A stretch of 60,060 nt of DNA, filler included, from Candidatus Zhuqueibacterota bacterium (GTDB taxonomy: Bacteria > BS750m-G25): NCBI GenBank assembly GCA_016783505.1. It is 3 parts of 3 records of this genome, joined end to end, with 100 filler letters (N's around TTAATTAATTAA, not from the genome) between each part and the next. Parts side by side here need not be neighbours in the genome. Positions count along the whole stretch, not along the records: positions 40,523 to 60,060 come from JADHWK010000040.1; 2 more parts are not named here. One strand, written 5' to 3'. The notes below the pieces were generated by a model. That model saw only the letters and a list, made by a program, of their open reading frames with translations. It ran no database searches and had not been told where the DNA came from. Positions 1-60,060 of the stretch are shown here, one piece after another. The first letter of the stretch is position 1, and the number at the start of each line of letters is the position of its first letter. A program made the translations under genes and the position numbers.

Positions 1-102
1 GCCAGCCTCAAATAGGTTGGTTTTTTTTATTTTATGGTTGCTAATAATAAAAAAAATTTGTATATTTTCATCAATAGAATTGAGGAAAACGGAGTTCATA
101 AA

Positions 103-1608
103 TTGGCCAATTTGGCTAAAATATTAGTGGATAGTGCCAGAAAGAAGCCCGATAAGGTTGCCATTTTATTCGGGCAAAGGGAGATAACCTACCACTTTCT
201 GAACTATTCGGTTGATAGATTAGCCCAGGGCCTGAAAGGGGTGGGCATAGGCCAGGGGGACCGGGTAATCTTGATGCTTCCCAATATTCCCCAATTTCCC
301 ATCTCCTACTATGCCCTGCTTAAAATAGGGGCCCAGGTGATCCCGGTTAACATTATGTTCAGGAAGATGGAAATCCGGCATTTGGCCGGGGATTCTGGGG
401 CCAAAGTGGTCATCGGATGGGAGGGGGTTCAGAGGAACATTTTGGGGGGAATAAGGGGGGTCAGTTCAATAAAAACCCTCATCTTCCTGGGGGAAAAGAT
501 CCCCAAGGGCGCCTACAGTCTTACGGAGCTAATAAGGGGAAATGATCCCTTGCCTAAGATGGAGAAGACAGCCGCTGACGATACTGCGGTGATCCAGTAT
601 ACGGCGGGGATAACGGGTCCTCCCAAAGGGGCTGAACTGACCCATCAAAATATGATTTCCAATGCCGTTAGCTGTAAGAGCGTCCTGGGGGTAGGGGCGA
701 GAGACCGGCTGCTGGCAGCCCTGCCCCTCTTTCATCCCTTTGGACAGACGACCATGATGAACCTCGCTTTTGTGGCCGGGGCAACGATGGTTCTCCATCA
801 CCGTTTTGTGCCCAGCGAGATATTAACATCCCTCGAGGAAAACGGGATTACCCTCTTCGCCGGGGTTCCTTCCATGTTTCAGGCGTTGATAAATTATCCT
901 AACCCAGAAAAAGTTCGCTTCAAGTCTTTGAGATATTGTGTATCTGGGGGAGCACCCCTATCGGCCAGCACCCTGACTGCTTTTGAAGAAAAATTTGACA
1001 CCACCATCCTCGAGGGATACGGGCTTTCGGAGACCTCCCCGGTTGTCTGCCTTAATCAGCCCCATAGGCCTCGCAAACCGGGCTCGGTTGGTTTTCCCAT
1101 CCCAGGTGAAGAGATGAAAATCGTGGACCAGAGTGGACAGAAACTTCCCCCGGGGGAAGTGGGGGAGATCATCGTTCAAGGAGAGAATGTGATGAAGGGC
1201 TATCTTGGCCGCCAGGAGGCCACCGAAGAGGTTCTCCGGGGGGGATGGTTCCACACCGGTGATCTCGGTCGAAAAGATGAGGAAGGCTACTTCTATGTAG
1301 TGGGCCGTAAGCATGAGCTGATTATTAAGAGTGGGTTCAACGTTTATCCTCGGGAGATCGAGGATCTCCTACTCCTCCATCCCAGGGTGGCAGAGGCGGC
1401 GGTGATCGGAATCCCTGATCCCGAAAAAGGGGAGGATATAAAAGCTTTTATCGTTTCAAAAAAGGGAGAAAGCATTACCCCAGAGGAAATCATTGACTAC
1501 TGCCGGGAGAAGATGGACCCCTATAAGTGTCCACGTGAGGTGGAATTTGTGCCCACGCTGCCCAGAAATTCGTCCGGCCGGCTGTTAAAGAGCAAGCTTA
1601 AGGGCTGA
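103..1608 (+). CDS. Long-chain fatty-acid--CoA ligase (ANL adenylating enzyme), with some non-canonical motifs
   Basis: YTAGITGPPKG, EGYGLSET, GWFHTGD and SGFNVYPREIE motifs; likely TTG start at 103 after GGAG at 91. Confidence 0.9.
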   Translation: MANLAKILVDSARKKPDKVAILFGQREITYHFLNYSVDRLAQGLKGVGIGQGDRVILMLPNIPQFPISYYALLKIGAQVIPVNIMFRKMEIRHLAGDSGAKVVIGWEGVQRNILGGIRGVSSIKTLIFLGEKIPKGAYSLTELIRGNDPLPKMEKTAADDTAVIQYTAGITGPPKGAELTHQNMISNAVSCKSVLGVGARDRLLAALPLFHPFGQTTMMNLAFVAGATMVLHHRFVPSEILTSLEENGITLFAGVPSMFQALINYPNPEKVRFKSLRYCVSGGAPLSASTLTAFEEKFDTTILEGYGLSETSPVVCLNQPHRPRKPGSVGFPIPGEEMKIVDQSGQKLPPGEVGEIIVQGENVMKGYLGRQEATEEVLRGGWFHTGDLGRKDEEGYFYVVGRKHELIIKSGFNVYPREIEDLLLLHPRVAEAAVIGIPDPEKGEDIKAFIVSKKGESITPEEIIDYCREKMDPYKCPREVEFVPTLPRNSSGRLLKSKLKG

Positions 1609-1675
1609 ATTATAATGTCGTTCCAACTAAATAATACTAAAGATCAGCAACGAAAATAAATTATGAGGCATTAAA

Positions 1676-1882
1676 ATGGAAGCATATGAATTTTTATTGA
1701 AACATTCAAAGGAACTCTCGGAGAAATATCCTGTGAAATATTTGGCAATAATTGGTAATGAGGTAGCAGCTATAAGCAATTCTACTCATGAAGCGTATAA
1801 AAAGGTGAAAGCAAAGTATCCTGACAAAAAGGTTCATATAAGTTATATGCCCACTCCAGAAGAGGTGAACATCCTAATATGA
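1676..1882 (+). CDS. Small DUF5678-like protein, usually paired with a retropepsin-like protease
   Basis: 68 aa, ELSEKYPVKYLAI...EAYKK pattern, GAGG RBS, AT-rich; overlaps the next ORF (ATGA). Confidence 0.65.
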   Translation: MEAYEFLLKHSKELSEKYPVKYLAIIGNEVAAISNSTHEAYKKVKAKYPDKKVHISYMPTPEEVNILI

Positions 1883-2067
1883 ACTTCAAATACCAGAAAT
1901 TAGCAGGGAGATTAATGCCTATAGTTCCGATTGAACTTATCGGCAGAATGGATATATTTGATAGATTTAGGATATGCTTTGACGAATCTGAAAAGCTGTG
2001 GAATTTTATATTAAAAATTAATGTGAGTCTAAATAATAACAATATGTTATATGGAGGTTACGGGTGA
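1879..2067 (+). pseudogene. Internally deleted retropepsin-like aspartyl protease
   Basis: N-terminal FKYQ..MPIVPIEL is fused directly to C-terminal IGRMDIFDRFRICFDE; the catalytic D(S/T)GA core is absent. Confidence 0.6.
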
Positions 2068-4151
2068 AAGAATACAGTGCTGATCTCATACGGAACATCG
2101 GTTTTATTGCCCATGCCGAGGTGGGAAAGACCTCGCTGGCTGAGGCCATATTATTTGCGGCTGGGGAGACGACCCGGCTGGGGTCTGTGGAGGAGGGTAA
2201 CACAATTTCCGATTGTGGTCCTGATGAAATAAAGCGGAAAATTTCTATCAGCACATCACTTCTGCACTGCGAATGGAAGAAACATAAGATCAACCTTCTG
2301 GATACACCGGGATACAGCGATTTCATCGGAGAGGTGAAAGGGGCGCTGAGGGTGGTGGACACCGGGCTGGTTCTCTTAAGCGGTCTTACAGGTGTGGAGG
2401 TGATGACAGAACAGGTCTGGGGATTTGCAAAAGAATACGGAATCAGCCGCTTCATCTTTATCAATAAGTTGGATAAAGAACACGCTGCCTTTGATCAAGC
2501 GTTGGCCACAGCTAAGGAAGCCTTTGGCGGAGGGGTGCTTCCGCTACAGTTTCCCGTAAACGAAGGTGTAGGGTTTGATACGGTGGTTGACCTTCTGCTA
2601 ATGAAATGTCTGAAGTTTAAAAAGGACAGGAGCGGCACCGCTCAGATCAGCGACATACCCGCTGACTTGAAATCAAAAGCTGATGGGCTTCGGGAGAAGC
2701 TGATCGAGGCGGCAGCTGAAAGCGATGACGAACTTTTAGAGATCTACTTCGATAAAGGAACCCTCACCGAAGAAGAATTTAATCGGGGGCTCAAGCACGG
2801 GATTGCCCAGGGGTCGGTTTTTCCCGTTCTGTGTGGGTCGGCGGGGGAAAATATGGGGGTCCACCAACTGTTAGGTGCCCTTGTTGATCTGGCCCCCTCG
2901 CCGTTGGACAGACCGGGACCCGTTGCCAAAAATGTGGATACGGGGGAAGAGGTCCCGCTAAAATGTGATCCTACCGCTTCCCCAAACCTGTTTATCTTTA
3001 AGACCATCTCTGAAGCCCATGTGGGGGAACTTTCCCTGTTTCGGGTCTACTCGGGGGTCCTGAAATCGGGGGCCGACCTTTTTAATCCCAATCGGGATCA
3101 TGGGGAAAAGATCGGCCAGATCTATCTGTTAAATGGGAAGACCCGTAAGGAGGTGGGCAATGTTCCCTGTGGGGACCTGGGGGCGGTGGTTAAGCTTAAG
3201 GATTCCCATACCGGGGATACCCTGTGCGACCGCAAAAGCTCGGTCGTGCTGCCTGAGATTGCCTTCCCTGTCCCTGTAATCCGCACCGCCGTGATACCAA
3301 AGTCCAAGGGGGACGAGGAGCGTATCTCCAGTGGGCTGGCCAGCCTCCACGAGGAGGATCCCACCTTTCTGGTCCACTACGATCCGGAATTGAAGCAGAC
3401 CATTATTTCCGGTCAGGGAGAGCTACATCTGGCCATTATTATCAACCGGCTAAAGGAAAAATTTGGGGTTGATGTGACCGTCGAGGAACCCCGCATCCCC
3501 TACCGGGAGACCATCCAGGCGGCCTCGGAAAAGCAATATCGCCACAAGAAGCAGACCGGGGGTCGGGGACAGTTCGGGGAGGTCTTCATCCGGATTGAGC
3601 ATAGCGACAGGGGGGAGGGGTTCGAATTCGTGAACAAGATCACCGGGGGGGTTATCCCCACCAAGTTCATCCCATCGGTGGAAAAGGGAATCGTGGAAGC
3701 TATGGAATCTGGGGTGCTAGGCGGGTATCCAGTCGTTGACCTACAGGTAACCCTGTTTGACGGTAAATACCATCCGGTGGATTCATCAGACATTGCCTTT
3801 AAGTTGGCCGGGCTATTCGCCTTTAAGGGGGCCATGAAGGAGGCAAAACCGGTGCTTCTGGAACCCATCTATGATGTTGAAGTTACGGTTCCTGAGGAAT
3901 ATATGGGAGACGTTATGGGGGACATCTCCAGCCGGAGGGGGAAGATTTTGGGCATGGATTCGGAGGGAAAATTTCAGCTCATCCGGGCTCAAGTTCCCCT
4001 GGCTGAGCTCTATAAGTATTCTACTTCCTTGCGGTCAATGACGGCCGGCCGCGGGATCCATCGGCGTAAATTCTCACACTACGAAATCGTCCCCCACGAA
4101 ATCGCCGATCGCATCATTGCCGAGGCCGAAAAGATGAAGAAAGAATCCTGA
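2064..4151 (+). CDS. fusA: Elongation factor G (stand-alone, EF-G2-like paralogue)
   Basis: AHAEVGKT, DTPGY, NKLD, GQGELHL, KQTGGRGQFG and LRSMTAGRG motifs; GTG start; not in the str operon. Confidence 0.95.
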   Translation: MKEYSADLIRNIGFIAHAEVGKTSLAEAILFAAGETTRLGSVEEGNTISDCGPDEIKRKISISTSLLHCEWKKHKINLLDTPGYSDFIGEVKGALRVVDTGLVLLSGLTGVEVMTEQVWGFAKEYGISRFIFINKLDKEHAAFDQALATAKEAFGGGVLPLQFPVNEGVGFDTVVDLLLMKCLKFKKDRSGTAQISDIPADLKSKADGLREKLIEAAAESDDELLEIYFDKGTLTEEEFNRGLKHGIAQGSVFPVLCGSAGENMGVHQLLGALVDLAPSPLDRPGPVAKNVDTGEEVPLKCDPTASPNLFIFKTISEAHVGELSLFRVYSGVLKSGADLFNPNRDHGEKIGQIYLLNGKTRKEVGNVPCGDLGAVVKLKDSHTGDTLCDRKSSVVLPEIAFPVPVIRTAVIPKSKGDEERISSGLASLHEEDPTFLVHYDPELKQTIISGQGELHLAIIINRLKEKFGVDVTVEEPRIPYRETIQAASEKQYRHKKQTGGRGQFGEVFIRIEHSDRGEGFEFVNKITGGVIPTKFIPSVEKGIVEAMESGVLGGYPVVDLQVTLFDGKYHPVDSSDIAFKLAGLFAFKGAMKEAKPVLLEPIYDVEVTVPEEYMGDVMGDISSRRGKILGMDSEGKFQLIRAQVPLAELYKYSTSLRSMTAGRGIHRRKFSHYEIVPHEIADRIIAEAEKMKKES

Positions 4152-4399
4152 GCCCAATTTAGCGACCGGGAAGACAAAATTTACGTTTTACTCTGATAAT
4201 GGCTTAACAGGATGGATACAGACCACCGAGGGAAGAACGGTGGTTTTTATCTCATTTACTAAACTTTGGCAAATTTTAAATCTCGAAGGTTCGGGATAGG
4301 ATTTGTTTGTCCCGAACCTTCGGGATGGGATTTGGAGCTTGTGATTTATAAATTTTGATCATTTTGCTAAAGTTTTGTCATTTAATTAAGGAGTTTGGG

Positions 4400-4912
4400 A
4401 TGGAACACCTATGGGCCCCATGGCGTATGGAATATATTCGGCAGTTTGAAACCGGGGCTGGAAACGGATGCCTCTTTTGTCGTAAGTCACGATCCAAGAA
4501 TGACCGGAAGAACCTGGTGCTCTATCGGGGGGGGGGAAGTTTCTGTATGATGAATCTGTTCCCCTACAACAACGGTCACATTATGGTGGCTCCATACCGA
4601 CATACGGCCAGACTGGACGAACTGGATGACGGGGAGTATGACGACCTGAGCCAGTTGGTCAGACTCGCTGTCAGGGTCATCGAGGGGGTGTTTTCCCCCC
4701 ATGGGTTCAACATCGGCCTCAACCTTGGTCGGGCGGCTGGGGCGGGAATTGAGCACCATCTACATTACCATATTGTCCCCCGATGGCAGGGGGATACCAA
4801 TTTTATGCCGGTGACGGGGAACACGAAGGTGGTCTCAGAAGGGCTACAGGAGACGTGGGCGAGACTGAAACGGGGATTTGAAGATATTAACAATCAAGAC
4901 TATGGGAGTTGA
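4400..4912 (+). CDS. HIT-family (Ap4A hydrolase/phosphorylase-like) protein
   Basis: LWAPWRMEYI, CLFC, NLFPYNNGH and HLHYH histidine triad; AGGAG RBS. Confidence 0.92.
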   Translation: MEHLWAPWRMEYIRQFETGAGNGCLFCRKSRSKNDRKNLVLYRGGGSFCMMNLFPYNNGHIMVAPYRHTARLDELDDGEYDDLSQLVRLAVRVIEGVFSPHGFNIGLNLGRAAGAGIEHHLHYHIVPRWQGDTNFMPVTGNTKVVSEGLQETWARLKRGFEDINNQDYGS

Positions 4913-5235
4913 TATTGTCAAAGCATAAAGAATTTATTAAAATAGTTCGAGATGTTGCTAAGGAGAAGATTTTGTACCTTCCCCATGCCATTACACAGAT
5001 GAATAAACCGGATAGGATGATTTCTACCGAAGAAATTAGATTTGCTATTTTCAATGGCGAGATTATTGAAGACTATCCAGAAAATGCTCGAGGTCATAGT
5101 TGTTTAATTTTGGGATGGAAGGATAGACCTGTTCATGTCATATGTGCTCCAAAAGATAATTATTTAACCATAATAACTGCTTATTTGCCCAGTTTAAAAA
5201 AGTGGAAGGCCGATTACAAAATAAGAAAGGGGTGA
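4909..5235 (+). CDS. DUF4258 protein (putative toxin)
   Basis: HAITQM, GEIIEDYP..RGHSCLILG, PVHVICA and IITAYLP motifs. Confidence 0.8.
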   Translation: MILSKHKEFIKIVRDVAKEKILYLPHAITQMNKPDRMISTEEIRFAIFNGEIIEDYPENARGHSCLILGWKDRPVHVICAPKDNYLTIITAYLPSLKKWKADYKIRKG

Positions 5236-5239
5236 GAAA

Positions 5240-5464
5240 ATGCGATGCTATGTTTGTAATGGTGAAATGAAGAAAGGAAAGGGAAGCTATAATATTCATA
5301 GAAAAGGGTATCACTTCATTCTGGATGAAATTCCAGCATGGGTTTGTGAAAATTGTGGTGAAACCTATTTTGAAGAGGACGAAGTTGAAGAAATTCAAAG
5401 CCTGATTGATGAACTGGATTCAAGGATAAAGAAAATTAACAAATATGATCTGGAATACGTATAG
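5240..5464 (+). CDS. YgiT/MqsA-type zinc-finger protein (putative antitoxin)
   Basis: CYVC and IPAWVCENCGE; directly follows the DUF4258 gene. Confidence 0.85.
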   Translation: MRCYVCNGEMKKGKGSYNIHRKGYHFILDEIPAWVCENCGETYFEEDEVEEIQSLIDELDSRIKKINKYDLEYV

Positions 5465-5487
5465 TGTCGAGTTTTCAATAGGAATCA

Positions 5488-6882
5488 ATGGGCGATTACT
5501 ATTATTTGGATAAATTTTCCGATCAGATTCGGCTTTGTACCCGCTGCGGCCTCTGCAGGGCGGTCTGCCCGGTGTTTGCCGTAGAAGGAACGGAATCTCA
5601 AGTTAGCCGAGGGAAGATTGCCCTGATGGAAGGGGTCGTCAACGGGGATCTAACCCTCAGCGAGGCGTTTGTACAGAACATGGGGGTGTGTGTAAATTGC
5701 AAGGCCTGCATACAAAACTGCCCCAGCGGGGTGGCCTTCGATGATCTCATCCTGTCGACCCGGGCGGAGCTCGCTGGCGCCGGTCACCTTCCTTTTCTGA
5801 AGCGCTTTATCTTTCGTCAATTATTAAAACGGGGCCGGCTGGTGCCACCGGTAGCCAGATGGGTCTCTTTTTTTCAGCGGGTTATTCTTCGGGGACTTAA
5901 GGAAAACTCTCCCTACCGCCTGCTTTTACCGCTGGCAAATGTGGACAGCGATCGCATCCTGCCGGTGTTTGCCAAGACTTCCTATCTTGCTGAAGCCCCC
6001 GAAGTGGCGGAAGTTCCGGGTCACCGGATGCGGGTCGGCTATTTTGTGGGCTGTTCGGGAAATCTAATCTATCCCCAGATCCCCCGCAGCGTGGTCAATT
6101 TATTAACATTGAACGGGGTAGAAGTGATCATTCCCCCGGAGCAGGTCTGCTGCGGAACTCCTGTATTTAACGCCGGGGATTTCGAAACAGCAAAAGATCT
6201 GGCCCGACAGAATCTGGATGTTTTCAATCACCTGGAGGTTGAAGCTATTATTACCGCCTGCGGTTCCTGCGGTCTGGCCTTAAGGAGGGAATATCCGGTT
6301 CTTCTGGGAGTAGGGGAATTTGATATGCCGGTGTATGATGTCAGCGAATTTCTCATCCACGTCCTGAGTTTTGATAAGACGCTGGCTCGGGGGGATGAAA
6401 TTAGGGATTATGATAGGGAGATGAAAGTAACTTACCACGACCCCTGTCATCTCAACCGGGGAATGGGTGTGAACCGCACCCCGAGACTGCTCTTGAAGGC
6501 TTTATTTGGGGAGAACTTTGTGGAGATGGAGGGGGCAGAGGAGTGTTGCAGTGGGGGGGGGACGTTTAGCTTAAGCCATTACCGCATCGCCAAGGGGATC
6601 GGGGAGAAAAAACTACAAAACATCCAGCGAAGCGGATGCGACATTTTGGCCACCGGATGCCCGAACTGCATTATGCGGCTGCGGGAAATAGTGGAACAGG
6701 CCGATTTAGCCGTTCAGGTTGTTCATTTTATAGAACTACTTAGTGAGGTTGACCTTCACAGAGAAGAGAAAGAAAAGACGAATTTCGTCGAAAAAAAAAT
6801 AGGAGGATCAAATGGCCGGGATGAAAAAAATTTCTCCCCCCCTGTCCGACACCGACGTGGAGGGGCTGAAGGCCGGGGATGA
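5488..6882 (+). CDS. GlcF-like Fe-S oxidoreductase (2x4Fe-4S plus CCG domains)
   Basis: CxxCxxCxxxCP twice; CCG; YHDPCH; CCSGGG. Confidence 0.9.
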   Translation: MGDYYYLDKFSDQIRLCTRCGLCRAVCPVFAVEGTESQVSRGKIALMEGVVNGDLTLSEAFVQNMGVCVNCKACIQNCPSGVAFDDLILSTRAELAGAGHLPFLKRFIFRQLLKRGRLVPPVARWVSFFQRVILRGLKENSPYRLLLPLANVDSDRILPVFAKTSYLAEAPEVAEVPGHRMRVGYFVGCSGNLIYPQIPRSVVNLLTLNGVEVIIPPEQVCCGTPVFNAGDFETAKDLARQNLDVFNHLEVEAIITACGSCGLALRREYPVLLGVGEFDMPVYDVSEFLIHVLSFDKTLARGDEIRDYDREMKVTYHDPCHLNRGMGVNRTPRLLLKALFGENFVEMEGAEECCSGGGTFSLSHYRIAKGIGEKKLQNIQRSGCDILATGCPNCIMRLREIVEQADLAVQVVHFIELLSEVDLHREEKEKTNFVEKKIGGSNGRDEKNFSPPVRHRRGGAEGRG

Positions 6883-7369
6883 AGTTCTGATCACCGGGGT
6901 TCTATATACGGCCCGGGATGCGGCTCACAAGCGGTTGGTAGCCCTGCTTGATGAAGGCAAGGAACTTCCCGTTGACTTGAAGGGTCAGATTATTTATTTT
7001 GTGGGTCCCACACCGGCCAAGCCGGGTCAAGCAATCGGATCGGCGGGGCCCACCACCTCTTATCGAATGGACCCCTATTCCCCCAAGCTAATCGCCCACG
7101 GGCTGAAAGGAATGATCGGAAAAGGGGAACGGGGGGAGGTAGTGGTGGAGGCTATGAAAAAGCATAAGGCGGTTTATTTTGCCGCGGTGGGGGGAGCCGG
7201 TGCTCTGATTTCTAAAGCCATCAGGGCATCTGAGATTGTGGCCTATGAGGAGCTGGGGGCGGAGGCCATCCGACGTCTGCAGGTAGAGGATTTTCCGGCC
7301 ATTGTGGCCCAGGATTGTTACGGGAAAAACCTTTTTCAGCTCGGAAGGGAAAAGTACCAAAGGCTGTAA
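6812..7369 (+). CDS. Fe-S fumarate hydratase/tartrate dehydratase beta subunit
   Basis: TARDAAHKR, GPTTSYRMDPY, GMIGKG and ELGAEAI motifs; AGGAGG RBS. Confidence 0.92.
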   Translation: MAGMKKISPPLSDTDVEGLKAGDEVLITGVLYTARDAAHKRLVALLDEGKELPVDLKGQIIYFVGPTPAKPGQAIGSAGPTTSYRMDPYSPKLIAHGLKGMIGKGERGEVVVEAMKKHKAVYFAAVGGAGALISKAIRASEIVAYEELGAEAIRRLQVEDFPAIVAQDCYGKNLFQLGREKYQRL

Positions 7370-7487
7370 ACAGAAGGGATGGATGGAAGGATGGAATAGT
7401 GGAAGGGCCTTTATTATGAACATGATTCCATTATTGCAAAAAGCAAAGGTCGAGACTTCATCAGAATTTTCATTTAATCTTTATAAA

Positions 7488-7612
7488 TATTGTCTGTCCG
7501 GAAACACCCATAATTTTTGTCATACCGGTAATCTTTAAGCCGGAATCTTCTAAATTTCGGTAATAGATTCCCGTTAAAAACATGCGGGAATGACCAACTC
7601 GGACAGATACTA
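7488..7612. mobile_element. MITE-like element containing REP-type hairpins
   Basis: Imperfect terminal inverted repeats TATTGTCTGTCCG / CGGACAGATACTA; internal ATTCCCG..CGGGAATGAC hairpin. Confidence 0.5.
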
Positions 7613-7678
7613 AATAGCTTCAAAGATCGGTTCTGAGTTGCTTTTTGAGCAGCATCATAAATTAACAATGAGGAAATC

Positions 7679-8029
7679 ATGCTTTACAAATGGAAATTGG
7701 GCATGATCACCTGGGTGGTCCATCGGGTCAGCGGGGTGCTGACGGCCCTTGCTCTGATCCTATACATCTGGGTGCTCAGTCATTTCTATTCACCAGCCGG
7801 TCCTGATCGGGCAATGGAGGTATTAAAGTCTCCACTCTTCAAGTGGCTATCCATAGGTCTTTTAGGGGTAATCATCTACCACGCCATGAATGGGGTACGC
7901 ATTCTCCTGGTGGACTTTGGCTTGGAGGCCCGCTACCACAAGGTGCTTTTTTGGGTGCTGATGGGAGCCGGGATCCTGATCTTTCTATTCGGGGCTTATC
8001 CCTTTTGGCTGCATGCCTTAAAGGCCTGA
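7679..8029 (+). CDS. sdhC: Succinate dehydrogenase cytochrome b subunit
   Basis: HRVSG and YHAMNGVRILLVD; three hydrophobic helices; operon context. Confidence 0.9.
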   Translation: MLYKWKLGMITWVVHRVSGVLTALALILYIWVLSHFYSPAGPDRAMEVLKSPLFKWLSIGLLGVIIYHAMNGVRILLVDFGLEARYHKVLFWVLMGAGILIFLFGAYPFWLHALKA

Positions 8030-8126
8030 CATTTTTCTTAAACATTAGGTAAAAGGGAAGTCGGAAAGCTATGGAGTTCGGAGTACGGAGTGAAATTGAT
8101 GGGAAGATACTTGAGGAGGAAAAGGG

Positions 8127-8477
8127 ATGAGGGTATATGGAACCAGTAGTTACGGTGCGGTGGCCTGGTTTTTCCAGCGCATTTCGGGGATCGTCCTGTT
8201 GGTCATGCTGTTGATTACCCTTTGGGGCCTTGGCTATTCCGGGGAAGAAGGGATTACCTTAAAGGTCATCGCGGATAGGATAAAGCACCCTTGGTGGAGG
8301 TTTTTTAATTTGGTTTTTTGGTTTTTTGCCCTTACCCACGGCATAAACGGGTTGGTCATCCTGCTCCAGGATTACGTGCGAAGGGATTGGGCCCGGCTGA
8401 CCCTCTACGGATTTCTAATGGTGCTGGGATCATTGGGTTTGGTGTTGGGAGCGATAACAATATTGCCTTTTAAATAG
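8127..8477 (+). CDS. sdhD: Succinate dehydrogenase membrane anchor
   Basis: WFFQRISG and HGINGL..LQDY; operon context. Confidence 0.88.
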
Positions 8478-8488
8478 GAGTTTGGAAG

Positions 8489-10216
8489 ATGGTGCACAGG
8501 CATGATGTGGTGATCGTGGGCGCGGGGCTGGCGGGACTGCGGGCCGCTCTTGAGACCAGCCCTTATGTAGATACAGCGGTTATATCAAAGGTTTTCCCCA
8601 CCCGATCTCAATCCGGGGCCGCTCAGGGGGGAATCGCTGCCTCTATCGGGAATGTAGACCCGGAGGACAACTGGGAATTTCACATGTTTGATACGGTGAA
8701 GGGGGGCGATTTCTTAGGGGATCAGGATGCTATTGAGGTGATGGTGCGGGAGGCCCCCCAGGTGGTCTATGAATTGGAGCACATGGGGGTTCCCTTCAGC
8801 CGGACCCCAGGGGGACGGATTGCCCAGCGGCCCTTCGGTGGACATACGCTGAACTTTGGGGGGAGGAAGGCGAACCGGGCCTGTTATTCTGCCGACCGCA
8901 TCGGGCATGTGTTACTGCACACCTTGTATGAACAGGCGTTAAAAAACGGGGTTCGGTTTTACAATGAGTTTCAGGTCCTTTCGTTGATCATGAAAGAAGA
9001 GGGCTGCTGTGGAGTGGTAGCATATGACATTTCCGGGGGGGAATTTATGATTTTCCACGCTAGGGCGGTGCTGTTCGCCACCGGCGGCGGCGGGCGAGCC
9101 TATAAAATTACATCCAACGCTTTTGCCAGTACCGGGGATGGACTGGCCATCGTCTACCGGGCCGGGCTGCCCATTCAGGATCTGGAATTTGTCCAGTTTC
9201 ACCCCACTGGACTTTATCCGCAGGGTATCTTAGTGACAGAGGGGGCCCGGGGGGAGGGTGGCTATCTGCTCAACGGTAAAGGGGAACGATTCATGAAGGG
9301 ATACGCCCCCACCCTGATGGAACTCGCCCCCCAGGATGTCGTCGCCCGGGCCGAGCAGACCGAAATTGACGAAAGGCGGGGGGTCGAGGGGAAGGATTAC
9401 CTGCACTTAGACATCAGACATTTAGGGGTGGGTAAAATAAAAACTTCGCTTCCCCGAATCCAGGAATTGGCTTTAAAATATTCAAGGGTGGATGCCACCT
9501 GTGAACCCATTCCCATTCATCCCACTGCCCATTATTATATGGGTGGAATCCCCACTAACCTCGATGGTCAGGTCACCCGGGACGAAAAGAATACAGTGGT
9601 GCCGGGGCTGTTTGCCGCTGGGGAATGTGCCTGTGTCTCCGTCCACGGGGCCAACCGACTGGGGGCAAACTCCCTTTTAGAAGCGGTGCTTTTCGGCAGG
9701 CAGACGGGTAAGGCAGTAGTTGGCACCCTCGGTGATCTGAAATGGACCGACCTGCCGAAGGATTCCAAAAAAGAAGGGCGGGATGAAATAACCTGGGTTT
9801 TAGAGGGACAGGGACACGAATCCGTCCCCGACATCCGTAAGGAGCTTCAAGAATCAATGACGGCCAATTGCGGAATCTTCCGTCACGAAGATTGGTTAAA
9901 AAAGCAATTGGACATCATCCACGAGCTGACCCGACGTTATCAGAACATCCACATTGATGATAAAGGAAAACGTTTCAACACCGACCTTTTAGAGGCCATC
10001 GAACTGGGACACATGCTGGAATTTGCCAACGTCATCGTTTACGGAGCGCTGAGGCGGGAGGAGAGCCGGGGCAGCCATTTTCGAAGGGATCTCCCTCAGC
10101 GGGATGACAAAAAGTGGCTCAAACATACCCTGGCCTATAAGACCGATGGTGAACCCCAATGGAAGTACAAACCGGTTGTTATCACTAAGTATCAGCCGGA
10201 GGAAAGGAAGTATTAA
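8489..10216 (+). CDS. sdhA: Succinate dehydrogenase/fumarate reductase flavoprotein, with two key residues changed
   Basis: [27 protein letters not shown] and ESRGSH present; [10 protein letters not shown] and LAPQD replace canonical RSHS and LAPRD. Confidence 0.95.
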
Positions 10217-10264
10217 CCCAGAATCGGGATTTAATTATTAGTTGATTGCTGATTGTTGATTGTT

Positions 10265-10639
10265 ATGAAAAAAGAGTTTTTAAAACTGGAGGATATAACA
10301 GCTTATCGAATTGTTTCTGAGCTTGGTGATTATGTTTGGGAGATTGTTTCGAAATGGGATTGGTTTAGCAAAAGAACCCTTGGTTCACAATTTGTTGATG
10401 CCACAGATTCTATTGCTGGAAATATCGCTGAAGGTTTTGGTAGTTATCATAAGAAGGATAAGCAAAAATTTTATTACAATGCACGGGGTTCCGTTTATGA
10501 ATCTGCCCATTGGTGCAAGAAATCTTATAAACGAAAACTTATTACTAAAGAAGAAAATGAATATATTATGGACGGGTTAAGAAAACTCCCAAAAGAAATT
10601 AATACATTTATAAAAATCACTGGAAACTTAAAGATTTAA
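10265..10639 (+). CDS. Four-helix-bundle protein (23S rRNA IVS protein family) between sdhA and sdhB
   Basis: SIAGNIAEGFG and FYYNARGSVYE motifs; AT-rich; flanked by inverted heptamer repeats. Confidence 0.9.
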   Translation: MKKEFLKLEDITAYRIVSELGDYVWEIVSKWDWFSKRTLGSQFVDATDSIAGNIAEGFGSYHKKDKQKFYYNARGSVYESAHWCKKSYKRKLITKEENEYIMDGLRKLPKEINTFIKITGNLKI

Positions 10640-10746
10640 ATTTAGCAATCAGTAATTAACAATCAGCAATGAATCGTGGATTCTCAAGGATTTCAACACG
10701 TTGCACCAATGTCTTATTAGCGTTCATCTAAAGTTGAGGGAAAGTC

Positions 10747-11448
10747 ATGAAGCTTAATTTTAGAGTTCTTCGTTTTAATCCTGAGAAGGAGACCAAGCCC
10801 CGCTACCAGGATTTTGAGGTCGTGGTGGGCGAGGGATGGACGGTATTGGATGCTATGAACGAGATCAAATGGCATCATGACGGCAGCCTTTCCTTTCGCC
10901 GCTCCTGTCGGGAAGGCATCTGCGGTTCCTGTGCCATGAAGATCAATGGGATCAATTCGCTGGCCTGTGAGACCCGGCTCGAAGACCTGAAATCGAAAAG
11001 GATCACCGTTGAACCCCTGCCATCGCTGCCAATTATCCGGGATCTGGTAGTTGAGATGTATGAATTTTACAATAGCTTGACCCCGATCAAGCCTTATCTG
11101 ATAAATCCCAGCCCGCCCCCGGACAAGGAAAGAATTCAGTCCCCTGAAGATCAGCAAGTATTCGATGGGTCGGTGAACTGCATCTTGTGCGGGGCCTGCA
11201 CCACTTCCTGTCCCTCCTTCTGGGCGAACCATGATTATTTGGGACCGGCAGCTCTGCTGAAGGCTTTTCGATTTGAATTCGATTCCCGGGATGGGGGGAC
11301 CCCGGAAAGGTTGCCGAGTCTGGATTCCAAATACGGCCTGTGGCGCTGCCACACAATATTTAACTGTGTTAACGCCTGTCCTAAAAAAATTAACATTAAT
11401 GATGCTATTGGTAAGTTGAAGAGAAAAGTGATAAGCGAGAAATTCTGA
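10747..11448 (+). CDS. sdhB: Succinate dehydrogenase iron-sulfur subunit
   Basis: SCREGICGSC, CILCGACTTSCP and CHTIFNCVNACP. Confidence 0.96.
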   Translation: MKLNFRVLRFNPEKETKPRYQDFEVVVGEGWTVLDAMNEIKWHHDGSLSFRRSCREGICGSCAMKINGINSLACETRLEDLKSKRITVEPLPSLPIIRDLVVEMYEFYNSLTPIKPYLINPSPPPDKERIQSPEDQQVFDGSVNCILCGACTTSCPSFWANHDYLGPAALLKAFRFEFDSRDGGTPERLPSLDSKYGLWRCHTIFNCVNACPKKININDAIGKLKRKVISEKF

Positions 11449-11749
11449 AACGCAACCGTTGCTTCAAGGTTGCACCTTGAAGTATTATAAAATTATTATA
11501 CCCCTTTTTATTTTAAGGCCAGGGACAAATCGCCCTTAGCATTATTTTATGAAAATTTACCGCTGTATTTTCCTCAGCTCTGTTAGGAGGGATTTAACTT
11601 TTTTTTCATTTATGGCTTAATTTTAAAACCTTTTTTCCCTGTCTTGTGTCAAAGTAGTTTCATTCCCGATGTTTCGGGATAACTTCTTATAATTCAAAAG
11701 GATGATCTTTATACATTAGATAGGAATGAATTCACAAGGGATTAATTCA

Positions 11750-12784
11750 GGTGATTATGGGAATAATAGTAATGGTTTGAGAGGATTTCCATAATTACCA
11801 TCATACCCAGTGTATTTATTCAACACACTTGGCGAACAGACGGTGTAGCAAGGGAATTCGGTCATGTAACGCCGTGAATGGCGTGGGAGAATTTGGGGTG
11901 TGTTTGTTTCCCCAGCCATCCCGAAGTTTCGCGACAAGTTCCTGGCTGGGCAATAGACCAGTCGTTTACGACTGGATAGAAAAAAGCGGAAAAATCCCCA
12001 GGGCGTTTACGCCCTTATCTTAAATAGCAAAAAAAACAGGAGGAAGAAATGAGAAACATATTTAGAGTCATTACCTTTGCAATTTTATTTGTATCGGTAA
12101 TGTACTTTATCGGATGCGGATCTGAAGGATCCAAAGCAGAGGGAGGAGGAGTACTTGGTAAATTGCCCTCAATAGCAAAAAAAGCTATTAATGAATTAGA
12201 GGGATTACAGGATGACATGATGAAAGCATATAAGAAGATGGACGAAAAAGCCTACAATAAAGCAGAAGAAAAAGCAAAGGAGGTAAAAAAGAAAACAGAC
12301 GCCGAAATGAAGTCTATAATTGAAGCGAATAATGGTATTGAAATTCCATTTGAACAAGAAGCGGATAAAGATAAATTTTTGATTAAAAACATCAAAGTAA
12401 CCGGAGCGCATTTTAAGCGCAGAGATAATGAAGCATACATCAATATTGAAGCAACCTTTGAAGCAGTTGTTGATGAAACAGGTACATTATTTACTTACTT
12501 GCGTTTTGTTGACAAAGAAGGCAGGGAAATAAAAGGATGGGCCGTATTGATGTTGATGGCTTCTAGGAATAAACCTATTAAAGCCGGAGAAACATATACA
12601 TTAAAGGGTGCGTATTCCTGTATTGAAAATCTTCAAAATGCAGATAAAATCATAGTTAAAAGCAGGGAGGAATGGGAAAGTAAAAAAAGAGAATAATGGT
12701 GTGCAGCATAATGAATTCACTGGTGATTATGGGAATAATAGTAATGGTTTGAGTGGATTCCCATAATAACCATCATATCCAGTG
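11750..12784. repeat. 63-bp direct repeats (11750-11812 and 12722-12784) flanking a lipoprotein gene
   Basis: ggtgattatgggaataatagtaatggtttgag..cataa.taccatcata.ccagtg occurs twice; each copy is partly palindromic. Confidence 0.85.
12049..12696 (+). CDS. Hypothetical lipoprotein (AT-rich, likely acquired)
   Basis: Signal peptide with FIGC lipobox; AGGAGG RBS. Confidence 0.75.
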   Translation: MRNIFRVITFAILFVSVMYFIGCGSEGSKAEGGGVLGKLPSIAKKAINELEGLQDDMMKAYKKMDEKAYNKAEEKAKEVKKKTDAEMKSIIEANNGIEIPFEQEADKDKFLIKNIKVTGAHFKRRDNEAYINIEATFEAVVDETGTLFTYLRFVDKEGREIKGWAVLMLMASRNKPIKAGETYTLKGAYSCIENLQNADKIIVKSREEWESKKRE

Positions 12785-12807
12785 AACCATTATACCCAGT
12801 GAATATA

Positions 12808-12975
12808 GATTCCTGGGATGGGGGGACCCCGGAAAGGTTGCCGGGCCTAGATTCCAAATACGGCCTTTGGCGCTACCATGACATTTTTAACTGCGACGAC
12901 GCCTGTCCTAAAAAAAATCATATTACTGATGCTATTGGTAAGTTAAAGAGAAAAGTGATTAGCGAAAAATTATGA
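12808..12975 (+). pseudogene. Diverged copy of the last 168 nt of sdhB
   Basis: Gap-free alignment to 11281-11448 at about 85% identity by eye; WRCH changed to WRYH. Confidence 0.92.
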
Positions 12976-13006
12976 AGTGAGATGTTAATCTGATAAGATT
13001 ATTGAT

Positions 13007-13034
13007 AAGCCAACCTCTTCCGGTTGGCTTTTTT
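13007..13034 (+). terminator. Intrinsic terminator; insertion target of the group IIC intron
   Basis: AAGCCAACC-tcttc-GGTTGGCTT followed by a T-tract. Confidence 0.85.
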
Positions 13035-13039
13035 GTTAT

Positions 13040-13829
13040 GTGTGCCCGGTATGACACGACCACTTGGAGGTAAGAGTCCTCTACTGGCCCGGCAGGGGGA
13101 ATCCGCCGGTTGGCGGACTGGACGGCAAGGGTGTCCACCGTGAGGTGGAATCTGAAGGAAGCCGCAGGCAAAACACTGGCCTGACGAACAGGAACTGCAT
13201 ACGAGGCAACCATGCTGGATGAGAGGGCATATAGACTCGAAGTCCAATACCTGCACGGAGAGCTTGGGAGTAGATGCAGCGGGCATAAGCGTGAAGGTGG
13301 GTGTGTCTTACCCGGAGAGGTGTGTCAGTCTGCCTTGGGTTACTGTCATCGAGAGGTGTCAGGATGGGCTGACAGAAGTCAGCAGAGGGCATAGTAGGTC
13401 ACCCGACCGGACTGAAGGCCCGAACATGAACTACAGGACAGGAGCTTGAATTTCGATGACGAAGGAGACGCAGAGTAGTATGGTTGGGATACCCGATTCC
13501 ATACCGGACAATAGTAGACGGAATCTGCGACGATACGGTGTTGGTGTCCCGAAGTTTCGGGATTACGGCAAGGAGAGGGAACTCCTGCCCGGGGAGTGAG
13601 CATTTGATAGAAGCAGTCAATCTGCGACAAACGGCAGAGGCCCCTGGTGGAATGCAGGGGCATATCACATGCACGAGGCATTTCCGAAACGCTTCTTTGA
13701 TCAACTTGGACTCGTTTCGCTGCTTGATCAGATACTCAACTTTCAAGGCAGTTCTTGAACCGCCGTATACGGGACCGTACGTACGGTGGTGTGGGAGGAC
13801 GGAGGGCGTGAGCCCTCCTCCTACCCGAT
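13040..13829 (+). mobile_element. Group IIC intron with an internally deleted RT/maturase ORF
   Basis: 5' GTGTG just after a terminator; domain V GAACCGCCGTATACGGGACCGTACGTACGGTGGTGT with CGC triad; domain VI ending CCCGAT; RT N-terminus (..SEHLIEAV) joined near 13619 to C-terminus SATNGRGPWWNAG..LGLVSL. Confidence 0.92.
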
Positions 13830-14043
13830 TGGCAATTTAAGTAAGAACATTATATTACACAACAACAGAGATGAAAGTGATATGTTTTCATCAAAAGCGT
13901 GGATAAAAATCAAATAAAAAAGAGCCTTATCCTATCGTATTTCGTTCACCATCCGAAAGTTTTTGTCAACTTCGTTGTCTAATGAATCAAGAATCCTCTA
14001 CCTTCGAGAGTTCATTTAGGTCCAGTAATACAGGAAATTCAAA

Positions 14044-15345
14044 ATGTCGGCAAAGCAAGGCTTGAGGGTTGTTCATATTCGCAGGGCGGTGCAGATTCTC
14101 TTTTTTGGTATTGTCCTCTGGTTGAGTCTTTCCCACATGGCGGATAAGACTACCACCCCACCCCTCTGCAGCTACTGTCCCATGGGTGGTCTGGCGGGTC
14201 TTTATTTCTTCCTCATCTCAGGGGGACAATTCCTCTGGAAACTAACCTACGCCAACTTTATTATCTTAGGTGGTTTGATCCTGATGGGCCTGGTTGTCAA
14301 ATCGGGCTTTTGCGGCTGGATGTGCCCCTTCGGTTCATTACAGGAATGGATAAACCGGTTGTTCCGAAAAATCAAGGTGAGATTACCCAGGATTAAGAAC
14401 GATAGACTCAGTCAAGTTAGTATGAAATTGCGCTGGATCAAATATGTCGTCCTCGCCGCCGTCATTCTCAGCACTGCGGTTACGGGCCGGCTAATTTTCC
14501 GGGATTGGGATCCCTTTCTGGCGTTTTTTCATTTTGGACATGGGAATTTGGCTTCAACAGCCTATTTAATAATGTGGATTGTTCTATTTCTGTCCATTTT
14601 TATTGATCGTTTCTGGTGTAAATACCTCTGTCCCCTGGGTGCAGTGATTGGGTTAATCGGTAAACCAAGCTGGATCAGAGTGCAGCGTAATGAGGAGGAA
14701 TGTACCAACTGCCAGTTATGCGACAAATCTTGTCCCATGAACCTGAAGCCTTCTCAGATGCAGGGGGTTACATCAGTCGAATGCAACTCCTGTCTGGACT
14801 GTCTGGATGTACACCCTAATATCAGGGCCTTAGAACTGAAGACAAAAGGGGGACTTAAAATGTCAAAATATCTTTATCCCGTTATTATTTTAAGTATTTT
14901 CTGGGGAAGTGTGGGTCTGGGGAAGCTGACCGATAGCTGGATCACCCCCAATGCCCTGAGAAAGGGGGAAGAACATCAGAGTGGGAAAGACAACCAGATT
15001 TTAAAGGTAGAAGAAAAGCAACCCGGTCGGCCAAAGGCGGGAAAGCCCCTATCCAAGAAGGAAATATCTGAACAAAAAGGGAGAAGGGAAATGGAATCCG
15101 GGGAAGTGCATGATAGATTTGTAGTTATAAAGGGGAGAGCCATCGAGATCCGGGGATATTTATCCCTAAAAGAGGTTGAAAGAATGACCGGTGTACCCAT
15201 AGACTATCTGATTAAACAAACGGATCTTCCCATTAATGTAGATGTAAACATCCAGATGGGAAGATTGAAAAGGCGATACGATGATGAAATTGTGCATAAA
15301 ATCCGGGATGCAATAAGTAATTTTTATGAGGAAGAAACAAATTAG
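14044..15345 (+). CDS. Membrane 4Fe-4S binding protein (NapH/MauN/YccM-like)
   Basis: CxxCP motifs, FCGWMCPFG, WCKYLCPLG, two ferredoxin-like clusters, transmembrane helices. Confidence 0.88.
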   Translation: MSAKQGLRVVHIRRAVQILFFGIVLWLSLSHMADKTTTPPLCSYCPMGGLAGLYFFLISGGQFLWKLTYANFIILGGLILMGLVVKSGFCGWMCPFGSLQEWINRLFRKIKVRLPRIKNDRLSQVSMKLRWIKYVVLAAVILSTAVTGRLIFRDWDPFLAFFHFGHGNLASTAYLIMWIVLFLSIFIDRFWCKYLCPLGAVIGLIGKPSWIRVQRNEEECTNCQLCDKSCPMNLKPSQMQGVTSVECNSCLDCLDVHPNIRALELKTKGGLKMSKYLYPVIILSIFWGSVGLGKLTDSWITPNALRKGEEHQSGKDNQILKVEEKQPGRPKAGKPLSKKEISEQKGRREMESGEVHDRFVVIKGRAIEIRGYLSLKEVERMTGVPIDYLIKQTDLPINVDVNIQMGRLKRRYDDEIVHKIRDAISNFYEEETN

Positions 15346-15867
15346 AGCTTTTGCACAACTTTGAAATTACTGGTTTCCCATCAGTCGGGCGCCTGACCGA
15401 CCTGACTAACCTTACTGACCTGACCGATGGTGTCGGATCATTAAGTGTCATCCAGCAGTTATTTGCAGGAACGCCATATTATTTTTTAAGGACTGTATTG
15501 GACAATTGAAAAGGGAAGTCGGAAACTTTCGCCCCGAAACTTGGGGATCGGGACATTTCCGATCTACGTTGATATTGTAGGCAGTTAGTTTTTCTAATCT
15601 GACTGCTTTTTTATGTGCCATTTATCTTACCATATTAATTATATCAGGGTGAAGGCACTCCGGATAATGGCCACCACCCCGGATGGCCGTGCGCAGCAGT
15701 GGTGTGATACCCCTTTTTACCGTCCAGGCGGCCATGAGCACCGAACATAGGGCCCCGCCGACCAGCAGCAGGGCTAATTCCCTGGTGGCCAGATAGGCGG
15801 CTGGTCCCACAATGCGGGTTAATCCCTTGGCCAAATACAGACTTCTTTGTTACAACCTTTGTTTCCA

Positions 15868-16692
15868 TCATTTTAGAATATATACTTTAGCAAGTGTTAA
15901 AGCACCAAGAACGCTTATGAGTATTCCCATGACTAATTTTAATATTCCTGACTTTAGTTTTTTTGTCGTGAAGGCTGCAAGGGGCGTAGATGCCACTGCT
16001 CCAATGATCAAAGGAATTGTCATTTTCCAATATATATTTCCTTTAAGCACGATGTAGAGCAAGAAAGCCACCAAGCATACAAGTCCTTCTGTAAATGAAG
16101 TGCTCCCTATTGATTCCTTGGCACTTCTCCCACTTAGTATTTGTCCCCCCGTTACAAGCGGCCCATAGCCTCCTCCACTTATACCTTTATTAAAAGAACT
16201 TATTAGGCCGATAGCAATAAGCCTTTTCCATGAGAACCCAAATTCATGTTTTCTTTGTGTCAAAATCATAATCCCTATTGCTAAGACCATTGCTCCAATG
16301 TAGGTTTTAAGGACCACTTTAGAAATGTTTACGGCAACAAATACCGAAATTACCGCTCCTGTAATTCCAGAAAGTGTAAGAATGAAAATAACCTTTGAAT
16401 CCCGAGATTTTGGGATATAGCCTAATCCTCCAAGCCTTCTTTTTAAAAGCTCATTATCTCGTTTAAAGTCTAATTTTATGTTACCAGACTTATGATGGAA
16501 AAGCCCAGCAATTATTCCAGTTAAGAATTCAGAGAATAATATAGCTGGAACAACCTGGAGTGGTGCAAATCCTGCTATCAGCAGTAATGGAGTTAGAGTA
16601 GTACCGTATCCCATTCCTAAAGAGGAGTCTATATATTCACACAAAAAGGCAGCACCTACTATTACTACAAATATAGCTGGTGTTATCTCCAT
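15868..16692 (-). CDS. TauE/SafE family sulfite exporter-like permease
   Basis: DSSLGMGYG and GISGGGYGPLV; about 8 transmembrane segments. Confidence 0.85.
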   Translation of the reverse strand: MEITPAIFVVIVGAAFLCEYIDSSLGMGYGTTLTPLLLIAGFAPLQVVPAILFSEFLTGIIAGLFHHKSGNIKLDFKRDNELLKRRLGGLGYIPKSRDSKVIFILTLSGITGAVISVFVAVNISKVVLKTYIGAMVLAIGIMILTQRKHEFGFSWKRLIAIGLISSFNKGISGGGYGPLVTGGQILSGRSAKESIGSTSFTEGLVCLVAFLLYIVLKGNIYWKMTIPLIIGAVASTPLAAFTTKKLKSGILKLVMGILISVLGALTLAKVYILK

Positions 16693-16927
16693 TATTCCAT
16701 CTTTACTCCACATTAAAGATTATTTTTAACGTGTCACCAAAACGTTGAAAGAACTTCAATTTCCTTGCCTTTTATTTGTCTAGCAGAGCAAGAAAATACT
16801 GCTATTAAAAGTCTTATTAATTTAACATTTGAACTTATTTGTAAATTGTAAAAACTAAGCTCACTTCATATGGACATAGAGGAATCTAATCAGCCATTTA
16901 GAAATGAGGGCTTGCTTCTTAATATTT

Positions 16928-17274
16928 TTCAATGGCCTATTGACTTAGAGCAGTAATATTTTAGCCTGTTGAATTTAGACAGGATAACAGGATGACCAGG
17001 ATTAAATTTCTGTTAATCCCAATCTTATTATGTTTAGCCGGGGAGTATCCTGCTTTTTTATTGATTTTATTAAAAGAGCATTAATATCATCAAACACCTT
17101 TAAAATTAATAGGTTAGCGATTAGATGGCTTTGTATTCCATTAAGCTTACTGTTCCAAAATTATCTGTCAAACGATTTAACTTGATAAAAGGTATTTAAC
17201 AAGATAATAATCTTGTCAATCCTGTTAATCCTGTCAAAAATTCCATAACTGCGTAAAGTCAATAGGCCATTGAA
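16928..17274. mobile_element. Non-coding element bounded by inverted repeats
   Basis: Perfect 19-bp inverted repeat TTCAATGGCCTATTGACTT / AAGTCAATAGGCCATTGAA; inner inverted 9-mer arrays (ACAGGAT / ATCCTGT). Confidence 0.7.
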
Positions 17275-17346
17275 TTTTATTAATTTCTCCTTTTATTTCG
17301 TTTTGAAATTCTGTTGACACTATTATAACACCCTTATTGTAGTATT

Positions 17347-17375
17347 AATATAGCAAAAATTTCCTTTAATGTCAA
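17347..17375 (-). promoter_or_regulatory. Sigma70 promoter pointing toward the TauE gene
   Basis: TTGACA-17-TATATT on the minus strand. Confidence 0.7.
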
Positions 17376-17414
17376 TAAGTTTTTTAATTTTTTGTATGAC
17401 GGTGCAATTATTTC

Positions 17415-17443
17415 TTGACAAATACCGTTAAGAATATTATATT
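17415..17443 (+). promoter_or_regulatory. Sigma70 promoter, probably giving a leaderless transcript
   Basis: TTGACA-17-TATATT ending 8 nt before the ATG at 17452. Confidence 0.7.
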
Positions 17444-17451
17444 TGAATTGT

Positions 17452-18000
17452 ATGATTAGACCTAAATTAATTGCTGACATCCTCACCTCTTTACGGTTGT
17501 TGATCGCCCTAGTTACTGTTTTCCTAGGTCTTTTCTAGGGTCAGGAGGCGCTTTTTACAGCCCTGGTCTTGTTTCTCATCGCCTGGGTCACCGACACCCT
17601 CGATGGCACCCTGGCCCGAAAGGACCACAGAGGAAGTCATACGTGGATCGGGGACAACGACCTAATCGCTGATGTCCTGTTGGCCCTGTCCACGATTATC
17701 TATTTTACCGTGAGCGGAATTATTTCGTTATGGATTTCCGTATTTTACTTTGACTTTATTCTTTTGGTCACGTTTGTTTTCACCTCACAGACCATGTTTG
17801 TGACCTTTATCGCCCTGGCGTATGCCCTGTATCTTTTGGTCAGCTATTTCTCCGCCCCACGACTATGGTGAATATTCATCCTCTGGATTGTGACCGCCCT
17901 ATTGACAACCTGGAATCGCTTCTGGGAAAACGTTCGGGTTTTCCTTTCCGGACTTAAGGATATTGAGGTTGAAGAGCCTTTCGAGAAATGGCTAATTTAG
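17452..18000 (+). pseudogene. CDP-alcohol phosphatidyltransferase-family pseudogene
   Basis: ADILTSLR and TDTLDGTLAR..GDNDLIAD motifs in one frame; in-frame TAG at 17536 and TGA at 17869. Confidence 0.8.
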
Positions 18001-18143
18001 ATACAAAGAAATTTTCTGAATGGATTTAAACGGGAGGTGCATTTATTGTCCTCCCGTTTTTGCAAACCCTAAAGATTATATTATACCATAAATACAGTAA
18101 CTATATTCCAACCTGTCATCGCAATTATTCGATCGGGGCGACT

Positions 18144-19487
18144 ATGAAGATCTGGGAAAAACTCGCTGACGAACTGAAAGGAGAAAAGCTGCAACCCTGG
18201 AAGGTGGAGAGAGAAATTCTGGAAAACTATGGCGTTTCCTCCCCGGACCATTTCCGGATGGCGGCCCTGGCCCGGCGAAGGTTTATTGAAGAAATTACCG
18301 GCGAGAAATTTCATTTTATCGGGGTTCCGGATAAACCTTATCTAATGCGGTATTACTGCGAAAAAAACGGGCTCATCTGGGAACTGGCGGCCGAGGATGC
18401 CGGGTTGAAATGTTCCCTATGCGGGGGTGGACTGAAACCCTTTGGCTCCGAAGGTGAACGCTACGCCCCGTTGGTGTCCAATTACGTGGGGGGACGGGAG
18501 GATTATTACTCCTATGCCGGCAGAATGAAGGTCAATGGGAGCGTGGAAAAGGAGTTTGTGAACCTGCTCCAGTATGGAACGGGAAAAGGGCCGATAGGAA
18601 TAACACGAGGGTGTTACATTATCAACCGTTTCGGTGGGATCAAGGTGAAGGTTTCCCCCTTAGCCGGCGCCTCCAGAAACTTAAGTTATATTTTTTCCAG
18701 TTCTGAGGATCGTCAACGGGCCATCGGTGTTATTGAGCGGGTCCTTCCCCGTGTGCGCAATAACATGGAAGAAAGGCTAAAAGAGTTCGGGGGAAAGGTG
18801 GCTACGGTGGAATTTTTGCGGGCTGAGGACTGCGATCATTCCCTGCTTTATGTGGACTTTACCGCCGATTTTGAAAACTTTCGGGGACACGGGGACGTCA
18901 GCAATGCGGTGGGGTATGCCAAGAAAATCCTGGACCGGGAATTGACCCGAAGGGGGGTTCGCTATGAAATGAGTGTCATCGCCCAGGGCTACGACGGGGA
19001 TTTGAAACCCAGTCCCCGGAACAAAAGGGGAAGGTACGTGTGCGCCCAGGCGAGGATACCAGTAACTGAAGTTGAAGCGATGACCGGAAAGAATATTGAA
19101 AAATTTCTGGCCTATATCCATCTGGATGCTTTAGGGGTGGAAAAGCTGGGCTGGTTCGGTTATACCGGGATGGGCGGAGAGATAATCCCCGGGATGTATA
19201 AAGCAACTAAGATTAACCCCCATGCTCCCCTGGTTTCGGCTATGCAGAAAATATTCGCCTCGGTAGAAGGTGATAGGCTGATTTATGGGGTAGAGCTGCC
19301 CAACGTAGAAGCGGGAGTGGTATCCTGCCGGGAGGGTCTGGTCCCCCCCATGGGAAGGGAGGCCATGAGAATTATGGGAATCCAGACTGCCGCCGAGTTT
19401 GCCGCTTGCCTGGCAGGACAGATATTGGCCGGGGAGTTCAACCTGGCAATAGTAGCTGTGAGTGAAGAGCTCTATAGAAGTCCTTGA
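18144..19487 (+). CDS. Divergent class I HMG-CoA reductase-fold protein with catalytic motifs replaced
   Basis: Colinear resemblance to archaeal HMGR (ARRRFIE, AGRMKVNG, TRGC..GG, DLKP..RGRYV.AQA, LPNVEAGVV, LAGEFNL). Confidence 0.7.
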   Translation: MKIWEKLADELKGEKLQPWKVEREILENYGVSSPDHFRMAALARRRFIEEITGEKFHFIGVPDKPYLMRYYCEKNGLIWELAAEDAGLKCSLCGGGLKPFGSEGERYAPLVSNYVGGREDYYSYAGRMKVNGSVEKEFVNLLQYGTGKGPIGITRGCYIINRFGGIKVKVSPLAGASRNLSYIFSSSEDRQRAIGVIERVLPRVRNNMEERLKEFGGKVATVEFLRAEDCDHSLLYVDFTADFENFRGHGDVSNAVGYAKKILDRELTRRGVRYEMSVIAQGYDGDLKPSPRNKRGRYVCAQARIPVTEVEAMTGKNIEKFLAYIHLDALGVEKLGWFGYTGMGGEIIPGMYKATKINPHAPLVSAMQKIFASVEGDRLIYGVELPNVEAGVVSCREGLVPPMGREAMRIMGIQTAAEFAACLAGQILAGEFNLAIVAVSEELYRSP

Positions 19488-19493
19488 AAAGGG

Positions 19494-19522
19494 TTGACAA
19501 AAAGGAAAAAGATTTATATATT
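19494..19522 (+). promoter_or_regulatory. Sigma70 promoter for the DUF1844 gene
   Basis: TTGACA-17-TATATT. Confidence 0.7.
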
Positions 19523-19562
19523 ATGGGATGTAAGTTGAAATAAAGATATTAAGGGGTGGAGG

Positions 19563-19943
19563 ATGAATAAACTGTCTGAAGATCAGAAAAACGCAGTCCT
19601 TTTTATGCAGTTAATCCTAACCTTTCAGGGGGCGGCCATGCAACAGATGGGGAAGATCAAAAACCCCTTGACGGATAAGATTGAACGGGATCTGACCCAG
19701 GCTGCTATATCCATTGATATGCTGGACATGATCAAGCAGAAGACCGCGGGCAATCTGACCAAGGAAGAACAACAATTGATTGATCACATCCTGAGCGAAT
19801 TGAAGTTGAATTATGTGGATGAGCTGGATCGGGAGAGTAAGGATAAGGGGGAGAAAAAGAAAGAAAAGACGAAAACAAGAAGAAAGAGTAAAGAGAAGGG
19901 TCTTGTTCAACCCCGCTCAATAATCAGTGAAAGCCAGCCTTAG
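19563..19943 (+). CDS. DUF1844 protein
   Basis: AMQQMGKIKNP, DLTQA..SIDML..KTAGNL and ELKLNYV. Confidence 0.85.
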   Translation: MNKLSEDQKNAVLFMQLILTFQGAAMQQMGKIKNPLTDKIERDLTQAAISIDMLDMIKQKTAGNLTKEEQQLIDHILSELKLNYVDELDRESKDKGEKKKEKTKTRRKSKEKGLVQPRSIISESQP

Positions 19944-19953
19944 GCTGGCTTTT
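19931..19953 (+). terminator. Intrinsic terminator
   Basis: AAGCCAGCC-tta-GGCTGGCTT followed by TT. Confidence 0.7.
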
Positions 19954-19978
19954 CCCATCAGTCGGGCGTCGGTCAGGC

Positions 19979-20146
19979 GGGTCTGTTGCAGAACTATCGG
20001 ATAGGAATCAATTTCTATCCTAAATAAGACCATAATTCCAATGAATTGGAATAAATCATCCAATCCAATTTATTGGATTTACAAATAACTTAGGATAGCA
20101 ATTTATTGCTTAAATTGGCAACGTTTGCTAGTTGCGCCACAGACCC
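19979..20146. mobile_element. MITE family A, copy 1
   Basis: Terminal inverted repeats GGGTCTGTTGCAGAACT / AGTTGCGCCACAGACCC; four copies in the window. Confidence 0.75.
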
Positions 20147-20231
20147 AGGCGCCTGACTGACCTGACCGATAGAAAAAGATTGACTTTTGTGTATATTATT
20201 TGTAAATTATCAAGTTAAAATTGAAAGGATC

Positions 20232-20586
20232 ATGATAGAAGGTGTTAAACTCAAGGAACTCCGGGTGATCCCCGATGAACGGGGCCGGTTGATGGAGATA
20301 CTCCGATCTGACGACGAGATGTTTAAAAAGTTCGGTCAGGTCTATATGACCACCACCTATCCCCAGGTGGTGAAGGCTTGGCACTATCATAAAATTCAGG
20401 ACGATAATTTTGCTGCTATCAAAGGGATGGTCAAGGTCGTTCTTTACGATGGTCGGGAGGATTCGCCCACCAGGGGGGAGGTTAACGAATTTTTTGTGGG
20501 GGAGCACAACCCCCTGTTAATCCACGTTCCCAAAGGGGTCTATCACGGCTGGAAGTGCATTGGCGAAGAGGAAGCTATAGTGGTCA
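20232..20586 (+). CDS. rfbC: dTDP-4-dehydrorhamnose 3,5-epimerase family protein, truncated by contig end
   Basis: DERG, VKAWHYH, DGREDSPT and PKGVYHG. Confidence 0.85.
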
Positions 20587-20686
20587 NNNNNNNNNNNNNN
20601 NNNNNNNNNNNNNNNNNNNNNNNNNNNNNNTTAATTAATTAANNNNNNNNNNNNNNNNNNNNNNNNNNNNNNNNNNNNNNNNNNNN
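20587..20686. other. Artificial contig linker
   Basis: N44-TTAATTAATTAA-N44, giving stops in all six frames. Confidence 0.98.
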
Positions 20687-20862
20687 GCCTCTTTACCCAC
20701 CACATTTGGGTCACCCTGGACCTCAACAACGAGCATTTTTTGCCCGGGCTTGATATGTATCTGGGGCTCCTTTAGGTATTGATATTCACTAAGATCCCGG
20801 GCACAACCGAAGAACAACACAAGCATCCCCAGCGCCGTCATTAATATTAGTACCTTCTTCAT
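20687..20862 (-). CDS. Lipoprotein, probably with a GyrI-like domain (3' end truncated)
   Basis: FFGC lipobox; KMLVVEVQGDPN resembles the start of GyrI-like domains. Confidence 0.6.
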
Positions 20863-21153
20863 CTTTTCTTCCCTCCTTTCGTTTTTAACTTTAGCCCCTT
20901 AGCGGTAAATGGCCAATCCCGAGTTACTCGGGAGAATCTCTGAGGCATTAGGTTACGTCAAAGGGTTGCGGTTACGAAACTCGTTTAGTCTGTCGTCAAT
21001 CGGTCTTAGGCCGTCGGCACGCAACCGTTTGCCGTAATCCCGATTTTCGGGACAACCGAGGGCCGTATTACGCAACCTACTGATTTGTTGAAGTAAATGC
21101 CTAGGAATTCAGAGACATTGAAGTTATTACCTCTGAAATATACAATATAATTG

Positions 21154-21169
21154 TGACAACAGTATGTCA
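21154..21169. promoter_or_regulatory. Palindromic operator TGACA-N6-TGTCA
   Basis: TGACAacagtaTGTCA upstream of the GyrI-like gene. Confidence 0.45.
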
Positions 21170-21240
21170 GCCTATTTTAAGATAACAAATTTTTCTAAAA
21201 ATGTCAAACCTAAAAGTCAAAAATCCCCCAACAAATAGGA

Positions 21241-21738
21241 CTAGATGTAGCCGCAGGCTTTACGCCTGCGAGCATAACTGCGCACCCCGAGCTTTGGTGG
21301 GGCTACGTCTTTTATTATCTCTCGACAGAACGGGCGGTTAGAACCCAGATAAAAGAGGTGGGACCGACATCGGCTTCGGCAATCGGACGCCCCAAAACCG
21401 GGTGCGATTATCTGAACCCCATCCGAACCCTTGACCTTCTCGGCAACCTGGCATTCGTTTCTATTCGGGCTCGGGAAAAGATAGGTAGCCACTATCCTGG
21501 CGTTTTCATCGGCGAGCAGGTAGTCAACATGCCAGTGGACCTTTTTGCCCCGCTTTTTTCGATGTCTCTCTACCCGGGCCCTTAGCCCCTGCATGGCGCT
21601 GCCGACGTAAGCATAATATCCAGCGGGAAAATCCAACTTACCCAATTTCCCTATTCTTAGGCAGCGGTTTTTCTCAAGATGGATCAGAAGCACATAAGCA
21701 CCGCGGTCCAGGAACTCAGCGCTTTCCCTTTTATTCAC
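21241..21738 (-). CDS. GIY-YIG / DUF123 endonuclease-like protein
   Basis: GAYVL, YAYVGSA, RVERH, HWHVDYL and GFGASDC..CRSHL. Confidence 0.88.
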   Translation of the reverse strand: MNKRESAEFLDRGAYVLLIHLEKNRCLRIGKLGKLDFPAGYYAYVGSAMQGLRARVERHRKKRGKKVHWHVDYLLADENARIVATYLFPSPNRNECQVAEKVKGSDGVQIIAPGFGASDCRSRCRSHLFYLGSNRPFCREIIKDVAPPKLGVRSYARRRKACGYI

Positions 21739-21873
21739 ACCCAGACTAATTCCCCCTTTTCAAGAAATAGAAGAGTAGGTCCGAAATGTCCCAAAGCTTC
21801 GAGACTTTCGGACAATTAGAAAGAAAAGTCGGAAAGTCCCGTTCCGAGACTTCGGTATCGAGACATTTCCGAC

Positions 21874-22404
21874 CTACGATGCTTTCAAAAAAATATACGA
21901 CCCTTTCCCTTTTCTTGACAATTTAAACAAATTCTTTTTTGTTATTTTAGATATTATTTCATCGTATTTCATATGGTGATCGCTGAAAGACAAAATAGAA
22001 TTGGGCTTCAATATTCGATGTAACTCTTCTAACACCACATCTGGATCAGTTAAACCATGATAGGTATCATATAATAAAATTACATCTATACTACCATTTT
22101 CTAATCCAGTTTCGCAATCGGAACAAATGGTTTCCACATTCGATAGTTGCTTTCTTGAAGCGATTCTCTGAACCCTCCAAATCGCAAGTGGATGGTTATC
22201 CAGGGCGTAGACCTTCCCTGATTTGCCCACCAATTCTACAAGGGGGATTATATAACTCCCGGGTCCACAGCCATAATCAAGTACATGGAACCCCGGTTTT
22301 ATCTCCACCTCTTTCAAGATATTAATGCGGGGTAAGAAGAAATCGCGAAATTTGAAACCAAAAGACATGAATTTGAAGTGAAAATTGCTCGTTGGCTTTT
22401 CCAT
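21874..22404 (-). CDS. Class I SAM-dependent methyltransferase
   Basis: VLDYGCGPG, KVYALD and ELHRILKP. Confidence 0.9.
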   Translation of the reverse strand: MEKPTSNFHFKFMSFGFKFRDFFLPRINILKEVEIKPGFHVLDYGCGPGSYIIPLVELVGKSGKVYALDNHPLAIWRVQRIASRKQLSNVETICSDCETGLENGSIDVILLYDTYHGLTDPDVVLEELHRILKPNSILSFSDHHMKYDEIISKITKKNLFKLSRKGKGSYIFLKAS

Positions 22405-22940
22405 AATAACCCCTTTCACCATCTACAATATTATTTTCTTAACCAGATTTCCAAGTTTATCCCTTCCGCCTTAATTTCAAAATCTGCAAATTGAGTGTCC
22501 TCTATGATTTTCTCAATTTGCCTAGATTATTCATAGAATTTAGCCACGAAAACTCTAAGTCACTAAGAATATAAAATATAAAAGCCGTCCCGTTTGTAAA
22601 CTGAGTTTCTCTCTATTAATCTGTGAACATTTGCTTAATCTAAATTTAATCAAGACTTTGTGTCTTGGTGTCTTTGTGGCATATGAATTATTCAGGTTTG
22701 CTTTGCTGTGTAGCTTTCCCTAAATGAATGCTTCAATCCCCAACGCATGATTTTATAATCAACAATGTCTGTCCGCTAATCTTCTGTACTCTTTCTGCAT
22801 CTTTTCGGTATTTTTGGCCCATTCCGCGTATTTGATTGCAAAATAGCCTTCAACCCCTTAAGACACAAGTTGCTTCATTGTCTGAAATAAATTCAACCCC
22901 CTTGATTGTTTTTGCACTTTATCCTAACTCCAGGATGAAA

Positions 22941-23267
22941 TTACGTTTGTTGATCTGATGCTGCTGGGGATTTTTCCCCTTCGTCAAAGTGCTCCTTGAA
23001 CTTGGCCCGAAACTTTTCTTTCCACCGATTATGGTCATGATTGTGGTCGTGATCGTATTCGTGATGGTGCCCGGCCTTGAATAATAGATGGGCCAGGATG
23101 ACCAATCCCCATGCCTGCCAGAAGGTAATGGTGGATAGTCCAAAAATGGTTGGCATCAACCAATTCCAAAGGATCATGACCAACCAGCCGAACAAAAAGG
23201 CAATCACCACCCCCAATCCGATGCCCCCAATCGCCATCAAGATGATCTTCAAAATTTTCTTTAACAT
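22941..23267 (-). CDS. Small membrane protein, ECF-sigma-associated, with a His-rich tail
   Basis: LWNWLMPTIFGL.TITFWQAWGL; AGGAGGAG RBS. Confidence 0.75.
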   Translation of the reverse strand: MLKKILKIILMAIGGIGLGVVIAFLFGWLVMILWNWLMPTIFGLSTITFWQAWGLVILAHLLFKAGHHHEYDHDHNHDHNRWKEKFRAKFKEHFDEGEKSPAASDQQT

Positions 23268-23323
23268 GTCTCCTCCTATTATTCTTGCTTAAACCAATTC
23301 TTTATGTTTTTTATCTAATATCT

Positions 23324-23872
23324 TTATTTAACATCATTTAACAAATCTCTTATTTCACTCAATCTTTTTCTCAAAAACAACACCGCATATCTTTTCCTTG
23401 AGATCAATGTGTTTATAGGTTCACCGGTCATCGCCGAAATCTCTCTGAAGGTCTTTCCTTCTACTGCCTGCCAGATGAAAACATGACGCTGTTTCTCTGG
23501 TAATTCATCTAAGCTATCGGCGATTGCATCAGCCAGAAGTTTGTGAAAGAACTCTTTTTCGGGATGAAGCCCGCTGTCGGCCAATAAATCTCCCAGTAAC
23601 AGACCTTCCTCATTTTCCTGAAGAGAAACCCTGATGGGTCTCTTTTTTCGGTACCAGTCAATGATCTTATTGCGGGCGGCGGTGTAAAACCAGCCGATCA
23701 AATTCTCAATGGGCTGGGTGACACTTATACCCTGCAAGGTATGGTAAAAGACATCATGAAGAATGTCCTCGGCATCCTCGAGGTTCTCTACTCTGCTTCT
23801 GATGTAAGCCAGCAGGCGTCCCCGCTCTTTTCTATAAGCCTCGCCAATTTCCAGTGTCAATACCGCCTCCAT
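23324..23872 (-). CDS. ECF sigma factor
   Basis: DAEDILHDVF, WFYTAARNKIID, LPEKQR and TFREIS. Confidence 0.92.
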   Translation of the reverse strand: MEAVLTLEIGEAYRKERGRLLAYIRSRVENLEDAEDILHDVFYHTLQGISVTQPIENLIGWFYTAARNKIIDWYRKKRPIRVSLQENEEGLLLGDLLADSGLHPEKEFFHKLLADAIADSLDELPEKQRHVFIWQAVEGKTFREISAMTGEPINTLISRKRYAVLFLRKRLSEIRDLLNDVK

Positions 23873-24130
23873 CTCACTATTAATGACGAGAAATTGATGA
23901 AAATATTTTAATCTAGATTCGAAAATCTTTTATTACTTTGGTGCAACGTGTTGAAACCCCTAGGAAACCCACGATTTCAATCGTGGGTTCCAGATACTAA
24001 AGATAGAATTCAACCGATCAGTCAAGCTCCCGACTGGTTCGTGGGCTACTAAAAGGTGAAATTCATAATCTTGGCTTAAAAAAATATGAAAAGTTTTGGA
24101 AAAATGCAAGTTAAAAATCCCCAAAAAATA

Positions 24131-24157
24131 AAAAACCCCCGAAGAATTCAGGGGTTT
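24131..24157 (-). terminator. Intrinsic terminator after the sORF
   Basis: Minus strand AAACCCCTGAA-ttc-TTCGGGGGTTT followed by a T-tract. Confidence 0.8.
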
Positions 24158-24185
24158 GTAGGTAGTGAGCAGTTTCAGGTCGTGC

Positions 24186-24248
24186 TCAGGACCATCTAAG
24201 GCAACCCTCAGCACAGTGGGCCACAGGTCTCAGCATCCACCTTTTCAT
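24186..24248 (-). CDS. Unannotated 20-aa peptide MKRWMLRPVAHCAEGCLRWS
   Basis: GGAGGTG RBS 4 nt before the ATG; own promoter and terminator. Confidence 0.65.
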   Translation of the reverse strand: MKRWMLRPVAHCAEGCLRWS

Positions 24249-24301
24249 ATGACACCTCCATTCATTCTAACCGGGTTTTCTGGCATTTATTTTTGCAGAT
24301 A

Positions 24302-24330
24302 AATATACGGATTTTTAGGGACTTTGTCAA
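24302..24330 (-). promoter_or_regulatory. Sigma70 promoter for the sORF
   Basis: TTGACA-17-TATATT on the minus strand. Confidence 0.75.
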
Positions 24331-24679
24331 CGATTTTTTCTTTTCCTTAGGAAAATGGAAATGTACGAAAAAACCTTAATTCAAAACCACTATTTTCTTC
24401 ACCTACACAAAGTTACCTATTTTTATCTGAAAATATTTTCATCGCAAAGTTCACTAAGAACGCAGAGAAGAATATTTTCATTTAGCAATCAACAATCAGC
24501 TATCAGCTTCTTTTTTCTTAATTTTTCATTGCTAACTTTAAATTGCTAATTGCTAATTGCTAATTGCTAATTTTAATCATTACCTCAAAACCACCATCTT
24601 CTTTACCTACACAAAGTCACCTGGGCCCATCCGGTCTCCATAGATTTAATCCCGATGTTTTGGGATTTTATAAGCGACC

Positions 24680-25057
24680 TCATAGCAACCGTAATCTGGT
24701 GACCCTGGGGTCTATGATCACCTCCTCATGCTCAAAGTCAAGTTTGAAACGCCATTTCTGCATCGTAGCCGTCCCAATGATCACATCTTCCGATAAATCA
24801 GGAATTACCATAAACTCGTCAGAAAAGCGGTAGCCGTCAAGGTAGAAATCAAGGCTCACACGCTCCTTTGCCCCAATCTTTCTTTTTTTCTCCGCTGTTT
24901 CAAACTCCAGGGGAATTGGAATTCGCTCCAAAATTCCCAGACTTTTTGCCAGCCTTCTCTCAATGCAGGAATAGGTGGCACCCGAGTCAAACAGGCCTTC
25001 CAACTCCTTCTCCCCTTTTGAGCCTGCAAGTTTCAGTTTCTTGGTGATAACGGCCAT
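24680..25057 (-). CDS. Retropepsin-like aspartyl protease, copy 1
   Basis: LFDSGATYS and VIIGTATMQ; AGGAGG RBS; promoter TTGACA-17-TATATT at 25101-25129. Confidence 0.85.
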   Translation of the reverse strand: MAVITKKLKLAGSKGEKELEGLFDSGATYSCIERRLAKSLGILERIPIPLEFETAEKKRKIGAKERVSLDFYLDGYRFSDEFMVIPDLSEDVIIGTATMQKWRFKLDFEHEEVIIDPRVTRLRLL

Positions 25058-25171
25058 TATATAACCTCCTGAAAAACGTCTTCTTTTTGCTGCTTTTCTT
25101 AATATAGGAAAATTTAATACGATTGTCAATACCGAATTTCGCAGTGGCTGAAATTTATTGGAAGGGGGTTC

Positions 25172-25212
25172 AAAAAAAAAAAAAAACCGCCCCGTGCTGA
25201 GCTCGGGACGGC
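25172..25212 (-). terminator. Intrinsic terminator
   Basis: Minus strand GCCGTCCCG..CGGGGCGG followed by a long T-tract. Confidence 0.7.
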
Positions 25213-25549
25213 ATTTACGACGCTCTGTTTGTTTGGGATTACCTCAATACCGCTATCTTCTTCACCCGCACAAAGTTACCTATTTTTATCTGAAAATATT
25301 TTCTTATCAAATTTCACTAAGAACGCAGAGAAGAGTATTTTCATTTAGCAATCAACAATCAGCTATCAGCTTTATTGTTCTTAATTTTTCATTGCTAATT
25401 TTAAATTGTTAATTGCTAATTGCTAATTGCTAATTGCTAATTTTGATCATTACCTCAAAAACACCATCTTCTTTACCTACACAAAGTCACCTGGGCCCAT
25501 CCGGTCTCCATAGATTTAATCCCGATGTTTTGGGATTTTATAAGCGACC

Positions 25550-25927
25550 TTATAGTAACCGCAATTTGGTGACCCTGGGGTCTATGATCACCTCCTCGTG
25601 CTCAAAGTCAAGTTTGAAACGCCATTTCTGCATCGTAGTTGTCCCAATGATGACTTCCTCCGATAGATCAGGGATTACCATAAACTCATCCGAGAAGCGA
25701 TAGCCATTAAGATAAAAATCGAGCCTCACCACTTCTATTGCCTCTATTTCCTCACCCTCCTTTGCTGTCTCAAAGGAGAGCGGGGACGATAACGGAGTAA
25801 TGATCCCTAATTTCTGAGCCAATCCCTTCTCGATGCAGGAATAGGTGAAACCTGAGTCAAACAGGCCCTCCAACTCCTTCTCCCCTTTTGAGCCTGCAAG
25901 CTTAATCTTCTTTACAATAATTACCAT
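25550..25927 (-). CDS. Retropepsin-like aspartyl protease, copy 2
   Basis: LFDSGFTYS; paralogue of 24680-25057; upstream region differs and has no clear RBS. Confidence 0.8.
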   Translation of the reverse strand: MVIIVKKIKLAGSKGEKELEGLFDSGFTYSCIEKGLAQKLGIITPLSSPLSFETAKEGEEIEAIEVVRLDFYLNGYRFSDEFMVIPDLSEEVIIGTTTMQKWRFKLDFEHEEVIIDPRVTKLRLL

Positions 25928-26076
25928 GAATGCCAAGAAAAATTGTGAAGTTGGAGTCCACCTTTAATAATGTAATTTATAAGGTGGGCTCCAACTCAAC
26001 TTCACGAAAAATCTTTACTTCCTTAATTCCTGGAAAAAACTTATTTCATTGCCCTTAATTCCGCTAAATGACAAAG

Positions 26077-26148
26077 GTGGGTCAGACATTCCTGTCTGAC
26101 AATAATAAGAGAACAACTATGCGAACAGGCAAGAATGTCTGTTCTACC
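26077..26148. repeat. Inverted REP pair (BIME-like)
   Basis: GTGGGTCAGACATTCCTGTCTGAC and, on the other strand, GTAGAACAGACATTCTTGCCTGTTC. Confidence 0.65.
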
Positions 26149-26498
26149 AGTAACAATATAAATACAAATGAACAGCTACAACAAGACCTTATAGAAAAAT
26201 TGAGCGGATTAAAGGGCCTAATCAATTTCCTTTAATATCAAGAAAAATCTCTGGCTTGACCCTTCCCGAACCCCCGATCGTTCCCACCAAATCGCTTACA
26301 TTCATAGATTAGAAGTTGAATTTCCGAAAGCGTGAAGCGTGAAAGCGGAAGAGCAAAATTAACGCTCTCCGCTCTTACGCTCTCCGTTCTACGAAAAAAC
26401 TTCCAAAATTATTAAAGTTTAGGCGTTTTTTGCCCCGACACTTCGGGGTGAAATTTAGGCAATTCGATATATTATTTACTGTCTGTGAGGTACTGGGA

Positions 26499-27854
26499 TT
26501 AACCGACCTCCCGCCTCGCCCTTTTGTCCATCCAATCGGTGACGGTACGGAAGACAAGAAGCATCAGAAAGGCAAAGACCCCAATTGCTGCAAACACGTA
26601 CCATATATAGTGTGCATGAGCATAGGCCTCGGGCATGGGGGCTTGTCCGGCCAACGCCGCCAGCCTCTGTTCTTGCACAGCCATGGGCAAGGTTTTGGGA
26701 TCGGGGCAGAAGGCATCCAACAGGTATCCGGAAATGGCAAACCCGAACAGCCAGGCGAAGAAGGTGGTCAGGTGGGAATAGCCCATATACAGCCCCACCT
26801 CGCCTTCAGGGGCTTGCTTGGAGGCGTATTCTAAGAAACGGGGGGAAAGGAAGCATTCGGCCAGCCCCTGCAGGGCGATGCCTACCATCACCACCACCGT
26901 GATAGGGTGAAAGGCCACCGCACCGATAATCTTTACCGAGAGACCGGTTATGGCCTGGAGTTGCGGACTGAGGCTGATGGTAAGGGCGGAAAGGGGAATG
27001 ATAAAGAGCCCGATGGCGATTGAGCTCACCGGCCGTATTTTACTGACAAGATGAGTAATGGGAACTACTAATATCACCACCACCAAGGGATTGATGTTGG
27101 CCAGCCATTCCGGAGCCGCTCCCTCCCCCACCAAGCGAAGGACGTATTTGGGCATAGTGGCATAAAGCTGTCCCTTGATGGCCCAGAAGCCGGCCACGAT
27201 GAGGATCAAGCACATAAAGCGGATGTTCTTGACCACTTTGATTAACCCGTCCAGGGCCTCTTTGAGGCTTTTGCCCTCCCCGGCGGTGTCCACGCTCCGA
27301 TACAAAATAGTCACCAACAGCAGGGCACATAGGGCCATCAGGGCGGCATAGAAATTGATGTATTGGAGTCCCATTTCGGTCCGGAGGGGCTTGGCGACGG
27401 TTTTCCCTAAAAAAGCACCGATGTTCACTACCATGTAGAAGATAGAAAAGGCCCGGGCCCGGTTGTCATCATCTGAGCACTTGGCCACCGTTCCCGAGAT
27501 GATCGGCTTCACGAAAGATCCTCCAAGCATGATCAACCCCAGGGATAGGATGGCCGTGGCTTTGATCTGAAAGGCGCCTAAGAGCCCATAACCGCAGGCG
27601 AGCAGAAAAAAGGCCAGCGAGAGGGCCCTTTTAAAACCCATCATATCCGCTAAGCTGCCCGTAAAGGTAGGCAACAGGTAGATGAAACCGGCGAAAAAAC
27701 CCGCTACCCAGCCGGCCTCTTTGTCGGTAAAACCCACCTCCCGGGTTAGATAAAGAACCAAAGCGATGAACATTCCATAGAAAGCGGCCCGCTCAAAAAG
27801 CTCGATAGCATTAGCGGTCCAGAAGGTTCGGGGGGATAGAATGCGAATTTTCAT
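26499..27854 (-). CDS. MFS transporter, POT/PTR peptide-transporter-like
   Basis: ELFERAAFYG (ExxER motif) and FSIFYMVVNIGA. Confidence 0.88.
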   Translation of the reverse strand: MKIRILSPRTFWTANAIELFERAAFYGMFIALVLYLTREVGFTDKEAGWVAGFFAGFIYLLPTFTGSLADMMGFKRALSLAFFLLACGYGLLGAFQIKATAILSLGLIMLGGSFVKPIISGTVAKCSDDDNRARAFSIFYMVVNIGAFLGKTVAKPLRTEMGLQYINFYAALMALCALLLVTILYRSVDTAGEGKSLKEALDGLIKVVKNIRFMCLILIVAGFWAIKGQLYATMPKYVLRLVGEGAAPEWLANINPLVVVILVVPITHLVSKIRPVSSIAIGLFIIPLSALTISLSPQLQAITGLSVKIIGAVAFHPITVVVMVGIALQGLAECFLSPRFLEYASKQAPEGEVGLYMGYSHLTTFFAWLFGFAISGYLLDAFCPDPKTLPMAVQEQRLAALAGQAPMPEAYAHAHYIWYVFAAIGVFAFLMLLVFRTVTDWMDKRARREVG

Positions 27855-28011
27855 TTACCGATCCTTTCTTGATTACAGTTTAGTCAATATTGCTAGCGAA
27901 GTCTTTGACCTCAAATCAACGAGGCATGAAGTCAGTAAGAATCCGCCTACGGCGGACGAATATCGAAATCTCTCAGAACCGTTGGCCGAAACAAATTCCA
28001 ATCAGTCGGGC

Positions 28012-28239
28012 AGGTCTGTTGTAGAACTATTGCAAGGGAATAAATTTCTGTGCATAAAGTGTGTTGAAACAACGAGATTCTTCACTGCGTTCAGACTTGT
28101 CCTGAGGAACGAAGGAATGACATTTCCCAATGTTGTCATTCTGAAGAATCTAATTTTAATGAACTTTCTTTGAGATAGCGTGATAATTTATTATTACGCA
28201 AATGGGAAACCATCAATTTCAGAGTTGTGCAACAGGCCC
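28012..28239. mobile_element. MITE family A, copy 2
   Basis: Terminal inverted repeats AGGTCTGTTGTAGAACT / AGTTGTGCAACAGGCCC. Confidence 0.7.
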
Positions 28240-28386
28240 GGGCGCCTGACCGATGCCTAGAGCAATTCAGCTTTGGGCTGTTTCGTCCCGAGACTTCGGG
28301 ATAGGATTTCGAATTTCAAACCAGCACAGTTTGATTTCAGCGTAAAAACTGGACATAAGTTTTAAGATCTTAGCTTATGAAGACGT

Positions 28387-29253
28387 CTATTGTGAAACCG
28401 CTCTTTTTGAAGTCAAATGTACCCCCCCGATGATCAGAACCCCACTAAAAAGGGTTAATGGGGTAAAAGCCTCGTTCAGTACGATAACGGCCCCGAGGGT
28501 TGTCACCAACGGTTCCAAATACAGGTAAACCCCTACTTTGGTTGCCTCTAAATCTTTCAACGCCGAAAACCACAGGAAATAGGCGATACCAGAACAGAAT
28601 ATCCCCAGGTATAAAACGGCGATCCAACCGCTGGAGGAAAGTTGAAATAAGGGCGAAAACCCTTTACCGGACAAAGCCAATGGGGTCACCAAAAGCCAGC
28701 CTACGGCCATCTGATTGGCGGTGGTCACCAGTGATGGAAACTTTTCCAGAACCCTCTTTCCAAAGACGGAATAGATGGCCCAGGTTAAGCAACTGATTAG
28801 GATAAGTCCATCACCCAGCGTGGATGTAAACCCCAGATTACGAAAACTTCCCCCGGTCAATAGCAGCAGGGCACCGGTGGCGGCAATCACGATTCCCAAT
28901 ATTTTATTGGTGGTAAACTTTTCGGCCAGGAAGATCCGCCCTAATATGGCGATAAAAACAGGGATGATCGCCATTAGCCAGCCGGTGTTGACGGCGGTTG
29001 TATACTGGAGAGCCACCACCTGGAGCATCAGGTGAACGAAAACGATCACCCCTAACAGGAGAAATCCACCCCACTCCCTGAGGGGAAAGATCTTAAATTT
29101 TCCCAGAAATATGAGGGATGAAAAAAGTAAAGCTGACCCCAATCCCAGCCTGACGAACAGGATCATGGCCGGGGCCAGCTCTCGGAGGGCGATTTTGGTA
29201 GCAATGAAGGACAGGCCCCAGAAGATGATAGTCAAAAAAGCTTTGATGGACAA
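28387..29253 (-). CDS. EamA/DMT family transporter
   Basis: Two EamA repeats, about 10 transmembrane segments, FWGLSFIATK. Confidence 0.9.
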   Translation of the reverse strand: MSIKAFLTIIFWGLSFIATKIALRELAPAMILFVRLGLGSALLFSSLIFLGKFKIFPLREWGGFLLLGVIVFVHLMLQVVALQYTTAVNTGWLMAIIPVFIAILGRIFLAEKFTTNKILGIVIAATGALLLLTGGSFRNLGFTSTLGDGLILISCLTWAIYSVFGKRVLEKFPSLVTTANQMAVGWLLVTPLALSGKGFSPLFQLSSSGWIAVLYLGIFCSGIAYFLWFSALKDLEATKVGVYLYLEPLVTTLGAVIVLNEAFTPLTLFSGVLIIGGVHLTSKRAVSQ

Positions 29254-29262
29254 TATCTATAT

Positions 29263-29670
29263 TTACCCTATCCAGACCAATTTGACCTTTTCAACCCTTT
29301 TCATTTCCGAATCCCCCGTTACCAAATGGCCATCGTACCTGTGCGCCATCATCAATGCAAAGGCGTCGGCATAAGAAACGAGGTAACTGCCCTTGATCCT
29401 GCATACATCAAGTAGCAGTCCTTCGTCCAACTCATAACTTATTTCCAGTGGATAATTTTTAACAATTCCCCAGATGGCATTGGCGATGCTCTCCCCCTCC
29501 TCCTTGAAAACATGATAATAAACCTCCCCCAGATTAACGGCGTGCATGAAGATTTTCACCTTTCCCGCCTGCGCATCTGTTAAGATTTTTCCGACCCGAT
29601 CCGCGCCACTCTCATTGTTTAAATAAGCAATGATAGCAAAAGCATCAAAAATGTAATGTTCAGCATTCAT
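29263..29670 (-). CDS. vapC: VapC PIN-domain toxin
   Basis: IFDAFA, NLGEVYY, SYADAF and VTGD. Confidence 0.88.
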   Translation of the reverse strand: MNAEHYIFDAFAIIAYLNNESGADRVGKILTDAQAGKVKIFMHAVNLGEVYYHVFKEEGESIANAIWGIVKNYPLEISYELDEGLLLDVCRIKGSYLVSYADAFALMMAHRYDGHLVTGDSEMKRVEKVKLVWIG

Positions 29671-29918
29671 TTCTTTATCAGTCTTTTTTCCTTCTGTCTT
29701 TCCTCTTTTTTCATTCTTAACAGTGACTGGGTTGAGATTTTCGTCCCCCTTAGCATTCCCCGGGAATCTTTGATCGGATCCTCGGGGATGGGCACAAGGA
29801 CCAAATTTTGGCCCGTATCCACTATCTCTACTATGGTCTGTGGAAACAAGCCATACTTCTGGCGAAACTTCTTGGGAATGACCAGTTGACCCTTAGTAGA
29901 TATAACAGCTCTTTCCAT
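29667..29918 (-). CDS. AbrB/MazE-type antitoxin
   Basis: ISTKGQLVIPKKFR; overlaps vapC; promoter TTGACA-17-TACATT at 29954-29982. Confidence 0.88.
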   Translation of the reverse strand: MERAVISTKGQLVIPKKFRQKYGLFPQTIVEIVDTGQNLVLVPIPEDPIKDSRGMLRGTKISTQSLLRMKKEERQKEKRLIKK

Positions 29919-30130
29919 TTTACATCTCCTTAAAATGTCTTACTATTTTCAATAATGTAATACTTATATATCAAAATGTCAAGAATAATCTTTGTCCCAA
30001 GTTTGCCCTTCTAATGATCCGATACTGTCGGACAATCTCTTTTTGGAGTGAAGCAACCATGTCACTTCATGCATCAATCCCGATAAATATCGGGACCCTC
30101 CAAATTACTCCAAATCTTAAACACCATTTC

Positions 30131-32068
30131 TCATTGAGTCATCTTTTTCAAAATAATTTTCTCCCCATCGTGCCTCGCCATCCACCCCAGCATTTCTTTG
30201 AATTGGGGATACTCTTCGGGTTCCACTTTTATCCGTCCCATTTCGAATGATCTCTTATAGAGCAACGTATCCCCATGCTGGTCATAAGAAATAGTCATAT
30301 TTCCGATATCTGAACCCACCCGGTCACTTTGGGGAAGATGGTAAATCTGATAGCCTGTGGGTATGAGAATTTCCACCCGATCAATGTTCTTCTGCTGATA
30401 ATCGAATACCAGGGGATAGTTCCTCTCCTTCTCCGGATAAGCATAATCGGATTCAAATCGGTTAAGAACCCCCCCCTCGAAGATCAAGAAATCCCCTTCC
30501 CTGGATGCAAAATGGGGGGCCCAAAAACGGTAGAAAATCGTCAAAGGATCTTGGGGGGGGAAAGGGTCAGGGACAGTAAAACTATCAATCTCAGCACTTG
30601 AACACCAGAAGGAAAGATAGCGAGTGAGCCAATCCTTTCTTTGAACCGGGCTTAATTTCCCCATGGTCTTTCTAATCTTCATGCCGGATACCCCATAGAA
30701 ATGGGTCTTGCCCGTGCATTGAATATTCCCCTCCTCATCCAGAACCACGAACAATTCCTGCACCTTACGATTATCTTCGGGCCGGTTCAATGGGGTTCCC
30801 AGAAAGGTTGTTTTGCCTTCCTCCTTAATCACCAGCACATCAATCCCCTGGTCATACCAGGGCAATTGTCCGAAGGGACAATACAGTTCGGTAGGGTCCA
30901 GCCACACCCCGCTGGGGTCCAGGGAGGCGTAGACGATCAGATGGTCGAAGGGCTGCTGGGAGGGCAACTTTCGATCCACCCCGGCCTTGAAACGGGTGGA
31001 GACCAGGGCCGGATAGGTTTGAAGACCTACGGAACGACACAGGGCGATAATCAGGGCTCCCATGTCCTTACAGTCGCCGTATCGGGCTTCCCACACCTCC
31101 CCGGCAAAATGGGGTTGAAACCCCCCGATCCCCACCTCCACGGCCACATAGCGGATGTTCTGTTGCACAAATTGATAGATTACACTGAGTTTTTCTAAAT
31201 TATCTTGGCAGTCAGCGGTCAGCCTTTGGGCCAGTTCGGAAATTCCCCGGTCAGGTTTTAACCTCTCCTCTGCCAGTCCATAAAACCACTTCCCCACGTC
31301 CTCCCAGCTTTCCACCCCGGCCGGGGAAAAGGCCACCCGGGCCCGGATCTCTCCCCTGGGGGGCATACCGTATTCAGGGTCAATCCCGGGAAGATCCCGG
31401 GCTTCCCAGGTTAAAGTCCTTTTGGAGCCTACTCCCCAACTGATTTCCTTAGGTTCTAGATCAATGTCATAGGTTGCCCAATGGATCTTCCATTCCGGTG
31501 GGATAACCAGTGTGTAGCGGGAGATCAAGGTAGGATCGTCGTGTTGAAAGTTCCATCCCGCACCGTAGATGGGATTTCGTATGTTCTTGGTATACTGATA
31601 CTCCACCAGTCCACCATTTTCCAACCCCTTCAGGGTAAAGATTTTGGCACGGACGTCCGAATAGAACACATAATCCGGATACAGGGTAATGTCGTAAATC
31701 TCATCCTTTTCCAGCAGGACAATCTTGCCCTCAGGTGAGATGGCTCTAGCTCGAATGTTTTCGATTTCGGTATGAGACGAATAGGGAATGACCACGTTGG
31801 CGTATTTCCTACCTCGTTCATTCAGAATTTTGATAACCGTGTGCTGGGTCAGGGTGGAAAACGCCAGCTTGCCGGAAAAAACGACCATCTCCCCTTCGTC
31901 CAAGAGAAAGAGGGCCACGGCCCCAGGATACTCCTCAACACCCGGGATTTGATCAAAGGTGAAATCATCCCAGATCAGGCTTTTCTTCCACTGGGTGTTA
32001 TAATAGGCGCATCCTGAAATTAGAATGACTGAAAGGAGAAATTTGGCTGATGTATAAAGTGCTTTCAT
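30131..32068 (-). CDS. DUF3857 / transglutaminase-like lipoprotein
   Basis: ISGC lipobox; IRYVA, YGDCKD, FDHLI and WLDPT. Confidence 0.85.
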   Translation of the reverse strand: MKALYTSAKFLLSVILISGCAYYNTQWKKSLIWDDFTFDQIPGVEEYPGAVALFLLDEGEMVVFSGKLAFSTLTQHTVIKILNERGRKYANVVIPYSSHTEIENIRARAISPEGKIVLLEKDEIYDITLYPDYVFYSDVRAKIFTLKGLENGGLVEYQYTKNIRNPIYGAGWNFQHDDPTLISRYTLVIPPEWKIHWATYDIDLEPKEISWGVGSKRTLTWEARDLPGIDPEYGMPPRGEIRARVAFSPAGVESWEDVGKWFYGLAEERLKPDRGISELAQRLTADCQDNLEKLSVIYQFVQQNIRYVAVEVGIGGFQPHFAGEVWEARYGDCKDMGALIIALCRSVGLQTYPALVSTRFKAGVDRKLPSQQPFDHLIVYASLDPSGVWLDPTELYCPFGQLPWYDQGIDVLVIKEEGKTTFLGTPLNRPEDNRKVQELFVVLDEEGNIQCTGKTHFYGVSGMKIRKTMGKLSPVQRKDWLTRYLSFWCSSAEIDSFTVPDPFPPQDPLTIFYRFWAPHFASREGDFLIFEGGVLNRFESDYAYPEKERNYPLVFDYQQKNIDRVEILIPTGYQIYHLPQSDRVGSDIGNMTISYDQHGDTLLYKRSFEMGRIKVEPEEYPQFKEMLGWMARHDGEKIILKKMTQ

Positions 32069-32076
32069 CCCTCTGT

Positions 32077-32604
32077 TTAATCCAGAAGAATCAACGCGCA
32101 ATACCGACACGGGGAGTCAAGCGTTTGAGCTACTTCTAGATCGAAACCGGCCTTGCGCACCGTCCGGAAGACGTCTATCCCGCAGGCCTCCATGGATGGC
32201 CTCGCCAGGTGTTGAAATTTACAGGGCTGAGTGATGTCACAGGGGACGCAGAAGTTGCAGGGGCCCATCACCAGGGCGAAGGCCTTGTAGTGGCCGGAAA
32301 GAAAAAGCTCCCGCTCAAATTCGGCGATTTGCTTTCGGATCTCTTTCCGCCTCTGCTTCTCATTCTCATCAACAGCTAAGTCGAAGATCATCAGTAAAGC
32401 CGAAGAATAGAAACGAAGCATATTCCGTGTGGTTTCCGGCCTCGGGGAATAGGGCGGGCAGGTCAAGCGGGTGCCATAGGCGTCACAGCCGTATTGGCAC
32501 TTCAACCTCACCCATTCCTCAACGACCACTTCCTTAGGGTTGATGATCTTTGTCCCTCCCACCCCCATCGCCCGGGCCTTTTGCAGGATTTCTTCCTGAT
32601 TCAT
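32077..32604 (-). CDS. DUF2284 Cys-rich metal-binding protein
   Basis: VRLKCQYGC, TCPP, GPCNFC and ARPSMEACGIDV. Confidence 0.85.
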   Translation of the reverse strand: MNQEEILQKARAMGVGGTKIINPKEVVVEEWVRLKCQYGCDAYGTRLTCPPYSPRPETTRNMLRFYSSALLMIFDLAVDENEKQRRKEIRKQIAEFERELFLSGHYKAFALVMGPCNFCVPCDITQPCKFQHLARPSMEACGIDVFRTVRKAGFDLEVAQTLDSPCRYCALILLD

Positions 32605-32763
32605 ATCTAACGTGCTAAAATCCTCAATAAAAAAATACATTTAAATAATTCATCTGTTTTCGGTTAGGCGACCTCCTGAAATTTATTTTATCAATCGTAT
32701 TGTTTTGGATTTGTCCCGAAGCTTCGGGATGAAATTTATCCTTATCATGTAACATTATATTAC

Positions 32764-34065
32764 CTATTGTTTACTCACACTAATCCAAGAAGAGCCGATA
32801 TTTTTTATTGCTCCCTTAAGCCAGCTTATGGGTCCCCAGAAATAGGAATCCATTATCATGTCAAACCGAAAGAGGGGGGCTCTGATCCCCGCCTTCAGGA
32901 AAAACTGAAGGATCAGATCTTTATGCCGGGGGGGACATCCTTTGATTTTTCTCAGCTTTTTAGTTTTCAGCTTTCCGATCACCCGGGTGCAACTGCCCAC
33001 CAGCATCACCCTTTCCACTTCCACATCGCCCTGGTATTCCCCGATCACCACCGTCCAACGGGGAAGATTTCGATAAAGCTCCGGATTGCGATCCCTTATC
33101 ATGTACAGCCAGTCTAGCATTATTCCGTGGCAGCCACCGGTGCAGTAGGGCTCCCCGGAGCGGATGTCGAAATTTATGTCCAATTCATGGACGGGCTGGA
33201 AACCGTTCTCCCAGCCTTGGGTCCTCTTCTGAAGTTCCTCTAAGGAAACGTCGCCAGAAAGGTCAATTTCCGCCAGGGATAAAGGGCCATATCCCCGCCG
33301 ATGGGACTCAATGAGATACTCTAAGGTTTCCGGCTTAAAACCAAATATATGGGCACATACGGCATCGTGGGCCACTGGATTGGTAGCCATAATGATGACC
33401 CCTAGAGGATGGCCGTGTTGGGTCATTTGGTTACCACCTAAGGCAATCTCAACAGCATCCGTAAGGATTAGATCGGGATAACCCACCTCCAATAAGTCAG
33501 CAATTTTTTGATCCAAATCGTAATGGTGATGGTACATGCGTTCTTTGCTGTACATAATGCCGATGTTTAGTTTGATGGCCGCGGTCATCCCCCCGACTAA
33601 AACATTCGATTTTAGCTTGGGGGCATAGATTAAAAAATCACGGTCCACCACCGGCCTGGCAACGGTTATAGTTTTGTGAATTTTTCCCTTTTTCAGCGTC
33701 AATTTAATTCTCCTGTCCTCTTCCTGGGGCGACAATTTAAGGTGGTGATTCTCCCGTAATTTTTTATACGCCGCCCTTTTAAACATCCTGGCCGTGGGAA
33801 TTCCCACCCCGGAGTTTTCGGATAATATGATAGGCAATTCGTTCTTTTTTATGCCCTCAATTTCATATAAAAGGGCATCCAGGAATTCAGGACGGGTGAA
33901 ACCGGAAGGGGCGATCTCGGGGTGGGCCAATACCACGTTGGGTTTGATGGTCACTCTACCCCAAATCTTCGGGGTAACCCCCAACCCCTCAATACCCGTC
34001 CTGATAATCTCCCGCATCCTCTCAAGATCGTAATTTTCACAACGTCTGATAATAACCTTTTCCAT
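32764..34065 (-). CDS. DUF362 family protein
   Basis: IKPN, PKLKSN, AIKLNIG, NPVAHD and GCPP. Confidence 0.8.
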   Translation of the reverse strand: MEKVIIRRCENYDLERMREIIRTGIEGLGVTPKIWGRVTIKPNVVLAHPEIAPSGFTRPEFLDALLYEIEGIKKNELPIILSENSGVGIPTARMFKRAAYKKLRENHHLKLSPQEEDRRIKLTLKKGKIHKTITVARPVVDRDFLIYAPKLKSNVLVGGMTAAIKLNIGIMYSKERMYHHHYDLDQKIADLLEVGYPDLILTDAVEIALGGNQMTQHGHPLGVIIMATNPVAHDAVCAHIFGFKPETLEYLIESHRRGYGPLSLAEIDLSGDVSLEELQKRTQGWENGFQPVHELDINFDIRSGEPYCTGGCHGIMLDWLYMIRDRNPELYRNLPRWTVVIGEYQGDVEVERVMLVGSCTRVIGKLKTKKLRKIKGCPPRHKDLILQFFLKAGIRAPLFRFDMIMDSYFWGPISWLKGAIKNIGSSWISVSKQ

Positions 34066-34125
34066 TTTCCCCTTCCCTGATTTTAATGGTAGTCATTATG
34101 GGTAGGTCTGGTCAATCAGGCGCCT

Positions 34126-34294
34126 GGGCCTGTTGCAGAACTATCGCAATTGATAATTTAGTTTTGTTTAGAACCGCTCTAAAGAGCGGTTCTGGTTGAT
34201 TAATTGCTAAACAAAACGTTAACCAGAACCTTATCCCGATAGTTCGGGATAGGTTCTGGACATTAGCAACGTTTACTAGTTGTACCACAGACCC
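34126..34294. mobile_element. MITE family A, copy 3
   Basis: Terminal inverted repeats GGGCCTGTTGCAGAACT / AGTTGTACCACAGACCC. Confidence 0.75.
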
Positions 34295-34633
34295 GCCTGA
34301 CTGATGCCCGACTGATAATAAATTTGACAACAGTTTATCACCAAAATTTATTTCTGAATCTTCTGCCCTTTTTGGCCTATCTCAAAGTCCTCCTTTGAAC
34401 CCCCCTTTTATTCCCCTCTTTAATAAAGGGGGGCTGGGGGGGATTTAGGGGGAAAACGACATAGAGTCAATTTTAAGAATTATCATATTCGTTTTTCACT
34501 ATACCTTGTCCCAAAGGTATTCCATCGGGAGTTGACTTGTCACGAAGTGATCCCGATATTTCGGGAGTGGCTGAACTATTACGATATTTGTTATGTTCGG
34601 GACAAATGTCCTATTGTTTTACCCCTTATGGAC

Positions 34634-35848
34634 TTACCTGACTACCAGCAGTACCGCGGTAAACAAAACGATCAACAGGACGGGTTTGATCAACAATTTA
34701 TAAATTTTGGCGAAATCCGCATTAAAGTAATCCTTGGTCAGCGAAAGGCAGAGGTGAACCGGTGAAAGCAGCACCCCCATAAATCCGCTTACATAGGCAA
34801 ACATGGCCAGCGATAGATCCGGTGATGGTTGACCCATAAAGGGGAGCAGCAGCGGGAACGAAATCCCGATATAGGCCTGATTGACACCGGTTAAAAGGCC
34901 CACCAGGAAAGGGACAGAAAAGAGCAAAAAAAGGGGCGAAAGCCCCAGTTGTTGAAAGGAATTGGGAAGCACGGTAAGGGCATTTGAGGCCTCCAGCATT
35001 CCCTTGAAGATCATAACGGAGACTAAAAGCAGAATTGTCCGCCACGAAAATCCCTCTTTGACGGACTGCCATCTTTCCCGCCAATCGAGCGGGGAGGTCA
35101 CCAAAAAAATTAAGGTGACAGCAAAAACGACCCAGATTAATTTCACCCGAAATGCGATCATCACCCCGATGATGAACAGCACAGGCCAGATACTTCTTGT
35201 AATGCCCCATAGTCCGGCCCAAAAATCGGGTGATCCCCGTTTTTCCCTTTTTAGCTTAGGAACCTGAACCAGCCCCAGCAATACCCCGCCGAAGATAGCC
35301 ACCAGGGTTAATGGCCATTGAACCGCCATCAGCTTCCGAATGGATACCTGCAGAATAACGGCTTCCATAATCAGGCCTGGATACAGGGGCCACCAGTATT
35401 CCCACAGGTGGCGGAACCAGTAGTTAAAAAAGGTCTTTTGCTGGGGTGTTAGATTGAGCTTTTCCCCCGTCTCCTGGACCATGGGAGCTGAGAACATAGC
35501 CCCCCCGGGCATGGGCAGAAGCCCGATCAGGGCCGGAGGTATCACCAGGGCCACCCTCCGGTCGGCCACCAGCCCCTCCATGGATTGGGACATCAGGGTT
35601 AGGTTTCCGCTGTCCTTGAGCAGTCTCCCCAGGATAATAATGATAATCACCACCCCCACCAGTTCCAGGGTTGAGCGGTCAACCGCGGTGTAAACCACAT
35701 TTTTTATAAGGCTTAAGGGACCCAGCCCAAACAACAGACCCAACAGGATGGATGCCAGAACTAAGTTTAGCCCCAGGTCCCATTTACGCCAGATAAAAAA
35801 AACGATGAACAGTACCACCAATAGGATTTTAATCAGTTCAAGCATCAT
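34634..35848 (-). CDS. DUF401 membrane protein
   Basis: GLLPMPGGAMFSAP, NYWFRH and LSPVHLC. Confidence 0.85.
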   Translation of the reverse strand: MMLELIKILLVVLFIVFFIWRKWDLGLNLVLASILLGLLFGLGPLSLIKNVVYTAVDRSTLELVGVVIIIIILGRLLKDSGNLTLMSQSMEGLVADRRVALVIPPALIGLLPMPGGAMFSAPMVQETGEKLNLTPQQKTFFNYWFRHLWEYWWPLYPGLIMEAVILQVSIRKLMAVQWPLTLVAIFGGVLLGLVQVPKLKREKRGSPDFWAGLWGITRSIWPVLFIIGVMIAFRVKLIWVVFAVTLIFLVTSPLDWRERWQSVKEGFSWRTILLLVSVMIFKGMLEASNALTVLPNSFQQLGLSPLFLLFSVPFLVGLLTGVNQAYIGISFPLLLPFMGQPSPDLSLAMFAYVSGFMGVLLSPVHLCLSLTKDYFNADFAKIYKLLIKPVLLIVLFTAVLLVVR

Positions 35849-36134
35849 AAGTCCCTATTTCAAAAATCACCGTTCCCCCACCCGTAAATTCACAGGGATC
35901 CAGACATTGCACAAAGGCCTTACCGTTTTCACACCTGGTAAGGCCTAAATCCTTCGCCGCCACCCCCCGGGACAGAGCCACATAGTAGGGCATCAGGGAA
36001 GCCAGCGAATGCATACAGATCTTTTGATCCTTATCCGCCTCTAACACATACCCATCCCTTATAATGATTTCGTCACCCTTCTGATAAACAGGACAACGTC
36101 CTTTGATCTGATGAACCCTGACAATCAGCTTCAT
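35838..36134 (-). CDS. TIGR04076-like small Cys protein
   Basis: GRCPVY, ICMHSL and QCLDP. Confidence 0.7.
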   Translation of the reverse strand: MKLIVRVHQIKGRCPVYQKGDEIIIRDGYVLEADKDQKICMHSLASLMPYYVALSRGVAAKDLGLTRCENGKAFVQCLDPCEFTGGGTVIFEIGTYDA

Positions 36135-36140
36135 CGAAAT

Positions 36141-37889
36141 CTACGGAGAAATTTCCCAATCCCCCCCAGGGCCCCCATAGGCTCCCATATCAACCCCGTC
36201 CTGTCCAGTACCTTTACAAGGTGACCCGTCTTGAAGATGATAGTCCCCACCTCCAACGAAGTGGGGAAGAGTATCGATACACGTTGAGGTGAACCACGGT
36301 TCACCCGTTCCCTCTTGAACATCAGAATATGATACTTCGATGAGGGGTACAGACCAGATCTCGTCCAGAGTATTTCCCCATAAAATGGTGTTTTTTACCT
36401 CTGTGTTGGATGATTGAAAGGTCCCGATGCCCATCCCGGAACCGTCGGCGATGGTATTATTCACGATTGAGGGATGAGAAGAATAAATGCCTATTCCAAT
36501 TCCCCCCTCAACATTGGGAAGGTTATCTATTAAAATATCAAGCGCATCAGCTATAAATGAGAGGTCTTCCGTTGAAATAGTCACGGAATTGACAATAAGG
36601 TTGTTGTAAATCTCGGGATCAGGCGATGAAGGTCCAGATAAAATAATTCCTCCTCCATTCCCAGTAAAGAAATTTTGCTTAATTGTAAGGGATGATCCAT
36701 CACATCCAATTCCCAACATATTACCTTCAAAAGTATTCAATTTAACTTCTTCTAAGTCGGAATCCAAAATGGCAATCCCCAATAGATTATTTTGAAATGA
36801 ATTTTGTTGAATTGAGGGTGGGGATGATTCTTTACACCAGATTCCGACCACATTAACCCTAAAAGTATTTAAATGAACCTCTTCTGGATTTGAATCTCTT
36901 AGGTAAATTCCCAGAGAGTCATATTCAAAAATGTTTCCCTGAATGACCGGGTTGGAATACCGACAATGAATTCCGTACTCTGGATTATTGGAGATTGTAT
37001 TGTTTTTAATGATCGGTGTTGTATTGGCACCTGTTATCTTAATCCCCATTTTAGAATTGTTAAGAATTTGATTGCTCTCAACCACTGGATTTGACCCATC
37101 GGAAAGGATACCGGCATAGGTATGATCTTTGATATGGTTGTTTCGGATAATTGGATCGGCTGAGCTTAGCTCAATACCCGCGTAGCTATTTTCCAAGTAA
37201 TTACCCTGAATTAAAGGATGGGCCTGCACACAATAAATGCCTGTATAGGTCAGAGCATCCACAATTTTAATGGTAAAACCCTGAATTACAGCAGTCGTAT
37301 CTTCCCCATGATTAAAAGTTACTACGTCAGCGTCCAATCCGGTTCCATCCAAAATGGTAACCCCATACCCCTCCCCTTTCAGAACAATTTTTTTGCCGTT
37401 GAAATTGATGGCTTCATTATAGGTCCCCGCTTTCACAAAGACCGTATCCCCATCTAACACATCGTCGGAATTAATCATCTCCTGAATGGAAGACCCAGGA
37501 TATACTATGAACCGGACACAAACGGTGTTATCCACCATCACCGTAACCGTATCCGAAAGGACTTCCTCATCCGGATAAAAAGCTTTGGCAAAAATTTCAT
37601 GATAACTGCTGTCCGGGTGCACAGTAGTATCCCATTGATAAGGAAAACGAGGCACGGAGTCGGAAGGCGCCGTTACTGTTCCCCCAGGAGGATCAACCTG
37701 TCGAATAGAATATTCGACACTATCAACGTCATAATTGGTATTTATACTAATGCTACATTCCCGATAGACCACAGTCCCGTCCACCGGTCTGAAAATAGTG
37801 ACCTCTTTCTCCTCGTCTTCATCCATATCACATCCAATGATGAAAACGGTGGCCACTAAAAAAACGGAAAACATCTTCAGGGTTTTCAT
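36141..37889 (-). CDS. Right-handed beta-helix (NosD-like) lipoprotein
   Basis: IIGC lipobox; GDTVFVKAGTY; repeated NxxxNNxxGI turns; DMGAYGG. Confidence 0.85.
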   Translation of the reverse strand: MKTLKMFSVFLVATVFIIGCDMDEDEEKEVTIFRPVDGTVVYRECSISINTNYDVDSVEYSIRQVDPPGGTVTAPSDSVPRFPYQWDTTVHPDSSYHEIFAKAFYPDEEVLSDTVTVMVDNTVCVRFIVYPGSSIQEMINSDDVLDGDTVFVKAGTYNEAINFNGKKIVLKGEGYGVTILDGTGLDADVVTFNHGEDTTAVIQGFTIKIVDALTYTGIYCVQAHPLIQGNYLENSYAGIELSSADPIIRNNHIKDHTYAGILSDGSNPVVESNQILNNSKMGIKITGANTTPIIKNNTISNNPEYGIHCRYSNPVIQGNIFEYDSLGIYLRDSNPEEVHLNTFRVNVVGIWCKESSPPSIQQNSFQNNLLGIAILDSDLEEVKLNTFEGNMLGIGCDGSSLTIKQNFFTGNGGGIILSGPSSPDPEIYNNLIVNSVTISTEDLSFIADALDILIDNLPNVEGGIGIGIYSSHPSIVNNTIADGSGMGIGTFQSSNTEVKNTILWGNTLDEIWSVPLIEVSYSDVQEGTGEPWFTSTCIDTLPHFVGGGDYHLQDGSPCKGTGQDGVDMGAYGGPGGDWEISP

Positions 37890-37926
37890 CTTTCCTCCTT
37901 AAATTATTATCGTTTCTTTCGGTTAA

Positions 37927-39459
37927 TTACAGCCACAAGTTCCGGTCCAGGCTCCGGTATTGGATGGCTTCTGAGATGTGGACCGGAAGGATATCATCAG
38001 AGCCCTCCAGGTCGGCGATGGTCCGGGATACCTTCAGAATGCGATCGTAGGCCCGGGCGGAAAGCCCCAGCTTGGTGATTGCCATTTTCAAAAGTTCCTC
38101 CCCCTCCTCATCAATGGGACAATATTTCCGAATATCCTTGGATTCCATGTCTGCATTTGAGAACTTACCCGTCTGGGCAAACCTTTTCAATTGCCCCTTG
38201 CGGGCCTGGATTACCCGTTGACGGATGACCTCCGATCGCTCGCCGGCCTGTTTGCTGGACATATCTTTGTATCTAACGGCGGGCACTTCGATATGAATAT
38301 CAATGCGGTCCAATAGGGGTCCCGAAATCCGGCTCATATATTTCTGAATCTGGGGAGGGGTGCAGGAGCATTCATTGTTCGGGTCGGTCAAAAAACCGCA
38401 AGGGCAGGGGTTCATGGCCGCCGACAGCATAAAATTAGCCGGGTAGGTCAAAGAAATAGCCGCCCTTGCGATGGAAACCCATCCGTCCTCCATCGGTTGC
38501 CGCATCACCTCGAGCACGTTCTTTTTAAATTCCGAGAGCTCATCTAAGAACAACACCCCGTGATGGGCCAGGCTCACCTCCCCGGGCCTGGGAATATGCC
38601 CCCCGCCGATCAACCCCGCATCGGAGATCGTATGGTGAGGGGAGCGATACGGCCTGGTGGCAATTAAAGCCTTATGGGAGGGAAGCAGCCCCGCCACCGA
38701 ATGGATTTTGGTGGTCTCCAGAGCCTCCTCTAAGGACAAATTTGGCAGGATGGTGGGCAACCGCTTGGCCAACATGGTCTTGCCCGATCCCGGGGGACCG
38801 ATCATAAGGATGTTGTGATTCCCGGCGGCAGCCACCTCCAAGGCCCGTTTGACCTGTTCCTGTCCCTTGACGTCGGAGAAGTCAACATCGTAGCTCTGAC
38901 TTTCACTGAATACTCCTTCAAGATCTATGGTAAAGGGTTCAATCTTCGACTTGTCGTTCAGAAAATCCACCGCCTCTTTCAGGCTTTCTACGGGATAGAC
39001 CCTTACCGCATCCACGATGGCCGCCTCCTCGGCGTTCTCCATCGGCAGGATGATCCCCTTGAGACCCTCCTCCTTGACGGCGACCGAGATGGGCAGCGCC
39101 CCCCGGATGGGCCTTAAGGCCCCATCCAAGGACAGCTCACCCAGAATGGCAAAGTCCAGCAGTCGCTCCGGGGAGACCTGACCGGTGGCCGCCAGGATGC
39201 CAATCGCCATCGGTAGATCGAAGGCCGAACCCTCCTTTTTGATGTCAGCCGGGGCCAGGTTGACGGTAATCTTCTTCCGGGGGAAATAGTAGTCCGAGTT
39301 CTTTATGGCCGCGTTGACCCTCTCCTTGCTCTCCTTCACCGCCCCGTCTGGCAGGCCCACGGTGGAAAAGGAGGGCAGCATGGGCTCTAAGTGGGCCTCC
39401 ACTTGCACAATATAGGCGTCAATACCGAGAACAGAAGCGCTTAAGGCTTTAGCGAACAT
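37927..39459 (-). CDS. comM: YifB/ComM Mg-chelatase-like AAA ATPase
   Basis: [24 protein letters not shown] and NPCPCG. Confidence 0.93.
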
Positions 39460-39513
39460 GGTTAGTTCTATCCTTAAAGTAGAGAAATTTTGGTCGAAAA
39501 ACAGTGCTCAAGA

Positions 39514-40422
39514 TCACTTTTTGGCAAATATATTTCGGAAAACCCCAACTGCTTGCTCAATCTCTTCCTCAGTAACATCAAGATGGGTCACCGCCCGCAG
39601 TTGATTCTTCCTCAGCCCAGTGGGTAAAATCAACACCCCCTGCTCCTTCAAACCTCGAAGGGCGTCTTCAAGGGTCAGTCCCGACTGATCTATATTGACG
39701 ATGACAATATTGGTCTGTACGCTCTCCAGGTCAATCTCAAGACCATTGATCTTGGCCAGTTCCTCTGCCAGATAGCGGGCTTTTTGGTGGTCCTCCTGGA
39801 GACGCTCAATATGATGATCCAGGGCATATAGGCAGGCAGCGGCCAGCACCCCGACCTGCCTCATTCCCCCACCGAAGGTCTTTCGAAAGCGATGGGCCCG
39901 GTGGATAAAATCCTTCGATCCCACCAGGATTGAACCTACCGGCGCTCCCAGACCCTTGGAAAAACAGAGGGAGATCGAATCAAAATAACTGCAATATTCC
40001 TCCAGACTGATCCCCGTTGCCACCGAGGCGTTCCACAGCCGGGCCCCGTCCAGATGCATCTTCAGATCCCTCCGCAGGGCCACCATCCGGATGCGGCGAA
40101 TCTCATCAACAGGGAAAATAGTCCCCCCCGCCCGGTTGTGGGTATTTTCGATGAGGACCAATTGGGTGTGGGGAAAATGATCATCTGGGGGCCTGATGTC
40201 CGATTCAATCTGTTCCGCAGTGATCATCCCCCGTTTTCCCCGAAGGGGATGGAGCTGGACTCCGGAAAGAAAAGCCGGGGCTCCGGATTCAAAATTGTAG
40301 GGATGGCTGCCTTCTTCGAGGATGACCTCGTCCCCGGGCTGGGTATGGGTTTTGATGGCCACCTGGTTGGACATGGTGCCCGATGCCATGAACAGAGCCG
40401 TTTCCTTCCCACACATTTCGGC
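39514..40422 (-). CDS. ltaE: Low-specificity L-threonine aldolase (5' end truncated)
   Basis: SGTMSN, ENTHN, HLDGAR, SKGLGAP and GGGMRQ. Confidence 0.93.
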   Translation of the reverse strand, partial: AEMCGKETALFMASGTMSNQVAIKTHTQPGDEVILEEGSHPYNFESGAPAFLSGVQLHPLRGKRGMITAEQIESDIRPPDDHFPHTQLVLIENTHNRAGGTIFPVDEIRRIRMVALRRDLKMHLDGARLWNASVATGISLEEYCSYFDSISLCFSKGLGAPVGSILVGSKDFIHRAHRFRKTFGGGMRQVGVLAAACLYALDHHIERLQEDHQKARYLAEELAKINGLEIDLESVQTNIVIVNIDQSGLTLEDALRGLKEQGVLILPTGLRKNQLRAVTHLDVTEEEIEQAVGVFRNIFAKK

Positions 40423-40522
40423 NNNNNNNNNNNNNNNNNNNNNNNNNNNNNNNNNNNNNNNNNNNNTTAATTAATTAANNNNNNNNNNNNNNNNNNNNNN
40501 NNNNNNNNNNNNNNNNNNNNNN
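40423..40522. other. Artificial contig linker
   Basis: N44-TTAATTAATTAA-N44. Confidence 0.98.
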
Positions 40523-40649
40523 TGGCTTCTTGAAATTGCCCTTTATTCTCAAATTCGAGGACCCTTTCCATTGGATCCTTCCGAGCACAGCCAATTATAG
40601 CAATGAGCCATAGACAGGAGATTACTAGAATTGAACTTTTTTCGACCAT
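40523..40649 (-). CDS. Lipoprotein (3' end truncated)
   Basis: IIGC lipobox; GGAGG RBS. Confidence 0.6.
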
Positions 40650-40767
40650 TTCTAAACCCTCCTCCTATAAATAAATTCCTAACCCTCTAACCGTCGGGAT
40701 GGTCCCGATTAGTATCAGGACAACCTTCCCGATAACCCAAGCATTGAATATTGCTTATTTATAAATG

Positions 40768-40841
40768 TCGGAGCGATCCGATTCGAACGGACGACCCCCT
40801 GGTCCCAAACCAGGTGCGCTACCGGACTGCGCCACGCTCCG
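40768..40841 (-). tRNA. tRNA-Pro(TGG)
   Basis: Cloverleaf CGGAGCG acceptor stem, CCTGG-TTTGGGA-CCAGG anticodon arm, GTTCGAATC T-loop; CCA not encoded. Confidence 0.96.
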
Positions 40842-41053
40842 AGTAAGACTATATCATTTTGATTAAAATGTATTCAATTTTTTCCCAAAAGTCAACCCTA
40901 AAGTTAAAAAATATCAATTTCTCCCAATTTATGGCTTCACTGCAGAAAGGTAAAAATTGGTCAGGTTAGTCAGGTGCCTGACTGACGCCTGAGTTAAGTG
41001 ATCCTACACGGTCTGTGACCATGTTTAAAGAACTTTTTGCAGTAAGCACCATT

Positions 41054-41088
41054 AAAAAAACCGTTTCCAGTATGGAATACGGTTTTTA
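41054..41088 (-). terminator. Intrinsic terminator downstream of the TPP-like aptamer
   Basis: Minus strand AAAAACCGT..ACGGTTTTTTT. Confidence 0.75.
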
Positions 41089-41102
41089 TCAGTATGTCTT
41101 AT

Positions 41103-41185
41103 TACCCTAAAATTGCCTTACCCAGAGCGGGTTCAAAGAGTATAATCTCAGCTCTTCCTGCATCGGTCGGGTATGCACCTCTAAC
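41103..41185 (-). promoter_or_regulatory. Degenerate or variant TPP riboswitch aptamer
   Basis: Minus strand AGAGGTGC-hairpin-GCTGAGATTATACTCTTTGAACCCGCTCTGGGTAAGGC..TAGGG follows the THI-box layout. Confidence 0.65.
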
Positions 41186-41234
41186 TATGATTAAACAGAA
41201 TCATTTGTTCCATAAGAATGGGGGTAGTTAGATA

Positions 41235-41765
41235 TTAATAATCCATGGGCCTTCGGGGGTCAGGGGGAGGGGGTGGGGACCGATGCTCCAACTCCCTGAT
41301 GATCTCCCGCACCCGACGGGGAAAGCGATTCTCAAATAGTACCAATCGCGCCACCTGCCAGGAGGACAGCACACCCTTTACATCCTTACGGAAAGCTTTC
41401 TTCTCCTCAAAAATTTTCATTCCCAGCTTCTCGCATTCGTCAATCACCTTTTCCAGGTCCTTATCGCTGACCTTTTCCTCTTCGGTGAGCTCCTTCAGTT
41501 TGCGGAGCTCCTTTTCCCGCGCCTGATTCAGATCCCGGATTCGGGATTCAAATTTATGATATTTTGGGAAAAATTTCTCCGCCTGCTCCTCGGTCAGTTC
41601 CAGGGCTTCGGTAAGCTTCCAGATCTTCACCGTCCGGATCCGCTCTTCGGCCCTCTTCCTTCGAAGTTGAAACCTCTCTTCGGGCTGGGAATAGAGCACG
41701 GCTGATCCCAGGGCAAAAAATAACCCCAATAGAAAAATAAGAATTAAAAGATATCTCGCTCGCAT
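41235..41765 (-). CDS. Secreted helical Spy/CpxP-like protein
   Basis: Signal peptide; LELTEEQAEKF and LSSWQ repeats; third gene of an ECF operon. Confidence 0.75.
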   Translation of the reverse strand: MRARYLLILIFLLGLFFALGSAVLYSQPEERFQLRRKRAEERIRTVKIWKLTEALELTEEQAEKFFPKYHKFESRIRDLNQAREKELRKLKELTEEEKVSDKDLEKVIDECEKLGMKIFEEKKAFRKDVKGVLSSWQVARLVLFENRFPRRVREIIRELEHRSPPPPPDPRRPMDY

Positions 41766-41781
41766 TTTCTCCTCCGCAATT

Positions 41782-42393
41782 TTAAATAATTTCTTCCTGC
41801 TCTATCTGTTTGAAAACCTCATTAAAGCGGTCCTCTTCCAGATTTCCCAAGAGGATGATGATTTCTTCATCGCCGGATGAAAATCCATTTTCTAAGGAGA
41901 CCAAGGTCTCAACGATGGGCCGTTCATCCTCGGCCAACAGGGCTTCAAAAACCTCCTTTTCTTTTCCCGATTGAACCAACAGATCGGTGAGGTCGTAGAC
42001 TTCAGTTTCCCAGGAGAAGGGGATCTCTCCGGGCGGCCCAGACCCTCCAGTGAACCGACCCATAAATGTAACCAGGGCGGCGATGAACAAGATAACCAAC
42101 CCCACCGGGACCAGTTTCGCCGCCAAGGGAAGGGTTTGGAATCCCCAGGTTTTCCCCCGCTGCTTTTCTTCCAGCCGACGCCGGAGCCGGGGCAGGTAGT
42201 TCTGCCAGAAGATCGCCCCGGGGTCGGGAACTTCGACTTTCCCAAACAGCTTTAATTGGGTCTTAAGGGATTGATAATCTTCCCGGCAGCGGGGACATCC
42301 CTTCAGATGATCCTCTACCGCCCGGCTTTCCGACTGGACAAGTTCGCCCTCAAGGAGATCAATCAAGTTGTCTTTGACCCGCTTACAATTCAT
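41782..42393 (-). CDS. zf-HC2 anti-sigma factor
   Basis: HLKGCPRC (HxxxCxxC) and one transmembrane segment. Confidence 0.88.
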   Translation of the reverse strand: MNCKRVKDNLIDLLEGELVQSESRAVEDHLKGCPRCREDYQSLKTQLKLFGKVEVPDPGAIFWQNYLPRLRRRLEEKQRGKTWGFQTLPLAAKLVPVGLVILFIAALVTFMGRFTGGSGPPGEIPFSWETEVYDLTDLLVQSGKEKEVFEALLAEDERPIVETLVSLENGFSSGDEEIIILLGNLEEDRFNEVFKQIEQEEII

Positions 42394-42410
42394 TCTTTCA
42401 CCAAAATGAA

Positions 42411-42959
42411 TTAAATTTTACTTTTCAATTCTCGTCGTAATCTATGAACCGCCTGGAAATAGTTGGCCTTCACCGTCCCCACATTCCGGCCCAGGATGGC
42501 GGCGATCTCCTTATGGTGCATATTTTCATACTGCCTCAGGATAAACACGATGCGTTGCTTTTGGGGCAGCCGGGCCACCGTCCGCTTGATCTCCTCCATA
42601 ATCTCGCCGGCGGCCATTATCTCTTCGGGGTTCTGCTCAGAAGACCCTTTCTCCACTTTCAGCTCTTCCAAGGAGAAAAATCGGGTCCAACGTTTCTTTC
42701 GATTAAAGTTAATGCAGTGGTTGACGGCAATCCGATAAAGCCAGGTGAAAAGGGCCGATTCCCTTTGAAATTTAGCCAGTCCCTTGTAGGCCCGGATAAA
42801 GACTTCCTGCGAGAGGTCCTCGGCATCCTGGGGGTTGTTCACCATTCTCAGGGTGAGAAAATATATTTTCTTTTTGTACCGGTTCACGATTTCGTTGAAG
42901 GCCCTTTCGTCCCCACCCTGAAATCTTTCCACCAGCTCGATATCCTCGGCCCTCTCCAT
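42411..42959 (-). CDS. ECF sigma factor (RpoE/SigW-like)
   Basis: DAEDLSQEVF, TWLYRIAVN and LPQKQR. Confidence 0.93.
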   Translation of the reverse strand: MERAEDIELVERFQGGDERAFNEIVNRYKKKIYFLTLRMVNNPQDAEDLSQEVFIRAYKGLAKFQRESALFTWLYRIAVNHCINFNRKKRWTRFFSLEELKVEKGSSEQNPEEIMAAGEIMEEIKRTVARLPQKQRIVFILRQYENMHHKEIAAILGRNVGTVKANYFQAVHRLRRELKSKI

Positions 42960-43487
42960 ACCCCATCCTCTTCAACCTAATAGACAGAAAAAGCGGCTAA
43001 AGGTTTAAAGGCACCCGGGAGAACTAACCGTACCCAGGCACCTTTTTTATAAAAGGTACGCCACGGTGGGGACATTCAACTTATTATTAAACGAGGAGAG
43101 CAATCCCAAAACTTCGGGAGTTTACCCCGAAACTTCGGGGTTGCATTGAAAAAGCAGGGCTTTTTCACTCCGCCATCGTTGCTAAGTGTTTAATGTGCAT
43201 GCTTATTTAGAAACTTCGTATATCTGCCTGAGTAGTTGTAATTAAAACCCAGCAGCGGGTCCGTGTCCCGGCGACCCAGTACGTAATAAAATATTCCTTC
43301 CTAATCTTTATTTCTCATCTTTGTTCCTCGGTCTTTATTCCTTCCTATCTTTAATTCTTGTTTTTCTTGTGCTTCCCATACAAAAAATCCTTCCCGGAAG
43401 GAAGGATTAAAAGATCAGGGGCTGACTGATTTTTCAAAGTGGACATTACAACTCGCCACCGCACATTAAAAACTTGCGGAATTCGGG

Positions 43488-44408
43488 CTAAAATTGAGTA
43501 CTGAAGGAAATAAGGTGTTGGCCTCCCAGTTCGCCGAAGGACTGGAAGGCATAATCGAGGATGAAACTTCGAAAGAGAAAGCCCGTTCCCACCGTCAGTC
43601 CTCCGAAGCGGGAGGTGCGGGTGCCCACGTCCAGGTCCTGGGCCCGTGAGAGGCCATACCCCAGCCGGAGTCGGAGATTATCGGTGAGGGTAAATTCCCC
43701 CCCGAAGTTGCAGCGCAGGCCGGCATCGGAATGCTGGTTAACCTCCCCGTTCAAAAGCATGGGCAGATGGGCCAGCCGCTTGGCAAAACCCACCCCATAG
43801 GTCAAGGGCAAATCCTCTTTGGTGTCCACAAAGGCCTTCTTAACCCTGCCCAGATTGAAAACCCCGACCCCGACATCCAGCCCCTCCATGGCGGTGTGAT
43901 AGATTCCCCCCAGGTCAAAGGCGTAGGCCGTTGATGTATAGGATTCTATTTTCGACTGAACCCATTTAACGGTAAAGCCCAAAAGTATGTCCTCCCCGGC
44001 CTTGGTACCGTAGGCAAAGCTCAGTGCCATGTCCTGGGCCCCGAAATCCGGAGAGGGATTGCCGTCCTCGTCGAAGCCCTCAAAATCCCCGTAGTCCTGA
44101 TACTGGACGGCTATTCCAATAGTTCCCCATCCCGGCCGGTTTTCCCCGTAGGCAACAAATCCTGAGGTGAAATCCAAAAGCAGGTTTCCCAGGGTAGCGG
44201 AGACTACCCGTCCTTCGATCTCTGCCAGCCCAGCCGGGTTGTAATGAATGCTGTAAATGTCGCCGGGAATAGCTAATTGCGCCCCAGCTAAAGCCGCCCC
44301 CCGGGCGCTGACATCGCTGCGAAGAAACCCATACCCCACCGTGCCTTGGGAAATCCCCAGGTTAACGCTAATGGCCAACAAGGTGAAGCCAAGAAAAATT
44401 TTCTTCAT
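43488..44408 (-). CDS. PorV/PorQ (UPF0164) family outer-membrane beta-barrel
   Basis: SARGAALAG and YNPAGL; alternating beta strands; C-terminal Phe. Confidence 0.8.
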   Translation of the reverse strand: MKKIFLGFTLLAISVNLGISQGTVGYGFLRSDVSARGAALAGAQLAIPGDIYSIHYNPAGLAEIEGRVVSATLGNLLLDFTSGFVAYGENRPGWGTIGIAVQYQDYGDFEGFDEDGNPSPDFGAQDMALSFAYGTKAGEDILLGFTVKWVQSKIESYTSTAYAFDLGGIYHTAMEGLDVGVGVFNLGRVKKAFVDTKEDLPLTYGVGFAKRLAHLPMLLNGEVNQHSDAGLRCNFGGEFTLTDNLRLRLGYGLSRAQDLDVGTRTSRFGGLTVGTGFLFRSFILDYAFQSFGELGGQHLISFSTQF

Positions 44409-44713
44409 TGCCTCCCAACGGTGATTTTAATCACACCTTTCAATATACGAACTTTTGGGAAAAAATCAAGGGTAAAATTCTAAATTATTGATCTTTTTTC
44501 ACCAAATTGTTTTGAGTGAAATAGATAGGTATAGTAATCTCCTTTTTGTAGATAATGATCACGGTACATGATTGAGAAACGGATATTAAAAAAACGCTGA
44601 TAGCTTTCCGACAATTTATGGAAAAGGAGTAACCCCGAAACGATTGATTTTCCGACACCCCATTATTGTCCGAAAGTCCCGTTTCGAAACTTCGGTGTCG
44701 GGACATTTTGGAC

Positions 44714-45268
44714 CTACTGATTCACATACAGAAGTTCCCTTTCCAGAACTAACCGGACAATATCATTTAAATCATTATTTCGGGAAAGCTCATCGGTTCG
44801 AAAAACCCTTCGGGTGGCGGATACGATCTTAGGCTCCCCGGTGAGGCCGGGGACAAAATTGAGGAGCCGTACATCCCGTTGGGAACGCCTCTTTCTTGAG
44901 GATAGTATGGTAATAATGGGCAAAATGTCGTTCGCCGCCGGCGTAAACGGCATCCCATTGAATCGGAATATCAAGCGGTGGTCTTCCCCCAATCGAATGT
45001 CCCCCAGGATCTTGGTTCGTTTGGGAAAATAGGGCCTCTCGATCTTCCTGGGAAAATTAAGGGAAATGTCGTACCCTCCTCGTCGGTTCAAATCGCGCAC
45101 GTTCTCCTGAAAAAGCCTGATCACCCCCCGGGCCTGTTTCTCCCAGATCCTCGTTTCCAAGCGAATCTCCTTTGATACCCACGCCTGCCGGCGCTGCTTC
45201 TCCTTCAATTTGCTCAGAAGATTGATGATCCAATCTGAATGCGTTATGGGTTGTGGGTTCTGCCTCAT
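44714..45268 (-). CDS. Hypothetical basic protein
   Basis: 184-aa open frame; no motif recognised. Confidence 0.5.
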   Translation of the reverse strand: MRQNPQPITHSDWIINLLSKLKEKQRRQAWVSKEIRLETRIWEKQARGVIRLFQENVRDLNRRGGYDISLNFPRKIERPYFPKRTKILGDIRLGEDHRLIFRFNGMPFTPAANDILPIITILSSRKRRSQRDVRLLNFVPGLTGEPKIVSATRRVFRTDELSRNNDLNDIVRLVLERELLYVNQ

Positions 45269-45491
45269 AAGTTATGTTTAAACTATTGTATTTTTCAATG
45301 ATGTAGAGTTTTGGAGTGCATCGTTCATCTAATAATCGTATATCGTTTATCCCGAAGCTTCGGATAGCCTGTATCGAAGCCCGGTTTTGCCGAATACCGA
45401 ATGCCGTTACCGAAAACCGATACGGGCGGCGTCACCGATAAACCAGTTACGATTGTAGTCTGATTAATTTTTACAATAATTTAGTTATGTA

Positions 45492-46112
45492 TTAATGAGC
45501 ACGAACAATCTCTTTAACCTTCATCAGTCGGGTGAGGTTGGAGCGCTCCAGCTCACTCAGTTTGTCGCCTATGAACCTGATGGTCTCCTCTAAGCTTGGT
45601 ATCAGAATATATTCAAGGGCGTTCACCCGGCGCCTGGTGGTCTCCAGCTCAGCGGCGAGTAGTTGCAGGGATTTTTCCCTCTCCGCCATCTTGATCATCA
45701 GGGGCAATACCCCATAAAAAATTCCCAGGGCCAGATCCAGATTTCCTGAAGTGTCCGCGAATCCGTAGGAGAACTGGCCATCCTGCCATTCTAACTTAAA
45801 TTCGGGAATCCTTAAATTCATAACCGGCAGCACGGAGACCTTAAGCTGTGCCTTTTTCTGGGAAAAGGACAGGGCCCCTTCCAGGATCTCCCTGTCCATT
45901 TCAAAGCGAGCGGACAGAAAAGCCCGGTATCCCTCGCTCAGCTTCTCCTCTACCTCTCCCCTCAGTTCCCTGGTCTCTTTTACCAGGGCCAGGAATCTAC
46001 GCATCAGCTCCTCTTGTTTGTCCTTCAGGAGCTTATGCCCCCTTCGGGCAAAGGCCAGCCTCCTCCGCAGACGGAGCATCTCCATTCGGTTAGGATTGAC
46101 CCTCAATCTCAT
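45492..46112 (-). CDS. ntpD: V/A-type ATP synthase subunit D
   Basis: RGHKLLKDK and TRRRVNALE. Confidence 0.95.
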   Translation of the reverse strand: MRLRVNPNRMEMLRLRRRLAFARRGHKLLKDKQEELMRRFLALVKETRELRGEVEEKLSEGYRAFLSARFEMDREILEGALSFSQKKAQLKVSVLPVMNLRIPEFKLEWQDGQFSYGFADTSGNLDLALGIFYGVLPLMIKMAEREKSLQLLAAELETTRRRVNALEYILIPSLEETIRFIGDKLSELERSNLTRLMKVKEIVRAH

Positions 46113-46216
46113 AATCCGTCTTCCCAGATTTTAATGATATTCATTGATAAATCCGAAATTCGAAGGTTCGGGATCGTGATTCGGATTTTTCAATGTCCTC
46201 TGTTTTGCAACGAAGT

Positions 46217-46283
46217 CTCAAACGTAAAGCTCAGCCGCCGTGGCCGCGGAGCGGACACGGTCGGCTGAAGCGATAAGTTAGGG
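46217..46283 (-). other. attC site 1
   Basis: Minus strand CCCTAAC..CTTCAGCCGACCG..CGGCGGCTGAG..GTTTGAG imperfect palindrome, 8 nt after a stop codon. Confidence 0.85.
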
Positions 46284-46291
46284 AATTCAAA

Positions 46292-46648
46292 TTAATCTTT
46301 ACCCCGCAAACGTATCTTTAAAATTGTTTGCGGGAGATGCCCCGTAATACCTGCTATAGCTACTAATGATAAAAATATCAATAATGCAGAAATTCCTACG
46401 CTAATTTTCGATAAATCACCGATGCTGTTTATAATCTTGTAGATAAAATAAATACTTAACCACCCAATTGCTGAACCAATAAAATTAAACCAAAATTGAA
46501 ATAGACCCGATATAAATAACCATTCCCACGTAGATTTATTTTTCAAGCCCTCAGAAGGCGTTTTAAAATCAAGATATGATTTACTTAAGGCTCTTATCGC
46601 AAAATATAACGTAGTAAATATACTTACGACAATAAACGTCATCTTCAT
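46292..46648 (-). CDS. Cassette-borne hypothetical membrane protein
   Basis: Three hydrophobic segments; cassette ends GTTAGGCAATT / AATTCCCTAAC. Confidence 0.75.
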   Translation of the reverse strand: MKMTFIVVSIFTTLYFAIRALSKSYLDFKTPSEGLKNKSTWEWLFISGLFQFWFNFIGSAIGWLSIYFIYKIINSIGDLSKISVGISALLIFLSLVAIAGITGHLPQTILKIRLRGKD

Positions 46649-46689
46649 ACTTAGCACCTCTGTTTAAGGATTATATGAAATACGAAATT

Positions 46690-46764
46690 GCCTAACGCTC
46701 CGCATAACCGGCTGGCAATGGAGCGCAGCGGAATTGCCAGTCCGAGTTGATGCGGTTGTTAGCT
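46690..46764 (-). other. attC site 2
   Basis: Minus strand AGCTAAC..CTGGCAAT..ATTGCCAG..GTTAGGC with canonical R boxes. Confidence 0.9.
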
Positions 46765-46774
46765 GCAAATATGC

Positions 46775-47302
46775 TTAGCTTAAACTATTAGCTACAAAGT
46801 CTTGGTATTCAGTAAATAGTTCCCAGGTTTCAACATAACCAAAGAACTTCAATTCTAAATGCTTGCCATCCATTGAGGCATCAATTGTTCTGCCTTTCCA
46901 AGAGACAGGCAGAAGGCTCTTGTCATATTTCTTAAATTCAAACCTGAAATTATGAGAAAGACAGTTCCTAATCATTCGTGCAAATTGATACCATGATTCT
47001 GCTTTGAATGCAGAATCCTGTTTCGTCTTATCGCAATAATTCTTGATAAGCTCAAAAGACTCCTTGATAAGAGCTCGAATCTGCGAAGTAAGAAATTCCT
47101 TAATCGCGATATCACGGTCAGCAGATTTCATCAGAAGATTCTTGACCTGTTTGAATTCAACCGTGTAGGTTCCAAATTTGGCGTGGCTCTCTTCCAAAAT
47201 TGGATAGACCTTTTCGTTTGAAAAAAGAGAAATTGCCGCCAGCCCAAGAATGTAGTTGTTCTTGGCATTCTCCAACTGACTCATAAGTTCCTTTTTTGTC
47301 AT
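46775..47302 (-). CDS. Cassette-borne HEPN-like protein
   Basis: RNCLSH (RxxxxH); cassette ends GTTAGCTGCA / TGCAGCTAAC match 10/10. Confidence 0.7.
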   Translation of the reverse strand: MTKKELMSQLENAKNNYILGLAAISLFSNEKVYPILEESHAKFGTYTVEFKQVKNLLMKSADRDIAIKEFLTSQIRALIKESFELIKNYCDKTKQDSAFKAESWYQFARMIRNCLSHNFRFEFKKYDKSLLPVSWKGRTIDASMDGKHLELKFFGYVETWELFTEYQDFVANSLS

Positions 47303-47326
47303 ATGCACTCCGAACTATTTTTGTGC

Positions 47327-47370
47327 AGCTAACATATAATAGACGGCCGAAATGCCGTGTTATAACACTG
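47327..47370 (-). other. attI-like site heading the B-D array
   Basis: Minus strand GGCCGTCTATTATAT-GTTAGCT: a cassette start with no attC hairpin upstream. Confidence 0.55.
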
Positions 47371-47528
47371 CGTTTAGGCCTTATAAAAACCATTTATTAA
47401 CTTGGGTTTCATAATAAAAATCCTAATGTTATGAACAATGATTGTTTTTTTTAGACTGCAACTTTCCCAGTCTAACAATTATGGTGCTTCTCTGTTTTTG
47501 ATCATCTGTTTGATTTTCCAAAACTGTA

Positions 47529-48905
47529 TTAAGCCTTTTCCTTCATATACTTTTTGATATGTTCATCTTTGACCCGTTTAAGCTCTTCCCTGGGCAGAAG
47601 CCCCAGCAGTTCCCAGCCCAGGTTTAGGGTTTCCTCAATCGTTCGATTTTCATCAAGGGTCTGTTGAACGTATCTTCTCTCAAACTCTTCGGAAAATTTA
47701 AGGAGGGCCCGGTCGGTCTCGGTGAGGGCCGCTTCCCCAAGGATCACCTTCAGCTCCTCAGCCTCCTTTCCCCTGGCATAGGCGGCAAAGAGCTGATTGG
47801 AAAGCCCGGCGTGATCCTCCCGGGTTTTGCCTTCTCCGATGCCCCTATCCCTGAGCCGAGAAAGGGAGGGTAAGACATTGATGGGGGGATAGATCCCCTT
47901 CCGCTGAAGGGCCCGATCGAGAATGATCTGTCCCTCGGTGATGTATCCGGTGAGGTCGGGGATAGGATGGGTCTTATCATCCTCGGGCATGGAAAGGACG
48001 GGGATCTGGGTTATGGATCCCTTTTTCCCCTGAATACGCCCGGCTCGTTCATAGACCGTAGCCAGATCGGTGTAAAGGTAGCCCGGGTAGCCCCGCCTGC
48101 CCGGGACCTCTTTTCTGGCGGCTGAAATCTCCCTTAGGGCCTCGCAGTAGTTGGTCATATCGGTGAGTATGACCAGGACGTGCATGTCCTTATCAAAGGC
48201 CAGATATTCAGCGGTGGTCAGGGCCAGCCGGGGGGTGGCCAGGCGTTCAATGGCCGGGTCGTCGGCTAAATTTACGAAGAGCACCGCCCGGTCAATGGCG
48301 CCGGTGCGCTTAAAGTCAGTTATGAAATAATTGGCCTCCTCAAAGGTGATCCCCATGGCCCCAAAGACCACAGCGAATTTCTCCTCTTTGCCTAATACGG
48401 TGGCCTGCCTGGCAATTTGGGCCGCCAGTTCCGGGTGGGGCAGGCCGAAGCCGGAGAAGATGGGAAGCTTCTGTCCCCTTACCAAAGTATTAAGCCCATC
48501 AATGGCCGAGATCCCGGTCTGAATAAATTCCGAGGGATAATCCCGGGCGTAGGGATTGGTGGGATTGCCGCTGATGTCGAGGCGCTTTTCAGGGATAATC
48601 CTCGGGCCCCCGTCAATGGGATGCCCCATTCCGTCGAAGACCCGGCCCAGCATATCCAGGGAGACCCCCAGTTCGATCCCCTTGCCCATAAATCTTATCC
48701 GGCTTTTATAGACATCAACGCCGCTGGAGCCCTCAAAGAGCTGAACCAGGGCCTTATCATAGTGTACCTCTAAAACCTTTCCCCGACGTATTTCCCCGGT
48801 GGGCATCTCCAATTCCACCAACTCATCGAACTTTACCCCTTCCACACCCCCCACCAACACCAGGGGTCCCACGATCTCCTCTACGGTCAAATACTCTTTA
48901 GCCAT
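47529..48905 (-). CDS. ntpB: V/A-type ATP synthase subunit B
   Basis: [18 protein letters not shown] and [11 protein letters not shown]. Confidence 0.96.
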
Positions 48906-48923
48906 TTAATTCTCCTGGTTTCA

Positions 48924-49015
48924 CCTGTCTGTATCAGCATAAAAAAAGGTTTTGCGAAGTAAAAATCTAGGTGAGCCCTGATCTATTGGAACGAACCTTT
49001 TATGCTGGGTCATTG
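48924..49015 (-). other. Degenerate attC site 3
   Basis: Minus strand CAATGAC-CAGCATAAAAGGTTCG..TTTTATGCTG; same family as site 4; R' box lost. Confidence 0.7.
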
Positions 49016-50346
49016 GAAGTTACTGTAATATTACTTTTTTTTTGCACTCTATAAAGCGTTGTGTATGGCTCACGCCAACTCTCACCATAAACTTCATTCA
49101 CTTTATCCAAATGTTCCCTGGGGGCTCTTAATTCTATATCATTCAAATAATTTAAAAATTCATCTTTTATGTTTTGTGAGAAAACCTTTGTTCCATAATC
49201 AATGGCATCGTGTAAGGGTTGTTCATTTAAATACGTTTGGCATTCGTTATCTATGAACATGGCATTGCAATATGGTAATAAGACTGATATAATTTCAATA
49301 TCATTAGCCATTCCTTGATTTGGTGGTTTCTTTCTGCCGGTGGCAGCTTTACGTGCTAATGCTGCATACAACATGGAAGAAATTTTAATAAATGGGACAT
49401 CTTTTAGAGAAGAAGAATCCAGATATTCAACGGTCTTCGGCCATATATCTGAATCCTGGATGCCAGCCTTTCTAAAAGCGTCGTGTATTGAATGGATAAA
49501 AACAATAGACGACGGAGGGAATATGTCATTCGCTGTTAGCTCAACATGCCCTATGGATATTTCTGCGGATTTTTTTAGATAATTTAAGTATATTTGTAAA
49601 GTTACCCTACCAAATGCCATACTTTCTTTTTCAAACCAGTAATCAAAAGTTTTATTTCTTTCAGATTGCCATTGCTTAAAAAGTTTACTTAATCCTTTAT
49701 GCATTTCTTCTCTGTTTTTACGGAGCTCATCTATCCAATCTAAACCATATTGTATATTCACTGAGATAATTAATCTATCTTGCCAAGCATTGATATTTCC
49801 ATTAACTACGGTATGCACGTCTAAATTTAATGCCTTATCCGCCTTCCCAGAAATCCAATTTATTGCATGTTCGTATATCTGAAATCTTTTGATGGTTTCA
49901 TGATCGTAAAACCTGACATCATGAGATAGTAGTTCATACATCCGCTTTAAAGGTTTAAAATATGGTGACAAAAGAGACTCATCAGTGTGAAACCCTGAAT
50001 CAGGACATGTGATAAGCTGCAATTTACAAAGGCTATCTAACCTTTCAAAAAGCCTTACCCAAAATTCATCTAATGTTCCTTTCTTGTATGGTTTCGTTTG
50101 AGGGTTAAGCGCTTTCATCATGTTGCTAATCGCAAATTGGTCAACATAAACAACCTTCTTGTTTAATTCTGGAAGGGGATAGCTTGATGCGGGTTCAGTT
50201 CCACGTGGGAAGAAGCAGTCTTTACATCTTCTACAATAATGATGGTTGCAAATCATTAGAATGCCAAAGCTCTTTTTTCCGCATTTTGGACATTTAATGT
50301 ATGGTGGAGAGATAAATGTTCTTGGATCAAAATTAATAGTTTTCAT
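49000..50346 (-). CDS. Cassette-borne hypothetical protein with a Zn ribbon and a PIN-like domain
   Basis: CPKC..CKDC; VYVDQ..NDIE..FIDN acidic pattern; AT-rich. Confidence 0.6.
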   Translation of the reverse strand: MKTINFDPRTFISPPYIKCPKCGKKSFGILMICNHHYCRRCKDCFFPRGTEPASSYPLPELNKKVVYVDQFAISNMMKALNPQTKPYKKGTLDEFWVRLFERLDSLCKLQLITCPDSGFHTDESLLSPYFKPLKRMYELLSHDVRFYDHETIKRFQIYEHAINWISGKADKALNLDVHTVVNGNINAWQDRLIISVNIQYGLDWIDELRKNREEMHKGLSKLFKQWQSERNKTFDYWFEKESMAFGRVTLQIYLNYLKKSAEISIGHVELTANDIFPPSSIVFIHSIHDAFRKAGIQDSDIWPKTVEYLDSSSLKDVPFIKISSMLYAALARKAATGRKKPPNQGMANDIEIISVLLPYCNAMFIDNECQTYLNEQPLHDAIDYGTKVFSQNIKDEFLNYLNDIELRAPREHLDKVNEVYGESWREPYTTLYRVQKKSNITVTSNDPA

Positions 50347-50383
50347 TTTGGTTTCAACATCCTTTATCTATCAGAGCAATTTT

Positions 50384-50474
50384 CAATAATGTTTCCAGCA
50401 TAAAAGAAGTTTTTACTAAGCAAAAATTTTGGGGTGAGTGCCGTAAGGCACGAACCTTTTATGCTGTGTTAACC
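50384..50474 (-). other. attC site 4 (R' GTT changed to ATT)
   Basis: Minus strand GGTTAAC-aCAGCATAAAAG..CTTTTATGCTG-gaaac-ATTATTG. Confidence 0.8.
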
Positions 50475-50500
50475 GATGCGGCCGCTGATTTTCATTTAAG

Positions 50501-51166
50501 TCATTTAAGATATTCACTAGCAAATCTCTGTACCCATTTGACCATATCCTTAACATCCAACTCGGTAAATTGCTCAAACTTAGCATGATCAGCATTATTC
50601 CGAATATCTGCTTTGGCAGTAATTTCCTTCTGCGTAAGCTTATTGTATGCTCCATCCCTTGCTAAAGAAGTATTGAGTGCGTCTATTTTAGTCTTTTTGG
50701 GATAGGGTATATTCCGTTGATCACACATTTTCCGTAGCGTATCTTCCAGGACCGCCCCTGTGAGAGATGCAGCTGGAACATAATACCCTTCATTGAGCAG
50801 TGTTTCGGCTTGTTCTATAAAACTACCAAGTAGATCTGCTCTTATCATAGCCCGTATATCAAATAGAAAATCCTCTGAGAAGTCACGGTATGCCGCTTCT
50901 AACACTCCATAACATTGATGGTAATAAAAACTACTGCCGGATGCACGCTTATCTTCAGCCAAACGCCTCATTTGCTGATAATGTTCGCTTTCTTCACCAC
51001 AAGTTCGCTTAATGAGATTTAAACTTTCGGTGCGGAATCGTAGATAGTCAACATCCGATGGATGCCTATCCCACTGCCTTCCATCCCAACCACATTCCTG
51101 AAAGACTCTCTTCCCTTCTGCCAAAAGCTTTTCAAACTTTTCTTTGATTTTCTCATTCATGCCCAT
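50501..51166 (-). CDS. Cassette-borne HEPN/DUF4145-like protein
   Basis: AASLTGAVLEDTLR and RNNADH (RxxxxH); cassette ends match 16/19. Confidence 0.75.
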   Translation of the reverse strand: MGMNEKIKEKFEKLLAEGKRVFQECGWDGRQWDRHPSDVDYLRFRTESLNLIKRTCGEESEHYQQMRRLAEDKRASGSSFYYHQCYGVLEAAYRDFSEDFLFDIRAMIRADLLGSFIEQAETLLNEGYYVPAASLTGAVLEDTLRKMCDQRNIPYPKKTKIDALNTSLARDGAYNKLTQKEITAKADIRNNADHAKFEQFTELDVKDMVKWVQRFASEYLK

Positions 51167-51195
51167 TTAATACTCCTTGTTTTAGCGGCCATTTC

Positions 51196-51330
51196 GGTTA
51201 ACTTAAAACAACCGAAATACTTCGTTTACCCTTTTAGATAGTATCCCATTAGATAATAAATATCTAACAGGACAGAGCATCTAACGAAGTATATGCTCCA
51301 AATTAATTTATTTTACAAAACCCAACTGAG
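51196..51330 (-). repeat. attI-like module A
   Basis: Two GTTAGAT direct repeats, then GTAAACGAA..TTTTAA-GTTAACC; paralogous to modules B and C. Confidence 0.65.
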
Positions 51331-51338
51331 TGGATATT

Positions 51339-51917
51339 TTAGCTTGACTTCGGTCTTTTAAAAGATCTTAGGCCTAAAAGCTCATACATATTTTGTTCCA
51401 TTAGCATTTTTAATAATTCTATATTCTTTAACCCTTTTTGTAAAGCATTCTCATAAGTAATATCGAAGTTTCCCTTTTTTAGGGAATTCCAGCTCATATT
51501 ATATTTCTTACTGCTAAGAAGGGAAAAATTCTCCTCTGAAATATCATCTCGATCTAACTTAAACAATTGTCTTATCCGAAAATTATCTCCCAACCTCAAA
51601 ATAATAAGTTCATTAAAGATTTGCCGCTCAACTTTATCCTTAGATAACCAACAGCCAACAGGATTACTTTCTGATTTTCTAATAGTTTTTACTTCAATCT
51701 TCTTCCCAGTCTTAGGGTCAATACAATCAAATCCTTTTTCAGATGGGTTAGTATTTATTTTATAATTAAAAAGAATGGAAACATACCATTCACCAATTTC
51801 TGGAATAACCTTTCTCGTTCGAACGATTTTAAGCTCTTTTAGTCTTTCTTCGATTTTATTATACTTATCAAGAAGGGAGAGCACAACTTTTATCTTTCGA
51901 AATCTATCGTCTTTCAT
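51339..51917 (-). CDS. PD-(D/E)xK nuclease-like protein
   Basis: EIGEW and GFDCID..KIEVKT; very AT-rich. Confidence 0.65.
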   Translation of the reverse strand: MKDDRFRKIKVVLSLLDKYNKIEERLKELKIVRTRKVIPEIGEWYVSILFNYKINTNPSEKGFDCIDPKTGKKIEVKTIRKSESNPVGCWLSKDKVERQIFNELIILRLGDNFRIRQLFKLDRDDISEENFSLLSSKKYNMSWNSLKKGNFDITYENALQKGLKNIELLKMLMEQNMYELLGLRSFKRPKSS

Positions 51918-51957
51918 GAATTTGCCCTATTGCAATTAATAAACTTCGGGCTTTTCC

Positions 51958-52092
51958 GCTTAAATTAAAATAACCGTAATAGTTCGTTTACTCTATTATA
52001 TAGCTAGCATCTAACGGGGTTTATGCTCTCATATTGATATACCCGCCTGCCGAAGTCCCGGGACGGCGGGCAGGTTTTGCGAAACCCAACTG
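51958..52092 (-). repeat. attI-like module B, with a GC-rich palindrome inserted
   Basis: Shares ttaaaa.aaccg.aata.ttcgtttac, gcatctaacg..gt.tatgctc and aaacccaactga with module A. Confidence 0.65.
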
Positions 52093-52119
52093 ATAGGAAT
52101 AAATTCCTATCCTAATTTA

Positions 52120-53085
52120 CTAAATAGCCTCAATAGTTGAAGGCGGTTTTTTGGTTATGTTGTAAGTAACACTTACAACCCCTGATACTTCCGTTGTTAT
52201 CCTTTCTGCTAATCTATCCAAAGTTTCATAGGGAAGTCTGGTTGGTGATCCCGTTATTGCATCTTTGCTATCCCAGCATCTTACCTCTATCTGCAAGCCA
52301 TAATCCCTTTTCCCTTCTCTAACACCGGTGACTCTATCTTCATGCAAGATTGCCAAGTATTGAAATGCCTTTGTATTACATAATTCTTCTTCAACAATTT
52401 TCGTAGCTTTTCTTACAATTTCTACTCTTTCCGGCGTGATTTCTCCTATTATTCTTGCCGCTAAGGCGGGGCCCGGAAAGGGTGGCCTCTTATATATTTC
52501 CTCTGGGAGATCCAGAACCTTCGCCACCCTTCTTATCCCTGATTTTCTAAGCTGGATTAAAGGTTCTATTACTTTATATCCATATGTCTCTTCTGTATCA
52601 ATTCCAAGCTGTGCTAAGATATTGTGCTGTCTTTTAATGCCTGCCACAGTTTCTTCTACATCGGTTAAATTTGTCCCCTGCAAAAGATATTTCGCACCGC
52701 TCTCCATTACTAAATTACCAAAAACATCTTTGTAAAATGCCTGGGTAATAGCTTCTCTTTTTTCTTCAGGATCTGTGAGACCTCTTAATCCGTCAAAAAA
52801 GATCTCATTGGCATCAAAAAGTTCAACATTTACTCCCATATCTTCAAACAATGAAATGATATGTTCAGGTTCACCCTCTCTCATTATACCGTTATCAATA
52901 AAATACGTTTTGAGCCTATCACCTAAGGCTCTATGCCCTAATATAGTTACGGTTGAAGAGTCAACCCCACCAGACAAAGCATTGACAGCTAAGCCAGTTC
53001 CAACGATAGAGGAGATCTCTTCCACTTTTAGTTTTATAAATTCTTCAGGATGTAAATCCTCCGTTTTTATTTCCTCAATTTTCAT
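52120..53085 (-). CDS. GMP synthase ATP-pyrophosphatase subunit (archaeal GuaAB-like), no glutaminase domain
   Basis: ALSGGVDS, DPEEKR, LLQGT, PFPGPALAARI and KPPSTIE. Confidence 0.88.
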   Translation of the reverse strand: MKIEEIKTEDLHPEEFIKLKVEEISSIVGTGLAVNALSGGVDSSTVTILGHRALGDRLKTYFIDNGIMREGEPEHIISLFEDMGVNVELFDANEIFFDGLRGLTDPEEKREAITQAFYKDVFGNLVMESGAKYLLQGTNLTDVEETVAGIKRQHNILAQLGIDTEETYGYKVIEPLIQLRKSGIRRVAKVLDLPEEIYKRPPFPGPALAARIIGEITPERVEIVRKATKIVEEELCNTKAFQYLAILHEDRVTGVREGKRDYGLQIEVRCWDSKDAITGSPTRLPYETLDRLAERITTEVSGVVSVTYNITKKPPSTIEAI

Positions 53086-53117
53086 TATACCCTCCTAATT
53101 AGTTTGAAATAATCTAA

Positions 53118-53192
53118 TCCTTATAGATAGTAAATATCTAACTGGACGAGAGCATCTAACGGAGTTTATACTCCCAAATTAACATGTTTTTC
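53118..53192 (-). repeat. attI-like module C (partial)
   Basis: tagata.taaatatctaac.ggac.agagcatctaacggagtttatactc matches module A. Confidence 0.6.
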
Positions 53193-53254
53193 CTGGCAAC
53201 ATCGGGATTAATGCACGCTTATCGGTGAAGCTTTACTCTCGTTGCTTTCTCCTC

Positions 53255-54085
53255 CTAACTTTTACGGGTACTAAGCAGGGCCATAATAACACCTCCTAAA
53301 CCAAGCACCGAGGCGACTACCTTGACCAGCCAGCCCAGAAAGGGCACCCAACCAACTAACCCCAGAATTATTATCCCCCACAACGTCCCCCAGAGCATAT
53401 TAAGATCGGGCTTCTTCAGGGCTAAAGCCATCCTATTGCCGATAAGCTGGGCCACCGCAATGTAACCTACCAGAAATGCACAGCCGACCAGAATAATTTC
53501 CACCGGTATCAATACTATACCCACCACCGATACGGCCAGTAATATTACTAACGGAACGATCAGCACCATCCCCAGAAGCCCCCACAAGAATACTTTCAGA
53601 GTGTTTTTCTCCACCGCAGTCGAAATTTTGCCGATTGGCTTCGGGATAATCGCCACAATCAACAATGCCAGGGCTAAAAAACCGATAAAAACGACAATTC
53701 TAAAAGGCCAGAACAACCCCAGGCCTATACCTTTGCAAACAGATGTAACAGCCCAAGGAATACCAATAATGTCAACCTCAACTTCATCCCCGTATACTAT
53801 TGCTCCTTCCTCCTTTTTTATGGTTCCCCCTACCGAAACCGCATCCCCGTCCACTACTGCCCTCGGACCCAAGATAACCGAACCCCCCACCGCCACGGCA
53901 TCACCATCAACCACACCGTTTACGGTAACATCCCCGCCGATGGCCACCGCATCGCCTACCCTCATCCCTTCTTTAACCACAAGATCGCTGCCAATCTTAA
54001 CTATGTCCTTAACCCCTGCTCCAGCTATGGGAAGAAATGCCAGGGACAACCCCAAAAGCAGCAAAAAAACAATCCATTTTTTCAT
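53255..54085 (-). CDS. Bactofilin-like beta-repeat membrane protein
   Basis: Signal peptide; GDAVA(I/V)GG repeats; hydrophobic C-terminal half. Confidence 0.75.
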   Translation of the reverse strand: MKKWIVFLLLLGLSLAFLPIAGAGVKDIVKIGSDLVVKEGMRVGDAVAIGGDVTVNGVVDGDAVAVGGSVILGPRAVVDGDAVSVGGTIKKEEGAIVYGDEVEVDIIGIPWAVTSVCKGIGLGLFWPFRIVVFIGFLALALLIVAIIPKPIGKISTAVEKNTLKVFLWGLLGMVLIVPLVILLAVSVVGIVLIPVEIILVGCAFLVGYIAVAQLIGNRMALALKKPDLNMLWGTLWGIIILGLVGWVPFLGWLVKVVASVLGLGGVIMALLSTRKS

Positions 54086-54117
54086 CTTGCGTTTCTCCTT
54101 TCTATCTTCATAGCATA

Positions 54118-55233
54118 TTACTCCAGCGGCATTTCATAGACCCGGTATTTCCGCACCAGCTCCATTCCCAATTTAAGGAGGGCGCCCTTCATGGCGAAAT
54201 TGTCCTCCAGCACGTAATTCGCCTCCAGACGAGCACCCCTCGGTTTGAGCGCTTCGTAGGTACGAAGGTAGAGCAGCGTATCAATGCCCCGACGCTGATA
54301 TTCTTTGACGATGCCCAGAGCCCAGAGACGATAGCTATTGATCTTCTTGATTCCCTTCAACATTCTGAAGAATACAAAAGGAAACAACCGGCCATTCAGT
54401 TTTTTGAGAATCACATTAATGTCAGGGAAGGTGATGGAGTAGCCAATGGGCTCGCCTTTGGCTTCTACGATGAAAACTATACTGGGGTCTAGGATCCGCT
54501 TGACTTCCTTGGCGATGCTGGTGGCTTCGGCATCAGTCACCGGGGAGAATCCCCAGTTTCCATCAATTGAGCGATTGGTCAGCCCTGTTATGATGCGGAT
54601 GTCCCGGACTAGGTGCTTTGGGTCCACTGTACGCACCCTGATGCCATACTTATTTTTAATTCTCTGGGAGTATCTCTTAAAGCGCTCGGGCAGCTCCCAT
54701 ACGGCCATATCTACCGCGTAGGCTTCCAGGTCTTTGGCCTTGGTCAGGCCGAAGGCCCCCATTTGATTGTTGTAATAGGGCGGGTTGTAGGGTGACATAA
54801 GGACTGGCGAGTAATCGAACCCTTCGATGATGAATCCTGCATTCTGGACCTCAAAATTAATGGGGCTGGGGCCGCGCATAGTCGTCATCCCCCGGGCCAC
54901 TAACCAATCCCGGGCCACGGTCAGGAGGGCCCGGGAAGTATCGGTGCAATCCACACACTCGTATGAGCCGAAACTGCCTATCTTCGTTCCCCAATATTCA
55001 TTGGCATGACGATCAATAAAAACTGCTATCCGTCCCATTAGCTCTCCGTCATCATAAGCCACAAAGTAGGCATAATCGCAATGTAGGAGCATCGGATTCC
55101 GGCGGCCGTCAAACATCTTCTTCTGCTCGCTCCTTAAAGGCGGCACCCAATAGGGATCATTTCGGTACAATTTATAAGGGAGTTCCAGAAAGCGCCGAAG
55201 TTCCCGCCGTGAAGTTACCTCTCTAATCTCCAT
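54118..55233 (-). CDS. YghO-like GNAT N-acetyltransferase
   Basis: WVPPL, GRIA, YNPPYY and EYQRRGID. Confidence 0.85.
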   Translation of the reverse strand: MEIREVTSRRELRRFLELPYKLYRNDPYWVPPLRSEQKKMFDGRRNPMLLHCDYAYFVAYDDGELMGRIAVFIDRHANEYWGTKIGSFGSYECVDCTDTSRALLTVARDWLVARGMTTMRGPSPINFEVQNAGFIIEGFDYSPVLMSPYNPPYYNNQMGAFGLTKAKDLEAYAVDMAVWELPERFKRYSQRIKNKYGIRVRTVDPKHLVRDIRIITGLTNRSIDGNWGFSPVTDAEATSIAKEVKRILDPSIVFIVEAKGEPIGYSITFPDINVILKKLNGRLFPFVFFRMLKGIKKINSYRLWALGIVKEYQRRGIDTLLYLRTYEALKPRGARLEANYVLEDNFAMKGALLKLGMELVRKYRVYEMPLE

Positions 55234-55253
55234 TTATTGATAAGGTGTTATAC
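55234..55253 (-). other. Truncated attC half-site
   Basis: Minus strand GCGTATAACaccttatcaa after a small gene; the right arm is missing. Confidence 0.35.
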
Positions 55254-55289
55254 GCAACGAATGAGTGGGTGTAGTGAGCGAGGAATCGC

Positions 55290-55505
55290 TTATTTCCCAA
55301 ATGCTTTGTATGTTGGTTTTATCCCTGCTAACACGCCAATTACAGCATACCAATACCAGTCTAAACTAAGCAACGGCTCCCAAAGTTTTGCTATCATTAG
55401 AACAAAACCAGCACCGCAAAGTTGTAGTAGTTTTACGTCTACCCAGCTTAATTCTGCCTTTTTTACTGTTGAATTTACCCAGGTTATAAAACCCATATTT
55501 TTCAC
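55290..55505 (-). CDS. Small membrane protein
   Basis: Two hydrophobic segments; AAGGAGGT RBS. Confidence 0.65.
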   Translation of the reverse strand: MKNMGFITWVNSTVKKAELSWVDVKLLQLCGAGFVLMIAKLWEPLLSLDWYWYAVIGVLAGIKPTYKAFGK

Positions 55506-55637
55506 ACCTCCTTATTGTTTGGATTCGCTAGCCCAATTGATAGATATAAATTCCTATCCTAATCTAAATGGGAATCCCGAATATTCGGGATAAAACATCT
55601 CTAAAAACATCTAATCCAATTGACCAGTCAGGCATCC

Positions 55638-55893
55638 GGGGCTGTGGTAGAACTATCGCGATTGATAATTTAGGGGTTATGTTTAGAACCGCTCTAAAGA
55701 GCGGTTCTGGTTAAATGGCTATTAAAGAAAGCTTTAACCAGTCCGCTGTACCCGGTCCCAAGATCGCTTTGCGACTAGGGTAGGAGGCTACGCCCAACCT
55801 TATCCCGATGCTTCGGGATAGGTTCTGCCCCTTGCTGGGCAGGCGAGATCTTCAGACGGAAAATCAACAATTTTTGGGTTGTGCCACAGGCCC
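55638..55893. mobile_element. MITE family A, copy 4
   Basis: Terminal inverted repeats GGGGCTGTGGTAGAACT / GGTTGTGCCACAGGCCC; interior shared with copy 3. Confidence 0.75.
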
Positions 55894-55930
55894 ATTCGAC
55901 TGATTGGATTTACAAATAACCCTTAGATTG

Positions 55931-57712
55931 CTATCCTTTCACTTCAACCTCAGCACCTGAAGTCTTGATCAATCCCTGAACCTGGCCCTTTATATTCTCG
56001 CTTATCCGATCAAAATCGGTCAATCTATCCTCGGGGATAAATCTGACTTTGGCAATCTCCTCCCTGACCGGTAAGGAAAAGATTTCCTTAATGGGAACAC
56101 CCCTTGCCACTGCCTCCCTGGCCCGGCGGTGAAATTCCAGGACGATCTTGAGCATTCGATACTGCTTCGCAAAAGATGTGTAGGTATCAATCTCATCGAA
56201 GGCGTTTTGGTGGAGGAAGTCCTCCCGGATGGAGCGGGCCGTCTCCAGCGTCAGCCGATCTTCACTGGAGAGGGCGTCCACCCCCACCAGGCGGGCGATC
56301 TCCTTTAAGTCGGCCTCCTTCTGAAGCAGGGCCATGGTCTCCTGACGCACCTGCGGCCAGTCTTCACTGATCTCCTTCAGGAAGAACTCCTTGAGGTTGT
56401 CATGGTAAAGTGAGTAGCTGGTGAGCCAGTTGATGGCCGGGAAGTGTCTTTCATAGGCCAGCCAGTCCTCCAGGCTCCAGAAGACCTTAACGACCTTCAG
56501 GGTGGCCTGGACTACCGGATCTGATAAGTCACCACCTGGGGGGGATACGGCTCCGATGGCGCTCAGAGCCCCTATCCTATTGTCGCTGGAAAGACAGCGG
56601 ACGCGGCCGGCCCGTTCATAGAATTCCGCCAGCCTGGTGGGCAGGTAGGCGGGATATCCCTCTTCACCGGGCATCTCTTCCAGCCGCCCCGACATCTCCC
56701 TTAAGGCCTCGGCCCAGCGGGAGGTGGAGTCAGCCATCAGGGCCACGCTGTAGCCCATATCGCGGAAATACTCGGCAATGGTGATACCGGTATATATGGA
56801 GGCCTCACGGGCCGCTACCGGCATATTGGAGGTGTTGGCGATGAGAACGGTGCGCTTCATCAGGGGCTCCCCGGTCCTGGGATCCTTAAGCATGGGAAAT
56901 TCCATCAATACACTGGTCATCTCGTTGCCCCGTTCGCCGCAGCCCACATAGACGATAATCTCGGCATCGGCCCACTTTGCTAACTGATGTTGAATAATCG
57001 TCTTCCCACTTCCAAATGGACCGGGCACACAGGCCGTTCCTCCCTTGCCAATGGGAAACAGGGCATCTATAACCCGCTGTCCCGTAACTAAGGGAGTTTC
57101 AGGCATCAGTTTTTCCTGATAAGGCCGGAGTTTTCGCACCGGCCATCTCTGCATCATCGTTATGTCCTGGATGTCTTCTGGTCCTTTCACCTTAGCGACG
57201 GTCTCCTCAACTGTAAATTCGCCCTCTTTTATCTCTACGATCTCTCCTTCAACGCCATGGGGAATCATAATCTTATGAAGGACCACCTTGGTTTCCTGCA
57301 CTGTTCCGATAATATCCCCGGAGCTGACCTTATCGCCGTTCTTTACCGTGGGTTGAAATTTCCATTTCTTTTCCCTATCGAGACCGGGAAGGCTAATGCC
57401 CCGGGTGACGTAATCCCCCACCATCTGGCGGATGACATCTAAGGGCCGCTGGATGCCGTCATAGATGGATGTGATCAGGCCGGGGCCCAATTCCACGCTC
57501 AGGGGTTCACCGGTGGAAACGACCTTCTCCCCGGGACCAATGCCCCCCGTCTCCTCGTAGACCTGAATGGAAGCCTTATCGCCCCGCAGTTCAATAATCT
57601 CCCCGATAAGGTTCTTATCGCTGACCTTCACCACATCAAACATCCTGGCATCGTCCATGCCATCGGCCACCACCAAAGGCCCAGATACCTTGATAATCTT
57701 TCCCTCTTTCAT
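55931..57712 (-). CDS. ntpA: V/A-type ATP synthase subunit A
   Basis: [17 protein letters not shown] and [11 protein letters not shown]; no intein. Confidence 0.97.
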
Positions 57713-58020
57713 CCTTAATCCTCTATAGAAAAATAGCAACAATTCACCACGGAATATCGCGGAACTACACAGAAGCCTTCATCCCGCTTGGGCGGGACAT
57801 CAGCTCTAATTTTGTTCACGATTTTTCAAGGCTAGAAATAGGAATATTAACAGGGGTTAATACGGCTTAAACTCATCGCCATTTTTAGCCTTTTTAGCCC
57901 TTCATACCTTCTTTAGCCTTTTGAAGCCTTTTACAGCCTTTTTCAGCCTCCTCGTTACTTATTAAAGTCTTGAGAACTTTAGTTCGTTAGGATTTCAGAA
58001 ACTGATTTCTCCTTTGTGCC

Positions 58021-58326
58021 TTACAAAATATCAGCACCAACCGCTTTCCTAACGGCCCTTTTGATCTCTTCTGTTCCCAATCCCTGGCTTCCCCTAAGAT
58101 TGGGAAGGACGGTAATGCTGGGCAAGGTTTTATCCCTGATTTCATCAATCTGCTCTCGGCAGGCCCTGAAAACCCCCTCGGTGACGAAGATGATGGAGTA
58201 ATTCCCTGTCAAGGCCCTGGCTAAGACCTCCTTCTCCTCCCCGTCCTTTACAAAATAGAGTGATAATCCAAAGGCTTTAAAGGCCCAGATAGAATCCCTA
58301 TCCCCCACCATGGCGATTTTAGACAT
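58021..58326 (-). CDS. V/A-type ATP synthase subunit F
   Basis: KIAMVGDRDS..FKAFG, IIFVTE and RKAVGADIL. Confidence 0.93.
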   Translation of the reverse strand: MSKIAMVGDRDSIWAFKAFGLSLYFVKDGEEKEVLARALTGNYSIIFVTEGVFRACREQIDEIRDKTLPSITVLPNLRGSQGLGTEEIKRAVRKAVGADIL

Positions 58327-58346
58327 AGACAATCCCAGTTATTGCC

Positions 58347-58406
58347 GTTTAGCAGTTGAGCTAACGCGCGCGGTTTATCGCGTCGCTGTTCAGTGCCTTG
58401 TTAGGT
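58347..58406 (-). other. attC site 6 (R' GTT changed to GCT)
   Basis: Minus strand ACCTAACAAGGCACTGAACAGCGACGCG..CGCGCGCGTTAG..GCTAAAC. Confidence 0.8.
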
Positions 58407-58468
58407 TTTGTTTTCATCTTAGCGGACTCTTTCCATTCCCCTCCAGCTCCTTTCGTCTGAAATCCGTG

Positions 58469-59242
58469 CTACGTCCAGATGGCGATCAGGGCCATAAGGC
58501 CGAACCCACACATGATGAGAAGACTTTTACGCCAGCGGTCATGGGGTTGCTCGAAAACTTCCTGGATAATGTCGACCACCGCAACATAAAGAAACGTTCC
58601 CGCGGCAAAAGCATCAAAACTCCCCTCAAATATGGCATCCAAATTGCCCGAAAATACCGTTGAGAGGACCGTTCCGAGAATCACTCCAAAGGGAGTCATG
58701 GCAGAAAATAAGCAAATGATTGCGACATGCCTGGAGGTGGGAAAATCACTTTCTCTCAGACTGACGCCGAGCGCAAAGGCAGCCGCTCCCTTGTGTGCGA
58801 TGATGGCAATGAATATGGCTATAGATGATGCCAGTGTTGCCTCCAGCCCCAATGATGCTCCTGCGATGATTGAGTGAACCGAAAGGATGACGCAAAGCAC
58901 GAAAGGGTAGACACGCCGCCCCTTGGACATCGTTCCCACATCCTTGCTTCCGCCCAATCCCGCCTTTTCCAGCAACAGCACGAGGAGAAATCCCACACCA
59001 CAAATGAGAGCGGGGAAAGGGAAATCAATGTCTCCCGCAAACGCTTTGAAGTTTTCCCACGCATCCGGAAGCATGTGCAGGAGTCCGGCACCAAGGAACA
59101 CGCCACCGGAAAAGGCATGGCCCAGCGTTAGCTGTCGCTTTCCTTGCTGGGACACCCTCATTCGTGTGGGCGTGATTCCCGCGAACAAACCTGCGGCAAA
59201 AATAACTAAAAGAGAAAGAATCTTGAACCAGAGTATTTCCAT
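58469..59242 (-). CDS. Cassette-borne ZIP metal transporter
   Basis: FSGGVFL..LHMLP, HSIIAG, IAHKG and AAGTFLYV; cassette ends GTTAGGT / ACCTAAC match 7/7. Confidence 0.9.
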   Translation of the reverse strand: MEILWFKILSLLVIFAAGLFAGITPTRMRVSQQGKRQLTLGHAFSGGVFLGAGLLHMLPDAWENFKAFAGDIDFPFPALICGVGFLLVLLLEKAGLGGSKDVGTMSKGRRVYPFVLCVILSVHSIIAGASLGLEATLASSIAIFIAIIAHKGAAAFALGVSLRESDFPTSRHVAIICLFSAMTPFGVILGTVLSTVFSGNLDAIFEGSFDAFAAGTFLYVAVVDIIQEVFEQPHDRWRKSLLIMCGFGLMALIAIWT

Positions 59243-59250
59243 GATCGATG

Positions 59251-59290
59251 ACCTAACATATTATTCACCCGCACGTTTATAAGTATTGAC
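59251..59290 (-). other. attI-like site heading the ZIP cassette
   Basis: Minus strand GCGGGTGAATAATAT-GTTAGGT, similar to the site at 47327; no attC hairpin. Confidence 0.55.
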
Positions 59291-59504
59291 AATCGAATCT
59301 TATGGTTAAACTCATAAATTTTAAGTACATGGATTCATATATTAAGTCTCTACCTAACTACAGCTAATATATCATCTTCAACCTTGCTTCCAGGGTTACC
59401 CGATCTATACCAAGAGCGATCAGACACCGTTTGCAACGGTGTCTTTTAATCTCCTGTAATTTAAAAAAGTTACCTAAAACACCCGTAGGGTGTTTGATCA
59501 CTTT

Positions 59505-59612
59505 TTGCTAAGCCCTTCTTTCCGCTCCGTCCTTTACAAAATAGAGTGATAACCCAAAGGCTTTAAAGGCCCAGATAGAATCCCTGTCCCCCACCATGGC
59601 GATTTTTGACAT
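59505..59612 (-). pseudogene. Truncated duplicate of the 5' end of the ATPase subunit F gene
   Basis: MSKIAMVGDRDSIWAFKAFGLSLYFVKDG near-identical to the start of 58021-58326, then a frameshift and truncation. Confidence 0.92.
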
Positions 59613-59632
59613 AGATAACCGACCTTATTATT

Positions 59633-59689
59633 GTTTAATGAAGAAGCTTACAGGCGCCACTAGGCGTCCGGTGCAGCACCTGGATGGCC
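59633..59689 (-). other. Degenerate attC site 7
   Basis: Minus strand GGCCATC-CAGGTGCTGCACCGGACGCC..GGCGCCTGTAAGC..ATTAAAC; both R boxes mutated. Confidence 0.6.
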
Positions 59690-60043
59690 CCCTGACCTGT
59701 TTCCTTTTAGCCAAAAATCAAACGACCGACCCGGCACGAAAATATCCAAACCAATGGAAGGTTCGTCCGAAGGATTCATGACAACATGTGGCTCTCCACT
59801 TGGAATGTAGGCAGCATCGCCTTCGCAAAGATGTTGTTCACCGTCGTTGTCCGTAATGATTGAAAGTCTTCCTTTTAGAACTACAAGAACCTGTGCGTTG
59901 GAGTGGTCGTGTCGGGGAGAGGCGTGCTTCTGTGGCTTGACGAAATGCTCAACTGAGATGTCATCTTGATTGCAAATGCTAACCCGTTTCCAGTCCTTTT
60001 CAGGTTCATAATTCTCGGCTTGGTTAAAATGAATAACCTTCAT
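59660..60043 (-). CDS. Cupin-domain protein (cassette-like)
   Basis: HDH..Q..VLKG and IPSGEPH; AAGGAG RBS; reads into attC 7. Confidence 0.85.
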   Translation of the reverse strand: MKVIHFNQAENYEPEKDWKRVSICNQDDISVEHFVKPQKHASPRHDHSNAQVLVVLKGRLSIITDNDGEQHLCEGDAAYIPSGEPHVVMNPSDEPSIGLDIFVPGRSFDFWLKGNRSGGHPGAAPDA

Positions 60044-60060
60044 TTGATTTCTCCTTGGGG

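Follow-up and report, generated by a model that had tools for sequence, protein, structure and literature searches.

The window analysed here, a pseudomolecule of 60,060 nt in which three contigs are joined by N-linkers, carries the F, A, B and D genes of a V/A-ATPase, all identified by Pfam and all on the minus strand.

45492..46112, minus strand: V/A-ATPase subunit D gene (Pfam PF01813, ATP-synt_D, E 4.9e-52; GC 0.52)
47529..48905, minus strand: V/A-ATPase subunit B gene (Pfam PF00006, E 9.8e-80)
55931..57742, minus strand: V/A-ATPase subunit A gene (Pfam PF00006, E 6.7e-73; PF16886, E 5.3e-34)
58021..58332, minus strand: V/A-ATPase subunit F gene, intact (Pfam PF01990, ATP-synt_F, E 8.3e-16)

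The spacers between these genes measure 278 nt (F-A), 7025 nt (A-B) and 1416 nt (B-D) and hold 10 accessory ORFs co-oriented with the operon; two further minus-strand ORFs (ZIP and cupin) lie upstream of F, giving 12 non-ATPase ORFs in total. The Pfam assignments and the ORF map agree with the first-pass annotation, which had described the four genes as split by accessory genes on the operon strand. GC content is 0.48–0.55 in the ATPase genes compared to 0.32–0.38 in the cassette ORFs. By tblastn against seven relatives, the F, A, B and D matches lie at most 76 nt apart in six; the exception, L002, has a B-D gap of 631 nt with two small ORFs. Since relatives keep the same gene order without inserts, the operon is the ancestral scaffold. 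Subunit B is 80% identical to that of the closest public genome. Relatives with a V/A-type ATPase also have weaker B-subunit matches (27–35% identity) at other loci, which we take to be putative F-type alpha/beta genes and which suggest that the V/A-ATPase operon may be dispensable.

To score candidate attC sites, we used covariance models (R1, R2 and R3) built only from real attC sites, those of class 1 integrons on plasmids; R3, with 29 structure-aligned real attC matches, additionally took in attC from a relative's arrays and was searched against the whole 60 kb window on both strands with filters off. Model sensitivity was low, with R1 recovering only 1 of 6 held-out real attC sites, so that many true sites are missed. 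Of six attC sites claimed in the first-pass annotation, which had proposed this check, two scored strongly, one was marginal and three were unscored. The best match in the window was 46690–46764 on the minus strand (R3, 36.8 bits, E 9.3e-7; R2, 30.9 bits, E 1.1e-5), followed with both R2 and R3 by 46217–46283, also on the operon strand (R1, 35.8 bits, E 2.6e-7; R2, 26.3 bits, E 1.9e-4; R3, 35.8 bits, E 1.6e-6). The marginal site, 58347, corresponds to the third-best match of R2 and R3 (58359–58406, minus strand; 10.8 bits, E 2.3 and 12.5 bits, E 1.1), in which the R boxes alone were aligned, with no L box. The sites at 48924, 50384 and 59633 received no score from R1, R2 or R3 and still gave no match when the search was narrowed to 4.4 kb. 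R2 run on 80 other V/A-ATPase loci (1.39 Mb) returned no match at E ≤ 10. Bottom-strand DNA folding gave z −4.2 for 46690 and −25.5 kcal/mol (z −6.4) for 46217, and z −2.3, −2.0, −1.9 and −1.5 for 48924, 50384, 58347 and 59633, respectively. With only the B-D pair passing the attC model and one other site an eroded candidate, the several arrays proposed earlier did not hold up.

The two strong sites organize the B-D spacer as follows.

46217..46283, minus strand: cassette 2 attC, canonical (R'' CCCTAAC, spacer of 5 nt, L'' carrying an additional base, L', spacer of 5 nt, R' GTTTGAG)
46292..46657, minus strand: cassette 2 ORF, 121 aa, no family found (GC 0.32)
46690..46764, minus strand: cassette 1 attC, canonical (R'' AGCTAAC, spacer AACCG, L'' carrying two additional bases, L' CCGGTTATG, spacer CGGAGC, R' GTTAGGC)
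46775..47308, minus strand: cassette 1 ORF, 177 aa, no family found (GC 0.38)
47333..47528, minus strand: non-coding, from the B stop codon to the first cassette boundary (G|TTAGCTGCA, G = 47333)

Both sites have the architecture of R100 attC_aadA1, R''(7)-5 nt-L'' with extra bases-loop-L'-5/6 nt-R'(7). Each R'' box has one deviating position, and the R' of the last attC, GTTTGAG, which departs from GTTRRRY, is the right half contributed by the operon target. The first bases of each cassette are complementary to that cassette's R'' (10/10 and 10/11), with five further matches in each outside the conserved GTTAG core. The junctions are exact at G|TT and there is no flanking duplication. Because the models score 46690 and 46217 strongly, we identify the B-D spacer as a two-site CALIN of two genuine integron cassettes, both made up of a promoterless ORF of low GC with a canonical attC hairpin behind it. 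The complementary ends counted previously (10/10, 10/11, 16/19 and 7/7) were confirmed, and the end pair called degenerate matched at 5/7 positions, or 15/22 once extended. The non-coding stretch 47333–47528 contains a 48-nt imperfect palindrome (47340–47385, z −3.0) and a hairpin (47451–47475, z −4.2); it gave no passing match with R1, R2 or R3 and is possibly the remains of older cassettes.

Upstream of F lie a further cassette candidate and a set of repeated units.

58359..58406, minus strand: candidate for the ZIP cassette's attC, eroded (R'' ACCTAAC, 34 nt, R' GTTAGCT)
58469..59242, minus strand: ZIP-family metal transporter ORF, 257 aa (Pfam PF02535, E 2.2e-42)
59256..59340, minus strand: repeat X, whose end is the ZIP cassette left junction (…ATATG|TT); no secondary structure
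59521..59637, minus strand: F', in which the leader and 5' end of the F gene recur in truncated form (88% identity with 58235–58351)
59660..60058, minus strand: cupin-domain ORF (Pfam PF07883, E 4.1e-14)

ZIP is probably a third cassette with a worn-down attC: its start, GTTAGGT, pairs with R'' at 7/7 positions, and the 48-nt site is shorter than all 15 real attC sites collected for comparison (60–114 nt). After the cupin ORF there is no recognisable attC (59600–59670, fold z −1.5; no R1–R3 match). Upstream of the cupin gene, immediately outside the window, is a second X copy that also terminates at a G|T junction; the joint 60060->59256 is present at full depth in runs X1, X2 and X6. Each of the tandem repeated units runs from X through a cassette and the right half of the target to the F 5' end, and an additional, cupin-less unit has full depth in X1 but in no other run (joint 59655->59253).

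No Phage_integrase match was found by Pfam among 57 ORFs scanned in the window, and tblastn of IntI1 and a relative's IntI against the window gave a best E of 0.94, in agreement with the earlier statement that no intI is visible there. The related claim, that real integron cassettes sit inside the operon, on its strand and with no visible integrase, also stands, and the G|TT junctions fit non-attI insertion. IntI above the cut-off was found in none of the four closest ATPase-bearing genomes and, in the phylum of the closest public relative, in 1 of 11 genomes above the curated cut-off (418.8 bits); that genome also has attC arrays, on small contigs. Judged from these matches, integrons exist in the neighbourhood of the lineage. 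The layout might alternatively reflect an ordinary integron, with intI and attI just past 60060 and the ATPase genes rearranged into or around its array, as the window stops 2 nt upstream of the cupin ORF on a contig that continues, and the next sequence, the X copy ending at G|T, would suit a conserved attI-like left flank. We consider this improbable: the validated attC sites are 13 kb from that end, with intact A, B and F genes, themselves free of attC, in between; X is unstructured and cannot be aligned with the B-D left flank; and relatives carry these genes in the same order, free of inserts. The distance rule of IntegronFinder, a few kb, would not span the 13 kb gap. As outlined in PMC9024848, that program groups co-localized elements. 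The description of the array openings as a class of non-palindromic attI-like sites was not borne out, since 47333 adjoins the 48-nt palindrome, the 59257 flank is unstructured (z +0.85) and the two flanks do not align to each other.

The duplicated F 5' ends point to homologous (Campbell-type) events upstream of F, beside or instead of site-specific insertion. Recombination of this kind with related-strain DNA, the donors being small circles or fragments carrying a gene end, could have brought in the DNA inserted upstream of F, and perhaps that at other points, the cassettes having formed elsewhere. It would account for the 117-nt copy of the F 5' end (88%) 1286 nt upstream of intact F, for the X-cassette-target-F 5' units and for the cupin-less unit of X1; sdhB shows the same pattern, its last 169 nt being duplicated (86% identity) around a 1.36-kb insert. 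Also in its favour, ZIP and the HEPN-like module of the A-B insert show almost no divergence in a population with differences of 3–5% in its core genes, with an X6 contig over 58456–59307 differing at 1 of 852 positions. However, homologous recombination leaves the B-D pair, with its exact junctions and lack of duplication, unexplained, and both units upstream of F still have junctions of the cassette type, located at one and the same G|T, suggesting that site-specific insertion probably came first. As the origin of these inserts we therefore regard it as a minority possibility, and rather doubtful.

The 7-kb A-B insert accounts for the larger part of the inserted DNA. It is a mosaic in which dispersed, REP-like repeats and a block of genes with native GC stand beside five single-gene modules of low GC, and the repeats bounding those modules are not validated attC sites.

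48924..49015, minus strand: site 4, from a second family of hairpin repeats, behind the 448-aa ORF; attC-like left end, CAATGAC + CCAGC + stem
49000..50346, minus strand: 448-aa ORF, no family found (GC 0.35)
50384..50486, minus strand: site 3, from the same hairpin family as site 4, behind the HEPN-like ORF; GGTTAAC + ACAGC + stem at the left end
50501..51166, minus strand: 221-aa ORF, weak HEPN match (Pfam E 0.0038, below cut-off; PADLOC CARF_HEPN E 6e-4)
51277..51296, minus strand: 20-nt palindromic site, copy c (GCATATAC-TTC-GTTAGATGC)
51339..51917, minus strand: 192-aa DUF6998 ORF (Pfam 27.2 bits, cut-off 27; PADLOC mREase_II E 3.5e-10; GC 0.31)
52007..52026, minus strand: 20-nt palindromic site, copy b (GCATAAAC-CCC-GTTAGATGC)
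52120..53085, minus strand: 321-aa ORF consisting only of the C-terminal (ATP pyrophosphatase) domain of GMP synthase (GC 0.39)
53152..53171, minus strand: 20-nt palindromic site, copy a (GTATAAAC-TCC-GTTAGATGC)
53255..55505, minus strand: three-ORF block of 71 aa, a 371-aa GNAT-domain protein and 276 aa (GC 0.38, 0.51 and 0.49)
55530..55930, minus strand: non-coding after the A gene, dispersed repeats of families D4, D6, D11, D14, D16 and D18

Sites 3 and 4 share 76% column identity across their whole 131-column alignment, and the site 3 core (50436–50471) is multi-copy, with 10–16 different flanks in runs X2 and X6. The 20-nt palindrome has attI-like geometry and three matches in the window compared to 0.13 expected, copy c having homologous leader sequence downstream. 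The DUF6998 ORF resembles methyl-directed restriction enzymes, and its module is missing from a related population, in which an X6 contig joins 51274 to 52077 via a single palindrome copy. The 321-aa ORF scores 294.7 bits with TIGR00884, below the cut-off of 338.75, and E 7.8e-23 with Pfam GMP_synt_C. The 276-aa ORF, for which no family was found, we take to be a putative membrane protein; no recombination site was recognised around its block. The repeats of 55530–55930 recur at 34113–34260 and elsewhere.

Whether this insert is related to integrons at all is, in our estimate, evenly balanced against the view that its hairpins and palindromes are dispersed REP-/MITE-like or regulatory elements and that the genes arrived otherwise. 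The latter would fit the failure of every attC model at 48924 and 50384, even in the 4.4 kb search, the lack of GTTRRRY in both, and R boxes that cannot pair. The genome abounds in other intergenic repeat families, which are multi-copy in metagenomes too (55.6–55.9 kb, depth 541 compared to ~65 in X1), inverted repeats with 70–84% complementarity over ~20 nt are common (87 pairs in 8 kb), and the 20-nt palindromes show no fold signal (z ~0). Against it, both hairpins directly follow the stop codons of low-GC genes in gene orientation, each has an RYYYAAC-like box followed by a spacer of 5 nt, equally far from the stem in the two, the module ends are complementary at 16/19 (site 3) and 15/22 positions, one palindrome-bounded module is absent from the related population, and the attC models overlook many true sites.

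Since the window was joined from three contigs and Logan contigs break at every repeat, an assembler could in principle have stitched another organism's cassettes into the operon. This is very improbable. In run X1, single Logan contigs of uniform depth (60–70) span all four junctions: D-cassette 2, cassette 1-B, B-448-aa ORF and F-ZIP. In run X2, from a second study, three of the four are spanned among the contigs listed (depth 41–70), with none for D-cassette 2. The only repeat-dependent junction, just after the A gene, keeps A and B in native order and orientation. These junctions are thus not assembly errors. In the same metagenomes the B-D attC cores are multi-copy with varied flanks (depth 193–277 compared to 45–65), as expected of a cassette pool, and agreement is low at the loose ends at 46705 and 46759.

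Removing the cassettes yields two reconstructed empty targets, …TATATG|TTTGAG… and …AATATG|TTAGCT…, both with GTT. No conspecific empty site was found, and the insertion point is therefore reconstructed rather than observed. The attG consensus is 5'-GWT-3' (10.1101/2022.09.11.507474), and by sequence the GTT junctions fit attC x attG insertion, although the right-hand CRGM motif of E. coli attG hotspots is missing from the reconstructed targets. Loot et al. had already described this attC x attG route, and the mechanism suggested in the first-pass annotation is essentially the same.

The explanation we favour, and consider fairly probable, is that the B-D cassettes entered by attC x attG recombination with an integrase acting in trans and ZIP did likewise, with probable read-through and with the A-B mosaic as a separate matter. 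An integrase encoded elsewhere most likely recombined the folded bottom strand of a circular cassette with a double-stranded GTT site; after this first entry, the later B-D cassette would have recombined with the resident attC. The ZIP cassette would have entered the same way upstream of F and then lost the middle of its attC. Since all the cassettes share the operon orientation, transcription reading through from operon promoters probably accounts for their expression; promoter and terminator scans were at chance (27 found compared to 25 expected and 15 compared to 15.5). The arrangement is of a known kind, a CALIN/SALIN probably formed by the attG route, and its place inside an ATPase operon is unusual. 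It would represent a natural instance of attC x attG recombination, whose demonstrations to date come mostly from laboratory work.

The genes for V/A-ATPase subunits F, A, B and D all lie on the minus strand and, as the first-pass annotation had described, are separated by accessory genes on the operon strand, which Pfam matches and ORF positions bore out:

58021-58332, minus strand, ATPase subunit F (Pfam, full length)
55931-57742, minus strand, ATPase subunit A (Pfam, full length)
47529-48905, minus strand, ATPase subunit B (Pfam, full length)
45492-46112, minus strand, ATPase subunit D (Pfam, full length)

The spacers measure 278 nt (F-A), 7025 nt (A-B) and 1416 nt (B-D). On the operon strand, the B-D spacer contains ORFs of 177 and 121 aa, the A-B spacer contains ORFs of 71, 371 (GNAT), 276, 321, 192, 221 and 448 aa, and the region 5' of F contains ORFs for a cupin and a ZIP transporter plus 117 nt that duplicate the 5' end of F. 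GC content of the inserted ORFs is mostly 0.31-0.41, whereas the ATPase genes have 0.48-0.55; four inserts (the GNAT, 276-aa, ZIP and cupin ORFs) come close to that level, at 0.48-0.52. All of this lies within the third (40523-60060) of the three contigs that make up the window, which thus derives from a MAG; neighborhood across the artificial linkers joining the contigs (N44-TTAATTAATTAA-N44 at 20587-20686 and 40423-40522) is meaningless. In the F-A spacer, itself expanded, a 10-nt tandem repeat (57878-57949, 7.4 copies) was observed, from which the population in public metagenome run X6 lacks 28 nt.

Related operons are compact. By a scan of genome contigs, the closest public genome is a Candidatus Abyssobacteria MAG (locus L001; 80% identical in subunit B), and a metagenome contig collection scanned with the F protein yielded one relative only, at 46% identity. 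In six of the seven relatives examined (L001, two further loci, L003 and L006, and three genomes of the L001 phylum), tblastn matches to F, A, B and D follow one another at distances of no more than 76 nt. The seventh, locus L002, has 631 nt between B and D with two small ORFs. This unrelated MAG encodes 103 and 97 aa there (L002 5293-5924), with no family found for either ORF and no attC match by covariance model, and the B-D junction may be tolerant of inserts more generally.

Six attC-type palindromes had been claimed across these spacers, at 46217, 46690, 48924, 50384, 58347 and 59633. The attC family is not in Rfam, and a gathering-threshold search of the window returned a group II intron and tRNA only. 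We therefore scored the sites with home-made covariance models, distinct from IntegronFinder's own, searching the window on both strands with filters off. Real attC came from class 1 integrons of plasmid R100 and 14 further plasmid records found via the R100 IntI1; 15 different sites, taken from R'' to R', from eight of these records formed the training set, and the R-box and L-box pairs of attC_aadA1 were laid on the site alignment as the model structure. Model R1, from 9 aadA-like sites, matched 46217-46283 (minus strand) at 35.8 bits (E 2.6e-7). It recovered just one of six held-out real attC sites (dfrA27, 17.7 bits) and, being too narrow, was replaced by R2, from the 15 sites, and R3, from 29 structure-aligned matches that included sites of a relative's arrays. 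Over the whole window, R2 ranked 46690-46764 (minus strand) first (30.9 bits, E 1.1e-5) and 46217-46283 (minus strand) second (26.3 bits, E 1.9e-4), and it gave no match at E≤10 in 80 other V/A-ATPase loci (1.39 Mb, default filters). R3 scored the same two sites at 36.8 bits (E 9.3e-7) and 35.8 bits (E 1.6e-6), followed by the ZIP site, 58359-58406, at 12.5 bits (E 1.1; 1.1-2.3 over the models) with the R boxes alone aligned, and by two further weak, unrelated window matches (E 2.9 and 7.3). The hairpins at 48924, 50384 and 59633 had no match to R1-R3 at E≤10 in the window, nor did the first two when the search was restricted to 48880-53250 (4.4 kb). By these home-made models, two of the six proposed sites, 46690 and 46217, thus stand with R3 E values of about 1e-6, the one at 58347 is marginal at E of about 1, and the other three fail. 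Since R1 missed five of six held-out real sites, the three may yet be attC of divergent types.

Box sequence and folding agreed with this ranking. The attC core-site consensus is RYYYAAC for R'' and GTTRRRY for R', which we compared with the 15 real sites. The core boxes are AGCTAAC…GTTAGGC at 46690-46764 and CCCTAAC…GTTTGAG at 46217-46283, where each R'' departs from the consensus at one position; half of GTTTGAG, the final R' in the B-D spacer, is target sequence. Both sites share the attC_aadA1 plan of R'' (7 nt), 5 nt, L'' with one or two extra bases, loop, L', 5-6 nt and R', and the bulged extra bases are also present in their folds. Compared with shuffled sequences, the bottom-strand ssDNA folds had z-scores of -4.2 (46690-46764) and -6.4 (46217-46283), and those of the other four claimed sites -1.5 to -2.3. 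The ZIP site is 48 nt long and without an L box, and 48924, 50384 and 59633 have neither GTTRRRY nor a paired R box. By box, architecture and model score, 46217-46283 and 46690-46764 are integron attC, which an integron integrase is predicted to recombine as a folded bottom strand.

The module boundaries were then compared. The complementary ends counted in the first-pass annotation were reproduced: 10/10 for cassette 1 (the 177-aa ORF with the attC at 46690-46764; start G|TTAGCTGCA, with the G at 47333, and R'' end TGCAGCTAAC), 10/11 for cassette 2 (the 121-aa ORF with the attC at 46217-46283; start GTTAGGCAATT, end AATTCCCTAAC), 7/7 for the ZIP module (start GTTAGGT, R'' ACCTAAC) and 16/19 for the HEPN-like module. 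The degenerate pair, that of the 448-aa module, matched at 5/7 (15/22 extended). Both canonical cassettes have five more matching end positions past the conserved GTTAG core, as predicted by a circular cassette intermediate. Removing the inserts reconstructs empty targets of …TATATG|TTTGAG… in the B-D spacer and …AATATG|TTAGCT… 5' of F, each of which is a GTT. The CRGM motif of E. coli attG hotspots was not found at these reconstructed targets, and no conspecific empty site was found, the nearest material being the 80% (subunit B) and 46% (F) relatives.

To examine the junctions independently of the assembly, we used public metagenome runs, all available as contigs and none of them RNA. Over 45400-55399, 98-99% of sampled words were present in four runs from two studies (X1; X2-X4), with others partial, and X1, X2, X5 and X6 were compared over 40523-60060. 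In X1, single contigs of even depth (60-70) span the D/cassette 2, cassette 1/B, B/448-aa and F/ZIP junctions. Contigs at depth 41-70 in X2 span the last three of these, and D/cassette 2 was uncovered among the X2 pieces listed. These junctions are therefore not assembly errors. Contigs broke at attC 1 (that of cassette 1; 46721/46733), at site 3, the hairpin at 50384-50486 (50424/50442), at a 20-nt palindrome (52022-52051), at a dispersed repeat following A (55678/55863), at the duplicated 5' end of F (58297/58303) and at repeat X (59307). Read depth at attC 1 and site 3 was 2-6 times the local baseline (115 versus about 5 at site 3 in X6), with discordant loose ends at 46705 in attC 1 (6 records) and at 50471 in site 3 (10 and 16), from which it follows that both cores have many different surroundings. 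A pool of cassettes would account for this, and so would any dispersed repeat, such as the post-A repeat, whose depth reached 541. Four joints were set aside as most likely repeat-driven: 46300->51754 (X2) and 54366->52535 (X1) had low depth (2.8 and 8.1), and 45374->52085 and 45409->55759 had sides of 21-31 letters.

The X6 population diverges from the window by 3-5% in core genes (21/478 differences in D, 25/530 in B, 73/2239 from A to F) and by 4-7% in other A-B insert genes (29/597 and 38/953 in the 276-aa and GNAT ORFs, 59/811 in the 321-aa ORF). The ZIP module (58456-59307) differs at 1/852 positions and the HEPN-like module (50452-50957) at 4/506, suggesting from sequence comparison that both were recently shared between populations; X6 is possibly a mixture of populations. 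Bins over the 177-aa and 448-aa ORFs were nearly uncovered in X6 (0.29 and 0), with no bridging contig, so their absence is not implied.

The same runs helped to resolve the region 5' of F. The duplicated 117 nt, F' (59521-59637), match the F leader and first codons at 88% identity, and the similarity extends 5' through the sequence after R' of the ZIP attC (GCGCCTGTAAGCT versus GCGCGCGTTAGCT). Just past the window end (60060), at full depth in X1, X2 and X6, a second repeat X is joined, immediately after …ATATGT, to the leader of the cupin gene, which gives the layout X - cupin - target right half - F' - two hairpins - X - ZIP - attC - target right half - F. The same left junction thus precedes two different genes. 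X1 only contains, at full depth, an extra cupin-less unit (joint 59655->59253). Two processes seem to have acted here, turnover of cassettes at a single junction and tandem duplication of the Campbell type, and samples apparently vary in how many X - gene - F 5' end units they contain.

Gene-end duplication was also observed at sdhB in the first contig, where the last 169 nt are present twice (11281-11449 and 12808-12976, 86% identity) around a 1.36-kb insert with a 215-aa ORF between 63-nt direct repeats (11750-11812 and 12722-12784, 94% identical); ATPase F shows a duplication of this kind too. Between sdhA and sdhB (10216-10747) lies a 128-aa 23S rRNA intervening sequence protein gene (PF05635) with inverted CAATCA-rich repeats on each side. 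Here too a conserved operon contains an insert, but no attC. Similar CAATCA-rich repeats occur at 24471 and 25334. Other repeats in the window include short GC hairpin families (…CCCGAnnnTTCGGGAT…; 4277-4333, 26429, 28282, 32710, 34230, 43121, 55799 and others), a composite repeat of ~200 nt common to 34113-34260 and 55625-55830 (depth 541 versus about 65 in X1) and a tandem duplication at 24376-25648 (period ~870 nt, 89-91% identity) over two aspartyl-protease-domain ORFs. Group II intron domains D1-D4 and D5/6 (Rfam; 142, 61 and 45 bits) occupy ~700 nt at 13134-13829 with no reverse-transcriptase ORF recognized there, which may be an ORF-less group II intron.

No source of integrase was found in the window. 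No tyrosine recombinase domain was found in any of the 57 ORFs scanned, and the best tblastn match to IntI1 and a relative's IntI in all frames had an E value of 0.94, confirming the reported lack of intI. A complete integron (intI, attI and Pc) was not found within the 60-kb window, and the B-D attC pair has no intI within 5.7 kb on one side (contig start, 40523) or 13.3 kb on the other (window end). The non-palindromic attI-like sites said to open the arrays were not borne out as a class, given a palindrome at one opening, unlike flanks and no intI. Beside the 47333 boundary is a 48-nt imperfect palindrome (47340-47385, 19/24 pairs, z -3.0), with a second hairpin farther up (47451-47475); these may be relics of older cassettes, a reading to which the attC models give no support. 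The left flank of ZIP, repeat X (59256-59340), is unstructured (z +0.85), and between the left flanks of ZIP and of the B-D array there is no alignable similarity and no common attI visible. IntI above the curated cut-off was absent from the four genomes carrying the closest ATPase loci and present in 1 of 11 genomes of the closest relative's phylum (G012, 418.8 bits). The G012 protein is 50.6% identical to IntI1 over 310 aa and the genome has attC arrays on small contigs, indicating that integrons are present near this lineage.

The A-B insert is a mosaic. Following A, ~400 nt of dispersed repeats, with copies at 34113-34260 and elsewhere, lead into a three-ORF block (GNAT, GC 0.51; 276 aa, 0.49, near-native; 71 aa, 0.38), and five low-GC single-gene modules complete the insert. 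The 321-aa ORF is a lone GMP synthase C-terminal domain (TIGR00884, 294.7 bits, below cut-off), the 192-aa ORF (DUF6998) resembles methyl-directed restriction enzymes (PADLOC, E 3.5e-10) and the 221-aa ORF gave a weak HEPN signal (Pfam, PADLOC). The 121-, 177-, 448-, 276- and 71-aa ORFs had no family match in PADLOC, NCBIfam or Pfam.

The first three low-GC modules (GMP synthase C-domain, DUF6998 and HEPN-like) each have a 20-nt palindrome, GCATAAAC-NNN-GTTAGATGC, 5' of the gene, with three matches compared to 0.13 expected, all in the A-B insert. The three direct copies form part of longer leaders that are homologous to one another. In X6, a contig connects 51274 with 52077 via a single palindrome copy, so the DUF6998 module is missing from that population. 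Either site-specific exchange or deletion between flanking direct repeats could explain this absence, as homologous leader and trailer segments, tens of bases long, lie on either side of the module. That the palindromes are attC hairpin bases left by three separate slippage deletions was considered and dropped, because the same outcome three times over is improbable, except where a single reduced form had been copied. Similar to the attI1 simple site of R100 (CCTAAAAC-AAA-GTTA), the palindromes (…TAAAC - 3 nt - GTTAG…) have inverted R-type boxes around three bases; unlike attI1, they are without an adjoining intI and occur as three direct copies, in longer homologous leaders, 5' of different genes. 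We treat this match in geometry as a lead only. Unusual delta-attI-type cassettes, the subject of a 2026 paper (PMC12901181), may be relevant to the palindromic sites. A different palindrome, ATAGGAATAAATTCCTAT, was observed at 19993-20027 in the first contig and at 52085-52119 and 55532-55566, directly before or after genes.

The last two A-B modules end in hairpins of ~100 nt that form a second family, identical in 76% of the columns of the full 131-column alignment. They have an attC-like left end (GGTTAAC or CAATGAC, 5-nt spacer, stem) without GTTRRRY. Site 3 DNA gave chance-level matches only (15-21 nt) to 11 genomes of the closest relative's phylum. It is improbable, in our estimate, that the operon also records attC-less array-building by a recombinase (integron-type or another tyrosine recombinase) swapping single genes between attI1-like double-stranded 20-nt sites. 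If true, this, together with the canonical, truncated (48 nt) and vestigial attC in the operon, would show capture, turnover and then fixation of integron cassettes within a conserved operon. One module is missing from a related population, and two are near-identical despite 3-5% core divergence.

CALINs are mostly regarded as debris of decayed integrons. IntegronFinder defines CALINs as clusters of attC, and SALINs as single attC, without an integron integrase (PMC9024848). Like a CALIN, the B-D spacer has two canonical attC, 407 nt apart, each following a promoterless ORF, and lacks an integrase in the vicinity. Unlike the usual CALIN or SALIN, the array lies between subunit genes of a conserved ATPase operon, in the same orientation, with candidate cassettes at two more junctions of that operon. 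By the IntegronFinder definition the B-D array is a CALIN, and its route is probably the published attG route. In Loot et al. (10.1101/2022.09.11.507474), 5'-GWT-3' is the only general requirement of genomic attG sites, CALINs and SALINs are proposed as natural attG products whose inserts resident promoters can express, and attC loss via slippage is proposed as 'domestication'; the data concern IntI1-3 in E. coli and V. cholerae, where essential genes were avoided. The GTT junctions and the ZIP site, an eroded candidate, fit such insertion outside attI; in contrast to those experiments, an uncultured lineage supplies the probable natural end product here, without trace of CRGM. The attG work reportedly appeared later in Nat Microbiol (9:228, 2024). 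Secondary-site insertions of the aadB cassette in RSF1010 and pRAY (cited in 10.1101/2022.09.11.507474) likewise placed a complete cassette away from any integron, with a resident promoter directly 5' of aadB. They involve one resistance cassette each, in small plasmids, unlike the several uncharacterized cassettes in a chromosomal operon here. Our literature search found no report uniting integron attC with a V-type ATPase and, judged by title, nothing comparable on secondary-site insertion in operons. Location and density set this case apart, since a single conserved operon has insertions at two junctions or more, perhaps at three.

In the operon spacers, two canonical cassettes and an eroded candidate sit at GTT sites, co-oriented with the operon and with no local integrase. 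We propose that an IntI encoded elsewhere, or formerly present, recombined circular cassettes with double-stranded GTT sites, and that the second B-D cassette would have been inserted either at the attC already resident or at the junction used before. Read-through would transcribe the promoterless ORFs; scans for promoters and terminators returned no more than chance. The attC would have decayed after insertion, in line with the 'domesticated' cassettes of Loot et al. The genes are on the minus strand and plus-strand GC skew is negative, which suggests that the attC bottom strands are on the leading-strand template. This orientation is said to stabilize chromosomal cassette arrays. The V/A-ATPase may be dispensable, and an operon that is perhaps non-essential would tolerate inserts. 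Relatives with this V/A-ATPase have weaker B-subunit matches (27-35% identity) at other loci, presumably F-type alpha/beta genes.

In the laboratory, integrases can place cassettes almost wherever there is a GWT, and a nearby promoter leads to expression. With canonical cassettes at exact G|TT junctions between subunit genes, in an operon that is compact in relatives, this locus is probably a clean natural product of the attG route in a lineage remote from clinical models. It offers sites at which to ask whether host operons serve as expression platforms, whether attC erode after capture and whether some operon spacers are favored as landing pads. For annotators, it means that long 'spacers' in conserved MAG operons can be cassette arrays.
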